Assembly: GCA_000320545.1 (NCBI GenBank)
Contig: ADNK01000063.1
Location: 11,843 to 75,842 of the forward strand
Origin: Bigelowiella natans CCMP2755
Lineage: Eukaryota > Protista > Cercozoa
Length of the DNA: 64,000 nucleotides
Direction of reading: 5' to 3'
Shown here: one piece after another, positions 1-64,000 of the stretch
Layout: every line of letters starts with the position of its first letter
Numbering within the stretch: position 1 is the stretch's first letter
Notes under the pieces: model-generated
The model's database searches: none
Told to the model about the DNA's origin: nothing
The model's input: the letters and a program-made list of their open reading frames with translations, nothing else
Translations under genes and position numbers: made by a program

Positions 1-16
1 TATAATAAATAAATAC

Positions 17-868
17 CCCAGACGATCTTCGATTTTTTGTGGAAGTATCTTTCAAGTTTCCTTTCAACGTGGTCAGCAGTGATATTGTCATCATAAGCCA
101 TATCAGCAAGAAACCCCATGTCCAATGCATCCAATCCGTACCATCTTTTATCACACACTGCATAAGATGATCGTCTTACTGGAGAAGAAGAAGATGATGA
201 TAATGACAATCTTGCAGCACCACCACCCTTGGCTTTTGATGGTGTATTGTATTTTTTTCTTCGTTCTCTAGTGAATCGTTTGAATAGAGGTATCTTCAAT
301 GGTGATGATACTGCAGCAGCAGCAGCAGCAGGGGGAGGAGAAGGGGGAGGAGGAGGGATACTAGTTTTATGATCCCTAGCACTGCTACTAGTTCTACTAC
401 TAGTACTAAAAGTAGACTTGTTGCTGCTGCTCCTCTTGTTTTTGCTGCTACCGCTTGGATAATGATCGATAATAAACCCACTTCCATGGTCTGAGGCTAC
501 TGCTGCTGCTGCTGCTGTTGGACTAGTAGGAGTATTATAAGTGTGATGAGGTGTTTTAAGAGCACCAGCTATCATCATCTTATCCCCTCCAGCTGTTTCA
601 ATCAAATTGCAGTTGAAGAAGAGGTATGTCGCTAAAAGAATGAACCCTACATAAAGCCCATTGATGCCCTAAGGATGATGATAGATAGATAGATAGATAG
701 ATAGATAGCATCATCATCAAGACGATGAAGATGATGATGGTGATAATGATGATGACAGAAAGAAGAAGAGTTTCTTAACAAGAATAAGTTTATAATAATA
801 CGTACGATATGTTTATCATTACCCAGGAAAGGAGAATGCGAAGAATATAAATATTTGATGAAGAAGAA

Positions 869-900
<32 letters not shown>

Positions 901-3724
901 GTGCGGTAACGATCTACTACTGCCGTTGGTGGTAAGAACCCCAGATAGACGACGACGATGATGATGATGATGATGATGATGATGAAAGGGGTATTGATTG
1001 ATGGAAGGACGGTGATGATGACTATAAGAAGCTCTTTCCTCGTTACTTAATTGGAAATAATACTGTGATGAGCGTGATTGACGTTTGTGATGAGATGATG
1101 ACTGATGGTGGTGGCTGCTTCTTCGTGACTCCTGAAGAATGCCTGGATAGTTACCCTTCTCCCTCAAGTATAAGTAAAGGAAGAAGGCGCATGGAAACAG
1201 CAGAAATGGGACCAGAATGTAGCGTAAGATGCCCCCCCCCATGTAAGGAAAGTGTGGAGGCGACAAGAAGGTATATAGTATCGATGTTAACCAGAAACTC
1301 ACACACACCTGAGATCAAACAAGAAGGTATATAGTATCGATGTTTAACCAGACACTCACACACACTCACACACACACACACACCTGAGATCAATACCCCA
1401 ATGTGTCATAATAGTTAACTACTAAATAATAAAAACACACACTATATTATAGTAGACGCATAAGAAGAACAAATAGTACCGCTGTCGAGCCTAAGACTTC
1501 TCTGAGAATGGTTTTCTTGTGCTTACAACTTTTGCAGGCTGCTATATGCCGTGCCGGTATTACACGCTCAATACCATCTACTAATCCATCATCATCATCT
1601 TCTTCTTCTTCTTCCTCGTCGCCGTCATTATTATTATTATCATTATCATTATCACCAACAGCATATAATTCTCCTTGAAGATTGTTCTTATTAGCATCAT
1701 TATCGTTGTGTCTGTTATTTTCCTGATTACTATTACTTGTAACCCTTAGATATCCCTTAATTTCCTCCTCCTCTTCTTCTTCTTCTTCTTCTTCTTCTTC
1801 TTCTTCTCTCTTCTTCCTCTTTGATTCATCATTATCATCATCATCGTCGTCATCAGTCATCAGCACTGTAGTCCTCGCAGCAACATGCTGCTGCTGGTGT
1901 TGTTGCTTCTTCTTGTTCTTTTTCTTCTTCTTTATTCGTGCTGCATTGTAGCAGGTAGGCTTGGAAGTAGAAGAGGGAGGAGAAGGAGGAGATGGTATTG
2001 AATCAACTGCAAGTAGGTGCATATTATTTCCAAGTATCTTGTTACAACAATCACGATTGCAACTTCCTCTTAGATGTGATATGATGAGGAAACGACTAGT
2101 GCCTGATAAGCAATAACAACACAATGTATACACATATATTATGTGATCAACACTACTATCTTTGCTATCTAATGCTACTACTACTATTCATTCCTACATA
2201 GTCAGTTTCTGTGTGCTATGGCACGTACTTTCTATTTAATCTCTTTTCATATAGAATAGTACCCCAATATACGAAGAAGAAGAGTAAGACTCTAAGAGCA
2301 GAAGGTGAAGATATCTTCATGGTAGTAGTAAATACGATTATCATAGCTAGAGGTAGCCTGTAAAAGGAGAGGAGAAAGAAGAAGAGGAAGGGAGATAGTA
2401 CGAGTAGAACAAATTATATCATCTTAGATTTTATAATTTTAGTGGATCATGATCAACATCGTCATCAATGAAGTAGGTGATGTGATCATCAATAATACAC
2501 TATTAAGTACTACTAGTATGTAATAATTATAACCAAAGATCGATTCTCTCAATCATAGCATAGATGTGGCTTGTTTTATCTTTATCCCGAACATCCCATT
2601 CACATGCAAGAGTTGTCCAACTTCTCGTATAAGACGCCTCTGCTTTATTATAGTCTTCTTGTTCTTGTTCTTGTTCTTCTCCCTCAGCCTCATCGATGAT
2701 ATCTTCTTCTTCTTTCCCAGCATTAGTACTAGTACTAGTAGCAGCAGTAGTCGTAGCAGCAAACAGGGCGCCGCATATAAAGGAATTGTTGGAGGGCCGA
2801 TTAGAGAGCACAGACACATAAAGCTCAATACCACAGCGAACACCAACTTCTACGAGGTACAAAATCAGAATTAATACCTGATAATGAGAAATTATTAATT
2901 GATAATGATGATGATGATGATGATGATGATGATGTAATAACAAGTGATTCATCTTACAATAACACTAAGCTGACATTATTAGTGGAGGTTCATAACTCAA
3001 ATCAATTTATAGTTACTACTACTTCATTTTAGACGATGTTGGGGAGAGAAAGAATGAAGTAAAAGTCACGTATCGATTATTATCCAATGAAAATATTATA
3101 ATCATCAATCATTTTTATTATTATTTTTTACACGTATTAGTAGTAGAAACATACCCCAAGAACCCAGACAGAGATGTTAACCCACCAAGTTGCGTCGATT
3201 TTGATCGGTAAATTCAAAATAATAAAAGCATAAACATACGTGGCTCTAAAGACCCATTTATGAGAGTAATTCCAAACGTAGTCACACCATTTCGTGGGGT
3301 TAAACTCCTCGTTGTCTTCGTCATCTTTCTCATGATCAAAAGTTTTGTCCAAAACATGACGGTGATAACGATGAGGGTGATAACGGTGAGGGGTGTAGTC
3401 GTATCTTCCTCCTCTTCTAATTCTTGATCCACTACAATTCACACTTGCAGCAAATGCAGGCTTGTGCACTGTCCTGTATGGTACGTTGCTATCAGTGGTG
3501 GTGGTGGTAAGAAGGAAGATGATAATGATGATCATGATAATTAATACAGTAAATGCTGCTGAGAAGAGAAAGATCCAAACTACTACCCTGTCATTTCAGC
3601 TTCTACACATCGGTAGAAACACAAAGAAGTGTAATGTAAGATGAACACCCATACCTTAATAAATAAACATCAGAGTAGTGAGTGCTAGTACCATGTGCTT
3701 ACTCTTTGAATTTACAAAGGAGAT

Positions 3725-3767
<43 letters not shown>

Positions 3768-4191
3768 TATAATCCTTCTGGCTTCTTCGCTCAGCATACA
3801 GCAGCAGCAGCAGCAGCAACACGAACATCAGGTTGTTCACTGTGATGGTAAGAAGAGGGGATACTAGTACACCGCACACAACACTTATTGTTATTTCACA
3901 ATACTAATAGTAACAATAAATCTCTCTCTAACAAATATTACACTCTAGACAGCGACGACAGTCGTAGTAGTAGTAGCGAATAATAAACGATGATTGTCAC
4001 ACTACTAGCAGCTACAATATAGTATACCATATTTAGAGGAACCATCTGAAGCGTGCAAAGGATAAGACGAACGATGGGGCTGTTGATGGACTCCACGTAC
4101 GAGATCAACCTATTATTATTATTATTAATAACACATTATTACAAATGTGTATCATTCCTGCACTAGCAAAACTACTTGTAGTAAATATGTA

Positions 4192-4231
<40 letters not shown>

Positions 4232-5527
4232 TCTCGTCCTTTTCCTTCTCCTTCTAGTTTATGTTGGAGGGGTTGTTTACCCATGCATCTTAAGGACAGA
4301 GTTTTGCGCCAACATGAGCGTGAAGACTGTCGCAGCTGCCATAGCTCCAAATGCAAAACATACCTACAAATGATGACGACGACGACAACGGAACAACAAC
4401 AACAACAGCAATAAGAATAATGATAATATCGGAGAACAATGGAAAAATGAAGCTGTGGTGCTATGGTATGTTATCATCATCTTAAATTAGTATTAGTCAA
4501 CAGCATACTGCAAGCCAAGCATCATTTCACGATTCATGTTATGCTGTTTTATATCGATATAGTACTAACTCGTAAGGCCTTGTCGATTAGCAACAAAGGA
4601 ACGATAAACGCGCCATTGACATCATTAAATATTATCTGTTCGATAAAGAAGAAAGTTGCGACAGATTGGATCATGAGGCAGAATCAAACTATCAGTTCAA
4701 ATATAAAGAAGAATAACACCTATATTATTATTATTATACAAATACCTTGAGAAACTTCTCGAACACATCGTCGTCGTTAATTACGCTGTGATGCACTTGC
4801 ATTGTCATGAAACTTGGTAGCCAACTGCTATGACGCTTCTGTCTTGTTCGCATGTACTAATTGTCGTTTTTGTTGTAAGGAAGAGGAAGAGGAAGTGGAA
4901 GAGGAATCAACTTGCAAATATATATATATATATGTATATATATATTATTTAATGCACATATGTAAGTAATAAGTAGTTAGCATACCTGATCTACGCTGAA
5001 AGTGTCGATTCGTCTTTGTTCTTCATGCTGATAGCTGCGCCTTTTCTGTCTTCTATCCTTCTTCCTCTTCATCTTACGTGTTCTTTTTGATTTGCTGTGT
5101 TGACCTATCCAGACGTATAAAGAGGGGTTTGCGTAAAATCAAATCAATGTTGAAATATCCACACACTTGGAGGGGGGGGGGGGGGCAAGAACGAATGAAG
5201 GCAGCAGTCGATATCTCAAACACAGCAGCAGCGTTATTATTATTATACTAGATTGAGGAGATTCACCATACAAAGTAGCAGCAACAGCAGCATTGCGTCC
5301 AAGAATTATCTACTACCAATCCTATTCGAGATATCGATGCTGCAAACTTGTTCGCCATAATCATTTCCCCTCTTCTTCTTCTTCTTCTTCGCCTCATCGT
5401 CACCAGCTGCCGAGCTACAGCGTGCTGATGTCGTCGTTGGCATGGGAGGCATTAGCCAATTTGATACAGATATGGGAGGAGGAGGAGGAGGAGGAGGAGG
5501 AGGAGGAGGAGGAGAAGATCCCCTCAT
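17..5527 (-). CDS. Multi-exon, multi-pass membrane protein, probably N-terminal part of a protist transmembrane class-3 lipase (runs off the left edge)
   Basis: Hydrophobic minus-strand exons (ORFs 3137-3535, 2527-2952, 1447-2133, 790-1308) are separated by microsatellite introns. Exon ~670-17 ends YAVCDKRWYGLDALDMGFLADMAYDD, resembling the motif that precedes the lipase_3 domain in such proteins. The 5' exons (MRGSSPPP at 5527) may belong to a separate gene. Confidence 0.45.
1263..1393. repeat. ~56-bp tandem duplication covering a splice acceptor
   Basis: caagaaggtatatagtatcgatgtt...cacctgagatcaa at 1264 and 1320; second copy has an expanded (CA)n. Confidence 0.9.
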
Positions 5528-6400
5528 TTTCGGATCGATATTCAAAGAAGCAGCCTATGAAGAGGGAGAAGTTTCATCCCCCCCCCCTGTCAACTTTGCA
5601 CATTTTCGTAAAAATTGACAAGCAACACGCTCGGGGCGGATGACCAAGAACATTGTTAATCAATGGCTATTATGTTTCTGCGACAACAAATATACCAACA
5701 AAAATTATGAAAACGGAGGAAGAGAGGAACGGCTTCAACGAGATCATTTTTCTGGTAATTTTTACGTTATCATTACATTGTCATTGTTCCTTCATTCTGT
5801 GTGGTTCTTCGGTCGGAAAAGATCTAGGGATTATTTACTAAATTATGCAGTAGCAGCAGCCAGCCGTTATGATGGATGTAATAAATAATAGGAGAAGTGT
5901 GGTGTCACTCACTGGTGTCTGTCGAGTATTATGTGTCATCATTATTAATCTTTTAGTTGAGAAGTACGAGAAATAGTACTAATTTCGACTTTTTCCCAGA
6001 GATTTTAGGAGATGGCAGCCCAGGTTGGAAACTCGTTGAATCTCCTACGAGGATAATTGTTCCGAATTCAGCCTTATTAGATCCGATTAGGGAGAGCCCC
6101 CCTAAAGTCTAGATGGCGTGTAAGAGGCGTCAAGATTCATTTTGGTTTGGAATTGCTATAGGTTGACTTGCGTCGGGCATCGGCCGATCAGTGTAAATAA
6201 CTGAGTTATTCTTCACAGGTGCTGGCATAGGATCCGTGCTGACAGTTGCATTGAATTGCATACGAAGGCGGCAGTACTTTCGAGATGCGCGGAGAAGATC
6301 TCATTCTCGTTTGATTTCTCGTCGAGATTATTTCGATATAAAAAGTGATAAAAAATCTGTACCCCCTATATATCCTCCCACCCACTGGTGCCGAACCGTG

Positions 6401-6955
6401 ATGCCGGCGACTTCTGAGAGATTCATAGCCGTCCTTAAAGTAACAGATGATTCTGCATGCTCTCGAGAGGTTCTTGTACTTTTGAAATCAGCGGAAGGAT
6501 ATGCAACTGTCTGTGCGTTGACAGATAGGAAGAACCCAACCCAAATCTTTAATCGTGTACCGAGTCAACAAGAATATGAAGCTGTGAGTATGGCAGCATC
6601 GCAAGTTGCCGCAGCCTTTTTGAGATTAGGAATATACCCCCAGATGGAACTCCTTGGAAATAACTCACATTATTTCAACGAAGCGAAGGGAGTATTGGAG
6701 CTGGGAAACACAAAAGAGCCGTACTCTCCACATTTTCATGTTTATGGTAGAGGAGACCCGAAACACGAATACGTGAAAGGGGTGCCACTTCGAGGATCCA
6801 CACCTTACAAAGTCATGATTCCAAGGAACAGAGCGGAAAAATTTGAGAAGGGTGAGGCGGTGAAGGTTGCTATTGCCCTTGCACAGAGTCTAAGCAGCGT
6901 GCAGCTCCACCCTAGTGTAAAAATTGTTGAAAAAAAAGTAATATTATCATCCTAG
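6401..6955 (+). CDS. Intronless HIT-like (histidine triad superfamily) protein
   Basis: 184-aa ORF from ATG 6401 with globular composition; LGNN...YSPHFHVYGR resembles the HIT GN..hHhHhhxR signature. Confidence 0.6.
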   Translation: MPATSERFIAVLKVTDDSACSREVLVLLKSAEGYATVCALTDRKNPTQIFNRVPSQQEYEAVSMAASQVAAAFLRLGIYPQMELLGNNSHYFNEAKGVLELGNTKEPYSPHFHVYGRGDPKHEYVKGVPLRGSTPYKVMIPRNRAEKFEKGEAVKVAIALAQSLSSVQLHPSVKIVEKKVILSS

Positions 6956-7071
6956 GGCCGCCTGCTAGCGATTGCTGCCGCAACCACTCTTGCCAATATT
7001 AATTCTGCTTTGCCGTGCTTCAAACCTACATATGTATACACATTGCATACGTACATGGCAGTCATTGCACG

Positions 7072-7134
<63 letters not shown>

Positions 7135-7804
7135 AATATGTCTATATTATCTGTCAACGCGAAGCACAAATGCTGCGACATTCAGCTCGCGGCAGACTCG
7201 ATCATCGATCAAGCACCGCCGCGATACGCTAGGCACGACGAAGCTTCACACGCACCTCCGCATTTCGTCGTCAGACAGGTGAGACCGAATGTGCTCGCTA
7301 TTTAGTGCGTACGGTGTGATCCATGCTAGCATGCACTCTACTCTATTACTTCGCCATCGATTCAAGTGCAGACAGCATCATCTGCGCTGTAAGCGTGTGC
7401 AGACTGCGAGCTACCAGCTTGCGAATGGCAAGACAAATAAGCACATAGCACCAGGGCATCACACACACATGGCTAGATGGGCTCAGCAGCACAATAGACC
7501 ATTTAGCGGCTACGGCTTTGCAATCAAGTCCTCCAAACTACAAGGAATGGAACAATAATGAGCGAAATACGTAAACTGAACATGCTGTAACATTTTTATT
7601 GTCGCTTGGTCTTTTAAAGAGAAATATTTCGATGCTTGTCCAGTAAGAACTCTGGGATACATTTTGTTTTTCCTGCACCTCAGTCGGTACTGATGTCTAG
7701 GATGTCCTCTTCTTTTTCCAAAGTATTGCACGCATACCTGAGCATTATCAAAGCATGAATCAGATTTGGCAGCTTCACACTGTTCTTCAATACATTGACA
7801 TCTA

Positions 7805-9582
7805 TTACATTGATCGACTCCCCTTTCCGATTCTCTTAATGAAACCTCGGGAAATCAATAGCTCAACCATCAATGTTAGTCGTTCTGAATTGAAGTTCTT
7901 AATTTTGGCAGCGAGATTATCTACGTAGGGGAAAGATTAAGATTATAAGTTCATCACATTCAAATCTTGGATCCTTGTGTTTCTACCTATAGACTGAGGT
8001 TTTTGGACAGTCATGTTCTCGGTCACAAATTGCATGTATACTCGTTCAAGCTGAGAGGCACCTAGTCCATGCTGAGTCAAAACATTGAAGCTGATCAGTT
8101 CACATCTCACTCGTTTCAGTATTTCGGAAACCTGATAAATTCTAGGAAATTGGGAGAGGTCAAGTTCCTTCGCTCGCGTTGTGTTTTCCTTTTCTTGCTG
8201 ATCCTCTTGGTCTGAAAGTGCCTTCTTCGATAATGCATTACCAGACTTTGGCGTCGAGTGGTATTTAAGGTCAGCAATCCCACTGATTTCAGAGCTTCGA
8301 ATAGAATTATTAACTCGAGACGCAAGTGGAGTACTATCCGACAAATCCTCAACATTGAAAGCGATTTCACTATCAACATGGAAGCTACGATGTCCATTGT
8401 TCGTATCATCATCCTCTAGATTATGCTCCCATTTTTCTTCGCGATGGACAAGTTTTTGAGAAGCATTCGTAACAGGAGACATGAATTCTGCTCCTTCGTC
8501 CTCAGGCTCCTTAGCGTCATTTGTCGATGTCATGCTCATGTCCTGGTTAAGCTGCCTTTGGCAACTATATGGAGCCGTCATTTTTTTACGATTTCCATCT
8601 TTATATGTAACAGAGTAAATAAGTTTTCTTCCCCAAATTCTATCATTATGAAAAATAAGATTCAAGAAACCAACCTGAGACAACGAATGGGGTAGTCAAT
8701 GGAGGAGTGATGTGACGGAGAGATTCAAGCGATTCAATTGATTTTTCTTCTTTAACCCTAGAATGCTTACGGACTGTAAACATTGAAATTAGAGGAGAAC
8801 ACGACAGGTTGGAAAGTGACATGAAAACCTGAATGGAATGGGGTTGTCCTTGGAGGAGAAATTTTTCGTAACAGGTCCGACAGCTCACCAGATACTGTTC
8901 CAAAATTTTGAGATTATGGTACTATCTGGCTATTGCTTTTACGAACGAAAGAGAAATTCAAACTGCAGCTTATCTTACCTGGGGTTGACGTGAATCCAGC
9001 CCCGGCATCACCTCCTCCAATAGGAGTCTTGGTCCCACCAAAATGAATTGATGATCCAAGGGTTGAGTGGGTCGAGTTAGTGAAACTTGGCGCCTGTACA
9101 CTTGGGAAGGAGGTGAAAAACTTGGACCACACCTAAGAAGAGTCCATAATAACTGGTATGAATTTAATTACTGTCTCCAATGATAATAAAAAATCTCTCA
9201 TTTTGAAAGGAGCTGAATCAATGAAGAATATTTTTTACAGTTAAAGGCCTTCACCTGCAATGACTCATTTATGGACTTTGTTTGAGTTGCATAAGTTTTG
9301 ACCTATATTTAATTTGAATTCGTTAAAAGTTCTCACATTATGTGTAAAAATTGGGCATACGTTATTTAGGATCTTCGATGCCACGTGTTGTGCATTGACT
9401 AAAGAAGAATCAATCATCCTTAATGTAAATGTGATTTTTTGCTCGACTTGCTCCAGCTTTTGCTTGACTTCCTCTGGAGTGGGCTGTGGTTGTGGGGGGG
9501 GCAGATTTTCTGGTGCTACTGACTCTTCCGATGGTCCTTTCGTCCTATACCTTGAACGTCTCGATTTCTGATTAAACATCAT
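7805..9582 (-). CDS. ASK1: DASH/Dam1 kinetochore complex subunit Ask1
   Basis: Spliced exons give LEQVEQKITFTLRMIDSSLVNAQHVASKILNN|VKTYATQTKSINESLQ|VWSKFFTSF, matching the Ask1 N-terminal consensus (EQEITLTLQEIDSNFS...ILP.V..Y....W..FF). An S/T/P-rich middle and a short C-terminal folded region follow. Confidence 0.75.
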
Positions 9583-9834
9583 CCCATTTTTTTTTGATAA
9601 AAAACATAGAATCTTCATTCATAACTACAAATTCTGGTCTACACAGAAAAGGGCATTCAATTACCATTGCGGAAGGATATAAAAACTTCGATGTGACGTT
9701 TGCACAAATTCGGAGGGGGGGACGGCAGACTTGTGGAATAACAGAGGTATATGTGAATGGCGACACCTCAACACTTTAGTCGCACTACCATAGCTCCATG
9801 CGTTTCCAACCTAAAGGATTGAAAACCGAAACAC

Positions 9835-9945
9835 TTCCCCGCCATCTGCGTCGCCGTTGGTTCGAGGTGGTCTGAGCTTTCCCGCGCCGCGTTTCTCGCA
9901 AAAATTAAAAAAACGGCATCAGAGTACCACCGTGAAACGGGAAAT
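9835..9945. promoter_or_regulatory. E2F-like motifs in the Ask1 / 5-phosphatase divergent promoter
   Basis: TTTCCCGC at 9878, TTCCCCGCC at 9835 and ACGGGAAA at ~9937. Confidence 0.35.
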
Positions 9946-10349
9946 CCTTGTTGGAGGTGTCCAAGAATTATTTTCTTAGCTCTGTCTCAAAATATCCTGG
10001 ATTTTATCCTCATTCTTTCTCGGTTTCTCATAAATTGGACATGGAGAAATCATGATGAAAAATCTGGGAGTTCATAATGAGCGACATTTGATTTGGCCTG
10101 TTTTTAAAGATACTTTCAAGCGTTTTTGGCTGTTGGTGTGCGATTCTATCTGCACTTTAAAGGCGTTGGCTTAATTGGGGAGGGCAACGAGCTCCAACAA
10201 CTCACTCATCCCGCAGGGTTTTTCCCGACCATTTTATTCTGTTCTACGTAAGATATGCCTGCGACTGATTAGGGTGAATATAAACCTGATCAAAATCCCG
10301 TGCATCCTCAATGCGCCTCTGAAGATAAGAAATTGTCAAGTACACGAAG

Positions 10350-12700
10350 ATGGAGCAAAATTATCGATGGAAGGTTAGTGTAACATGCTTCAGATTAACC
10401 CATGAATAATTGACCCTTACATACCTTTTGGTAAATTACAGAAACCTATGGAGATACTTATTAGATGAAGATGTAACGAATATCATGTAATTATTGTAGG
10501 TGCACAAGAGCACAAAATATGGTCTGCGGCAAGATCGATATCTTCTGCTGGATTTGCAGCTAGGATCTATGATGTTTCTAGATACCAATAACAAATGTAA
10601 GTCTGAGTTCCGGTTAAGTGAAATCCAGGATGTCGTGGCCATTAACTCGAAGAAGGGTTCCCATGACAAACGTAAAATTCGAATGAGTTTTGTCAAAGAC
10701 AAGAATCGCCCGTACGACATCAAATTTGAATCTCATATAGACTGCCAAAAGGTAACTCCTACAACAATTTATCTTTGGGATGATGTGTGGATGTGTGTGC
10801 TTATCTTTGCTTTGTTTTTTGCAGTTTTTACAACTGTTCGAAAATAAGGAGCTGTTGAAAAAGAATGATAAAAGAGGTTCAGGAGATTTCACAAACCTTA
10901 AGGAATACCCTGTTCAGCTCAAGTCTGGTATCAGTACCAGTCAGCCAAGATTAGTAATTCTAAATCCTTCCAAGTCCTCGTTGCTCATTTTAGACATGAA
11001 GGTAAAACTTCGTGTTTTGATTTATCTTATATGTTATTCCATTTTGATACCAAATAGGCACTTTTATTGTTGTAAATAGATGATTACAAATTTCCCGTTT
11101 CGCAACATGTAGATCATAAATCCGATAGTTTTCCATAAGAAATGTAATTTCTTTCAAGGACACGAATCGTGTCGTCGAAGTCACTGTTGTATTGTTGCCA
11201 TATCAGCGTAAATGCAAGAAAGAGGTTGGATTTAAAGAAATATCCTCAATTGAGATCCCCCGTTCCAAAGATAATATGGCTGGAGAAACATGTCATATGA
11301 TGATGAACAACGGGGACAACGCAATAAAACTCAACTTCGAAAGGGAGGACGAGCGAATAGATTTTTGCGACACTCTAAGAGACCTAGAAGAATCGATTGA
11401 GATTAAAGACTATTCGCTGGCAGGGGACCCTGAGTGCTTACGATTCAACGTTGCTAAAATCAACAAATTTGGTGTACTCAAGGAGCGTGTAATCTATATA
11501 GATTCGAAGAAGGGTGTTTTCCGTTCAATAAATCTCAACAGGACATACAAAGAGGTGCTGATAAAGTCGCCTCCTGATAAGCATACAATAGGAGGGGGAA
11601 TTAATCTCGTAGGAATTGAACGTAATGCCAATAATAAGTGCCGATTGGATTTGGAGTTCAAAAACCGAGAACCTCTACACTTTCTCTTGGAGTCGCCATT
11701 CCAGAGAGAAAGATTCTTGCACAGATGTCGAACGCTCACTGTACCACAATACTATGACCATAAGGTGGTGTAGAAGCTCTTTTTAGTATATATTTCAAAG
11801 ATACAATAAGGAGTTTTCCCCGTTTTTTTTTAACATTAGACCTCAAGAATTGAGAATCATTATTTGCTGCTTGCTTGCTTTTAATTGGATTTAGGTTTTG
11901 GATGAGTCGGCCTTTTTCGAGGAGCAGGCTCTTACAGGAGCAGGCCTGATAGATTCTGAGCAGAAGAAGCAACAGCAGGGAAAAGAAGTGATCAACAGTA
12001 TAGAAGAGGGGGATGAGAAGGGAAAGGAGGACGATGAAAAGGGAAAGATGGGGTTAAAAGAAGATAAAGGATCCAAGGACGGAATTGGAGATCTGAACAG
12101 CCTGTTGGAGGATAGGGCAGCTGGTAGCAATACATCAGCGCAGATGGGTCATGGCGGATCTATGCCAGAACTCACGACTCAAGAAAAGGGATCATCGAAC
12201 CATGTGCAAGAGGAGAAGTTGTCGTCCTCAATGGTAGCTTCCCTGTCCGCCATGCAATTATCTAACAAGAAGCTTAAGATGCCAACTGCAAACTGGCATG
12301 TGGCATTCCATCCCAATGCGGTGAGTGTGTTTATTGGGACATGGAACGTAGCTCAGAACATCGTCTATGATTCACTTGACGACTTTATTCCTCCAAGCAA
12401 ATACGATATCTATGCAATTGGACTGCAAGAATGCAGAATAAAGGACAGAAATAAATGGCAAACTGAGCTTGAACGCCACATAAACCTAAATTATCGCGGG
12501 AAAGTTACCAAAAATACCTATGATCTCATAAAGGTAATAACGAGGGTGCTTGTAATTGCATATTTTCAGTCCCAGTTTAATATACTGCATCATCAGAAGA
12601 TAATTGCGAAGTAGTTTTAGTAGTAGTAGTACGATGTAGGATGATGAGACCCGTGCGGAAGAAGACCGTTGGAATGTATTTTGGCTAATTATTCATCATC

Positions 12701-12739
<39 letters not shown>

Positions 12740-14022
12740 TATGGTCAAACTTCTTAGCATCATGCGTTAAGGGAGATAAACTTATTCTTGTTCGTACGCA
12801 AGAATTTGACTCATGCTGTAACAAACATCGAAGCACAACATGTAGCCTGCGGGGTCGGAAATGTCGTCGGGTAATAATTCTCTTAAGGGAATAATAATTC
12901 TACTCAAGTTCACACAGTATTCAACATCGAATCATAGTATTTATATTTTGAAGTCAGATTATTCACAGCGACAACGGTGTATGTATACAATGATATTGCC
13001 TTGCGATGCGACTTTAGCCTCATCGCGGGCCAGTATCAATCATCATTTTGATGGTTGATTTTGTGGTCCTTTCAGTGATTAAAAATGACATTTTTCGTTA
13101 TCATCATTTTTCATTTCTTCGTCGTTTTCATCTAATCAAATTATTTGTGTTGTTCTTGTTTTGCGTACAGGAACAAGGGTGGCGTGGCAGTCTCTATCAA
13201 TCTCTACGATACAAAGTTATGCTTTGTAACATGTCATTTGGCCGCACGCTCAGAACGACTGGATGAGAGGAGAAATGACTTTCGGAGAATTTGCAAAGAA
13301 ATGAGTCTTGGCACCCAGTCTATGGACATGCTATCCCAGTTTCATCATGTCTTTTGGTTTGGAGATCTTAATTATCGAACGGTAGTACTATCTTATTGAC
13401 TTTTGACCATATTTTAAATTTGCATCCTTTAATACTGAGATCCTACACCATTCGAGTGTGTGTGTGTGTGTGTGTGTGATAATAACCACTAAGTGTAATA
13501 ATACATACATGTCACCTCTTTAGGTCGGAGAGTTTTCTGACATCCAAACGATATGGAAAGGATGCAAGGAAACAGTAAATTAGATTCGAAATATTTTTTA
13601 TTTCTTAATAAATATTTATATGATTGATAGTTGATATTCATACTCATGAATACAGGGAGAATGGAAGGAAATGTGGGATACAGACCAACTGAAAGGCGAA
13701 AGGGAAAAGAAAAGAGTGTTTTATGGCTTTGTTGAGGTTGTTGTTACACATTTTATACACAAACATTAGTGTACTTTAGTTGCTTTCTCGAAAACATGCA
13801 CGCAGAAGAAATATGTATTGAAAACTTTAAATTTTGGGATGCACTTACACAAGCAAGCAAGCATGTCTCTGGTCAGATGATAGATTGTCAATTCAGGGTC
13901 CCCTTCACTTTGGCCCCACGTATCGATTTAACAAGAAAAGTAACGAATTTAGCAACAAAAATTTCCAGAATCCTTCATGGACGGTATTTGGATATGTAGT
14001 ACCACGAGTTTATCATCCTCAC

Positions 14023-14056
<34 letters not shown>

Positions 14057-14093
14057 GTCTATATCATCATTATTATTTACAGAGTGTGTACTT

Positions 14094-14126
<33 letters not shown>

Positions 14127-16501
14127 TGTTACGTTTGCCACTACTGGTAGGATCGTATTCTCTACCACAGTCTACCGGGACTTAAAGTTGTGAGCAAAAA
14201 CTACTACAGTGCTCCAAATGTATTTGGAAGGTGGTTATAGACAACAGCAGCAACAACAACGATATTATCTCAAAAATGAATATATGTGTTTTGCTGTCTA
14301 AATCGATTGAAATTGTATGCATCTAGTTCCACATGCTTAGTTCTACTACTACTGATACTACTAGTACTACGTAAGTAATACAATAACACTTCTTCCCCTT
14401 CTTCTTCTTCTTCTTCTTCTTCTTCTTCTTCTATCACAGTGACCACAGACCTGTGGCTAGCGTGTTCGAGTTCGTGCCTTTTCCAAGTGCTGATGTACTT
14501 CAACCGACCCTCGAGAGGTGTTACTACTACCACCACTACTACTACTATAGTTGTCCTACCGATGATAGCTTTAGTCGAATAATGGTAGTAGTGGTAGAAG
14601 TAGTAGTAGTACCTTTGGTGCCAACATTGGTAGAAACATCTATCCCAACTAGTTATAATTGAGAGAGGAGCAATACTACCACAACAACAACAATGATAAT
14701 AATAAATTAATTGTGATAATCATCATCACATTATCCTGATCTCGCCATCTTCATCGTTAGGCGGTGCAAGGCCATGATGGCTGAAGTATCAGTGAGCAAT
14801 ATGACAATTAAGGTCGTCTACCATTCAATGTGTGGTTTCCTCTTACTTTCAGTGTTTCAACAACAACAACAACAAAGAGATAAAAATAATATTACACATC
14901 GTTCAAAAAAAGTACATATTTTGAGAAGGAGACAAATGTTATATTATAGAGGGAAGGAGAGAGAGTATACCTTGAAGAAGTATCATTGTACTGTACAAGA
15001 CCAACCTATCTTCCAGATGATTGTTCGTGATTTATGTTCTATTATTTATGTGTGTGTGGGTGGTGTGCTTTACCGTGTGTTAATAAACAGCTTGACATGG
15101 AGTCCGAAGATATGAAAGATAAGGAAATATCAGAAATGACTAGCAGTTTGACTGTACTTTCAAGTGTAGATTCACCTCTACAATGGTTTGCTATGATGCA
15201 AAAGTCTAAGGTCGTTAGAACGATATGCTACTGCGAAAAGATTATGTTGATGATGATGATGATGTCGCACGGTTAAACATACATAAATTCTTGTACATAT
15301 TTTATAACCACAGAGTCCTACTTCTTCAATCTCATCCTCGCACTGGGCTGATAACTTATCCGAAAAAAGGTCAGGGAATGATCATAGCTGTTTCTCACTT
15401 ACTGTACTGTTTTCTGGTATATGATGATGATGATAATGATTATGGCGGTATTTGTCCAATAATTCTCTTCTTCAACAGCACCGATCTGCTAATACAAGCA
15501 ACCTTTCAGTCTGAAGTACTTGAAGCAAAGGTCTATTCTAATATGCACACGGAAAGGAGCCAGGGACTCCGAAACATCGTCATCATACTTGAAATGTTCT
15601 TGGCATAGTTAGACACGCCACAATTAAGACGTTGAGCGATAGTGTTAATCACTTATAAAATATTTTGTGGATTATTTATTACTACCCCATGGTTATTGTG
15701 TATATTATAGGTCACTGAAACGAGTAAGACGTTCAAGAAGGAGGAGAACAAATGGAATTTTGGGTATATTATAGACGATGTCAAGAGGAGTCAAATTGAG
15801 TTTCTCGTTGTTCGTATTCATCTAATAAGGCTGAGTATATTTTAATTCACTATATCCTTTATTTAGTGTTGTAAAAATGCATCCATATCTGGTTTCTGAG
15901 CGGCACATCCATCGGCACTTTGTCAACGTTGCTCTTACCTTGCAAAATGCAGATGCATCGCAACAGATGAGTTTGGGTATGTCACGTGAGAAAGGAACAA
16001 AAAAAAAGAAAAATGAAAAATTCGATTTTGTGTATAGATGATCCGCTCAAAGTATGTATGTGCCTTAACAAGCATGATTCTTCTCTTAAGTGGCTGCTCT
16101 ATCAATCCATGAATTCAGGATATGCTGTGATTCCACTGCTTGGAACCTGTAAGTCAACAAGGACCCTCGAAGTTGATGTTATGCTTGCAGGGACTAGAGT
16201 AGCAACGGTGAGTGAGCTGCAACATGTTCTTTCTATCTATCTTCGTGAAAATCAATCTCCACTGACGCATGATGTTCTTTTCAACTGTTAGTTAAGTGCG
16301 GAAGTACGGTCCGCTTTACGCAAGAGAGTAGGGTACAAGCCAACCATTGCTAATCCAATATTCGGAATTAGAGCACAGAGAGGGAAGCTTAGCTTAGGCC
16401 GTATGCCCTCTTCTATGGGTGCTATAAACGAAAATGTAGACAATTCGTCGGATGAAGAACTGGAAAGAGCTCCTTCCTCACAGAGAACCAACTCCACATA
16501 G
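10350..16501 (+). CDS. Inositol polyphosphate 5-phosphatase with three N-terminal PH-like repeats
   Basis: Motifs FIGTWNV, DIYAIGLQEC, NKGGVAV, FVTCHLAA, VFWFGDLNYR, GPTYRF, PSWT|DRILY and S|DHRPV in GT-AG-linked exons; stop TAG at 16499-16501. Confidence 0.93.
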
Positions 16502-17003
16502 AAATCTTCACCACTTCACCACTCTGATGTGTAAATTAGCAGCAAACATCGACATGTTTCTTTGTTGACAAAGTGGTTGTGTTCCCTGGCTTATGCCCCT
16601 AACCTCCCCAATATGTTCACATGACGAAACAAAAACACGGAGTGCATGCAGTAAAACCAATTCTTGAGTCAAAACCTGTATTTGATTCAATAGCACACTC
16701 TACATGTGCAGGCATTCATTCAATGCATGAAATGCACGACATAAATGCAGCATGAGCGATACGACATCATTCGAAATCAATGGAGTTCTGATATCTAACA
16801 TCTATCGGACACATAGCAATGCGAGGGCACTTTATTCCGCCGCGCGCCACCGCGGAATTTGTTTCGATCATGCTACCTTGAAGATTGGCATGTGGAGCAT
16901 GACGGAAAAAGTGGTGGGGTGTCGATCCAGCTACACATGTACTAGCTGTGCGCGCTCATCAGCAGTGCGCATTGAACAAGCTAGCCATCCAGCCATGGTT
17001 TTG

Positions 17004-17213
17004 GAGCTGGGCACAAATGCTTGAAAACAAATATGTTTGCAAAAACATTTGAACAAACATAAATCAAATACTTGTTTCAAGCGCTCTCGCGCAAGTGTTT
17101 GAACAAATCAAACAATGGTTTGCAGGTGTTTGGTGTTTGCAGACATTTTTTTGTTTGTTCAAATGCATTTGCAAACATTTTTGTTTTCAAGTGTGCCATG
17201 CGATGCCCAGCTC
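17004..17213. mobile_element. MITE family A, near-palindromic copy
   Basis: Terminal inverted repeats GAGCTGGGCA...TGCCCAGCTC plus ~50-bp inverted arms (cttgaaaacaaatatgtttgcaaa / tttgcaaacatttttgttttcaag); no ORF. Confidence 0.8.
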
Positions 17214-18019
17214 TGGCGCTCTGCTAGCTGGCATGTGCAATGCGTGGTGCGTGGCGCGACAAGTGTGGATTGCGCACGGACGATCGATCACAGGCTGGGC
17301 AGCGCGTGCGCATTGCAGTTGCGATGCACAGCACACCTCAGACATGTGCGTCTGTCACGTAATTGCAACGCCACTTTCAGTTCTGCAAAAAATCTTGCTT
17401 GCGAACTTCAGCAGCAGAGCATGCGGCATGCGGTGCACGCGGCTCATTGGCTTGGAACTGCGCTTGGCTTGCATCGTGCCAGCTGGCTGGCATCACTGAT
17501 GTGTGTGTTGTCAAGTGCATGAAATTGCATTTTCATTTTGCAACATTGCCAAATTGCGCTGCTTGAACGTGGAATGTGTGAGCATGTGAGCATGAGTGTG
17601 ACAAAGTGCAGCTGCAGCTCACACGAGCTCCGAGATGCGTGCGCCAAGTTGCAAAGTGCAGGCGGCCCTTGCATGAGCGACACACCCACGCAATTCTGGA
17701 ATTGCACAATCGGCCACGCATGACACACAAGCATGCAAGGTCAAAGCACTTGCGCACAAACGTGCAAAGCTGCAGCAACATTGTGATGGACACGTCGTGC
17801 AATGTGCAACTTGCTAGCTTGTGCACAACAACGTGACTGTGTCCACAATGAGCACGTCCGCAAATCAGCAACAGACATGTCATGTGATGCACATCTCACG
17901 TGCAACATGACTTTGTCCATTGTTCATCATTGCGATGCTCAAGTGTGTGATGAGTGTGTGAGCACGAGTGTGACAAGTGACGAAGTGCAACACAACGCAC
18001 AAATTGTTTCAATGCATGA

Positions 18020-18255
18020 CCATTCGAAAACGTTTCAAATTGTTTGCAAACAATTCCACAGGAAAACGTTTGCAAACAATTTCCGCAAGAAAAATGTTTG
18101 CAAACACGTTTGCAAATGCCTTTTCTTGTTCGAACATTGTTTGAACAAACCAAGTGCTGGTTTCGCGACACGTGGGCATTGTTTGTTCAAATTGGACACT
18201 TGTTTGGAAAAAACAAAAGTGTTTCCAAACAAAAAAAATTGTTTGTGCCCAGCTC
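18020..18255. mobile_element. MITE family A-related partial copy
   Basis: tttgcaaac subrepeats ending in TGCCCAGCTC; 18181-18254 is the approximate reverse complement of 63636-63708. Confidence 0.7.
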
Positions 18256-18618
18256 CACATGGTGTGCCTGTCAGCAGGGGCAGTGCCAGCAGATCGAGAG
18301 TGCTGCTGCATGTCATCGCAAGGCAAACACACGTCATTCTTCGCTCAGTGACAATCACAATGACAATGATGCGCGCGGATGCAGCTGGACACAGCAGAGC
18401 AGCTAGCGACACACAGTCTTGCATGCAACCACATCTGGACATGCGCATGCATGCGTCTAGATGTGGACAGCATGGTCTTGCAAGTGCGTGGTGCGCGTGC
18501 TGGCGTGTCTGCACATGCGCATCCTGTGGTCGGTCATGACCACCAAGCGTGTGCTTGCATTTGTGATGCAGTTCAGTTTTGGTAGCAGTGTGTTAGATCA
18601 TGCTGGGGGGACAAAATG

Positions 18619-18913
18619 AGTTAGCAAGTTCATCATTTTGGCCCCGCTTGGGCCAGTGCGAAAGCAGTTAGCAAGTTTTGGCATTTTGGCCCCGCTTGGG
18701 CCAGTGCGACATGGAAAAAGTTGGGTTGCAAAAGGGAACTTTTGCAGCACAAGTCAGCGAAGTGATGTTGGGAAAAAAATGTTGTTTTTTCAATCCAAAA
18801 ACAGCGTGATGTGATGTGTTCAACTGAGCTAGTTGAAGCAAAGTGAAACGCACACGCAAAAGTCAAAAGACCCGCGTGCGAGCGGTGAAGTCAAAAGACC
18901 CGCGTGCGAGCGG
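18619..18913. repeat. Two short tandem duplications (~47 bp and 28 bp period)
   Basis: agttagcaagtt...cattttggccccgcttgggccagtgcga at 18619 and 18666; aagtcaaaagacccgcgtgcgagcgg at 18860 and 18888. Confidence 0.9.
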
Positions 18914-19515
18914 CAATGTCCTCTTGGGAGCTTGTTTTGGCATGCATGCTCAAGCTCCTCACAATGCATTTTCATCACAAGGGTTTCAGTGTTTTGTTTT
19001 CAATGAGCATTGATTGCATCAACGTGCAATGCAAGCATCAGCCAGCAGCGCATCTGTTGGCTGATTGCACATCCATGCCAGCATGGCTAGCAGCGCAGAT
19101 GGGTGTCAGAGCTGTGGATCGAGTGACTGACCGACATCGTCATGGCGGTCACCAGATCACACGTGAATTTTCACACGTTCTCATTTTTCGAATGAATGGC
19201 GATTTTTGACACGCACCACAGCGCAACGTGCAAAAACACGTGCACGCGATGCGCGCGCGCGACATTGTTGCAGTTGAACGAATGCGTCCGCTTCGGCACG
19301 GCAGATGAATTTCATGTGGAATTTGGGAAAAAGAATTGTGCAAAAATTCCTACACATTCCATCTGGAACCGCAAACCTGCCGTGCCAGCGCGGTTTGAAC
19401 AAGGCTGTCTGACTGTGGGCAAAGTGAAAAAGCTAGCTAGTCAATTTTGCTGCCCATGCCACGTCAACAGAGAATGACCACTCATGTTGTTGTAGCTGCA
19501 CAGCATGCTTTGCAT

Positions 19516-19795
19516 CAGGGCGCCCCAGAGCTCAAGCAGGGGGGCGGAAATGAGGCGGGGTCCTGCGGCAAAGCAGGGTGCACTTTGTGCGCGGTGCAGA
19601 TTTCACTGATTTTCAGAAAAATGCTGTGCTTTGGCTTGGCAAAGTGTGGAACAGAAATGGCTCGCGCGCCAAGAGAAGCCATTTCCGCAGGTCCACTTCG
19701 GCCGGCGGCGCTCGGCAGGGCCTCACTAGCTCAGAGCGCCTGCGATTGCCGTTGCCGGAACCTAGCGCGCGCCCCCATTGAGCTCCAGGACGCCC
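19516..19795. mobile_element. MITE family B, full-length (~280 bp)
   Basis: Imperfect TIRs GGGCGCCCCAGAGCTCAA / TTGAGCTCCAGGACGCCC; internal sequence recurs inverted at 63708-63892. Confidence 0.8.
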
Positions 19796-20764
19796 ATCTA
19801 GCCATCACTAGATCAGACTTGCGCAGAGCTTGTGATGATGATGTCGCATCATGCATGCAGCTGCATGTGCATGCGCTAGCACGTACTAGAGCATGGCATG
19901 ATCGCATGATCGATGTCTAGATGTGTCTACATCTAGATGTTGCAATGTTGCTACGTGCGTGTCCACACATCTCTAGATCTAGACATCCATGGCGACATGT
20001 CATGCATGCACATCGTAACGCATCACAAACGCACATTCTAGCATTCCTAGATTCTGCAGTGCTAGAGTGTTGTGTGCTGTGTCCGCACAGCTCTAGCTAG
20101 AGCTAGACAGTCCTAGCAGATTAGAGTCCTAGAGTCCAATGGTCCACAATGGTGTCTCTTTGTGCAATCCTATAGCACGCATGCATAAGAGTTCGAGCTC
20201 TATGTTGAATCAACTTCCTGCATGATGCGGATTGCGTTGCGTTGCGTGCCGCCAAGCAATGAATGTGTGCGATGCGCCACACGCTACGCGCGCGCAAATA
20301 CACACACACACACACACACACACACGCGCGGCGCGCGCGCACAGTCTCTCACTATCACAACGGTAGATCATGGATATCAAGTATCAACAACGTGAATCCA
20401 AATGAGAAGTTCGTTTTGGAAGTATCAAGCATGCTCTTCATCTATTTCGATGCCTGATTCAGGACTAACTAATTGACCACGTGCAAAATCACCACTCGCT
20501 CTACCCGAGAGTTAACACTAATTGAAATCGTGACAGAAATTGTGCAAGTCGCACAAAACGTTGTGGATGTTAGAGACGGAATTGAACAAACAAATATAAT
20601 GGGTGTTTTTCATTACGCTGGTCCTACTCGCCCATTCCTCCTTCAGTAGCCGAGCATTAATATTGCTTCTTCTAGTGTTAACCTTCAATTGCTAGATCAT
20701 GTTTTAGTGTGAGGTGCAAAGTCCATGTATTTTGTGCCTCCTATTCATGATCTTCCAGTACGTG

Positions 20765-21143
20765 TTATATTTTCATTTTGGACATTCGCCAGTGCCTCCT
20801 TTTGTAATTGAACCTGAAAAGAAGCGGCATCAGCGTGTTGATTTCCAATATTTTTCTTTCATGATATTACGATGTTCCTTTTCCCTGTTTCATATATTTG
20901 ACTCTTAGCCAGCCAGGAACCTCCCGGTTTTTCTTCAATCGCCTATGTAACTTCATTTTTGTCTTGAAAGTTTTGTGGGCAGCCTGGAATCAATGAAATC
21001 ATGAAGTAAGCATCATCAAAATAAATGCTAAAAATAATAACCTGAATTTGATGGTGGCCAGTTTCGTTGTACATATTGCGGAGTGCCATCCACACCGCAA
21101 CGAGGGTACAGAAAAACAGTGCAAGGCACCTGCGAGGCGCCAT
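20765..21143 (-). CDS. RPL39: 60S ribosomal protein eL39 with N-terminal signal-peptide extension (putatively periplastid-targeted)
   Basis: Exons 21143-21042, 20983-20871 and 20813-20765 (58- and 57-nt GT-AG introns) encode MAPRRCLALFFCTLVAVWMALRNMYNETGHHQIQ-AAHKTFKTKMKLHRRLKKNREVPGWLRVKYMKQGKGTSFNYKRRHWRMSKMKI*. The C-terminal 53 aa match eL39 (HKTF, NR..P.W, KRRHWR). Confidence 0.88.
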
Positions 21144-21717
21144 TACATGTGAGAAATAATTTTTCGTGCGAGCCGTGAGAAAGAAAGAATACTGGAATTC
21201 TCTTCTTCGAAAATATCGGACGACAAGAAGAAGACAAATCAGAAACATTCTCCCGCCAATTTTCTATCAAAGTACTGATGAGCCGATGATGAATCTATTT
21301 GTCAAAAATTCTCTCAGTGAACTTTCTATTGTCTCTAGAGAAGATTTCATTTGGTTTTACACCCTAACGGTTTTCACTTCTGGGATTCCCGATAAATATG
21401 GAACAGAGAAGATCTGAAAGCTTGGTACATTTGTCTCTTGGTTCTGTTTCAGCACGCAGACCTTTGCAGATAGACAGCAGCATGATCCCGATGTCGTAGC
21501 ATCAAAACGACATCTATTTATCAAACGGGAACTAAAGATCTTCACAGATCGATCGGAGGGGAGTGTACCTCCTGTCAACTCTGTCAGCTGTCGTTGTGTA
21601 AGGTGGAGTTGTTGGACGGACTACCAAAAGAGAGGGAACAACTGCGCGCTGAAACTGTACTCCTTCCTTTTCTTAATACGAAATCAAGCATCTGAACTCA
21701 GCTCTAAAAAAGCAGAG

Positions 21718-24182
21718 ATGTCGAAGGTCCAATTTTCATCATTTTCGAAAGATTGGAACGATGACCTTGTGTTTTCCCCAGGCTCCATCATCACTTAAGC
21801 AGTCTCACTCACCCTTAAAAATCAACAAACGAGGATGGGTTCTCCTATTTTTGACATTTTCATCATATATTTTGGAAATATGATTCATGCAAACATACAG
21901 CAGGGTAATAATAATAAGGGCTGCTATCCGGCAAGGCATACTTTCTTGGATATTCTGGATGCTCTGTCATTTGGACCCAACGAAGATGGTTTACTTTCTG
22001 ATTTTATTTGGGTGTAGTAGGAACATGACATAATCTCATATTATCAGATTCGAAAAATCGTGCAGAAAAGAGTAAAAGCAAGCTGGATGCTCAGTCTACC
22101 CTTCTTTCATCCGAGGATGATGCGTTTCAAGAATCTCCAAGTACTACCGAATCAAAGCTATGCAATCAAAACGAAACAATTAAACCCAACCCAATTCATT
22201 CAGGGTTTCTCCTCTCGGGATTAGAAACTCGATCAAGCCCATCATCAAGCAGCGCGTCAACAAAGTCCCTCGAGTCTCCTGGTGAAACACTTTGTATCTT
22301 GGTACCAATCTCAGCTCTAAATGCATAAAATATGTTTGGATTTGGATTTACAGAAGGAGGAAATCTTAATCCATGTGCTCCAAAGCTCAGCAATATCCAA
22401 AGACTTAGTGATGGACACGCACTAACTCTCTCTGAAGATATTGGAAGCAGCATGAGCCTAGACCAAAATCCTTATCATCCTCGTCAAGTACGCATAGGGA
22501 GGCCTCGCAAGCGAGCTGTTTCATGGAAACAACAGTTACCAGGACAATCCTATGCTCCACCACAGAACCGAGATAACAAAAGTAAGGAAAATTTAAGACC
22601 AAAAAGGAAAATGAGAAGAATCTTGTGCGAAATTGAGGTATTGACCATTAAGTCTTGTTCGTTTTGGGTTAATTAAACTTGGATTTTATTTTAGGGAGGC
22701 CAGTTCTTCGGAGCAAAAAGCTGTCCGAATAAATTATATAACCAATTTAGTGATTGTGAGAAGGGAAATTTAAAGAGTAAAAGGATAAAAGACTCTTCCA
22801 ATCGCCGTTCATTAGTAGCAGCAAAAACGCCTGCAAATTTTGACTGGATAGAAACATTCTCTCAAAAACTGGAGCCGCCGCAGGAGCAGCAGGAGGAGTC
22901 TTATCGAGAGTTGAAGCTTTGTCATTACTCCACAGCTTCCGATCTTACACATGAAAATAGTTATCAGAAGGAATATGCTCACATTAAATTTGGGCGAAGA
23001 TCGGTATCATCAATGCAAGCTATAGCAGAAGGGAAAACGAAATCCAACAATGGATTACCAAGAGAAATACGTCCGGCAGAACGAACACCATTACCATCAC
23101 CCCCACTAGTAGTTCTGAAACAATCTCAAAGCGATCCATATTCTTTATTAAAACATTCAAAAATGCAGAAGACAGCAATGCATAAAGAACGACAGTCAAT
23201 TATGAAACGCTCTCAAAGCGTAACATTAGCCGGGATGCAAGTAGACATGAACTCATCCACAACCCCCAAATTACCGGTTGTCAAGACAGATCATGAAGGC
23301 GTTCAGGTCTTGAGCCAATATCGTTGTATGTCATATTTGGAATCATTATAGAATCTAATTATAATTACTGATTTTCAAAGGCAATTTCTGCAAGAACTGT
23401 AGCTCAAATCCTAAAGGGAAAATTCTCCCATCTATTCGACAAAGTTATCTTGTGTGACGCTCGATATCCATATGAGTACAATGGAGGTAAGCTATAATCT
23501 TCTAGTTTTCTATACAACTAGATATTTTCCTGAATACATAGAGAGATTGTTTATTTTCTCAGGCCATATTCGGGGAGCTGTGTGCACAACATTACCTAGT
23601 TCATTGGATCGATTGCTGTTCAATAACACTGACATAATGAGTGTGAGTCTGACACATCAGTTTATCTACCCGTATCAAATATCTACTGCCAAGTTCTTAT
23701 GTTCTTTCTGTGGTTGTTGCTTGGTATTGATTGACTTGGAATGTCAGGATGATCCATGCAAAGTGTGTGTAGTAGCTCACTGCGAATTTAGTGCTAACCG
23801 TGGCCCCCGAGCTGTTCGTTACATTCGGAGAAAGGATAGAGACCTTCATGGAATTTCCAACTTTCCCAAACTCTACTATCCTGAACTTTACCTCATGAAG
23901 GGGGGCTATTTGGTAGGAATAACAGTGTTTCGACAACTTTACATTATTTTTGAGTATCTTTTCTTCGCAGGAATTTTACTCTCAGTTTCCAGAATTGTGT
24001 GAACCTCCCGGGCACCTACCCATGATTCATCCAATTTGGCGAGACAGCTGCAAGAGGTAAAAGTGGATTTCACACGTGACGGCAGCATGAATAACATTTT
24101 GAATGCCATTAGGTGGACGAAAGAAACACGAAAGCAGTGGGGTCTACTAAAACGACGCGGAGCAAGGCCAATTCGGGACTGA
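21718..24182 (+). CDS. CDC25: Cdc25 M-phase inducer phosphatase
   Basis: [10 protein letters not shown]|GHIRGA, catalytic [15 protein letters not shown] and [13 protein letters not shown]; long S/P-rich N-terminus; start approximate. Confidence 0.92.
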
Positions 24183-24980
24183 ATGCGTTGCATGACTTCC
24201 AAATCCAACAAGTGCCAACACGTCAAAGTGTTTCCAAGTTCAATTGAATTGTGAAATGTACCAGACGTTGCACAGAAAGAACACTTGCGGATTTGGTTCC
24301 GTCCGCTTGCATCACACGCGATGCGCATGTGGTGCTTCGATCGAAACAAGCATTCGGAATGCCAAAATGGCTAGCTGTGCGTGTGTGTCTCCATCCACCT
24401 TGCGCTGCGCTGACAACTCTCTCATCACCCGCTTCCGGCTAGCTGGCCACGCTGGCACGTTGCATCATGCATCCGATGCGCACACCGCTCTAGCTAGCGC
24501 TGGCTTCAGCAAGCGTTCACACACCTGCGTTTCAAGTTCATGCAGACCTTGCTAGCTTGGTTTGTTCGTCAGTCTAGCAGGAGTTGATGACGGATCAGCA
24601 GCCCCCATTCTAGCATTCCCTCTGATCCTGAGCAATGGCGACTTTGCAATGTGCAAATGTGCCAGCACCACGAATTTTCATTTTTTTTCACGCGGACTTC
24701 GACATTCGCTTCTCCGCACGCAAAGCATCCATCCTGAGCAAGAACTTCCTGATGGCCACGTCCACACGGAGATCAACGTCAGGGACAGCCGAGGGGGTGC
24801 CGAGCAAGACTCTGGTTTTGACAGAATCAGGGGCATCAAAAAATGAAGAGCAAGCAAGGAGGTGCAGGGCCGAAAGCTGCTCTGATGCCAGAACAGTTGT
24901 CGCAGTTGCAAAAGACAAACACAGAGCAATCAGTTTCACCTCCTTCAAAGAGGCTTTTTGTCCCAAATGGAGCAACTTTT
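24183..24980. other. TpA-depleted island directly after the Cdc25 stop
   Basis: Manual count for 24181-24980: 8 TA in 800 bp, 7 in CTAG. Confidence 0.85.
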
Positions 24981-25444
24981 TTTATGTCTTGATGCCAGAA
25001 AAGCAATCATTTTGAAAATTTCACTTTAAAGAATAGCCAGACACATGGCCTGTGAGACTGAATTTCCGTTGAGTACTCGTTGGTATTGCAGTTGACAATC
25101 TGACCGCACAGACAAAGGTAGGGGGGGGGGGGGTAGGCTTAGGGTTAGGGGAAGGTTCGGGTCCACATCCGTTCGACATTGTGAAGAAATATTTCTTTTC
25201 ATTCTTCATTGGGATTATGTCGCCACAGCTGTGTTCGCAGAATGCTCTTGCTGCCCTTCAACACTTCAACACATGAGTCTAATAGTCGTAGCATCGAGGC
25301 CAACCGTAGTATAGGCTGAGTTTCTACAACGGGAACATTGGCTCGATTTAATGGAACCGTTTGCCTTTACTCACATTTTCGTTGATCCGAGGCCTAGACT
25401 GATGGAAATGCTACTGCTGCTTGTATGGTCAGATTCGAACGAGA

Positions 25445-26529
25445 ATGGGGGCAGAGAGCAGCAAAGATAGTAGCGAGGAGAAGACGTGGATTTCACTCGG
25501 CGATTTCGCAGGTCAAGACACTCCTTACTTGTGTCAATGTATGCGTATATGTAAGAGGAAGAGGGAGAATGGCATCGAATGACTGACTGCTAATTGTATA
25601 AAATTTCATCAGACGTTATAAAAAACCGGGAAGAGGAGAGGATGAAGTCGATCTTCGAAATAGCGGATGAAAATCCAGAGGAATATAATTTTCATGTAAT
25701 TTTAACACTAATTCAAAGTTAAATCGAAGTATGGTGAAGCGACCATTTACCGTCTCAATCCTTATGCGCGAATGGAGTTCACCTTCTGAATCATCACACC
25801 CTTGCCTTTTTATCCTGAGATTAGATGAGAGAGAGAGAAAATGTCTATAATACTTCTACACAATTCCTTGATCACACACCCATAGGGATTCTCACCCCTC
25901 GCTATTGCATCGATGCATTCAAACGGAATGTGGGTCATCGATCGCTTTGCAAGAGAAGAGCGCACAAACGAGCCCTCCTCAGTCAAGTGAGGCGATTATT
26001 GAAAGAGAATAAGAGTACAGATCATGATCACAAAGATTGCAAATTCTCCCACTAATAGTGGCGAGAACAATATTCCAAGAACGGGGGGGGGGGGAGGGGT
26101 TAGAAGATGATTCTCTCTTTTCCCTCTAAAATTTTGGCATTCGTTGTCATTCGAGTTTCCTTTGCAGACAAACATCATCGTAGAAGTAGTCGTAATCCGG
26201 ATTTTATTTTGATTAGTGCCATCGTCGTCGATCGTGTTCGTCATCATTGTCGAGAATAATAGTGACTTATTGATTTGCATATGCTAGTCTCGTAGAACTA
26301 GCAAATGAGCTCTCACTCAATGTAGACGAGGATATACTGCAAGCAACAGGGTAGTACTGCTGCTACAGGCTATCTAAAATATCGGCACACCGCACACATG
26401 CATATTCCTTCATACCTTCCGTCGATTATTACCTGTGGATTTTATACGTATGTATTTGAGCGAGTTTCGTTGACTAATCACCTCTATTGTTTCTTGAATT
26501 CCAATGAAAGAAATCGTGTTTCTGCACGC

Positions 26530-26571
<42 letters not shown>

Positions 26572-26929
26572 ATTATATGGCCCATACTCCTCCCCATATA
26601 AAAGTTCCTCCGTTGGGTAGGTTCACACCCATTTCTCTTGCTGTGATGTTCGGCCCTGTCGATTCGGTCAGATCGCTCATTGACAAAGGTGCTACTGCTG
26701 CTGCTGCCGCTGCTAAACGGTGACTTTGTAGTATTGCATCCCATACTGAGGCATACTTCTCTACCACGCAGGTGCGAAACTAGATTTCGTGACTGAAGGC
26801 CAAAAAATATTCTCTCTGAAAAACCTAGCCGAATTTCGAGGGAGCGAAGACATATTGAAACTTCTCGATGAGGACGGGGTGCACGGGCAATGCCACCACT
26901 GTGATGTGAAAAATTGTGTAATTTCATGA
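25445..26929 (+). CDS. Small ankyrin-repeat protein with N-myristoylation-like start and C-terminal CaaX
   Basis: Exons encode MGAESSK..., GFSPLAIASM, G|FTPISLAVMFGPVDSVRSLIDK|GAKLD...LAEFRGSEDILKLL...KNCVIS*. Confidence 0.7.
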
Positions 26930-27380
26930 TCGAGGAGTGAAATGCGTGCGTATGTGTGGTCGAATCTAGTAGTTTTGTTTCGGGTCTCTTTACAATGTAA
27001 GCACAAGCTGTGAAGCCAGCAATATTTACAATGCCACGCTGTCTACGATGGCTGCGGCTATAGTCGGCTATAAATACACGTGTGCATGAGTGCACTTGAA
27101 TTTTGCTAAATCAACAAATGGAAAGTGCGTCGTTGAAAAACAGACTGCGATGTACGTGCATATCATTGCATGCATGCGGTGCATGTTGCTATGTGGGTGT
27201 GCGCATGCAGTCTCGCTCTAGTGCATCAACAATTCATTACATCCGTCTCTCCTGCTGTACACGCCATGAACATACACATATACACATATTAGACGACGGA
27301 TACATTGAATGATTTGTCATTCTTTCAAGCGTCATTCCGCCAAACTACCCGCCTTTATTTGATGGCGTACCAGCATCTAG

Positions 27381-28202
27381 CTACTTACTGAGAATGTAGA
27401 TATTTTCTTTTTCTTGATTCTTTCCTCCCATGGCATACAGTATACGAAAGTCGTCGTCTAGGTACGTCATTCTCCACGTCCCAACCGCTTTCAATTCCTT
27501 TTCCTGCAGTGGAAACCCTAGTAATTCTAACCGGATATTTTTGAACTTAACTCTCCAAGTGCTGGACGACAGATTGTCCCATGTAGCTGAAAGTGTTCCT
27601 TTAAAAAATCCGTTTCCGAGACTGACTATGTTAAGATATTCATCCTTTCCTATATCAACATTTTGTGTGACATCTCCGACAAAAGGTCCGAATTTACCAG
27701 CAGATGAGCCGTCGTTAGTTGTATATAGCAATTTCCACTCCCCTTCAAGAAGGGAAGAGCTTGTCAATTTTCGGGTAGGATTAGCGCTTTCGAGCACTTT
27801 CACTATCTCTGCCACTTGCAGTCTTTTTTCTTGAGATGCCTGCACTCCATTCTGCGTGCCCTTTGTAGCTTTTCGAATGGACTCCTTCAGATCTTCAACA
27901 TCGACATTGGAGAACAAGTTTGGAGCTAGTAGAAAGGACGAAAACAACTTATTCAATGAAAAAGAAGGCGAAGACGCCTCAGTAGCTGATGATTTCAGCA
28001 GCATCGATGTAGATTGGGTACGCCTGTGAATCTTTCTAGGAAGCGGTATCCTCATAGCCATGTTGCCGTGATGCTTGCCGTTGTAACACGTATTCTTCTT
28101 TATTGAACGTAGAGTTGTCGGTAAGGTAGCGACGGGTTGCAGGTAGACTGCGAATACTAGCAAGACCTTTGAAATTCGATTTATATCACTGAACCCAGGC
28201 AT
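27381..28202 (-). CDS. PAP/fibrillin plastid lipid-associated protein with bipartite leader, intronless
   Basis: LESANPT, LLEGEWKLLYTT and MTYLDDDFRI motifs; N-terminal hydrophobic stretch followed by S/R/K-rich transit-like region. Confidence 0.9.
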   Translation of the reverse strand: MPGFSDINRISKVLLVFAVYLQPVATLPTTLRSIKKNTCYNGKHHGNMAMRIPLPRKIHRRTQSTSMLLKSSATEASSPSFSLNKLFSSFLLAPNLFSNVDVEDLKESIRKATKGTQNGVQASQEKRLQVAEIVKVLESANPTRKLTSSSLLEGEWKLLYTTNDGSSAGKFGPFVGDVTQNVDIGKDEYLNIVSLGNGFFKGTLSATWDNLSSSTWRVKFKNIRLELLGFPLQEKELKAVGTWRMTYLDDDFRILYAMGGKNQEKENIYILSK

Positions 28203-28775
28203 GGTCAGGTGGCCTAGATCGGTGTTACGTCGTCGTCGTGTATTTGTGGTGGTGGTGGTGGTGCTCGACAGACTCTAATAAGCGGTGTGAGTGTATGTAT
28301 AATTACAAGAGAATTGTTGGTTTAATCTTGGAAAATAATGTAATAACACTCAGACTAGTCTCTGCGAGGACTTTCTGCGACTGCGACAACAAATTTCACT
28401 TACATTTCTGAAAATACGAACCAACACAAGAGCTGTTTGCAGGGTTTACGCCAAGAACTGATCCATTGTTTGGCTCTGAACGCCCTTTGTTTCAACCTAA
28501 TTTTGGTCTCATTTTGTTGACACAGAAGCAAAATCGGGACAACACAATCACAAGAAGAAGTCGCATGCAAGTAGATCTAAATATTGGCAATTTGTTCAAA
28601 ATATGGTTGTCGTTCCTTTAATATTGCCTTATGTTTGCAGGATTAAATCCCGAACGAACAAGAATGGTGGCCACTATACCCCCTTAGCTTGCTGCAAGAT
28701 TCTTTTGATACAAGGATAATAGATACTGAATAAAGCCAGGATTTGGAAGGACTGACTAAAATCTTGGTGTCTGAA

Positions 28776-29893
28776 ATGATGATGCCAGTACTAATAAGGC
28801 CTCATCACAACACAACTCGCTACTACTCCTATTTAAGTTTAGTGCTGTTTGTGCTCTCAATAGCAGCAATTATTGAGCATACCTCCTCAACTTTATCAAA
28901 TCTTCAACTTGGTATAAAGAACAAAGCTGTCTTCAAGCCACTAGTACAACCAGGCGCAAGAAGCACGTGGCACGTCAGTCGTCATTTGCGTAGGTAAGTA
29001 GTACCAAGACTACTACTACTACGCAGACTATTATTTTCGACGTACAAAAAACAACTAGATGATGATGAGAACTGGAAGAGTCAAAACTTTCTTCAAATTG
29101 AGAATATATACTATTTAGGGCAAATGTGAAGAGAGAAAGACATCCGATTGTCGGTGAAGTTTTCCAGATGCGTGCGAAGGACACTACTACTACCAGTACT
29201 ACTAGCACAACTCGCAGTGGTCAAAAAGTAATTACTTCAGCATCAAAATTAAGATCAAGCGAACAGCAAGAGGACCAGCAGCAAGAATCTGAAGTTGGAA
29301 ATAATCAATCATTACTTGGACCAAAAGATCATCTCTGCAAAGATGGAAGGTGTTACCTAGGAATGAGAACAATAGAAGAAGAAAAAGAAAAACACGAAAG
29401 AAGAATCAAGATTTAATTCCTATTCTTCCCAGCTCGAATGTATACGACTAGTTTCATTATCTTATGATTTTGACTAATTTCTTTATCTTAGGATTCTGAG
29501 AAATCCTATTAAACTCAGCATAGCCCATTCGAAATCCAAAAAAGGTTTGCTGACATCTTGTCATAGTGTGTCCTCTCTAGCTATTTGTGATTGAGCTACT
29601 ACCTCGTTATTATTGCCACCTTACAGTAAGAGATTATGGGGGAGATGGATCTCTTGAGAAATATATGAGACTTCCCGTGGAGCAGTATAGCATGGTAAAG
29701 CTAAGCATACATTAGTTTATTAGAATGAACAGATCAGAGATTTTTGAATTGATATTCACACAATAAATCGATAATTTATGCAGCTGAATGAATCTCTCAT
29801 CACACGAAATGAGAACAACCCGGACAACTTCTTATTGAAAGTGCCACGCCTCACATTCTTTAGTGTGTGGATACAGGTGCATCATTACGATAA

Positions 29894-29925
<32 letters not shown>

Positions 29926-31177
29926 GTTATTGTTATCATCAAAAGAAGGATATAGAGGTCCATAATACTTACTCAAGAATGTGTTTGTGCGATAATTGTT
30001 CTTCAGCCTGAGGTGGAGGTAACAGTGAAAACATCACATGATCGTGTGGTTCTCAAGGCTTCAAATTGTCATATTGAAGGCTCTAAAGCTATCATGAGAA
30101 TGGGGGTGGGTATTACTGTGTCAGTCAGTAAATAATAACCGAAGAATGATTCATATGATCATGTATGCTAATAATCCGTCCATTACCAGCGTCGTCTTCT
30201 TGCTTTCTCTCCAACCTCTCCATGTTGCCTAATGCTTCTAATCGCCCATGATTCTCTCTTCTATTATCTGATCCTCTTTCTTCTCCTACTGTTCTGTCAT
30301 CATCATCATCATCAATAGCTTCACAGGCGTTTCGAATTCGAAGCTGACTCGATGATGCGTTGGATTTCCGATGGAGAAGAGGCAAGACGAAGAAGAAGAA
30401 GAAGAAGAAGAAGAAGAAGAAGATATCTATCCTTGCCAATTGATTTTAATGATTTATCAATGACTCGGCGTTATTTGATTTCGAGTTCCTCCTTCTCCTG
30501 CTTCCTCCATTATTATTTTATTTACACTTTTAGGCCCAGGTAATTATGGATGGAAGCTTAAGTGTGTGGTCAGAAAAACTGCCACCATTCAACATCATGC
30601 CAACGGTAACTATTGTCACAGATTTATAAACAAGTTTTATATCTGTTAGATATACTGTGTATGTTCTCCTCCTCCTTTTTCACCTAGAAGCAGCAGCAGC
30701 AGCAGCAGAGACATATCCTCCATAATTAGACATGATGCACGTATGTCTGCATACTCACATTGTTACGGGATAATACCAAACACGTTACCACGAACATCAC
30801 AGCTGTTATTGAAAACACTATTATCATCATAATCATCATCATTAATTTCTTGCTCTCTACAAAATAGGTCGTTCTCCAGAAAGGAAGTAATGCTGTTCTG
30901 GGTGCTGCAGTAAAAACAATTCAAAGGGTATTATAGTGCAAGCACATATGATGATGATGAGAATGATGGAAGAAGAAGGTGGGCAAAGCGGGAAGATGGT
31001 CGTTATTATGTGCTAGAACAGTATATAATTATTTTGTTTCAGAAATGATGCATTGGTAGAGAATCAAGTGACAAATTGTCGTATTATGCTTCTCCTTCTC
31101 ACCACCTTTCTTCAGATCTTCATGAATAATCTGATGGGGGACTACGAGAAATGGGTAGTAGTAGTTCTAGTACTACC

Positions 31178-31217
<40 letters not shown>

Positions 31218-31530
31218 CAGTGGAGTGAAGTAGTAGCGGTTTGGTAATTGGCAAGGGAAGGGATCATTGTAACCAAGGGGAACTTATTAGCCACAGTTGT
31301 AAAATATGTTGTTGTTGATGCTGAGGATGCTCTATGAAATGTAGACAGCTGAGCGGTAGTAGTAGTAGTGGTAGTAGTATCAGCAACGACTGACTGATTG
31401 ACAGCAATCTGATGCCTATGACTTCTGTATTTTGACGATGTCGTTCTCTTAGGCTACAGACCCAACATATAGAGCAGAAAGAGCAGCCAGTAAATCAGCA
31501 GCAGACGCTCAGAAAACTGTTCCGGTGTGA
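28776..31530 (+). CDS. DUF1997-family protein, plastid-targeted
   Basis: SLEKYMRLPVEQYSM, FLLKVPRLTFF, PEVEVTV, LPPFNIMP, LQKGSNAVL and DYEKW|A exons; leader YLSLVLFVLSIAAII plus transit-like region. Confidence 0.82.
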
Positions 31531-31849
31531 AGCAATCAAAAGCAGCAGCAGCAGTCTGATAGCTACTTATACCGCACATCTCAAATACTAGAACTTCGTT
31601 TTGATGATGCGATGCCGTCGCCTTTAGATCACCTTTATTGTTTATAGATTTGCATGCCATGTTCTGCTCAAACCTTTAACTGCTGAAATATAAGACTAGA
31701 TGAAAGCTGGCGCATATTGTAACACAGATGTAATGAATTAAATTCAATTTGTTCAATGGCCATCCTCATGTTGTGACGACGTCCTTTATTCGCACATCGT
31801 TGCCTGTATGTGATTCAAGACAGGTAACGTTTTATGTTTGTGCGTAATG

Positions 31850-33130
31850 GCGTGAGCATGTGTGGGAGAACATGCAACAGAGCCTTTATGGCTATATTCG
31901 TGCATGCGCGTACGAACATGTTGGCCACATGTGAACACATGTAGTTAGCACATATGTTCTTGTACCCACATGTGTGTGTGTACCTGCACCAAATAATTAT
32001 GATTAGCACATGTGTTCCATTGTTGTTTGTAGCACACATGATCCATTGATGCACATGCTAGCATGCACGTGTTGCGTGACATGCACATCTTCACAAATGT
32101 GCATACACATTTGTGCCATGTGATCATCTTTTCTGTCCGGGAGCGCATGGCGTGAGCACACGCATGCGCAATGCACTTCGTAATTTGCTGCACAGCAAAT
32201 TGAGAGAAAGGGCAGCGTGTTGGAGTGCTTTGCACTCAGCGCGCGAAGTGCTTGCTTGCAGTAGCCAGCGCCAACAGCAGAGAGATCTGCGGGCGTTTGC
32301 AGGCTGCGACAAGCACGCAGCAAGAGGCTGCGAGTGCAGGTGAATTCTGTGCCTGCGACAAGCACGTCGCCGCACATCACCGCATGCAGCTCCTTTGTGC
32401 CAGCAAAGGAAGCAAGCATGACTACCTGCCTCGCTAGCAGCACAATGCATCGCTACGTGATGCATGCAGTTTGGGCACTTTCCCCTAGCTAGCGTGATGT
32501 GTGTGACCTGCACTGCATGCATGCGCAATCAGGTCAACACCTTCAACACAGAATCCAAACAGACCACCGTCTGTCTGCCCCCTCTACTTGCTACTTTGCT
32601 ACTTGTTGTGCCTGCCTCTGCAACACTGCCCGCGCCTAATCTTCCAACAATGTGCATGCACATTTGTGCCATGTGCATGGAGCAGCCATGTTCTTGTGAG
32701 CACACACCAACATGAACTACTGTCCGATGAACTTGCATGTGTCCTAGGCAGGGCACACGAATGGAGCCTTTGTGGCCACTTTGCTAGATTGTGCGCCCCA
32801 AAAAGAACCGCGCGACACTCCATGCAGCATGGCGCACTTTCTGCGCCACATCGCATTCTCATGCATGCACGTGAAAGACTTCACAGCAGAAACGAACAAG
32901 CACGATTTGCAAGCGCTGTAGCCGCGCGCAGCCTTGCAGCTACCACATTGGGAATAATAGACACAGCAATACACAATATATATTACACATATAGTGTATT
33001 GCATGTACGTCTATCATGGGATGCCCACTGCAAAGATTCAATTCATTTATCACATCAGTACGTCTCACACTGCCTCTGATGCTAGTGTGGTGTGTGTGTC
33101 TAGCTACATGTGCACAGGGCACATGTACAT
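31850..33130. other. TpA-poor, TG/CA-rich island between convergent genes
   Basis: Core ~32030-32920 has few TA, several of them in CTAG; Cys/His-rich ORFs in all frames. Confidence 0.75.
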
Positions 33131-33204
33131 GCACATACACATATTTAGACACATGTATGTATGCGCATATGTACATACACTATGTGTGTAAACACACATA
33201 GCGT

Positions 33205-33623
33205 TTAATTGTGAATAGCAGCGCAATGGTTCTTGCCATGTACCATGACGCAACATTTAGGAGATTTGGCATGACTTCTTCTTCGTTCCGCTTTTCTGGG
33301 ATATAGGGATTCGGCGAAGTTTTCCAGAAGGAGAACGCTCCCAACACATCTCTTCGTTTTCTTTAAATTCATGTGGTGTATCATTCGACTCGCCATGCTG
33401 TCTGTATGTGATGACGATCAATGTCATGAGAATGAAGCATGAAGTTGTTGTGTGTACTTACTTGATTGTGCATCTAGGAGCACGACGCCTATACAACACG
33501 GTGTGGCTCACAGCCTATAGTTTATTATATAGGGAGGGGGGGGACAATCAAGGAGGAAAGAAGACGACGAGAGAGAGAGAAGGATATGGGTAGGTTAGAA
33601 ACATACTCTTTAACAGATATGAC

Positions 33624-33657
<34 letters not shown>

Positions 33658-33738
33658 GCAGATATGTGATGATGGTGTGGTTAATAATCAAGGTGCTGGT
33701 GCTGTTTTCCCTATCATTAGTCTCATTTCACAACTTGC

Positions 33739-33808
<70 letters not shown>

Positions 33809-34058
33809 GTTAATGTACCCGTCTGAAAAGCTGCCTCGTCCTTGCATCGATTGGCATAAATCGATAGTGAACTGCTCCATAATAATAACAATAATAATAA
33901 TAACAATAATAATAATAATAATAATAATTAAAAAAAAATTAAAGAGTACATGTGATCTTTTTTGTTCCATTTGTTGTGAAACTACTAGTACTACTACTAC
34001 TACTACTTGTGGCACAGATGATGGACATATTAGGCTTGGATCATTATTTCTGTTTAAT

Positions 34059-34099
<41 letters not shown>

Positions 34100-34482
34100 C
34101 AGGGATATTGCGTTTTGAGATGCTGCTCCCAAGCATAGGGCTGTACTTCATGGCAAATGTCCTTGCAAGTTGTTGCGAGTACTCGAAGTTCAAACGGACC
34201 CAGAAAAACGCACACACGACTGAAGAAATAATACACATGAGGAAAGAAATCATCTTTCCTACAATACCATGACAACAACAACAGCGTGATTACTACCACC
34301 AGACGAGCAAAGGCACACTAATTGTAGTTTCTTCCTCCTCCTCCTCCTCCTCAAGCAGATCCTGCTTCCTTTCTCCTCCTTTTGTTTTTTCTGCGAATAT
34401 TGGTTGATGATGGTGTGAATTGTGGTGATGACCATGACCATGACCATCACCACACCCACTACCACTATACTCTTCTCCAACA

Positions 34483-34523
<41 letters not shown>

Positions 34524-36071
34524 GGAAAGATGCTGCTGCTGCTGCTGTTGTTCTTGTTGCTGCTGGTCATAGTGAGATATTAGTGCTTCCATCTCTTCTG
34601 TCTTCTTTTTCTGTATTATATCCAACTTTTTCTCTTTAAACTCCTCATCATGCCTTGACTTAACAAGACAAGGCTGGACTATATCTTCAAAATCTAAGGT
34701 TGATGAGGAAAAAGGGGGGTGGGTGAATGCAGAGAGTAGATTACAACTTTCTTTCTCAGTTGAATAGCATAATTATTTTAAAAGAAATCTTATTTAATCA
34801 TTATAACAACCTCTTTCTTCAGGAATAATCCAACACAGTATTGCCCAGGCATATCGCTATTAGCATCAAGAATAGGCTAATAAGACAACAAATGATACTT
34901 CTTCTTGTCGCGTTTGTACTTCCTACTACTTACTGCGCATATGCATACTACTACTACTACTACTTCTACTACCAAAGTATTCATTAAGCTTCAACATGCA
35001 GGCACATACGTTAAGAAGTAATCAAACCAGCATCAGAGCTATATATCATGGTTATCATCATCATATAGTAGGAAGAACAACAACAACAACAACCTGAAAG
35101 TACATGGCACCGGATGCATATGCAGCACTGAGAGCAGAAGCTGAGAAGAAGAAATAATCATTCCCCATATTCTTGAATGGATCTGTCCGTTCGCTGAATC
35201 TCCATCCTCTAATCTCATTAGAATAGTCCGCATAATCGTTGACTATTCTCTTCATACCGGACAACGCACTATTTTATGTAACCGAAAAATGAAATTCATT
35301 ATTGACTCGTGGTAATAAATAAATAGATAGTGGTAACAAGTGGTAATGTATCAGGATATATCAAGAATATATATAGATGTTATGATTACACACCCTTCAA
35401 CGAGAGCGATTTTACGTTTCTTGGATGGTGAGAGGTAGCCACCACCACCACCAGTGCTGCTACTACAACAATTAGTATCTTTGTCAGAGATACTACTGCT
35501 ACCTAGTTTTGTAAAATGAGTGATAGCAACAAGGAAAGAAGGAAGGAGGGAAGGAAAAGGCAAATATTAGAAATGAGGAGGGTGGCAAGAAAAGTAAAGA
35601 TCATCCACCAAAATTGATGTATCATAAATCCACACAATTCGCTATAAATAGCATCTCCTTCGTTTCTCCGTATTTACTGTTTTTTCCACCACATACAACC
35701 CCATCATTGCGTATTTTATCATCATCATCCTGCCAGCTAACTAATCAGCAGCTACTACTACTACTACTACTACAACTACTACTACTACTGGTTGTAGCAG
35801 CATGAGCTGAAAGTTGCATTCCAGGTGCCTCAGGATGATCAGGAGATCCTCGAGTCCCAAATCCTGTCCAATAGCTGAATAAAGAAGAACAATTATTGAA
35901 TAAGTATCGAGTTCCAAATCCTGTCCAATAGCTCAATAATAAAGAAGAACAATTATTAAATAAGTAATGAAGACCAAATTATTTGAAACACTGGCTTCTT
36001 CTTCTATTTCTTCTTGTTCTTCTTCTGATTCTGTGCAAACACATGCAGAATATACAGTCACTGTCTAAAAA

Positions 36072-36103
<32 letters not shown>

Positions 36104-36949
36104 TGTGTGTAAAAATAATACCCGTGAGTATGTAGACCTGCTGGGGCTATACGTGGTGAATTCTGAGGAGGGGAAGGAGGAGGAGTGTCAATATCCATAC
36201 AAATAATTCAATTAAATATTGTTTATTATTATAATGATATGTGTCTTCCTCCACATATGATAACTGCTAAAGATGATGATGAGGATGATGATGACGATGA
36301 TGATGATAGTATTGCTCACAGCATCAAGCGTTTCATCTATATCGGAGCCAAATCCCTCGATGTGAACACGAACCTGTTGCATGCCGCACAGTTCATAATT
36401 AGACAATAAATAGTAGGTAGTAGAAGTGTCAGCAGACAGACTAAATAACACTTATCCGTATACAAAGCATTCATTTTCATATTATTAAATTATGGTGATG
36501 AAATATGTAGTATCTCCTTGATTAAATAATAATGCATCACCTTTCGTATAACACCAAACCTATCAGCTTCTACGTCGATAACTAAAGCACTCCGCCAACT
36601 GAAAATAATAATAATAATTATTAAAATAAATAAATTATAATAATAATGATAATGATAATAGCATCGGGATGATAATGAGAAGACTAACAAAAGTGTGATC
36701 AGATGAGTTAATTATGCTGCTGTGATGTTGGAAGGGGAAAACACTGAATGATGATAATGATGATGATGATGATAAATATAATTGTCCTCTGATAGTTGTT
36801 CACATTTGATTTCATTATTATTATTGATTATTCAGTCATCATTAATTTTTGATTGGATTACCTGCCCTGGGTATCACATAAATCAATAGGAAGTCCCAGC
36901 CCTAACATCTGAACGAACAGCATCACATGATACGGAGAAGATTAGGAAC

Positions 36950-36989
<40 letters not shown>

Positions 36990-37637
36990 TTACCGGTCGT
37001 ATTTTCCTTTGTTCCTTAAGTTCCTTCGCTAGCTGTGACGTAAGTAATCACACGTTCTCACAACCATGCAAAGGAGATGCGTCTTGTTCACAGTTATATC
37101 TTAATCTTTGTGCAGCAGCAGCAGCAGCACTTACTTACAGAACATCTATGTTAACCGATACTACCTGTGATAAAAAGTATCTTGCTTGTGCTCTGCCCCT
37201 AGACCTAGATAGTATTTGGGTCAATGTTGTTACAATATCGTGCTCACTAGCAAAGACACAATAACAAAGATTATTATAGTGATAGCGGACGCATGGGCTT
37301 TCGTTTTCATGCAAAACTTCACGGCTACTGCTATACTACTACTACTACTACTACAACTACTATTACTACAACTACTACTTATTAGTTATAAAAATCCCCC
37401 CCCCCCCCCCCCCCCACACGGTTACAACATTTTGAGACTTCGTAGCAGCTCGAGAAGCACGCTCTCTTCACTCTCCCTTTTTGCTTTCCACTCCTCCTCC
37501 TCCTTCGCTTGAATCTTTAGCTCCATCTGAATAATCGCCTTGCTTGGTTGGAATACCTGCTGATCAGCCTTATCTCGATCGCAGTCATTCACATTGTCGT
37601 CATCTTCGTCGAGGCTCCCAAACCCTGCCAGTGCCAT
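33205..37637 (-). CDS. Multi-exon hypothetical protein with a possible Tudor/chromo-barrel-like segment
   Basis: Start MALAGFGSL at 37637; exons WRSALVIDVEAD, VRVHIEGFGSDIDETLDA and SPRIAPAGLHTHG resemble the VHF.GW...DE....S.RIAP.G pattern; microsatellite-rich introns; 3' end uncertain. Confidence 0.5.
35851..35966. repeat. ~57-bp tandem duplication covering a splice acceptor
   Basis: cgagt.ccaaatcctgtccaatagct...aataaagaagaacaattatt.aataagta at 35851 and 35908. Confidence 0.9.
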
Positions 37638-38481
37638 CCTTCCTCCCCCCTTAGTAGTAGCAGTAGTAGCAGTAGCAGAAGGTTGTCACCAGCAGCCTAA
37701 CCCCATACGTGTTCTTTCTATCTTCCTTGGAAGTTGTTGTTGTAGTTGTTGTAGTCCATGGTAGTTGTAGTTGTTGTAGTTGTAGTTGTTGTTGTTGTTG
37801 TTGTTGTTGTTTAGCATGGACGAAATACCAATATGAAAATCACTTCGGTGTAACAACATAGCTGGGAAGTCAAGGGCGCGAAAAGATTAACTAACTAACT
37901 AACTAACTAGGAAATAGCGGTAGGAAATGGGTAAATATAGCTGGGAAGTCAAGGATGCGACTAGAATATCCAACTACCGAACTGGGCAACTGTGTAAGAA
38001 GACCGCATTTACACATTTACCAAATTTATGTCTAAAATGCCCTGAACACACTATGGTACGACACCAAAATACTTGATCTTGCTTTCTTACGATATTGCTG
38101 GTCAGAATTAACCAGTCGCCGAAATCATTTCCGAAAACCTTTTCCAATTACAAATAGGCTTTATTAATCATTTTTCGCAAGTTTTTGAGGGAATTTTCTT
38201 CCTGATATGTGTCGGAAGAGGAAAGATCAGTCTGAATATTTTCGGTCCGGGCTACAAGATTCATCATTTTGGTCAGGTCAAGCTCCCGTCCTCAATAACA
38301 CGAAGTACAAGCATGTGCCATAATAGCCACTAATCCACCATATTTCCGCTAACAATACTTTGATCAAATACATTAACATTCTTTCAAGGGGAGTTCTATT
38401 TGCCAACTGATCTTTAGATTCTCCTCACGTGGGATGTCGCAAAATCATTGCACTGACTTTTTCTTTGGCAGAAGTCATACT

Positions 38482-41222
38482 ATGATGTTTCGAGCACTAA
38501 AGGTCACGTGACTTTTCCGTCTTAGAAGGATAAAGAAATGGGAGATAATCTACAGTACCCCTTAAACTCCGATCCTATGTGTAATAACTTAGACGTCGTC
38601 AAAACTCAACCGCATATCTGCAGCACCGGCATTAGTATCGCCGTTCTTGCATCGTCATCTTTCTACAACTACTGATAACCCATACGGTAAAGTCAAGGCA
38701 GATGCAAAAGAGGCACTAGATGCTTCAGGAATTAAATCAGGTCATAATAAACGGTTTCTTTTTTCGAAACTTCACAATCATCATCATAATCATCGTCATC
38801 GTCATCAAATAATAATAGCAACATTCCATATGCACACTTGTATTAGGCGACCATGTTGTAGTTGGAGGGTTCGGATTGTGCGGTATTCCTATGGGATGTA
38901 TTGAAGGCCTAAACAAAACAGATATCAAGGATCTCACTGTTGTCTCAAATAACTGCGGTAAATAAATAGAAATTCTCAGTAGGAACATTTTGTGAAGAAC
39001 TAGTCTGCTGCTACCATATTCTTCAAGTTTATTTGCAGTATTATGGGTAATTATCAGTGAGCTAGTTGTATATCTTGTTGTTGCTGTGATACATATCATC
39101 CAGGTGTTGATGACTGGGGACTAGGCATTCTCCTACAGTCAAAAAAGATCAAACGCATGATCTCCTCCTACGTAAAGATAATCAAGATAGATACCATCAA
39201 ATCTGTCCTTAATACTCGATATGTCCTTCTTTACTACTCTTAAAATATAATTTGGGGGGAGAGAAGTCGTTTACTGTTCTCCTTTCCCTCCTCACCGTCC
39301 TCACCCTCAATTATCGCCTGTTTAAGGTTGGTGAGAATGCTGAATTCGAACGCCAATACCTTACCGGTAGTAGTAGTAGTAGTAGTAGTAGTAGTAATAG
39401 TAGCACTAGATTCAAGTCTATCGATTTTTCGAATCGGTTATCTCTTCTTTCTCATTAATATATTATGTTAATCGTGAATGGATGAATGATCTCATTGACG
39501 ACGTTGTTAAAGGGGAATTGGAAGTCGAGCTGACGCCTCAAGGCACTCTAGCAGAGAGACTAAGAGCTGGGGGTGCAGGCATTCCTGCTTTCTACACCCC
39601 AACTGCATACGGAACTGTTATCATGGATGGGTATACTATGTAGTAGACAGCAAGCAACCGCCATTCTGCTGCAGAGACGCAAGACATGAACAATAATAAT
39701 GACAACCATAATAATGGTAGTAACATTGATATTACTGATACAATAAATTAATGGCTGCAATACTATTCTCATCTAAAGTTTAGCCTTTTTATTGTGTTCA
39801 ACATTATAGTGGGTTTCCAGTAAAGTACGCTCCTGGAGGGGGGGACGTTGAGATTGCCTCTGAGCCAAGGTAATATTTTTATTATTATCATCATTATTAT
39901 TATTACTAAATAGCAATTCCACCAAAAACAATTGATTGGATGATGAAATGCAAAGTAATACAATCCTCGATTGATGTTTGCTTGCAAGTAACATCCTGAA
40001 TTGTTTTTTTTTAAATTACATCCAATTTTTCGTCTCCTCTTGATATTGTGTTAATGATGGTTCTTATTCTCCAGGGAATCCCGTGAATTCGATGGTAGGG
40101 GGTATATCATGGAAAGGGCCATCAAGGGCGATGTTGCGCTCGTCAAAGCAGCAAAAGCTGGTAAGGAAAATAGGACAACTTTTGGTGAATAAGTCTAAAT
40201 AATTATCTTCATTTGTTTGCGTTCATTTGCTATGTTTTCTCTTATTGTGTTGTTTTACCGTCGTCCCTCTTCTTCCTCTTCTTCTTCTTCTTATTATTAT
40301 TATTCTTCTTAAGACACATATGGCAACTTGTACTTCAATGGTACAAGTCGAAACTTCAATCCAGAGTGTGCAATGGCAGGTGTAGATGATCGATGAATAC
40401 ATGCATGCTCTCATTGTTGATGGTTTTCTCCTCCTGTGGGCAAAATGTGGTATAGACGGTGGCTCCTATACATACTACTAGCATACTATAGACTGCCTCG
40501 CCTTATCATCATCCTGGTGTACTCACGATGGTGAAAGAAAGCAGATATGTTTAGAGAAGTTCCTACTTCCTCCTCCCTTTATCATCGTCACAATCCCTAT
40601 TATTATTATCTTATAATACTATCTTACATTACTATCATCATCAATAACAAAGGCAAGTTCACCATTGCTGAGGTGGAAGAGATCGTTGATGTGGGGCAAA
40701 TAAAGCCAGAGGATGTGCATGTTCCAGGGGTCTACATCAATGCTTTGGTTCAGATGAATGTCGAGAAAAAAATAGAGAGAATCACAACCTCTAAGCGACC
40801 AGAGGCAAAAGAGGAGGAGGAGGGGTCAACAAGCAAGGCGCCTTCTGAGGCTGCGATGAGAAGAGAAAGAATTGTGAGAAGAGCAGCTCTTGAACTTAAG
40901 CATGGGATGAACGTAAACCTTGGTGAGTGTCACCTACTGCTTATGCTGATAATAGTAGTAGTGATGAGGATAATGATGATTGTTCAATGAGGCTGGTGTG
41001 GTATTTATGATCTTATTATTTGTGTTGAAGGAGAGGTATTATTGCTATCATCATCAGCCTACAAATACCATCATCATCATCATCATTATCATCATCATTC
41101 ATCAGGAATAGGAATGCCAACTTTAGCTTCGAATCATTTACCAGAAGGCGTCAAGGTGATGCTGCAAAGGTGGGTAGGCAGAGAAAGAAAAAGAGAGATC
41201 AAGGAGAGCTATAGCTGCATGT

Positions 41223-41255
<33 letters not shown>

Positions 41256-41974
41256 ATAGCAGCAGCAGCAGCAAATAGTTAATAGTGGAGCAGTAGTAGA
41301 AAAAAAATTCCAGGACAAAATGGTAGGTACATGCTTTATTTTTTCGCTTCTAGCTGATATTTAGTTGTAATCTTGATATATGTTTTACGTGTAGAATGAT
41401 GTTTAAATTAGCGTGCTCCTCGTCCACTATATTGTTGAAATGCTTGTAGTAGTAGTAGTAGTAGTAGTAGTTGTTGTCCATTTTATAAATGATCATCATC
41501 AAAATATATATTACAGTGAAAATGGTCTTCTCGGTATGGGACCATATCCCTACCCGGGAGAACAAAACGCAGATCTTATCAATGCTGGAAAGGAAACGGT
41601 TGTTGCTTAAGAGTGTAGTAGCAATAATAGTAGTAGTATCTTACAAAGCTGGAGGATACACTTGATGTTTTGTAGTAACAATAGAAGAAGAAGAAGAAGA
41701 AGAAGAAGAAGAAGAAGGAGTAGTGGTATGTTTGTCTGTTCTACTAAGATTATAGACGACGACGACGATGACGAGATGTTACTACTACTACTACTACTAC
41801 TCTACTACTACTTAAATTGCAGCTGCGTGGTGCTTAATAATAGTAGTGTCTACTTGGTGCTTGATAATAGTAGTAGTCCTCCATTACAACTCTCATCATC
41901 GCAACACTGGTTGAGGTGGTAGAAAAGAAGAAGGAGGAGGAAGAGAAGGAGGGAATCAAGAATTCTTTTTTTAA

Positions 41975-42016
<42 letters not shown>

Positions 42017-43228
42017 CTTTTGCCTGAGGAGGAGGAGGTGGTAACAGTAATAACAATTATGTGCGGCAAACGACGTTTTACAGGTAACGACACTTCCTGG
42101 GTCATCCATATTTTCTTCTGGAGAAAGCTTTTCGATGATTCGAGGCTCTCACATTGATGTTACAATATTGGGAGCTCTCGAAGTTGCGGAGAATGGAGAT
42201 CTAGCTAATTGGGTTATTCCTGGCAAAATGGTGAAAGGAATGGGAGGCGCTATGGATCTAGTGAGTTGTGGAAGCCGAGTCGTCGTAACCACAGATCATT
42301 GCTCTAAAAAAGGTATTTTGATTATGTAGCAGCTAGTAGCAGTAGTACATCAGCAGCAGCAGCAGCAGCAGCATCAGAAATAGCAGCCATAGCAGCAGTC
42401 AGTACTCGTAATAGTTTCAGAAGTCACACTGCTTTCTTTTGTTAAAAACAAACGATTTTGTTCTATATAGGTGCATCAAAGATTCTCAAGTCTTGTTCTC
42501 TACCCCTTACCGGTGCTAATGCAGCAGCGATATGATCTTGAGCAGCATAAATGAATGAATAGCGACTGACATCATTTTAGCTTTTCGAAAGAACAAGTTA
42601 CTACTTGGTGCACACTTTTCTTCTCGTTGTTGTTCCAATTTCGGAATATCATCTTTGCTATCACCATCTATATCGCAGCTTGTTGCTCATTGCAACAACA
42701 ATGATCTCAGAATCACACAAGTGTCACTTTATTTAGATATTAATATTTGTTCATTTGTAAAGCTGCCAAGCTAAAACTTATTAATATTTGTTCATTTATA
42801 AAGCTACCAAGCTAAAACTTGCTTGTGATAGTTTTCATCGTCTGTCTGTTTACCTATCATCATCATTATCATCATTAGGGAAGGGTATCGTTGACCTTAT
42901 CATCACAGACTTGGCTGTTTTCGAAGTTGATAAGGAAAAAGGTGGTGTTTGTGGTAGGGCGATGTAGAGTGAAAATTCCGATTGTGTGAAATTTGTGGTA
43001 AGTATTTTCCAATAATCTGAGAGAGGATAGTCGCTGTGGTCTGTTGCATATGCAATAACAATTATTCTTGGTGCTACTACTACTACTACTACTATGACGA
43101 CGTTATCAGGAGAACTAGTATTGACGGAAATCGCTGAAGGTGTGACACTTGAAGAGCTCGCATCCAAGACAGAGGCAACATACAGGGTCGCCGATGACCT
43201 TCAGACTATGAGAGCTGCTGCTGCCTAG
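38482..43228 (+). CDS. OXCT1: Succinyl-CoA:3-ketoacid CoA transferase (SCOT), mitochondrial
   Basis: [59 protein letters not shown]|[20 protein letters not shown] and [12 protein letters not shown]; leader MMFRALK|TSSKLNR...HRHLS. Confidence 0.96.
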
Positions 43229-43559
43229 TCTGTTTTTCACTATGAATAATAATGCACAATATGATGGCACTACAATAGATGATTATGACAGCTAGAGAGA
43301 GAGAGAAATAGTTCAGGAAGGAAACGCATAAATGGAGCAAATCGAAACAATTAAGTGTGAGTAACATTATCACGCGTTAATACGGCATGCTTTATCCAAA
43401 TTGGTCAAAGTGAGCAAGTAATAGCTAGACATCTCATCAGAAGTGATTCAAAAAATTGTTGCATAATATGAGCCATATATGAACACTAACGCTTTGAAGT
43501 TTAGCGAGTAGCATATGTAACACGACACAAAGTTTGGAGCAAATAATCTGACATAGCCG

Positions 43560-44400
43560 CGCCGCTTGTAGAAGTGATACTTTCTATATGTATTCCCAGC
43601 TGCAGCACAACAGCTAGGCTACTACGTATACAGCAAAAGCAGAAGTGCTGCACTGCACCATGATGAAGTTTACGCTATGCTGCGGCGATTTCATTTTCAG
43701 ATGGCCCAAGCATGCACATATGCTAGAGGACTGTGAAAGTTTAGACGAATAAATGCCACATTGGAATGGACTGCATCGTGGACTCAGCTAGCTAGCGCCG
43801 TACGTCAGTCGTGTGCTGCATGCATGCGACATGCTATGTAGTATGTGAGACGGATGTGCATGATGATGTGATTATACATATTTTCAATGGTCATCCTAAT
43901 GTAGCGATCTAGCGATGCAAAGCAGCGGCTATGTGTCATGTCAGCTAGTCAGCATTTTGCTGCATGCACACTCACTGCATGATGCGCATGGAGACACCTA
44001 GACATGGCAGATGGTACGTGCACAGTACACGATGTGCATGATGCTTATGTATGCATGACACAAGCACACACTGTTAGACTGCGGTGTCTTGCAGCCGTCC
44101 TCATTCGAGCATCTTTTATAATTTTTATTTAGATCTCATCTCACCTCGTCATCTAAACGGACCCTAAATCCCATTACCACATTGATCACCGCTTCTCTGC
44201 TTTCATGCCTACCTGGCAGGCACAATGTTGATGACATGCTCGCAGCAACACGTAATTGCACGCACTTGCTACTGACAAATATTTGTAATGAAGCTAATAG
44301 AACATCCATGCTTACACGATGCTCAGCACCACAAGCAAGTGCAGCCCATCATCGACACAAAGAGCACGTAGTCGCCCATGAGGAGCGAAAACGCAACAGC
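43560..44400. other. Weaker TG/CA-rich, partly TpA-depleted zone between convergent genes
   Basis: gcatgc, gtgcac and gctagctagc motifs; more residual TA than in the strong islands. Confidence 0.5.
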
Positions 44401-44611
44401 TAGATACCCTCACGATTTGTCTGTCGCTGTGCCGAGTCATGTTTTCGGCGTGCACGGTAGCGAACAAAATCTTCAAGCTAATTTTATAATGATCATAATT
44501 GACTCACCTTGCAGGAAGAAAAGTTACTTCAGATTCGCATCATTCTGGAGCATACCATAATGGCTACTATCTTCATTGCAGGCCGCACATTGGTGTGAAC
44601 ACAACATCATG

Positions 44612-46736
44612 TTATGCATGGGTTGCCTTTCCTGTTTGATCAAAGCCTCTATATTCTCTCCAAACCTCGATAGCAGCGCGATGTACAATAGAATGGCGCT
44701 TTGCAAGACGCTTTCGATTCTGGTCATAACCCCCGCCGATCATCTAAGATAAATCACTCGTTTAAAATAGTAGAACGCCAGAATTATTGAAGAATCTTAC
44801 GCATGAGATCGGAATTCCAGACTGCAGCGCCAAGTCAACAACAAAACGGTCACGTTCGAAAATTCCATCCTAAGATAACATGAATCTTTAGAAGTGATAA
44901 TAATCATAAACGGACATGATAGTATCATATGTAAAATGTAGAACTAACTTCAGTTATGCTTAGTTTTCCTAGTGCATCTCCTTCCCAAACATCAATGCCA
45001 CCAATGTACAAAATGAGGTCGGGCTTAACCTGTAATGATATGGCGATCGAGGTGTACATATCAGAAATTAGCACGATTTTCTTGGTAGTTGTAAAATAAG
45101 ATTTCTTTACTAATGTTAGTATACCTCCTGAATGACACGTGGGAGATGTGTCGTTAACTCCTCCATGTATTCATCATCCTTACATCCTGGATTATCATAT
45201 CGGCTATTTTTTAAATCTGTAGATAAAATAAAGCTTCTCATACATGCATCTTGGAGCACCTTGAGGTAAGCCTATATCGAGATCACTTCTGTCTTGCCCA
45301 AGATATGATAACGATTTCACATTGAATCCAAAAGGGAAGTTTTGGGCGCAGTGCATGGAGAATGTATAAACCGATTGGTCCTCTTTGAAGATTTCAGCTG
45401 ATACGAAGATGCATCATTTCAGAAAGCATATTGTCCAAGATAAGTTCATTCCAACCTGTTCCATCCCCTTGGTGAACATCGCAGTCAACAATAAGGACAC
45501 GTTCTGCCAGATTTTCCTTCTGCATTAGCCTAGCCGCAACAGCTAGGTCGTTTATACATGTGTATCCTGCCCCCCTAATTTACAAATGTGTAGTAATGAT
45601 TTGTGCATTAGCCATTCGATGATTTCAACCAATTAGTAAATGTTCATACAAATCCTTATGATCAACGTTCATACCAATCCTTATGTGCGTGGTGTGTGCC
45701 TCCGCCAACATGCAGTGATAGCCCGTGTTTAAGCGCTAAGCGGGCACTTAATACAGTCTGAAATATACTACAACTAAGAGGGGATTGAGCAACACATTTA
45801 TGTACTTAATAGGTTACCCCCGCCACTTCCAACTTTGTTCGCTTTACAAGCTCCTGGTGGTTTGGTCTTTGTGAAAATCCTAATTAATTAATTAATACAT
45901 GAAATAATAATAATGCGCCACTGGTGATCTATAACTTCAAAATAGGATACCACAAATACTAAAAAACTAAGTATTGAAAAGCCTTCTTCATAACCTGTTC
46001 TTCGCATTAGATCTGGATCCAGAGTTCCGGTTATGAATTCCTGATAATACTTCTTCCCATGCACTAGGAGCATCCACTAGGAAAACAACGATAACAAACA
46101 TATCTTATTTAGGTATTCATAATTTCTTTACTCATCAAATGATTATTACTTCATCTGGAGGGTATTCCGGTTCCACAAAATCGTCAAAAGATCGTACGAT
46201 TCTATGCTCGATTAAAAATTCTGCCAAATCTTCAAACTTCCACATCGCGAAACGGTGACGCTAAAAGAGGACAGAAATGGCTGCTCAATTTGCCTCATTA
46301 AGTAGTGTTGGTGTTTGTTAACCTCTGGCCAAGGAATCGAATATTCTGGGTGATAGATGATAGGTGGCAAGGAATGAAGTCCGTAAGCTTCATTTTCATT
46401 TACGTCGTCGATTTTATCTTCAGGGAGTGCAGGAGTGGAACTACTTCTTCCCGTTTTTTGGAGGAACCTGCGAGGTTGAACGAGCCTTTTCTCGACAACA
46501 GGTAGTGATGATGATAATTGCGCCGCTCTAAAAGACTTGAGAGAGAGGTTACGGCAGCGGCTGGTTGACGAAAGGCACGAAACTAGTGCACAGCAACACC
46601 GAACCAGTGAGTATCGTAGATGGCTCCTGTGTTGCCGTGATAAGCCATTCGATGAGGAAGAATGTGACGGTGTCTGTGCCCAACGATGCAAAGGATGTCC
46701 CAAGTGCAAGCGAATATTTTTATTTAAGGAATGCAT
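44612..46736 (-). CDS. Histone deacetylase superfamily protein (class IV / bacterial-like) with long N-terminal extension
   Basis: HRFAMWKF, GGGTHHA, GYTCINDLAVA, IVDCDVHQGDGT, TFSMH, GDALGKL and VIGGGY. Confidence 0.92.
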
Positions 46737-47506
46737 GGGTATCCTGGAGGGGGGTCTGGCTTTGAAGCACGTCGAAGACACGTGCCTAGGTTGTTGTCGT
46801 CTGTCGTTCTGTAGTACTTCTTGTAATTGTTGTTGTGTGTGTTGGTTGTATTGGTCCTTTTAGGAAGAAAACAAATGCAAATAATCATAACATTTATGCC
46901 GAGAAGAAAGTAGAGAAAGAGGATGATGAAGTAGGAGAAGCTCTGGTGAATCTCGAATAATTAAAAGCAAAAAATCGACTAGAATGCATGAGATGCGACG
47001 TGGAGAAATTACACATATGGATATTATTGACGAACTGCGTATTTATCGTATGGGGGAAAAAGTGGCCTGTGTTATGGTGCGAAAAAGACAATATCATCAT
47101 CTACCAAAAAATCTGGTCTCGCTGATCCTTCGACCCAAGCGAAGAAATGTATTTCCGCCAGTACCCAGGGAATTATAAAAAAGTATTTTATTTTACACAT
47201 TTTCAAATAGACGACAACAGAATATAGTCTTAATTTGCCGCTAGCTATACCTGGCGTGTTTCAGCCCTCGCTTAAAAGTGAACCTCATCCTGTCCTCCCA
47301 CCCTACCTCCGTTCCCTCTCTATAGATTCAACACGTAGGTGCTTACCATCCTGTTTACATATATTTTATATCTTAACTGCTCATCATTTTTTTTCTTGTT
47401 GCCATAAAACCAAAAAAAAAACTTACGCACTCTCGGCACTTCGAACCTTACTTACCTAATGCTTTAAACACGTAACTGTTTCCTCTACTTCATAAAATAG
47501 AAGATC

Positions 47507-49227
47507 ATGAGTCAGCAGGAAAGGAAGAATGAGGGCGGTCTCTCTGAGGAAGCCAAGCGTAAAGCTGAATACTTTGAACATATGTCCTACTATCGATTTA
47601 ATGGACCTGCTGGTGGACTCTCCACTTGGAACATGGAAAATGGTTATCTTGAAGCACGTGTGCGTGGGTTTCGCTCGGGATTTCTCACCGGTGGGGAGTA
47701 CAAGCAGGTAATAATAATGTTATAAGAGGATTACGTTATCAGCTGAATCTTAGGATTATTTTGCTTCAAACGATGATTCCCCTGCGATATAATAACACTT
47801 ATTTGAACATTTGTCTTTGATATCAGTTGATGCAGTGCAACACCCTAGACGAGGTTAAGCTTGCCCTTACAGACACTGACTACGGGCAATGGATCACTAC
47901 AGTTTCTAAGGTGAGTAGGCGGTCGTTACGAAGAAGTTAGAATCCGTGGACAAAAGCCTAATTAATTAGTAATAAATTTGTAATAATACTACGCTCCCCT
48001 CTCTCTCTCTCCCTCCCCCCCTCCCCACATTTTTCTCATTTATCATGGATAGACTAACCCTATGTCCCTTACCGCCACTTACGTTTCTTTGTCGCTATCG
48101 ACTTTTACGCAGGGTGTTGAGGAGAAAAATGATATATACTCCAAAAAGCTAAGCGACGCCTGCCATGTAACAACTTGTATCTACATATATATACTCCAAA
48201 AAGCTAAGCGACGCCTGCCATGTAACAACTTGTATCTATCATAATTGATTTCATCGAATTAAAGTAAATTACCACATAATTAATGCAGAAAAAATTTCTG
48301 GAAGAATTCGAATACCTGAGGATGAATGCAACGGGAGTCATGCAAACTTTTTTGGACATGATCACATATGAGCCTATGATCAACAACTTCTGCAAATTGA
48401 TCATCGCTATCCAAAAAACAGACGAGCCAGAAGAGGTGGTTAAAGCTATCCGTGAGTCTGATCCATTAGGTGCATATCCCCATTTGAACAGCATCGTTGC
48501 TTTTGATAAGCAAGACGATTTGTTAACGGATCTCTTTGATTCGCTTCTCATTGATACGCCTGTATCAAAATACTTTTGGCAATACTTTCTTCCTGAATTG
48601 AGTTCAGAGGATGAGAAGAAAGACGATGCTGGAGCCTTGAGAAAATTTACCACTGAGGTTGAACTGGATGTCATGATGAATATGCTTCAGAAGTACCTTT
48701 TGGAGGATTTCTACCATTATTCCCGTGAAATTGGTGGTGAAACATGGGAAGTGATGAAGGAACTTCTCGAATTTGAAGCTGATCGACGCACTGTAAACGT
48801 TACTGTCAACTCTTTTGGAACACCTTTAAACGAGCCAGATCGACACGACTACGAACGCAAGATGCTTTACCCCAATTTTGGAACCCTCTACCCTGACGGA
48901 CAAACAATTCTTTCAGGGTATGGTCCTAAGCCTGGAGTCTCTGACTTCCAAACTCTTGGAACAGAGTTTAAGTCAAAATCTGTGCGCTTTGCTACAATTC
49001 TTCAAGACGAAGAAAATTTTGTGTATGGAATGCGTCAAGAAGCAGCAAAAATGTATGCCAAGGGATTTGAAGGGCAAAGCCATTATGGTTGTTTTTATGC
49101 TTTCTACAAGCTGAAGATGATTGAGCTCAGAAATCTGAAACTCATCTTCGATACTATAAGCCAGCCTAGAACAGCTGAAGAACGCAGGGCTCTATTCAAG
49201 TCAGTGACCCCACTCTTTGAGGATTAG
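47507..49227 (+). CDS. VMA6: V-type proton ATPase V0 subunit d
   Basis: NGYLEARVRGFRSGFL, LALTDTDYG, EEFEYLR, LEFEADRR, LYPNFGTLYPDG and QSHYGCFYAF. Confidence 0.93.
48132..48238. repeat. 55-bp exact tandem duplication of an exon end plus 5' splice site
   Basis: atatatactccaaaaagctaagcgacgcctgccat|gtaacaacttgtatcta occurs twice. Confidence 0.95.
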
Positions 49228-49429
49228 ATACAATCCTACGTAGACATTTTCGAACTATGAGTAGCCTTTAAGAAATGCTGGAAATCGATGCTGATGTCGA
49301 GTTTCAATATGTTATCCGTCATGAATCTCAATTTATACATGGAAGCCCTCTCCTTACCCCCCCCCCCCTCCCCTTCACTAGCTCGCTCTCTCTCTCTCTC
49401 TCACTCACTCACTCACTCTCCTGAGTTTA

Positions 49430-50650
49430 TATTGTGCATGCAAGCTAGCACGTATGACGTATGATCACAACAATTGCAGTAGCGCATGCATGCATATGTG
49501 ATGCTGCTTCTGTACGTAGCCTAGTTTGTGAACACACATGTACTAGAAGCACACGTGTTCTGAAGCACACATGAGCCTTGCATGTTACATGTGTCCTAAA
49601 TAACAGATATCTTAAAGCGGGTACGCTCTATGTAGCCCTGTTAGGCTACATTTATGCTACATGTACGTATAGCTTTCTAGCTTTGCTCGATGTTCCCACG
49701 CTGCGCTAGACCCAAGCAAGTCATCTAGCATTATTAGTGCAGGCACATTTGTCTCTTATGAAATCTTAAACATGTGATTTTTTTTCTTATAAATGTGATG
49801 CATGACAAGCTAGAGAAAATCATAAAAGACGAGAGAAATAAACCACAAAAGTTCCCGGCGGCTGTGTTTTCAAATTCACTTTTTGATCATGCGTGGCCAC
49901 ACGCCTAGCTAGCTAGATTGCACCGAAATTGTCAGAATTTTCTGCCTTTTTTTGCTCTCCTAGATTTCATTTCACGCAATTCGCCCATTGGAATTCGTGG
50001 GCACATCACATCTTGTCCTTTGTTGCAAGTTGGCACCATGGCGGAGCAGTGGTATGTGCAGCGTGGCACACTTAAAACTTTAGAACTGCGGAGTTTGCTG
50101 GCACTGACCAGCCCTGCAATGCGCACGCAAATGTTGATGTGAACATGCATGCGTGCGGTGCAGATCTAGTGATCCCGTTAGGCCTGCAGTGCGTCTACGG
50201 CCGTCGCTAGGTCGGCATGCTTGATTTCCGTCTTAGTGTCATCATGCACGTGCTTGGCGTCTCATGGAAAGACACCATGTGTACCTCAATGAAGTAGTAG
50301 GCTAGGTCTCTATGCACACCTAAAGGTAGTGTGTAGGTCTCTATGGGCTGTTGCGCACATGCGTCATGTGCAGCGTGCACATTGCAATGTGTGACATTGT
50401 CATGTAAGACGGATGCGTTCACTGATTACATCCGTCTCACAATGTAGCTAGCCGCCCAGCGATCTACTCAGTACTGCCAGCAGATGTGCATGCATCGTCT
50501 GTAATGGCATGGTGCTCTGTGCTGGTGCAGCGCAGTGATATATGCAAATATGTCATGCGCATCGATTATATCGCATGCCATATCAGGCGGTCAATGCACC
50601 TTTCACTAGCTAGCAATTCAACGGTAGATACAATGCTGATAACGAGTTCA
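49430..50650. other. TG/CA-rich, partly TpA-depleted zone between convergent genes
   Basis: gcatgc-, cacatgt- and ctagctagctag-rich sequence between V-ATPase d and the GT-like gene. Confidence 0.55.
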
Positions 50651-50722
50651 GTGTGGTAGCACATCGATGCATCTTTATCATTACCTTACTGTTTTTATGT
50701 AACATCTATAGGCATACGTACA

Positions 50723-51974
50723 TCAGGAAGATGATTGAATATTATGCCATCCCAAGCTTGGCTGATTGGTATCGTAACTCACTAACCGATCCATCTCCAT
50801 GAATAGCATTAGGGGCATGAAGCTGCAACGCTAGAATTTGATACAGCTAGATACTGTTCTTCGTTCACGTCATAAACGGTGGAGAGGCAAGACTCAAGCG
50901 AAATCCGTCTCTGATCGAAATTGGGAACAAAACAACTCTTGAATATGGAAGGATCTACTGCTCAAATACATAGAGTTATAAACTATTCAGTAGACAATAT
51001 ACGGCAACAAACACAATATAAAAATATGCACACATATGTAATAGAGTACCAAAACTGTGGTCACATTTGTATGTGAACAGGTACAATTCTTATGGTATTA
51101 ATTACTTGATCTCGGCATAGCCATGTTGCTGAAGTTTCATTCTTTGAAGATCGCCGCACCTTTTCAAAACAATCCCTTAATAATGATATCCAGATCAACA
51201 TTACTGTTTCCTTTTGCTGCGGTTATTGCTAGTTATTTCAGGTTTTAAAAAGCGGCTTGATCTTACCGATATCGGCGTTTTACGGTCATAGTAGTAGAAA
51301 GCGCTGGGTAGAGTCAGAAGAGAGGAGAATTAGAAAGATCAAGTACATTTGCAGAGAAAGGACGATGAGAAATATTGCTGACGATCAAGTAGAACTTCTC
51401 CTCCTGGTGCTGCCCCTTCTACTACTCACCCTAAATCCTCGAATCCTTTTCGGAGGGCGTCCTGAACAAATGCATGCAAAGATCAAACAAGTTGCAGTTT
51501 CTTTGATGAAAAGGAGGGTTCTTTTGTGAATGTGGCTATTCTGCAAAAATTCACCATTTAATAAAACGCAATTCAAGGTTCGAGAATTAGCGCACACGAA
51601 TCACGTAAACTGTGTACAATCAAAGCTTAAACATGTGGCTTCAAACTTATTTTTGATATAGTACATGAATATTGTGAACGTGCGAAATCTTGCTGCTAAA
51701 CCCTTCATTATTTACGAACGAAATTTGACAAGTGACAACATTACGTACCTCTGGAAAATAAGCGTGATACCTATAGGCCGTTCATTATTTCATGCGTTGG
51801 TAGATCATGGAGTTAGACAAGTGTAAAAATTAAAAACTGCTATCCAAATATATACTCTTGCTTGTTTATGTTTACATCTTGAGCAACAATCAACAACAAC
51901 GAGCATGATAGGTGAACGTTGTCATCGGATTTAATATTCCTACTTGCAAATCTGATACGTGTTTTCTTCCGTCT

Positions 51975-52015
<41 letters not shown>

Positions 52016-53279
52016 CCCCCCCCCCCCCCCTCTGTAGTTCCATCTTGATTTTATGCTAACACTCGTCAACCAAGGTCCATCACAAGAAGTGTAGTTTTCC
52101 CCCCCGCGAGAAAATCCCTCAGAAAACCTTGCAAAATAGCAACAATATCAGGAACATGAATATTGAAACGACGACGACGACGACGGTAGCAATGGAAGTG
52201 TCCGGAAAAGAATTTCTTCGTTTGTGATATCTAAAGAATTGGTTGACGTCCATTCAGTGGCTTCTCTCACCCCTTTCAATTACTAACACCTTCTTGGAGA
52301 AAAGACGAACAAGTCGCTGAAGTGCGTCACTAGATCTCCGCGCAATAACAATTCCTGTGTCGTCGTACAGGATTTTCGATAATCTATCACTTACATACAT
52401 ATGATAGCCTTGTAGTAAATAATATGTGCTGCATCATGATTATTATCTGATGATCATGATAACGATGACGACGACGATGATGATAATGACGCACAAATAG
52501 CACGCAGCCATGGCACTAGCCACCAAACACTACTGCTGCTACTACTAATCCTACTACTGCTACACTACCAAGAATAGTTTATAACAAACGTAATCAAGAT
52601 TACTACTTGATCTAATACCTGCGCAGTAAAAGAAGGAAAGAAGAAAACAGCATCGGGACGACTTTTAGCAACCTGCATAGATGATGAAATATTCAGGGAT
52701 CAAGAGAGATGGGGAAAAGGGAGAGGGGAGAGAGAGAGAGAGAGAGAGAGAGAGTTTAGATATTGAGGAGAACGATGTTTACATGCTTTATTTCTTTTTA
52801 ATCAATTATTATTGTCCCAAATTCAATCTATTTGTATTTATTCATCCACAAATATTTATGTGTGATGTATTTCGTTTATTATGGTCTCTGTATTATTTTG
52901 ACAGGTTATAATCAATATAGAGATAACCGCATCAAACTTAATATTCGCTGTTTCCTCAAATCTTAAAATAGTGTTGTAGCAGTTGTTTAATGAATTCATT
53001 ATGGAAAGAAATCTCGGCGTGTTTTCTGGGTTGGTGAAGAAATCGGGCTGACGAACTTTCTTCGCATACTGAGAAAGTTAATTGTAGTATCAATCATCAG
53101 CAATACATGTATCATGAGACACAATTCGGAAGAATAACGTCTTTGCTGATTGTTCAGCTAAGTAGGGAGAACATCACTCACCTCCTTTTTAAATTCGCAT
53201 TTGGTATTTATAAGTTCCTTTGGATCAATCTTCCGAGCAGTTTCAACTGTAGCAAAAGAGGGGCATAATACACTGCCCC

Positions 53280-53314
<35 letters not shown>

Positions 53315-53326
53315 ACAGACAGACAG

Positions 53327-53370
<44 letters not shown>

Positions 53371-53540
53371 GAGAGAGATGGGCAACAAGTAACCAGAATC
53401 ATATAATAGAATATTTGCAATGACAGGTTGTAGCCGTCTCATTTGAAGGCTACAAATAGAACAGAGAACAGATTGCAGCGAGAGGTCCATGTTACATTAC
53501 AGACCAAAAAATCGCAACATTATATATCTACACCTCACAT

Positions 53541-53615
<75 letters not shown>

Positions 53616-53931
53616 CAGAGATGGAGAGAGGGAGAGTTAAATTTTCATTGCAATACTTTACTTGATCGGCAATAATAGGTCCTTCTCGGATACAGGAATA
53701 GGTCTAGGAGAAACGGTTGTGAAGTCTGCTTTAATACTTATTGGGAGAATTCTCTCTAACACCACCAGCTAATGTTGTGAAGTCTGCTTTAATACTTGTT
53801 GGGAGAATACTCTCTAACACCACCAGCTAATGTTGTGAAGTCTGCTTTAATACTTGTTGGGAGAATTCTCTCTACCTCTACGCCTTTCTCTCTCTTCATC
53901 TCTTTTAATATATTAATACATCATATAAAGC

Positions 53932-53976
<45 letters not shown>

Positions 53977-54233
53977 CTTTTTCTACTTGAACATGCCAAA
54001 GTCTTTTTGCTTCTTGACGTCTGTATCCCAAGTCTGTTTACCACAGGGTGAGGAGGATGGATCAAACTACTAAGGATTCCTCCCAAAGTTTTTTTGAAAG
54101 ATTATTCCTAAATAAGGTAGGAGTACCTTTATATGAGCAAAAACGTAGGTATTCTTTGATAGACTGTCGATAAGGTTGTGCTTCAATCTCCTGGAGATAG
54201 TAGCAAAACGTCGATTATCACCGCACAGACACT

Positions 54234-54274
<41 letters not shown>

Positions 54275-56790
54275 CGCGCACAGGCGCGCACGGTAACATT
54301 AAAAGTCTCGAATACTATTCAATTTTTGTCAATGCAATCCATTATTTCATTGTTTTCTGTTACTGACCAATAAACACTTGGATTCGTGAAAGTACGAGCA
54401 TTGCCAATCTAATCAAGCAGGTTGAATATGATTACCATCGTTGGAGTATGTATATGTGTTTCTATGCTCAATTATTGATATTATTGATATTATTGGAGAG
54501 TATTTGTATGTGAATATATGTATTTATTTGTGGAAATGTGCATATGTTTTGATTAAGATAAACATCTTGGCAACAGCAGCAGCAGTAGCAACATCAGCAC
54601 GCACTAAGCACAGCGCTACGAATGGATCCTCCTTCCTATCCTCCTTGCTCATTGATCGTGCCCTGGAACGCGCATGAAGACTAATTTCGTCGAATCGTTT
54701 CTGACTTCCAAATTCTTCTACTGATATTATCAAAGCCCCACACGATTTAGAAGGCTATTTACTTCAGGAAGGAATGGTATATACAAATAGAACAAATGCT
54801 GGAGTAAATGTTGAGAAATGACCTAATAATAGTTGCTCCTTTTCGTCATTGTCGCCCTCGAATTTTGTCCATTCCTTCATCGATTTTTGCAGCACTGTCA
54901 CGGGTGCATGCGAGATAGTATCCAATCTGCTAATCGAATCATCTTCGAGGAAATCACTAGTAGTTGCCAGCCCTGTGAAAAAATGATGACGAAATTATCA
55001 TTATTCATAGTAGAAGGGCCCAGAGGAGGAGGGAGAGGATTCAGAAGGGAAAGCGCGACATAGACAGAGTTACATAGCTACCTAGAGCTGCAAGCCCTGC
55101 GATAGATGTGATTACAGTGAACAGAATCCGTTGCTTCAGACTTCCGCTACCGCTGTTACTCGTCGTCTCTCTCATGCGGACAAAGCTAGCTCCAAGTAGT
55201 CTTTTCTCATCACTACTCCAGCTGTCGAGTCACCATTGCAATTATCCATACGGCAGGAATCTTCTCTTAGAAGAGATGAGCAGTAATAATAATAGTAATA
55301 ATAGTAGTAATAACAGGGGATTTTTATGCTGCGACTACAGCGTAAGAAAAACAAGCACCACCTCACCTCTGGTGGAAAATTTACAAATACCAGCTTTTGC
55401 TGTCGTCGGTTCCTAGTAATTTATTAATTTTTATTCTCAAAACTAATTTCTGTTCTCTTCACCGAGTCGTACCAGCACGACATATCGAGGATATAACACC
55501 TGAAATTTACCCTACATTATTTTTACTTGGAATTATTATTTCACCACTTATTACAGCTGCTGCTGCTGCTGCTGCATGAGATCGATCATCTCGAATTTAT
55601 TGGGAGTTAGTTAGTTGTTGTTACGACAGGTAATAGTAGCAACTTCCAAAAAAATAGAATACGGATAATAAATCTGATTCCTGTAGGCAGGAGGGGGTGG
55701 GTGCTCGAAGCAGCTAAACTAGAGTAGCTCCAAAACTCACCAACCACGCCTGCGAATTGAAAGAGGGAAAATACTGCGGAGATCTACAATGCTATCTGAA
55801 ACCAAAAGAACTGCGTCCATTCTTGCGTCAGCTTCAAGCTTGTTCGACCTAACAACCAAGTTCGATGATGAAATTTCTTTTACTACAATGGATGCTGTTC
55901 AGCAGGTAGCATTTAATTTTCCCTGATTCTTCCGTAACTAAGTTAACGTGGAATAGGAATGGCACGCGCTGGAAGAGGATGGAGGTTGTCTGTTTTTGTA
56001 AAATGATATTACCAAATTGAACACGGTTTTTGTAATTGCAGGCAGAAAAGATAAAAAAGGAAATGTGAACAAGGTGATCGATCTTCTTGAAGTTTTTGAA
56101 TAAATAGCCGTTCATTCTATGTGTTATGTCCGCTATCAGCCAGTTCATGTTCTCCTTTTCGGGTGCAAATGGTGTTATCCAAGGTTTGTGACGAGAAAAA
56201 GTAGACTAGGAAGTTTACAACTAACCTACATTGCACAATATATAGCTACGCCACATTGAAACATGCGCACGAGATCTTCCACCCAAAAAAGAGCTTACGG
56301 AGTGATAAAGTCTCCACCTTGAAGGTAGCATGAAATTTAAATCTCTGCAGCATGTCACTTCCCAAGATATTGTCGGAGTAGGGTTCCAAGTTCTGTAGAA
56401 TTCATCTCATTTGATTTTCGAAACTTCATTAATGATGTAGGAAGAATTCGGAGATCTTGTGCATCTTCACCTCATTGATCAAGAAGAAGACAGGGAATAC
56501 TGTGATAGGCATGATATAATGGGTAATTGCGTAGTGATCTCTTGTCTGTGGAAACATAAGAAATGATAGATTTTTGTATACACGACTACCATCTAGTTGG
56601 AAGCTCGGTGATGTTTGTGACCACCTCTTCTGGAGACAACTTGTTGTTTAAGAGATTGACCTGGCCTCTCAATGATAGGTTATTGTTACATACATTAAGC
56701 GCATTTCTGACATTTTGATGTAACTTACATAACTACACTACTACACTACAGGGTCATTGGACCCTTCAATAAAATATCCCTGAAAGCAAT
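50723..56790 (-). CDS. Multi-exon glycosyltransferase-like hypothetical protein
   Basis: Exons MNSLNNCYNTILRFEETANIKFDA|VAKSRPDAVF, HFSDLFVFSPR and NEEILF resemble the C...I...E....YD.V.R.RPD / D.F motifs of GT-A-like algal proteins; 5' end unresolved; may be two genes. Confidence 0.5.
53716..53874. repeat. 58-bp tandem repeat, ~2.7 copies, containing splice acceptors
   Basis: gttgtgaagtctgctttaatactt.ttgggagaat.ctctcta at 53716, 53774 and 53832. Confidence 0.95.
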
Positions 56791-57079
56791 TATAAAGGCA
56801 TCTATCAAGGCAGCACAGTCTGGGAAATCGAACGTTGCGATAGATGTCTAACATGGATTCGATGCTTAATGGGATGCGAGATTCACTGATTTTTCATTGG
56901 CATGCACCAAGCTACTTTCATTTTGAGGTAGCGGGTAGCATTGTCAGTGAAACATAAACCATGTTTGTCTGTGTAGTGCTAGCCTACAAAATTTAATAGA
57001 GACAATGTCATAGAGAAAGCTTTATTATAACTATGTCTCTTTTATTCGCAGCTCATTTAATGAGTGGGTGCGTTGAACA

Positions 57080-58260
57080 ATGAGTGCTTCGCATTCAGAA
57101 TGTCGGTTTTACTAGTTTCCGAAAATTCCTAGCTGGCGTAGAGCTCTCTCCGAACATGCATAGCATGGTGTGCTGCATGCGACCAAAAATTTTCAGAAAT
57201 GATTTCAAATTTCAAATTTTGAGGCCAATGCAATGTGCGTGTGGTGTGCGATCGATCCAGCGTAGTTCACTCTTTGGCGCACAGACCTGTCTGGAGCCGG
57301 AAGGTTCGTGTTCTATTGGAACACCGCATTCGATTGCATTACAAATTGATTCAATGTTGGAAACAAGAGCGAACAAACTTCCGCAAGCTTCTCTGCACGT
57401 GACTAGCTGAAGCGCACAAGAGACACGCATGTGCGTCAATAACAAATTTCAACCAAACTAGCAAATGCATGAACTAGTGAATGTGAGAAGCGTGCAACCA
57501 AGTCATCAGACAATGAAGTGCTTGCTAGCTTGCTTGCACTAGTGCAGTCTTGCACAGCGATGCCGCATGGTGGTGTGCAAATAAAGTGGTACCGGTCGTC
57601 TAGTCGTCATGATGCAGCCATTATAGCACAGTCAGTCGATGTGCGTCAAATCATCAGTCAAAGAATCTCCATGTCCACGAATTTGTGCAAGTTCACCGCA
57701 AACGCTGAATTTCTACATGACCGCGCAAAACAGTGAGGGCTGTCGTAGGGGTGCGCGAGTCGCGCCCTAGCTTACATGCGTGCCATAGTACATGACTTTC
57801 ATTCATTGCACGTTATTTGCATCAGAATTCAATTTGTCTAGTTGTGGTCGAGCGAATGATTATATGAGCTAATGATAGATGATCGAACAAATCTGCCTCG
57901 ATCCGCGCCTGCATGCAGGCGTGAGGGTCTGCACAACGCTTCGATTCAGCAACGTAACCACTCTAGCACTAGCACGCACAGCGCGAGCGAGCAGAAAAAA
58001 GTGGCCAAGAAGTGGTGCACCTCTAGTCCTGCAAAAAATGAGTTGGGCAATCAACCCGATGCCTTGGTCACCATACTGCGCTGCAGTTCATCCTGCTTGC
58101 TCATCGCAGATCGAATGCAAAACGTTCCGGACACGCTCACTCATCATTGGCAGACAATAAATGATGCCATGCATATGCATCCTAAGCTAGATCAACAGAA
58201 AGGAGATTGGCGGCCCAATCATAGCATGCGAATCCCTTAGATGACACATGTGTCGTCATG
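57080..58260. other. Partly TpA-depleted, TG/CA-rich island
   Basis: TA sparse and often in CTAG; overlapping Cys/His-rich ORFs. Confidence 0.6.
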
Positions 58261-58699
58261 TCATCTTTCCAATTCATTGTTTCATTTTAAATAATTCAAA
58301 GTTTTCATTTCATCAGCAATTCGTACACCAGAACTCAATTGGAGAAAAAATTGTTTCCATGCTTACTTTCAGTCGTGGACAATTTTGCATGATCTCCCTA
58401 AGACCTATAAAATATTCGATTAAGACACTGGGAAGTGGAACCAGAAGAAAGAAATTTCATGCAAAATAATGAGGCGAGTCAGATAGACTGTGCGCAATGA
58501 AATAACGTCATGGGATATCAGACGGCACTTCCTATTTACAGTCAGTGTCATCATTTTCTCTAAATTTTCAGTGAATTCTGTATTCCTACCTTATAATGCG
58601 CAGAATAACTTCAAGATTGCTGAAATATACAGCAAAGCAATTAATTCTACGAAACAAATGACAACCGATTTACATGTGCAAAATCAAGACACATCAGAC

Positions 58700-59025
58700 A
58701 GAACTCATTGAAGACAACGCCTGGCTTTGGCGTAGAGTTCGAGGTTTTGAAGCTCAGCTTCGATCGTACGGGGAAAGATATTCTTCATGTGTATTTATTA
58801 TGTGATAAATAACGATCTGTTCGCACCAAGGAATTAGGTTGTCGGAATCCTCATCAGATGATCTCTTACCTGCAACAGACACGCTAAGATATTTATATTT
58901 TTGAAAATCCATAACATAAACAAATCAAGGGTTGCTCAGATAGAACTCATTGAAGACAACGCCTGGCTTTGGCGTAGAGTTCGGGGTTTTGAAGCTCAGC
59001 TTCGATCGTACGGGGAAAGATATTC
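58700..59025. repeat. ~84-bp direct repeat, 242-bp spacing (possible duplicated exon)
   Basis: agaactcattgaagacaacgcctggctttggcgtagagttcg.ggttttgaagctcagcttcgatcgtacggggaaagatattc at 58700 and 58942. Confidence 0.9.
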
Positions 59026-59733
59026 ATCAATGCGTGTTTACTATCATCATCATAATCCATGTGATAGACAAACCAGAAGCTCATCTTTAGGGCTTGTATG
59101 GCACTGGGGGCTTCCATCTACAAATATAAACTATTTTACTAAAGCATGACAGGTTTCACTTGCACAGGAAAACGAGAAAACACTCAGAATTAAAAAGCTC
59201 GTTTTGGTATTCGTCACAAAATGTCCGCATTGGATATTAGAATTCATCATTGTGTTGATGCACTCAAATTAAGAAGGGATGGACCTATTACCTGTTTTAT
59301 TCATTAAGAGATGGCATTCTTGTCATTGTTTACGTGCCGAAGCTTGGTGGGGGCGGCGTTGGTGGCGGGTTTTGGTTGGGAAAATTGACAATATATTTCC
59401 CGAAATGTAGGTATTTTTCACAATGTTCTGTCACAATTTACCAATTTCACCTGAAATCGGGGGTTTAAGCCACCTTCGGAGACATGAAGCGCCGAAAAAT
59501 AAAGTTCATTTTTCACAAATTTAAAATAAAATAATTTCGTGGCAAACAGGTTCCCGCCCTCTGCAAAAATCGTCATTCAATTTGCACCAGAAGCTAGAAT
59601 CTAGGGCGTGGCACAACAGACTCGTCATTTTGTCTTGGAACTCTTTGCGACGCAGAAACTAAGTGTTCAAAAAATTGGATAGCCTCATTTTGAAAAGGAT
59701 AAGAAAGGGTTTAAAGTTTTCAGCTTACGCACC

Positions 59734-62700
59734 ATGTCAAGTCACGAAGGCAGCACCTCTGTTGATCTTGAGACCCTCAAAGAAAATGTAAGGAACATTA
59801 TTAAAGAAGGCGATCTCAACATGTTAACGGCCAAGATGATTCGGAAAGAACTGGAGCAGAGACTTAAAATTTCCCTCAGAGCCCAGAAAGCATACGTTGC
59901 AGGATTGGTGGAAGAGCAAATAGAAATATTACGCAATCAAACAGAGGATTTGAACGAAGCAATCGTTCAAGGAATTAAGAAGATTCTCAGCGAAGGAGAC
60001 CTCTCTGATCTTACGAACAAGAAAATCAGAATTCTTCTTGAGAAAGATATTGGAGTGTCTTTGAAGAGCCAAAAGAAAGCAGTCAACGCATTAATTAGTC
60101 GGGAACTTGCAGCGATAAATAGTGCATCCAGTAAAAATGTAGCAGCAGAAAATCATAGTCGAGGGGTTTCAACATCTTATGAAGGGAAAGAAGGCGTTGG
60201 GGATAAGCAACTTTGCAGTGATACCCTTCTAAGGGAGAAGATCCGTCATGTTTTGGAGAAAGGGGATCTTTTAGTTTTAACAAAGAAAACAATCCGCACC
60301 ATGATAGAAGATGATATTGGCGTATCTCTCGTACATCAGAAGAAAAAGATTGGATGTTTGATAACTGAAGAAATTGATGCTATTAGATCACGAGAAAAAA
60401 AAACTGAAGAAAGTGGTTTGAATGAGTTGGATCTTGAAATGGATGATGAGGAGGAGCAGGAAAACGAAGCACGTGAAGTGCCATCTGAAAATACTGCCAC
60501 TATAAGAGATACCATACGACTTATTCTTGAGGAAGGAGATTTGAACGTGCTAACTACGAAGTCTGTTAGAAATGAATTGAAAGGAAGGCTTGGCATTTCT
60601 TTGAAAGGGCGGAAGAAAGAAATATCAGAAATCATAACAGAGGAGATGGAGAAACTAAGCTTTTTGGAGGACCAACCCACAGGGGGCAAAGACACAGCCG
60701 TTGCAATGGAGGAAGACGACCAAGTGGGTAGAAGTATTGACGAGATAAAAGATTCGCCAAGAGGGTCCAGAAAGGGCAAGAAAAAGAAGAGAAGATTGAG
60801 AAGGTTTTGTGTTGAACAATACGAAAAGATTAAATTGCTAACCGCAAATATACAGGCTTCGCCGTCTACGTGAAAATGTTCCAGATATTACAGTGGACCC
60901 GAGGTTTTGCTTTGAGTGTAACTAAATTGATTCATTATCTAATTTTTTTAACCTGGAACAGGAGACGTAGAAAGAGAGGCGAGGACGAACATGGTGACGA
61001 AGAGATGCAAAAAGCTCTCGCAGAATTAAAGTAATGTCCATACCTGAATCATATGCTGGAGCAAGATAATTCAATAAATTTATTGATAGGCGACTGCGTC
61101 AGAGAAGTTCTAAAACTCAATCCACTCAACCAAATGATGAAAGTGTTGAATCACCCTCAACAGAAGCAAGATCGGAAGTGTCAGAATCAATTGAGGTACC
61201 CAATCATACAAAATCACATCCACATTCGATTCTCTAAAAAGACATATCAATAGTCTTTCTTGAAGCTGTTATTCGATGAAGACCTTATTCAAAAGCAAGG
61301 TAGCAAATCAATTAAAAATTCTCCATTAAAAAATTCCACATAACCGTAATCCGTTTCTTTTTGCTGTGCTAATAGCTCAGGAGATCGGATTCCGCGACAA
61401 CAATTTCGAGAAAGTGATATTGCAAGAATTATATCCTTTTCTGAGCACTGATCCTACATATTCTCACACAAGAGTCATGACAAACTCGGAGCACAGATTA
61501 AGATGACGTGTAATATACGATTCTAATGGTTTAGTTTTCGAGGAAGGAAGCTTTTTCTACTCTGAAGAAAATACAGGAATCGACAACGATGGTAGGAAAT
61601 TTCACATATTAATATTTCTAATTAATCAGACTTGAACCCATTCTCATTACCATTAATCATCTTTATCTCGTTAATTTTTTGATAGTAGATCAGTTCAAAT
61701 ATTCCAATATTTATTTAGATCAGTTCAAATATTTCAATATTTATTTACACCTTAGAACGAAAAATCAGCCGAAGATCTTGCTACAGAGTTCTTCAAATAT
61801 ATGCCAGAGCGATATCAGAGAGAGCTTAAAGAACCAGTGTCAGATTCGCCATCGTCGATTAGGTTATTTCAAAAAGCTTCGAGGATATCTTTTTGTTGAT
61901 AAGCCAATTTTAGGTTTTGGAGTTCTACTGTGGAGAAGCTTTCATATATAGAGGAGGCGAAATCTTCTATAAAACTTTGTGAAGAACGGAAAAGAAGAAG
62001 ACGCAAGAAGCAAAATAGAGTGGATATTTTGTAATGAATAAGTTTTGAACAATTTGCGGGAAGTACTAATTCTGATTTTTTAAAAATAAGGTATAAGAGT
62101 CTAGGAGTGAAACTTAAGGATCTGGAATCCTCCTCCAAGCTCGGGGTTGCATTGAATCACCTTGTGACAAAAGTAAGTGGACCGAAATACTCGGTCCGAA
62201 TCGAGCACGCATTCTCTTTGAAAGATTATACAGGCAGGAAAAAATTCCAAGCCTTCAAGGTAACAAAACTAAAAATAAATCTACTAAATATTTGAGCATG
62301 CCGTGTATCTTCCCCAATCTTAGGATCTTGAGAATCATAAGCTTTTGCTAAAAGTATATCCAGTTGCAGCTGGGGCATCTTTATTAAAGCAAGGAATCAG
62401 ATTCAAACCCAAAGAGTGTCCTACGACTGGTTTGTTTCTTCTGGTTATGTGAGTACTGCTTCTCACAATATTTCTCTCAGGAAATTTCGGGAAAGGCATG
62501 AGATTGTCCGATACTCTGGAAGGGGTAAACTTGCATGATAGTGAAGTGAATGTTGGAGTAATAGAAATTCTTCACAGGCAATCCACATGGCAAACGCAAC
62601 GAACAAGAATTTCAAGTATCTTTTGGTTTTCTGTAGAGGTGCTAACAATTTTCGAAATAATTTTTCAGCGATCTGTTAATCTACTAAAATTTTAGTTGCT

Positions 62701-63258
62701 TTGGGAAAAGTCTTCGAAATGAATGACAAAACTCAAAATATCGTGCGTCCTCCAATTCCATACCACTCCGTGATGCAAAGAGGAAAGGTTTTTTCGTATT
62801 GCACTGTACATGCTGTGGCACTAATCAGCTTAAACGATCAAACAGGCTACCCCCATATTCGATGGCGAAATTTTGAAGGAATCAGGAATCTCAATGCCCA
62901 CTGTAAAAATGGTAAGCTCAAAATTACAAAAAGGATATTTGGCTAAACTGTGCAACTCAGGAGGAATTCTGCGAGGGAAAAGAAGCACACAATACCTATT
63001 TTGTGTACGATCATTCACAGGTCCAGAAGTTGTTCCACTCTCAAATGGAAATTACTGACTCTGCAAAATCATTCTAGGTTCTCCAGAAATACATGTGTGT
63101 GATTCACATTGACGACCCAAGAGTGAGAGATTTGGATCGCTGACATCTTTTCCATTTTGTGATGAACCCAATCTGTCGTCGATTGCCATCATACACGTAG
63201 AGAAATGGTCAATGTGCAGACAGTTGTCAACGGAATGTTTTCCGACGCATTTCTTTGA
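59734..63258 (+). CDS. Protein with four DEK-C domains fused to PARP regulatory and degenerate PARP catalytic domains
   Basis: Four I..IL.EGDL..LT.K.IR..LE...G.SL...K repeats in exon 1. Later exons FLKLLFDED, LATEFFKYMP, ENHKLLL, KQGIRFKPKECPTTG|NFGKG and VALGKVFEM...YHSV follow PARP1/2 order. Final exons uncertain. Confidence 0.8.
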
Positions 63259-63358
63259 GATTGTTGCCACCTTTGTTGCACATGCCATTGCATGTTGGCA
63301 CTCGTGTGCAGAAATGTGCCGCCCACACCACTGGAAATGAAGCATTGCTGATTGGAAC

Positions 63359-63397
<39 letters not shown>

Positions 63398-63630
63398 AAG
63401 CGCCGCCGGTCGCCATTTGCCGATCCTGCCAAGGATTGATTGACGTGCATGCTTGCAAAACGTCCGGCATCGCATTGCCAGGTTGCGCACAATTGCAGTG
63501 ACAATGCAACCATCGAACCTGAACTGGTGAACAACAATCCAACAAGTGCACCACAACGCCTGCAATCTGTCATTGAGCTCAAATCCAAACACGCAATCGT
63601 CTAGAACGTTGTCACGTGCAGGGGCAACTG

Positions 63631-63707
63631 GAGCTAGCTGGGCACAAACAATTTTTTTGTTTGGAAACGATTTTGTTTTTTCTGAACAAGCACTTCACTT
63701 GAACAAA
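63631..63707. mobile_element. MITE family A terminal fragment
   Basis: gagct(agct)gggcacaaacaattttttt...ttgaacaaa, inverted relative to 18181-18255. Confidence 0.75.
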
Positions 63708-63892
63708 CAGGGCGCCCCAGAGCTCAAGGGGAGCGGGTTTGCGGACACAGTGATCGCACGCGCCCTGCGGCCCTGCCGAGCGCCGCCGGCGGAAACTGAC
63801 ATGCGGAAATGGCTTCTCTTGGCGCGTTGCGCCATTTCCGCATTTCACCATGCCAAAACAGAGCATTTTTCTGCAATTCAGTGAAATCTGCA
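63708..63892. mobile_element. MITE family B copy, truncated toward the telomere
   Basis: Starts CAGGGCGCCCCAGAGCTCAA; body is the reverse complement of ~19595-19795; second TIR absent. Confidence 0.8.
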
Positions 63893-63921
63893 ATGGAAAC
63901 TTGCAAACTTCACTGCAACCA

Positions 63922-64000
63922 AGGGTTAGGGTTAGGGTTAGGGTTAGGGTTAGGGTTAGGGTTAGGGTTAGGGTTAGGGTTAGGGTTAGGGTTAGGGTTA
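63922..64000 (+). repeat. Telomeric repeat (TTAGGG)n
   Basis: About 13 perfect units to the window end, G-rich strand pointing outward. Confidence 0.97.

Follow-up and report, generated by a model that had tools for sequence, protein, structure and literature searches.

Probable scarring of non-coding hAT-like elements by a TpA mutator in Bigelowiella natans, with CTAG spared

In a mutation-accumulation study of Bigelowiella natans, 231 of 302 nuclear point mutations fell in two viral inserts, and nearly all of these were TpA→TpG or TpA→CpA changes (Mettrop et al., 10.64898/2026.01.13.699255). The de novo rate was ~6e-7 per site per generation, about 1000 times background; 124 TpA-poor clusters were mapped genome-wide, transposon domains were enriched in TpA-poor coding sequences, and an ADAT2-like deaminase was proposed as the agent, as a prediction only (10.64898/2026.01.13.699255). 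According to the available part of one source, TadA-type deaminases favour U or T preceding the edited A (PMC12296453). Non-autonomous hAT elements are described, in the available part of another, as having terminal inverted repeats of 10-25 bp and an 8-bp target-site duplication (PMC3942097). The TpA→TpG/CpA process is already described in B. natans, and the interpretation given in a preliminary description of the present locus is not new. Added here are non-coding hAT-like elements as targets and an exemption of CTAG, both modest and testable additions.

The window, that is, the whole stretch of 64,000 nucleotides that was analysed, has 41% G+C and many microsatellites. Its eukaryotic genes include those for a V-ATPase d subunit, a DEK-C protein, a CoA transferase and a HIT-like protein, and it is closed by a TTAGGG telomere, the repeat of which begins at 63922. 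A plastid fibrillin (27381-28202, minus strand), an identical copy of which is present in MMETSP, EukProt and JGI, had its best named relatives in Bigelowiella longifila (74% identity) and in an entry from Lotharella (66%). To judge from these relatives, the host of the window is a chlorarachniophyte.

The island under study, its repeats and their copies at 63 kb are as follows.

16851-20500, no strand: TpA-depleted, TG/CA-rich island with several non-coding repeats and single-copy stretches; edges set by a TG/CA scan.
16994-17001, plus strand: left 8-bp flank, likely target-site duplication (CATGGTTT), matching 18258-18265 at 7 of 8 positions.
17002-18257, plus strand: family-A element, compound and probably non-autonomous hAT-like, with 16-bp identical terminal inverted repeats, both TG inward.
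17002-17215, plus strand: 'MITE A' of the preliminary description, consisting of the left end and, further in, a decayed right end (reading CA inward at 17215-14 and lacking a flanking duplication).
18258-18265, plus strand: right 8-bp flank, likely target-site duplication (CATGGTGT), matching the left flank.
18516-19020, no strand: high-copy repeat of a third family inside the island; summed contig depth 3986-6029 against ~95 in single-copy bins, sequencing run X1.
19516-19797, plus strand: family-B element, bounded by terminal inverted repeats that read CCAG (19525-28) and, inward, CTGG (19788-85).
63629-63709, plus strand: fragment of a family-A end that reads TG inward and is joined to a copy of family B.
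63708-63921, plus strand: family-B-related copy running into the telomere, 74% identical to 19595-19795.

In the 1-kb windows starting at 17001, 18001 and 19001, rho (computed with strand-symmetric base frequencies) was 0.09, 0.10 and 0.33 for TA and 2.04, 1.75 and 1.63 for TG+CA, with CG at 0.76-0.90. Per kb, 17002-19520 contained 7.5 TA and the background 74.3. These three windows pass the cluster cut-offs of the preprint, and with a fourth at 63001 they make up the 4 of 64 windows that do. The targets in the island are multi-copy repeats with terminal inverted repeats, which fits mobile DNA.

For a mass balance, islands were set by TG/CA excess only, not by TA, which gave 10 segments (8925 nt after microsatellite masking) and a background of 51224 nt. 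Counts were confined to pyrimidine-purine steps, a class closed under transitions. TA accounted for 330/2669 of these steps in islands (12%) and 3725/12548 in the background (30%), TG+CA for 1929/2669 (72%) and 7160/12548 (57%), and CG for 410/2669 (15%) and 1663/12548 (13%); rho CG was 0.80 in islands and 0.78 in the background. Since the loss of TA (17 points) is about equal to the gain of TG+CA (15 points) and CG was not lost, TA, not CG, supplied the TG and CA. Simulated TA conversion of the background gave a rho of 0.12 for TA, 0.58 for CG and 1.64 for TG/CA, near the island values (0.09, 0.82 and 2.04 observed in 17001-18000), and simulated CpG decay gave 0.75, 0.10 and 1.44, unlike them. 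Purine/pyrimidine alternation was 0.30 in islands against 0.245 in the background; transitions cannot create extra alternation, and the background is therefore an imperfect stand-in for the island ancestor.

The depletion extends beyond the repeats. Three bins at single-copy depth (17809-17909, 18314-18515 and 19122-19222) together hold 3 TA in ~400 nt, all of them in CTAG, and at the left edge non-CTAG TA fades over ~400 nt (10, 6, 3, 1 and 0 per 200 nt from 16600). The depleted single-copy bins and the graded edge indicate that the process needs no present-day close duplicate. Other islands poor in TA or rich in TG/CA, and varying in depth, were seen at 24100-25000, 31650-33350, 43600-44300, 49850-50750, 57080-58260 and 63000-63750; except for the 63 kb copies they have no similarity to family A or B, and no Pfam domain was found in them. 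The stretch 33050-33200 has the look of an alternating, TA-rich tract that was only half converted. Just past the 24 kb island, at the internal position 25119-25160, there are a G run and three or four hexamers of telomere-like sequence. Local direct duplications at 58694-59044 and 53716-53881 (109 nt at 94% and 50 nt at 92%, respectively) are outside the islands and have kept TA.

When the TA share was sorted by flanking bases, it was lower in islands than in the background in nine classes (ratio 0.21-0.67) and higher only in C..G, where it was 64/119 in islands and 148/412 in the background (ratio 1.5, p=6e-4; 47/100, p=0.05, when the CTAG-rich segment 19751-20500 is left out). CTAG was seen 64 times in islands with 13.2 expected from island dinucleotides, and 148 times in the background with 171 expected. 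In 16851-19650 the TA share in C..G was 10/36 against 13/760. Sparing of CTAG in the window is firm. A net gain of CTAG in islands is borderline, and is due in part to the CTAG-dense segment 19751-20500. A low-complexity stretch dense in CTAG occupies 19800-20150 at the right edge of the island (17 CTAG in 19751-20500).

Which flank protects, the 5' C or the 3' G, could not be read from the products at asymmetric sites, which were not significant, and paralog columns point both ways. A preference for a pyrimidine 3' of the edited A was considered on the basis of TGY/TGR ratios of 1.3-3.0 in 10/10 island segments against 1.02; it was rejected as evidence on the enzyme, since control cores deviate equally and the extra purine/pyrimidine alternation explains the ratio. 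The CG share was raised in some island flanks (G..C, 0.24 against 0.14; C..C/G..G, 0.19 against 0.10), as might follow from a further, slower step of CA→CG or TG→CG. The literature searched yielded no account of the CTAG rule or of a second system of this kind. The main text of Mettrop et al. is without the words 'CTAG', 'MITE', 'hAT', 'context' and 'trinucleotide'; its Fig. 2B motif and Table S2 could show a flank rule.

The inward dinucleotides of the four family-A ends are TG (17002-03), CA (17215-14), TG (18257-56) and TG (63629-30), so that TG or CA was confirmed at 4/4 of the ends (17002, 17215, 18257, 63629) for which it had been claimed; by itself this is weak, since TG+CA make up ~24% of dinucleotides in the core island. 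The end at 63629 has a 4-nt insertion inside the terminal repeat. The span 17002-17215, described earlier as MITE A, is not the whole insertion: no duplication was found at 17215, and the outer 8-bp flanks bracket 17002-18257 (P=3.8e-4 for one comparison of flanks, with three end pairs compared). Paralog contigs link family-A ends directly, 17037 to 18178 or 17191 to 18240; a further contig crosses 17215, being continuous from 17119 to 17610. A Tc1/mariner origin with duplication of TA, which had been offered as an option, was rejected on the 8-bp duplication, which sits outside the terminal dinucleotide. Judged by ends and flanks, from which the superfamily was assigned, family A is likely a hAT-type element.

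None of 114 island reading frames scanned (21 + 93, of 120 in total) reached a Pfam cut-off for any domain, and no transposase or viral domain was found among them. A search of metagenomes for the family-A end returned 18 loci, all chance matches with nothing similar beyond the motif, and the literature searched, in the parts available, held no report of chlorarachniophyte MITEs. The 9-mer preceding the 63629 end (63619-63627) recurs 18 nt beyond the 18257 end (18275-18282), by chance or as part of a shared neighbouring repeat.

Other copies of the elements were looked for in sequencing data. Twenty public DNA runs, all of one organism, contain 83-90% of the sampled words of 16500-20500. Four of the 24 listed runs were compared over 16900-19900 at 80% likeness (40 of 367 variant rows listed), and two over 18170-18272 (all 32 variant rows, and 6 of 14 loose-end rows listed). 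In run X1 the single-copy depth is ~95 and the family-A right end stands at ~20x. Paralog counts are unphased (TA minus CG), and the copies share ancestry. The columns that bear on the direction of change are the following.

17018-17019, plus strand: the left end has TG, and the ends at 18257 and 63629 have CA when read inward; paralogs about even at 18240-41 (1031.5 against 1031.3).
18158-18159, plus strand: TG here, TA in CTAG context in most paralogs (G>A depth 1503.5/1900, 10 contigs, X1).
18193-18194, plus strand: counter-example, TG here, CG in ~7 of 14 copies' depth and CA in five (T>C in 12 contigs, G>A in 5, depth 1499.8).
18205-18206, plus strand: the ttcCA/ttcTG column of the preliminary description; 10 contigs carry CA, ~2 copies TG and one TA, and CG is not in excess.
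18256-18257, plus strand: last two bases of the right end, reading CA in the window and in 7 paralog contigs; 6 contigs are interrupted directly ahead of this position, with a consensus that opens with TA (flank agreement 0.51; 6 of 14 loose-end rows listed).

Reciprocal TG/CA differences between the copies at 18.2 and 63.6 kb, as originally claimed, were found at 18205-06 and 18197-98 (75-nt alignment, 84% identity, E 6e-13). The pair that had led the argument, TGcttgaaaac against CActtgaaaac, did not hold up in that form: it falls on a 5-6 nt indel of the arm alignment, and its CA may belong to another column. A cleaner reciprocal pair at that column is TG at 17018-19 against CA (inward) at 18241-40 and in the 63.6 kb copy. 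The TA said to survive in aaaTActtg is present at 17069-70 (17002-17200 has two more TAs outside CTAG), but it lies in an internal sub-repeat and belongs to a different column.

At 18205-06 in X1, T>C reached 917.7 (10 contigs) and G>A 989.2 (11 contigs) of 1166.4, the gap being one contig's depth; the lone TA was seen in X1 and X10 (one sample) and was not evident in X12 or in the raw reads of X24. Position 18230-31, beside an indel, leans to TA by about one copy. None of the variant rows fell at 18197-98, where two clipped contigs terminate in TG. CG was in excess by roughly one contig at 18220-21 and, among the 40 of 367 rows listed, at 18155-56; among the same rows none gave T>C at 18158. 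The five fully listed TG/CA columns divide into one mostly CG, one slightly CG, one neutral and two leaning to TA by about one copy each. The check suggested in the preliminary description, whether other copies read TA or CG at such columns, thus gave mixed results, with CG clear at 18193-94 only and TA, not CG, at the terminus. Because 18193-94 is CG in ~7 of 14 copies, a reciprocal TG/CA column alone is no proof of a TA ancestor. TA conversion dominates, with mixed support from the columns, although some of the reciprocal columns trace back to CG or took a second hit. The five X1 contig pieces listed for the island copy of the window itself had 0 other letters, and almost no editable TA remains in that copy. 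In ChIP run X24 the depth in single-copy island bins was 7-12, which is uninformative.

In family B the claimed difference between terminal inverted repeats is present, with CCAG at 19525-28 and in the 63.7 kb copy, and CTGG (inward) at 19788-85. As an example of TA decay the pair serves less well, its C..G flanks being the spared context and its column not being among the paralog rows listed. No convincing target-site duplication was found at the ends of family B. The telomere begins inside the family-B-related copy at 63708-63921, and a paralog contig matching family B has ~11x single-copy depth in X1, which suggests a segment common to several chromosome ends. The repeat at 18516-19020 stands at roughly 40-60x single-copy depth and has short internal tandem duplications at 18620-18700 and 18860-18915.

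Ordinary CpG decay would trace the TG and CA to deaminated CG, methylated in silenced transposons, and leave the shortage of TA to a separate cause. It would account for 18193-94, where CG in about half of the copies is accompanied by CA and TG derivatives, and for the single CG copies at 18155-56 and 18220-21; CCGG is scarce throughout (6/119 in islands, 33/412 in the background), so that the CCAG/CTGG of family B could derive from CCGG. Among the 40 of 367 variant rows listed, 6/22 C>T/G>A rows are in CG, which is near the ~4 expected if CG is represented in proportion to its frequency among core-island steps that end in G. However, CG is not depleted (15% against 13% of pyrimidine-purine steps), TA is kept at the terminus in paralogs, and CpG decay lowers GC and leaves TA at ~0.75 in simulation, whereas the islands gain GC and lose TA. 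The literature searched, as far as its texts were available, held no report of methylation in B. natans. CpG decay probably holds for a few columns; as the general cause it is highly improbable. An inherited composition is likewise improbable: the families would have been TA-poor and TG/CA-rich before insertion, the reciprocal columns being ordinary transitions fixed in subfamily founders. The alternation of the island must indeed predate any transition process, and the paralogs, which are not independent copies, show transitions in all contexts. Yet the depletion is common to several unrelated repeats and to the single-copy DNA that separates them, non-CTAG TA declines across ~400 nt at the left edge, paralogs have TA where the window copy has TG/CA, and TpA→TpG/CpA has been measured de novo in B. 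natans (10.64898/2026.01.13.699255).

The same direction, TA→TG/CA, might also be reached through damage to or modification of thymine instead of deamination of adenine, a possible but unlikely route. Thymine oxidized to hydroxymethyl- or formyl-uracil mispairs with G. Since TpA is a palindrome, T→C in one strand is recorded exactly as A→G in the other; neither the paralog columns nor the step counts tell the two routes apart, and the deaminase of the preprint is itself a prediction only. On the other side, the preference of TadA-type enzymes for U/T before the edited A, as given in the available part of the source (PMC12296453), fits TpA without extra assumptions, and an ADAT2-like candidate is present in B. 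natans (10.64898/2026.01.13.699255).

The host TpA mutator most likely scarred these hAT-like elements and their surroundings, and we infer that the process is the one described in the preprint. The original proposal that TA was ancestral and was converted on either strand stands as the main cause, by mass balance, simulation and the TA of paralogs, but not for those columns that have a CG history. Deamination of A to inosine in TpA would yield TG when it occurs on one strand and CA when it occurs on the other. Targeting would be by silent chromatin domains, not by pairing of duplicates, and a 5' C together with a 3' G would hinder the mutator, leaving CTAG largely untouched; a minority of the reciprocal TG/CA columns would come from CG instead. 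CTAG may also accumulate, since a C→T change from CCAG or CTGG would never be reversed there. Rewriting of the terminus from TA to TG or CA may cripple the mobility of the transposon. We judge the chances about evenly balanced that the mutator is a genome defence that marks whole silenced domains, non-coding transposons and unique DNA included, rewrites their termini and exempts CTAG on both strands.

Its reach into non-coding DNA transposons is seen directly in the window, where the preprint only suggested it, and an A/T→G/C 'reverse RIP' is an unusual form of genome defence. The CTAG rule, if true, would be a fingerprint of the enzyme, usable for screening candidate deaminases, or the sign of a protecting mark. 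For reciprocal TG/CA columns in these genomes, neither CpG decay nor TA decay can be assumed without a column-by-column check.

Among known systems, CpG decay of methylated transposons gives identical reciprocal TG/CA columns and fits 18193-94, but it needs loss of CG and falling GC, and the islands show neither. Family A resembles hAT non-autonomous elements and MITEs in its short terminal inverted repeats, its 8-bp duplication and its internally deleted copies that have both ends in common. The termini of hAT elements start with TA or CA; unlike these, most ends in the window begin with TG, a start that may be explained by conversion of TA. Fungal RIP is also regional and scars repeats on both strands by dinucleotide-specific transitions, but it changes C→T, raises TA and needs duplication, whereas in the island TA is lost and single-copy bins are equally depleted (10.64898/2026.01.13.699255, for part of the comparison). 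The system of Mettrop et al. shares with the island the TpA→TpG/CpA change on both strands, the TpA-poor clusters rich in CpA+TpG and the involvement of single-copy DNA; its targets are giant-virus and virophage inserts, and those found here are hAT-like elements, short and non-coding, together with the intervening DNA.

Follow-up and report, generated by a model that had tools for sequence, protein, structure and literature searches.

Loss of TpA past gene 3' ends at a Bigelowiella natans chromosome end, and a probable link to a TpA-directed mutator

Hypermutation of TpA to CpA/TpG has been described in Bigelowiella natans and framed as an antiviral defence (bioRxiv 10.64898/2026.01.13.699255, a 2026 preprint). 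According to that preprint, which counts 230 TpA mutations, TpA to TpG/CpA changes arise de novo in a single-copy, transcriptionally silent insert, the chief hotspot being a silent insert of 186 kb; one hypermutable virophage region shows no difference in expression from other insertions, and transposase and reverse-transcriptase domains occur among TpA-poor coding sequences; adenine deamination is its hypothesis, and RNA guides are suggested. CTAG, telomeres, base J and gene orientation go unmentioned in its main text. Repeat-induced point mutation (RIP) of ascomycetes is described as dinucleotide-specific transitions that degrade repeats (PMC2621366). Two further sources place kinetoplastid base J at termination sites and telomeres and also at initiation sites, with a role in ending polycistronic clusters (PMC4150806), and ApT/TpA-rich inverted repeats near poly(A) sites at yeast 3' ends (PMC6420913).

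The window analysed here is a 64,000-nt chromosome end of B. natans; its V-ATPase d exon shares 99.7% identity with the protein of B. natans, versus 95.8% with that of B. longifila, and the sequence clusters of two other genes (G14 and G15) bear B. natans names. The analysis covers a single window with 16 gaps and an 11.5-kb stretch from one relative (L003), with RNA reads spanning 15.0-34.9 kb of the window. The TpA-poor zones in it are probably scars of the B. natans mutator, acting on untranscribed DNA that includes repeat relics, rather than a termination mark.

Gene order and the distribution of TpA loss

Strand switches between 15 of 16 adjacent gene pairs (binomial p=0.0003) in a 17-unit model in which G1 is an ORF reading only and G1 and G10 might each conceal a tandem pair. 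The alternation claimed by the initial annotation (13 of 14 pairs) is thus borne out, and it recurs in L003, where 4/4 pairs switch. A plus-strand gene at 58.6-59.15 kb in our first model (13/16 switches) was replaced after Rfam placed a minus-strand snoRNA cluster there. Promoter gaps are short (0.4-0.8 kb) and 3' gaps span 0.45-4 kb; no tRNA genes were found in the window. Each of the seven genes in the RNA-covered stretch has its own 3' RNA pile. The RNA reads resemble those of a 3'-tag library, in which nascent read-through would be invisible.

A 200-bp bin was called strongly TpA-poor when its non-CTAG TA share was ≤0.10. Thirty-one of 319 bins qualified, every one past a gene 3' end, which upholds the proposed tie between depletion and 3' ends. 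Convergent (tail-to-tail) gaps hold 24 of these bins (of 57 convergent), and 4/6 tandem and 3/4 subtelomeric bins make up the rest; none of the 231 genic bins was affected and none of the 21 divergent ones. Whole-gap TpA o/e did not separate the seven convergent from the eight divergent gaps (p=0.56; divergent median about 0.65). The two classes were separated by CpA+TpG o/e, without overlap (1.36-1.81 vs 0.90-1.29, p=0.0015), and by purine-pyrimidine (R/Y) alternation (p=0.0003).

The zones lose TpA and gain CpA/TpG, and the loss is least near stops and in the shortest convergent gaps. With distance past stops, non-CTAG TA per kb runs 63, 63, 45, 44, 40, 25, 20, 9, 15; past 900 bp it is 0-17, with a single gap contributing. 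Longer convergent gaps are more depleted (rho -0.88, p=0.009, n=7), length and orientation being confounded (p=0.02). RNA depth is ≤0.3 in zone cores of the RNA-covered stretch, except in two multi-copy bins; transcribed 3' UTRs are partly converted, and last introns give a mixed picture (TA share 0.23-0.59, 9 genes). By the preprint's cluster thresholds (TpA o/e ≤0.43 and CpA+TpG o/e ≥1.52 in 1-kb windows), 4 of 64 1-kb windows pass, three at 17-20 kb and one at 63-64 kb; the other named zones fail one or both.

The strongest zone (16950..20150, TpA o/e 0.16 over 17-20 kb) is a mosaic, by contig depth, of single-copy and multi-copy DNA inside a 4.26-kb convergent gap. An inositol polyphosphate 5-phosphatase gene precedes it (10052..16501, plus strand, start approximate; Pfam Exo_endo_phos2; plus-strand RNA pile at 16.3-17.0 kb) and a ribosomal protein L39-like gene follows (20765..21143, minus strand; Pfam Ribosomal_L39 on two exons; minus-strand pile at 20.3-21.0 kb). 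Positions 17005..18254 are likely a terminal-inverted-repeat transposon relic, one end of which recurs in the subtelomere at 63,636.

The sole tandem (+/+) gap holds a second stripped zone (24183..24960, TpA o/e 0.17), in which 7 of 8 surviving TA are CTAG. It follows a Cdc25-like gene (21834..24182, plus strand; plus-strand pile at 23.6-24.3 kb), a putative identity taken from the initial annotation and a catalytic motif; PARP-like is likewise an earlier label, and single-exon Pfam searches gave neither label support. Depletion directly past the Cdc25-like stop was correctly noted, with TA at 5/kb in the first 200 bp, but the revised model makes the gap tandem. A relic at 24.7-24.86 kb, multi-copy by contig depth, has matches in further gene models of B. 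natans. Scanning metagenomes for a degenerate motif taken from this repeat (at 24.75 kb) yielded 0 loci; its ORF, run against viral contigs, yielded 23 pattern matches and 0 relatives. Downstream lies an ankyrin-like gene (25351..26930, plus strand; plus-strand pile at 26.3-27.6 kb; Ank match below cut-off). The intervening 25.0-25.3 kb contains a telomere-template-like 12-mer. A hidden minus-strand RNA gene there was rejected (folding z +1.05; no Rfam match near threshold).

Past the last plus-strand gene, the subtelomere (63059..63922) has TpA o/e 0.11 and contains repeat pieces that are also present at 18.2 and 19.6 kb (83-84% identity). The telomeric (TTAGGG)n itself (63923..64000, plus strand) keeps its TA, so that the claimed telomeric depletion applies to the subtelomere only.

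Other zones are weaker. The one in the G9/G10 convergent gap (31700..33200), with its core at 32.0-32.8 kb between both RNA ends, is moderate (TpA o/e 0.52 at 32-33 kb). Two zones listed as depleted alongside it and the 17-20 kb zone are barely TpA-poor, their TpA o/e of 0.83 lying above the divergent median: 43550..44450, between a CoA-transferase gene (plus) and a histone deacetylase gene (minus; both strands from Pfam), with CpA+TpG o/e 1.69 at 43.6-44.4 kb; and 49420..50650, a weak-to-moderate zone between V-ATPase d (plus, stop 49,227) and G14 (minus, stop about 50,809), in which a depleted core is nevertheless present at 49.4-50.6 kb. The zone at 57050..58300 (TpA o/e 0.56 at 57-58 kb, moderate) had been taken for a TA-poor divergent promoter gap. 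That exception vanishes because G15 (plus) ends at 56,851 and faces a minus-strand box C/D snoRNA cluster (58473..59259), which makes the gap convergent. The cluster comprises SNORD36, a SNORD49-like gene and a duplicated C/D candidate, recognized by Rfam (one match of 42.2 bits, over the gathering score, and one of 30.2 bits, E 1e-4, under it), boxes and duplication. Two short convergent gaps are R/Y-alternating: 6956..7680, between a HIT-like (plus) and an Ask1-like gene (minus), with TpA o/e 0.88, and the shortest, 26931..27380, with TpA mostly retained (o/e 0.87), next to a PAP-fibrillin gene (27381..28202, minus strand; Pfam; minus-strand RNA pile).

Sequence context and a duplicated gene end

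In the strong zones CTAG stands at 3.6-4.1 times background, and the other nine TA contexts are down to 0-0.13. A one-sided context rule for this exemption fails among the variants listed because CTAG half-sites change in both directions.

The 3' gaps combine R/Y alternation with short palindromes. In three 3' gaps of L003, alternation is 0.57-0.61 and the TA share 0.95-1.07 of expectation, versus a TA share of 0.70-0.76 in the four convergent gaps of the window with the weakest depletion (175:340 vs 260:719, p=0.003); even the shortest 3' gaps of the window fall below L003. An intron baseline had implied about one-third TA conversion right past stops, but it is invalid for 3' gaps because those of L003 share the R/Y layer with TpA intact. 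CpG and GpC in the zones exceed the prediction from TA conversion of intron sequence. The layer would be the older one; transitions cannot create alternation, and the distant relative has alternation with intact TpA.

The 3' part of G9 (30480..31600, plus strand; depth about 2x) has a second genomic copy; the filtered variant table used, without an outgroup, lists 40 of 82 variants. Within that listing the second copy shows at least 17 differences from the window copy, mostly TA to CA/TG; 10 of 12 A>G/T>C differences lie at TpA (30% expected, p=2e-4), and 2 of 17 are reversed (G>A, C>T). The window copy keeps TpA o/e 0.91, and RNA carries its TA alleles (alternative reads 0/59 and 0/60). Change in the duplicate would have run from TA to CA/TG.

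Taken together, these observations fit a mutator that converts TA steps of an older, orientation-linked, palindrome-bearing R/Y layer, partially near stops and nearly completely in long gap cores, and that would spare CTAG. Near-universal strand alternation and short promoter gaps would confine long silent DNA to the stretches between poly(A) ends, the tandem gap and the subtelomere, where insertions likely also persist. All strongly TA-stripped stretches likely lie past gene tails because the mutator attacks untranscribed DNA. Silence may be the cue and adenine deamination, as the preprint proposes, the chemistry. The gap-length gradient, the lack of strand bias, CTAG retention and the hit on the second G9 copy, with the RNA coming from the TA-keeping one, favour silent DNA over termination, dsRNA or base J as the target. 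Immediate TA loss past the Cdc25-like stop and partly converted 3' UTRs are not expected under strict protection by transcription.

Alternatives to a proposed mutator of silent DNA

The mutator could instead recognize foreign or repeated DNA that survives only in 3' gaps and subtelomeres, orientation being otherwise irrelevant. We think this unlikely, although multi-copy pieces do occur in the strong cores, including the likely inverted-repeat element shared with the subtelomere and the relic matching gene models, although depletion is greater in longer gaps and these contain more insertions, and although mobile-element domains occur among TpA-poor coding sequences in the preprint. The initial annotation's alternative, that repeats simply survive best in gaps, stands for those pieces but not for single-copy DNA: of four single-copy contig stretches checked in zones, three have a TpA o/e of 0.13-0.29, and in the fourth CTAG accounts for 17 of 26 TA. 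Hypermutation erodes homology, however, so that these single-copy stretches may themselves be old repeats. The stretch at 56.8-58.6 kb yielded no repeats, TA in the shortest gaps is still below the L003 level, and the signature sits on a host gene duplicate while five short tandem duplications within genes retain TA. As to a viral or foreign origin of the targets, multi-copy relics exist, one relic ORF has no viral match, and one target is that host duplicate.

A bolder reading, which we regard as doubtful, is that chlorarachniophyte chromosomes are near-strictly head-to-head/tail-to-tail, that their R/Y-alternating 3' gaps are a conserved termination or boundary domain onto which B. natans loads its TpA editor, and that all DNA past poly(A) sites, of host or foreign origin, is rewritten with CTAG immune; that immunity would then report enzyme specificity or a protective modification.

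It is rather improbable that dsRNA, small RNAs or R-loops from termination or convergent read-through recruit a deaminase to 3' ends. CpA+TpG o/e is higher in every convergent than in every divergent gap and CA+TG is raised within the first 200 bp past stops (p=1e-4, 15 stops vs 16 starts), but this near-stop excess is in part the ancestral R/Y layer. The conserved 3'-gap composition could recruit a factor, and RNA guides have been proposed in the preprint, whose main hotspot is nonetheless a silent insert. Depletion is least in the shortest convergent gaps, where overlap is likeliest, and the tandem gap and the subtelomere rank with the most depleted stretches. Neither four sense-oriented distance bins nor 11 segments of the zones showed TG/CA strand bias (all p>0.06). 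The suggested termination mark, convergent dsRNA or base J is thus not favoured over a mutator of silent DNA.

Very improbable is a base-J-like modified thymine at convergent strand-switch regions and telomeres causing T to C change at TpA. The positions do resemble those of J at termination sites and telomeres, and sequence alone cannot distinguish T to C on one strand from A to G on the other. Against this, divergent gaps lack the signature, telomeric repeats keep TA, J also marks initiation sites and ends polycistronic clusters (PMC4150806), unlike the single-gene alternation with own 3' RNA piles here, and our literature search found no paper joining Bigelowiella, JBP and thymine. Selection on 3'-end DNA structure or GC-biased gene conversion, with no targeted mutator outside viral inserts, can point to the CpG and GpC excess, the conserved R/Y layer and CG in the other copy in 7 of 40 listed variants, but is hardly credible since it fails on near-total TA loss in nine contexts with CTAG kept and on the TA-specific differences of the duplicate.

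Significance and comparison with known systems

The mutator was presented in 2026 as an antiviral defence. Three features of the window can guide work on it. TpA loss follows a positional rule, being graded past 3' ends; a host gene end (30.5-31.6 kb) exists as an expressed and a second copy, which serve as an internal control; and CTAG is exempt, for which a candidate enzyme or protecting mark would have to account. Were silence the cue, this would be a general silent-DNA editor that raises GC, a mirror image of RIP. A separate feature, not found in the literature searched, is that near-strict strand alternation goes with R/Y-alternating 3' gaps in both of these distant chlorarachniophytes.

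Kinetoplastid base J shares with these zones the association with termination regions and telomeres. Base J is not known to be a TpA-specific mutagen. Directional polycistronic clusters are absent here (15/16 pairs switch; separate 3' piles for seven genes), and the mark at initiation regions has no counterpart, the signature being absent from 8/8 divergent gaps, a test of the footprint rather than of the base.

RIP is alike in making dinucleotide-specific transitions on repeats. It makes TpA from CpA (C to T), the opposite direction. It also mutates both copies, whereas the expressed copy here retains TA, and the main target of the B. natans system, in the preprint, is single-copy.

Yeast 3'-end elements resemble the R/Y layer in that gene ends are enriched in short palindromes and alternating steps, but the yeast elements are AT-rich and lie close to the poly(A) signal, whereas GC, CG, CA and TG steps also occur here and fill gaps of 0.45-4 kb.

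The B. natans hypermutation matches in species (by protein identity), in dinucleotide signature, in the 17-20 kb zone falling within its cluster thresholds, and in the focus of A>G/T>C changes at TpA, seen in 10/12 of those listed for the G9 duplicate. Its target, as framed in the preprint, is foreign or viral DNA, whereas in this window the signature shades off into ordinary 3' gaps and also marks a host gene duplicate.

Gene order and the position of TpA-poor DNA

The window closes on TTAGGG repeats, a eukaryotic chromosome end, and its V-ATPase d exon shares 99.7% identity with the protein of Bigelowiella natans, against 95.8% with that of B. longifila. The gene model has 17 transcription units, several with approximate start positions. 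Strands were assigned from Pfam (G2, G3, G4, G5, G8, G11, G12, G13, G17), RNA piles (G4-G10), public proteins (G14, G15) and Rfam (snoRNA cluster); G1 is an ORF reading only, and G6 is presumably Cdc25-like, judging from the Cdc25 motif. RNA run X21, mapped to 15.0-34.9 kb only, concentrates reads at the ends of genes, first mates on the sense strand, and so was read as a 3'-tag library. The L39-like protein (20765-21143, minus strand) has a hydrophobic N-terminal extension resembling a signal peptide, and this putative signal may direct it to the periplastid compartment.

As the initial annotation had it, neighbouring genes alternate strands: 15 of 16 pairs switch (p = 0.0003, 17-unit model), with seven convergent, eight divergent and one tandem gap. 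The gap at 57-58 kb, there taken for a depleted divergent exception, is convergent, lying between G15 (plus strand) and a minus-strand box C/D cluster identified with Rfam (58473-59259; SNORD36, a SNORD49-like RNA, and a C/D candidate in tandem duplicate at 58,694-58,801 and 58,936-59,044, the copies 94% alike).

The share of TA outside CTAG was ≤0.10 in 31 of 319 200-bp bins, and all 31 lie beyond gene 3' ends (24 in convergent gaps, 4 in the tandem gap and 3 at the subtelomere); no such bin occurred in genes (0/231) or divergent gaps (0/21). The proposed placement of depleted zones at 3' ends thus holds for every strong bin but is weakened at 43.6-44.4 and 49.4-50.6 kb, where TpA o/e is 0.83. 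Nor does orientation show in TpA o/e, the measure proposed for it: whole-gap values do not distinguish convergent from divergent gaps (p = 0.56; 7 vs 8). CpA+TpG o/e splits the two completely (p = 0.0015), R/Y alternation is 0.53-0.63 in convergent versus 0.42-0.48 in divergent gaps (p = 0.0003), and convergent gaps are longer (p = 0.02). Overall, the earlier observation is confirmed in part and its interpretation supported in part.

Depletion profile and CTAG

Under the first gene model, non-CTAG TA is 63/kb over the 200 bp that follow stops, drops to 9/kb at 700-800 bp, and reaches about zero farther out, as known from one gap. Among the seven convergent gaps, the longer the gap, the lower the TA share (rho -0.88, p = 0.009); R/Y alternation shows no such dependence (p = 0.53). 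No TG/CA strand bias appeared in any bin tested, TG balancing CA. CTAG is exempt from TA loss: in strong zones it stands at 3.6-4.1 times background, with nine other TA contexts at 0-0.13, and it makes up 22 of the 37 residual TA in three zone cores.

AGCTAG/CTAGCT is ~11-fold enriched in zones and does not arise from TA conversion alone; across the window 48 occurrences lie nearest a stop, 11 in genes and 4 near starts, and 4 of 5 in L003, DNA of a distant relative, fall within 3' gaps. It is possibly a binding or methylation site.

The zone in the tandem gap after G6 begins right at the stop (24,182), and UTRs are partly converted, which counts against strict protection by transcription. At that gap's edge two internal TTAGGG units adjoin a G run (25139-25150); an RNA gene there is unsupported.

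An older alternating layer

A scan with a 10-sequence V-ATPase d alignment gave 282 pattern hits and three loci. L003 (11.5 kb, 61% identity) we infer to be chlorarachniophyte from its rank among similarity matches rather than from a tree. Its five genes, four Pfam-supported and one a long ORF, switch strand in 4/4 pairs. R/Y alternation in its three 3' gaps is 0.57-0.61, whereas coding DNA scores 0.46 and two divergent gaps 0.50; the 3' gaps have about double the palindromic hexamers, and their TA stands at 0.95-1.07 times the expected value. Runs of ≥10 alternating bp number 6.1/kb in 3' flanks, 1.0/kb in genes and 0.5/kb in 5' flanks of the window, and 7.5, 0.7 and 2.4/kb in L003. Since transitions cannot alter an R/Y pattern, the layer does not depend on the mutator, and it is older than TpA loss. 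TA in the window's four weakest gaps is below that of L003 gaps (p = 0.003), which suggests that they are partly converted.

On L003 (1-11546), whose genes are nearly intron-free, inositol 5-phosphatase and V-ATPase d orthologues share the contig, with other genes between them than in the window. A transcript-like contig, L001, 99.2% alike to window 48286-49348, stops 121 nt past the V-ATPase d stop, ahead of the zone start; 2 of 9 differences are TA->CA/TG.

Target of the mutator and known systems

In the parts consulted, a preprint (10.64898/2026.01.13.699255) describes TpA -> TpG/CpA mutation in B. natans, ~1000-fold over background at two viral inserts under mutation accumulation, finds 124 depleted clusters and puts forward an adenine deaminase; its thresholds are reached by 4/64 1-kb windows here. 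We think it probable that this mutator acts on silent DNA; with this gene layout such DNA would be left only at the subtelomere and in 3' gaps, places in which insertions would likewise persist.

Targeting of repeats only, which overlaps with that reading, seems unlikely. Strong cores do hold multi-copy pieces: 17.0-18.25 kb is likely an inverted-repeat element, zone segments are 83-84% alike to the subtelomere, and a relic at 24.7 kb resembles two other B. natans gene models. However, single-copy contig stretches are stripped just as strongly, though these could conceivably be old relics worn down by the mutator, and five short intragenic duplications retain TA. The suggestion that repeats simply survive in gaps accounts for part of the pattern, fitting the cores but not these stretches or duplications.

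Minus-strand transcripts of the multi-copy relic at 24718-24860 come from copies elsewhere; the copies differ by TG/CA doublets and CG alleles, which may point to a slower CA->CG step or to CpG decay. Summed contig depth is very high at a short palindromic element (32966-33002), where T holds >90% of depth at 32,986 and 32,988 and the window has C, which makes the window's copy the one with TA changed to CA, and at a short AT-rich motif (31727-31760) that also occurs in RNA reads of other loci and may be a common 3'-end element.

DNA contig depth is ~2x over the 3' portion of G9 (30.5-31.6 kb), and a second copy differs at ≥17 sites among the variants listed (40 of 82 table rows; contigs lose some variants). 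Twelve of these 17 are A>G or T>C, 10 of the 12 listed falling at window TpA (30% expected, p = 2e-4). The 24 long DNA-contig pieces listed (three runs) match the window in every letter. At two of the altered TpA sites, both in the 3' UTR, 0/59 and 0/60 sense RNA reads show the second copy's base, so the expressed copy is the TA-keeping one (TpA o/e 0.91); compared without an outgroup, the second copy likely lost TA. The differences (30514-31570) are skewed by strand, 9 T>C vs 3 A>G in a small sample, a pattern that processive one-strand editing would yield.

Guidance by termination or convergent, dsRNA-forming read-through, as first proposed, is quite improbable: it would make short convergent gaps the most depleted and leave tandem ones unaffected, and the reverse was found. 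A base-J-like mark is very improbable: according to the parts of PMC4150806 and PMC4344527 consulted, the modification is enriched where transcription of polycistronic clusters initiates and terminates, a misfit here.

The main text of the preprint mentions neither CTAG, telomer-, base J nor thymine, and converge- once, about evolution. Other sources, consulted in part, report a haploid nucleus with ATAC and KAS data (PMC8887012), DNMT6 (PMC9998398) and a median intergenic length of 960 bp (PMC13746701); related literature includes PMC6420913, 10.1101/2025.11.19.688996 and PMC12730881. The positional rule, CTAG exemption and alternating 3' gaps were not found in the literature searched, which took in few subscription papers and not the genome paper. 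RIP turns CpA into TpA. The B. natans mutator itself had already been described; what appears, from one window, to be new is where it acts, that it has a host-derived target, that CTAG is spared and that the gap layer is conserved.

Follow-up and report, generated by a model that had tools for sequence, protein, structure and literature searches.

The nuclear genome of Bigelowiella natans encodes a divergent eL39 that carries a signal-peptide-like leader, and from its sequence we consider it probable (roughly 70%) that this gene provides eL39 for the endosymbiont-derived 80S ribosome of the cell. It lies within the window analysed here, a stretch of 64,000 nucleotides from contig ADNK01000063.1, where three exons on the minus strand (20765-21143) encode an 87-aa product composed of a 34-aa leader and a divergent 53-aa eL39 (Table 1). 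An initial annotation of the window had read this gene as a candidate nucleomorph-ribosome protein; all the elements that it described were found at its coordinates on the minus strand, and its reading is supported by the use of the long leader exon, the existence of a leaderless copy elsewhere in the genome, the absence of rpL39 from the list of nucleomorph genes and the conservation of the leader.

B. natans is a chlorarachniophyte that possesses a nucleomorph and, in its periplastidal compartment (PPC), 80S ribosomes. These PPC-specific 80S ribosomes translate the nucleomorph genes, and factors that are not nucleomorph-encoded come from the host nucleus with a signal peptide and a transit-peptide-like region (PMC6105332, PMC3879969). 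The literature thus agrees with the setting assumed in the initial annotation, that of a chlorarachniophyte with 80S periplastid ribosomes and imported nucleus-encoded proteins. Among the nucleomorph-encoded ribosomal proteins of B. natans and of three cryptophytes, rpL39 is missing (PMC3879969, Table S2). By this published list rpl39 is absent from the B. natans nucleomorph, as the candidate reading had anticipated, although a gene of 51 codons interrupted by introns of 18-21 nt may have escaped annotation. Passages of PMC3879969 and PMC4494063, with Curtis et al. 2012 as cited there, describe some PPC ribosomal proteins as host-nucleus-encoded, and a passage of PMC4494063 citing the same study describes several PPC 60S components as missing from both B. 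natans genomes. Nucleomorph targeting needs a signal peptide, and the accepted working criterion is 'two copies, one with a signal peptide' (PMC6411479); a published list of 'possibly plastid/PPC' proteins runs to 2,331 entries (PMC5635652). The literature that we searched, outside of which lay the key supplementary PPC lists, contained no relevant paper linking L39 with nucleomorphs. Nucleus-encoded PPC ribosomal proteins are already known as a class, and the window eL39 is a well-documented example of it rather than a surprise.

Table 1. Organization of the eL39-leader gene in the window
Feature	Window coordinates	Strand	Description	Basis
5' UTR	21144..21160	-	Short	Transcript contig ends at 21142, 21156 and 21160
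Exon 1, coding	21042..21143	-	MAPRRCLALFFCTLVAVWMALRNMYNETGHHQIQ; 34-aa leader, phase 0 at its end	Translation and transcripts
Intron 1	20984..21041	-	58 nt, GT..AG, phase 0, exactly between leader and mature eL39	Transcripts
Exon 2	20871..20983	-	AAHKTFKTKMKLHRRLKKNREVPGWLRVKYMKQGKGT plus 2 bases of a Ser codon; N-terminal two-thirds of eL39, with a 3-aa insertion	Translation, Pfam and alignment
Intron 2	20814..20870	-	57 nt, GT..AG, phase 2	Transcripts
Exon 3, coding	20765..20813	-	(S)FNYKRRHWRMSKMKI, completing the split Ser codon; stop TAA at 20765-20767	Translation and transcripts
3' UTR	20450..20764	-	Contigs unbroken to 20450; X1 contig extends ~91 nt further; X21 raw reads pile up	Transcripts

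The frame of exon 2 contains an in-frame TGA at 20990-20992, two codons 5' of the splice acceptor, and no ATG-only first exon (ATG|GT) was found nearby on its 5' side. The start Met must therefore lie in exon 1, as the initial annotation had argued from the stop codon. Its description of that exon, as a basic n-region followed by a hydrophobic core and a short polar linker, was confirmed by the exon-1 translation, as was its placing of the intron exactly between leader and mature protein by the junction seen in transcripts. Positions -3 and +4 of the first ATG are a purine and a G, respectively. Joining the three exons gives a translation identical to P0001, an 87-aa EukProt entry (jgi/Bigna1/58927, fgenesh1_kg) that was the sole protein returned by a word search with the open frame containing exon 1; the Bigna1 58927 model of the gene became public with the JGI annotation. 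A further in-frame ATG, upstream at 21248, would add 35 residues but was rejected as the start since it falls outside all three transcript contigs. Also on the minus strand, within the sequence ATGTAATG, is a one-codon upstream open reading frame (ATG-TAA, at 21146-21148 and 21143-21145) that overlaps the start codon by one base and is probably unused, because it lies merely 8-12 nt from the apparent transcript 5' end. Just past the apparent 3' end of the transcript contigs, positions 20300-20340 hold an (AC)n microsatellite and, after it, a (GC)n run.

Four public RNA runs were aligned to positions 20450-21550 of the window. Assembled contigs from three runs belonging to three studies (X1, X2 and X7) each include one record of 656-687 nt over the locus, and all three skip exactly the two introns of Table 1, the listed contig cuts having been shifted by +2 and +1, which yields CT..AC boundaries for the plus strand and so GT..AG for the minus strand. 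The 5' ends of the contigs correspond to a 5' UTR of ~13-17 nt. Raw reads of X21 are confined to the 3' end plus a small part of exon 2, and none spans a junction. Since the contigs of three studies include exon 1 and splice it exactly, the leader exon belongs to the mature mRNA. The junctions predicted initially are therefore those used, and where transcripts with a short ATG-only first exon would have told against the candidate reading, the contigs have the long leader exon instead. The gene is expressed as a spliced mRNA that encodes the 87-aa precursor; a rare isoform is still compatible with the contigs.

The identity of the mature part is clear from profile and structure-derived sequences alike. 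Pfam Ribosomal_L39 (PF00832) matches residues 42-86 of P0001 over the full profile (positions 1-42 of 42) at 37.6 bits, where the curated threshold is 21.6; by itself exon 2 reaches 24.8 bits, and the two exons scored 23.1 and 18.5 bits in a genome search. In addition, 52 distinct eL39/L39e sequences from the PDB match P0001 end to end at E <= 0.001, with best E-values of 4e-13 to 2e-18. Like canonical eL39, as represented by the B. natans host copy and the chains of solved 80S ribosomes, the window protein is colinear over ~50 residues and has the KTF, PxW[IL]R and KRRHWR motifs. It differs from canonical eL39 in its added 34-aa leader, in a 3-aa insertion in the TGN loop, in reading NREVP where the canonical protein reads NRPIP, and in ending with KMKI, and the window protein shares only 38% identity with the host copy. 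The mature part had been called divergent at the outset because of an MKQGKG segment. This segment proves to be a single 3-residue insertion relative to the solved eL39 chains, where the canonical sequence reads TGN, and the divergence extends to the mature part as a whole, which is 38-46% identical to the host copy. The mature part has a net charge of +18 with a basic, acid-poor N-terminus, and its C-terminus has no ER-retention motif.

We counted eL39 copies by a six-frame family search of the whole B. natans nuclear genome. A canonical leaderless eL39 was found on another contig (G000:C3317), with 51 aa reading MPSQKTL...KLGL and matches of 50.3 and 30.2 bits. Its exon 1 consists of the ATG only (ccATG|GTtgt), and its two introns, of 58 nt each, are in phase 0 right after the ATG and in phase 2 in the codon before YNAKRRHW; the introns of the window gene occupy the same two sites in the same phases. 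Weak PF00832 matches on C298, C564 and C3714 were rejected as chance, having stops inside and lacking eL39 motifs. By this search the predicted nuclear eL39 genes of B. natans are two and only two, and the C3317 gene is the one for the host cytosol. The window gene is not, then, the only nuclear eL39, an outcome in favour of the initial annotation.

The leader itself is made up of the n-region MAPRR (+2), the h-region CLALFFCTLVAVWMAL and the polar linker RNMYNETGHHQIQ. The h-region spans 16 residues with a mean Kyte-Doolittle hydropathy of 2.49, a value also reached by ~5.5% of random ATG-started open frames in the window (1.3% if a basic start and no acidic residues are required as well), so that taken alone the leader is not compelling. 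It is more than chance, because the hydrophobic core is conserved in two orthologues. Our assignment is feature-based, drawing on hydropathy, charge and conservation, and by these features the leader is signal-peptide-like.

The two orthologues came from an exhaustive HMMER search with P0001, which gave 270 matches at E <= 0.001, only two of them aligning through the leader: P0002, an MMETSP transcript (JGI), and P0003, GAB5364292.1 from Amorphochlora amoebiformis, whose annotation as 'hypothetical protein' can be corrected to eL39. P0001, P0002 and P0003 have in common the motif NREVPxWLRVK (canonical NRPIPQWIR) and the C-terminus K[LM]KI, together with an insertion before FNxKRR that is 3 residues long in P0001 and P0002 and 5 in P0003. 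Their leader sequences are otherwise unrelated, and yet each has an N-terminal hydrophobic core, LNLILLISLVAILFGSLL in P0002 and WIILVIIAAIFLA followed by KSVASA in P0003. Neither P0002 nor P0003 has an internal Met after this core. In the A. amoebiformis genome (BAAHQB010000114.1; L011 3001-5579), a unique GT-AG solution reproduces the P0003 protein from four exons separated by introns of 700, 1243 and 345 nt. A 123-nt exon encodes its 41-aa leader and stops, in phase 0, immediately ahead of ASNKTF; the Ser codon is again split by a phase-2 intron, and one additional intron is specific to the lineage. Since the leader exon and its phase-0 intron are common to B. natans and A. amoebiformis, the exon predates the split of the two. 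The leader-bearing eL39 is conserved in other chlorarachniophytes, and it is the keeping of a hydrophobic core across three lineages that constitutes the real argument for the leader being functional.

Further orthologues with a leader were sought by other routes. Word-index searches, run with the mature P0001 sequence or the alignment of the three proteins, returned only P0001 and P0003, and scanning metagenome loci with that alignment yielded 14 of 29-54% identity, which were taken from their low identity to be ordinary eL39 genes and added no leader-bearing orthologue. Other extended eL39 matches were inspected and set aside as ordinary genes whose upstream sequence had been read through by the gene caller, many of which keep a Met before [PS][SA]HKTF.

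The leader of P0001 contains in-frame Met residues at positions 19 and 24, and the 5' UTR is only 13-17 nt long, so that a product lacking the leader could arise by leaky scanning. The window gene might accordingly encode a specialised host-cytosolic paralogue that starts mainly at Met24 by leaky scanning, or whose hydrophobic N-terminus goes unused, and that joins the host 80S ribosome. Duplicates of ribosomal proteins are common, as the two leaderless copies of eL37 in this genome illustrate. However, the sequence context of the first ATG, with its purine at -3 and G at +4, does not favour skipping it, the divergence of the protein far exceeds that of ordinary cytosolic paralogues, and the hydrophobic core recurs in three orthologues whose leaders are unrelated in sequence, two of which offer no Met after the core. 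We therefore judge a host-cytosolic role to be very unlikely.

Other ribosomal proteins of B. natans provide a wider context for a nucleus-encoded PPC eL39. For eL31, eL36 and eL38, which like eL33/L35Ae, eS19 and eL37 are absent from the nucleomorph list, the nuclear genome holds one copy each (G000:C1614, C2608 and C3254; L008-L010), and no PPC version of the three was detectable in the nuclear genome search. These single copies, as predicted from the genome sequence, agree with PMC4494063, which states with reference to Curtis et al. 2012 that neither genome encodes several of the PPC 60S components. eL33/L35Ae, on the other hand, has a second, divergent copy (G000:C3724:40061-40573, plus strand; L018 1144-1638; Pfam 43 bits), with a signal-peptide-like MNKVKCLRTLFFISILIGAFILCCLNG in the open frame ~35 residues before the domain. 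As rpL35A is missing from the nucleomorph list and the frame has this signal-peptide-like start, the second eL33/L35Ae is probably another candidate for the PPC ribosome. A second divergent copy of eS19 was also found (G000:C3671:5437-6018, minus strand), with three exon matches of 38, 28 and 23 bits and a putative upstream leader exon that encodes MYILR, 11 Leu residues and TFDRSISK and ends at a GT (L022 ~1938-2010, minus strand). Not all duplicated ribosomal-protein genes are targeting candidates, since the second of the two eL37 copies (G000:C1631 and C1853; L014 and L015) has an ATG-only exon 1 and is leaderless. Predicted leader-bearing divergent duplicates thus exist for some of the missing proteins and not for all.

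What distinguishes the window eL39 is the shortness of the sequence that follows its hydrophobic core. Only 13-14 residues separate the h-region from mature eL39 in all three orthologues, and in P0001 there are ~8-14 residues between the likely cleavage site and mature eL39, far fewer than in the usual transit-peptide-like region. Because this post-signal stretch is so short, entry of P0001 into the PPC, as opposed to retention in the ER or secretory pathway, is something that we infer. The protein could be a small cationic secretory or secreted protein, an eL39 paralogue with a plain signal peptide that acts extracellularly, inside vesicles or in the ER lumen and has no role in a ribosome. 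A leader resembling a signal peptide alone, with almost no transit-like stretch, is what such a protein would have, and the strong divergence of the mature part, at 38-46% identity to the host copy, would also fit. Yet the residues kept in the three orthologues are the hallmarks of eL39 (KTFK, N, PxWLR and KRRxWR) spread over the full fold, a pattern that fits binding to rRNA, and no ER-retention motif is present at the C-terminus. Moreover, the cell has a compartment that by the published list is without its own rpl39, and eL33, another ribosomal protein, is arranged in the same way. A secretory fate is consequently unlikely in our view, if somewhat less so than a host-cytosolic one.

The leader might, alternatively, act as a full plastid-targeting signal that delivers the protein to the stroma or to some other part of the plastid. 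Against such a destination, the 70S ribosomes of plastids lack a site for eL39, and the presequence beyond the signal peptide is very short. We regard a plastid location as highly improbable, even though plastid and PPC presequences, which both consist of a signal peptide and a transit-like region, are hard to separate in silico (PMC5635652).

A PPC ribosomal role would place the window eL39 alongside proteins already assigned to the PPC or nucleomorph, namely the nucleomorph-targeted histones (Hirakawa et al. 2011), POLD, POLH, RFC1 and RPA1 (Suzuki et al. 2016, PMC5635652) and the predictions of Curtis et al. 2012. As in that set, it is a divergent second copy of a housekeeping protein, is not nucleomorph-encoded, has a putative signal peptide and is accompanied by a leaderless host version. 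GFP spots beside the plastid are the pattern typical of nucleomorph localisation (PMC5635652), and A. amoebiformis is the species that can be transformed. The window eL39 differs from the known set in being a candidate by sequence and in its minimal presequence, in which a distinct transit-like region is invisible, whereas the GFP constructs of PMC5635652 comprised 143-263 N-terminal residues.

The ancestry of the leader-bearing gene was examined in a maximum-likelihood tree of eL39 built from 50 columns, without labelled green-algal or rhizarian sequences. P0001, P0002 and P0003 form a clade with support of 100/98, whose neighbours are the EukProt protein P0011 (100/84; 56% identity) and then a metagenome protein and a protein from Dinoflagellata sp. 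TGD (98/90). In the ESM Atlas, P0011 led to generic eL39 clusters only. In the best tree the leader-bearing clade stands apart from the B. natans host copy, although an AU test of a joint clade gave p = 0.112 with these 50 columns, so that a joint clade is not rejected. The intron sites common to the window gene and the host copy give no verdict on origin either, because they are possibly ancient. The gene may have arisen by endosymbiotic transfer or by retargeting of a host paralogue, between which a tree of 50 columns does not decide; owing to long branches, nucleomorph proteins encoded by the host frequently do not fall with algae in trees (PMC6411479).

The TGD protein offers a parallel in another lineage. 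TGD has a pedinophyte-derived nucleomorph and PPC ribosomes (bioRxiv 10.1101/702274), and its 140-aa eL39 (P0051, EukProt EP00747) begins with the signal peptide MRTQMMRAASMVVLLAFLTQVHS, followed by ~60 residues and then M-PSHKTF, with a domain match of 62 bits. Like the window eL39, it has a clear signal peptide ahead of the ribosomal protein, and it falls in the same supported group of the tree (98/90). In contrast to the window eL39, its leader is 83 aa long with a long post-signal region, the original Met before PSHKTF is kept and the mature part has diverged much less (62 bits, compared with 38). From these features the TGD protein seems to represent an independent instance of an eL39 supplied by the host to a PPC ribosome.

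Taken as the eL39 of the PPC ribosome, the window protein would reach its destination in successive steps. Targeted by its leader, the precursor would enter the ER, which is the outermost of the compartments enclosing the complex plastid, and cleavage of the signal peptide would follow. With its 87 aa the precursor falls short of the length needed for ordinary co-translational SRP targeting, so P0001 would require a post-translational ER route. The short linker and the very basic, acid-poor N-terminus of eL39 might then act together as the transit-peptide-like part in crossing the second membrane into the PPC, after which eL39 would enter the nucleomorph and join pre-60S particles on nucleomorph rRNA. 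The imported protein would in this way replace the rpl39 that the nucleomorph no longer carries. The leader was probably gained through the first exon, either a new one or an extension of the old, with its end in phase 0. Since exon 1 of canonical eL39 consists of the ATG only and is followed by a phase-0 intron, a presequence can be added without touching the mature protein, and the conserved phase-0 intron at the leader boundary fits a gain by this route.

The most interesting aspect of the protein is that its short post-signal stretch implies either a minimal transit-like element or a basic eL39 N-terminus that itself acts as one. We propose, tentatively and as a possibility that is on balance doubtful, that the presequence of P0001 is a natural minimal PPC import signal, consisting of a signal peptide and ~10 residues, with the Lys/Arg-rich N-terminus of eL39 being transit-like. 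If so, P0001 would be the smallest combination of cargo and signal to cross the second plastid membrane of chlorarachniophytes, for which we know of no identified translocon, and would make a handy probe for one.

Chlorarachniophytes maintain two eukaryotic translation systems in each cell, and the nucleomorph encodes the second ribosome only in part. A transcript-supported and conserved leader-bearing eL39 would fix one item in the parts list of the PPC ribosome, and would show a simple route by which a targeting signal can be acquired, through a new first exon. The value of the window eL39 lies in its being a clean and conserved example with an unusually small presequence, which would also make P0001 a very small test cargo for import experiments.
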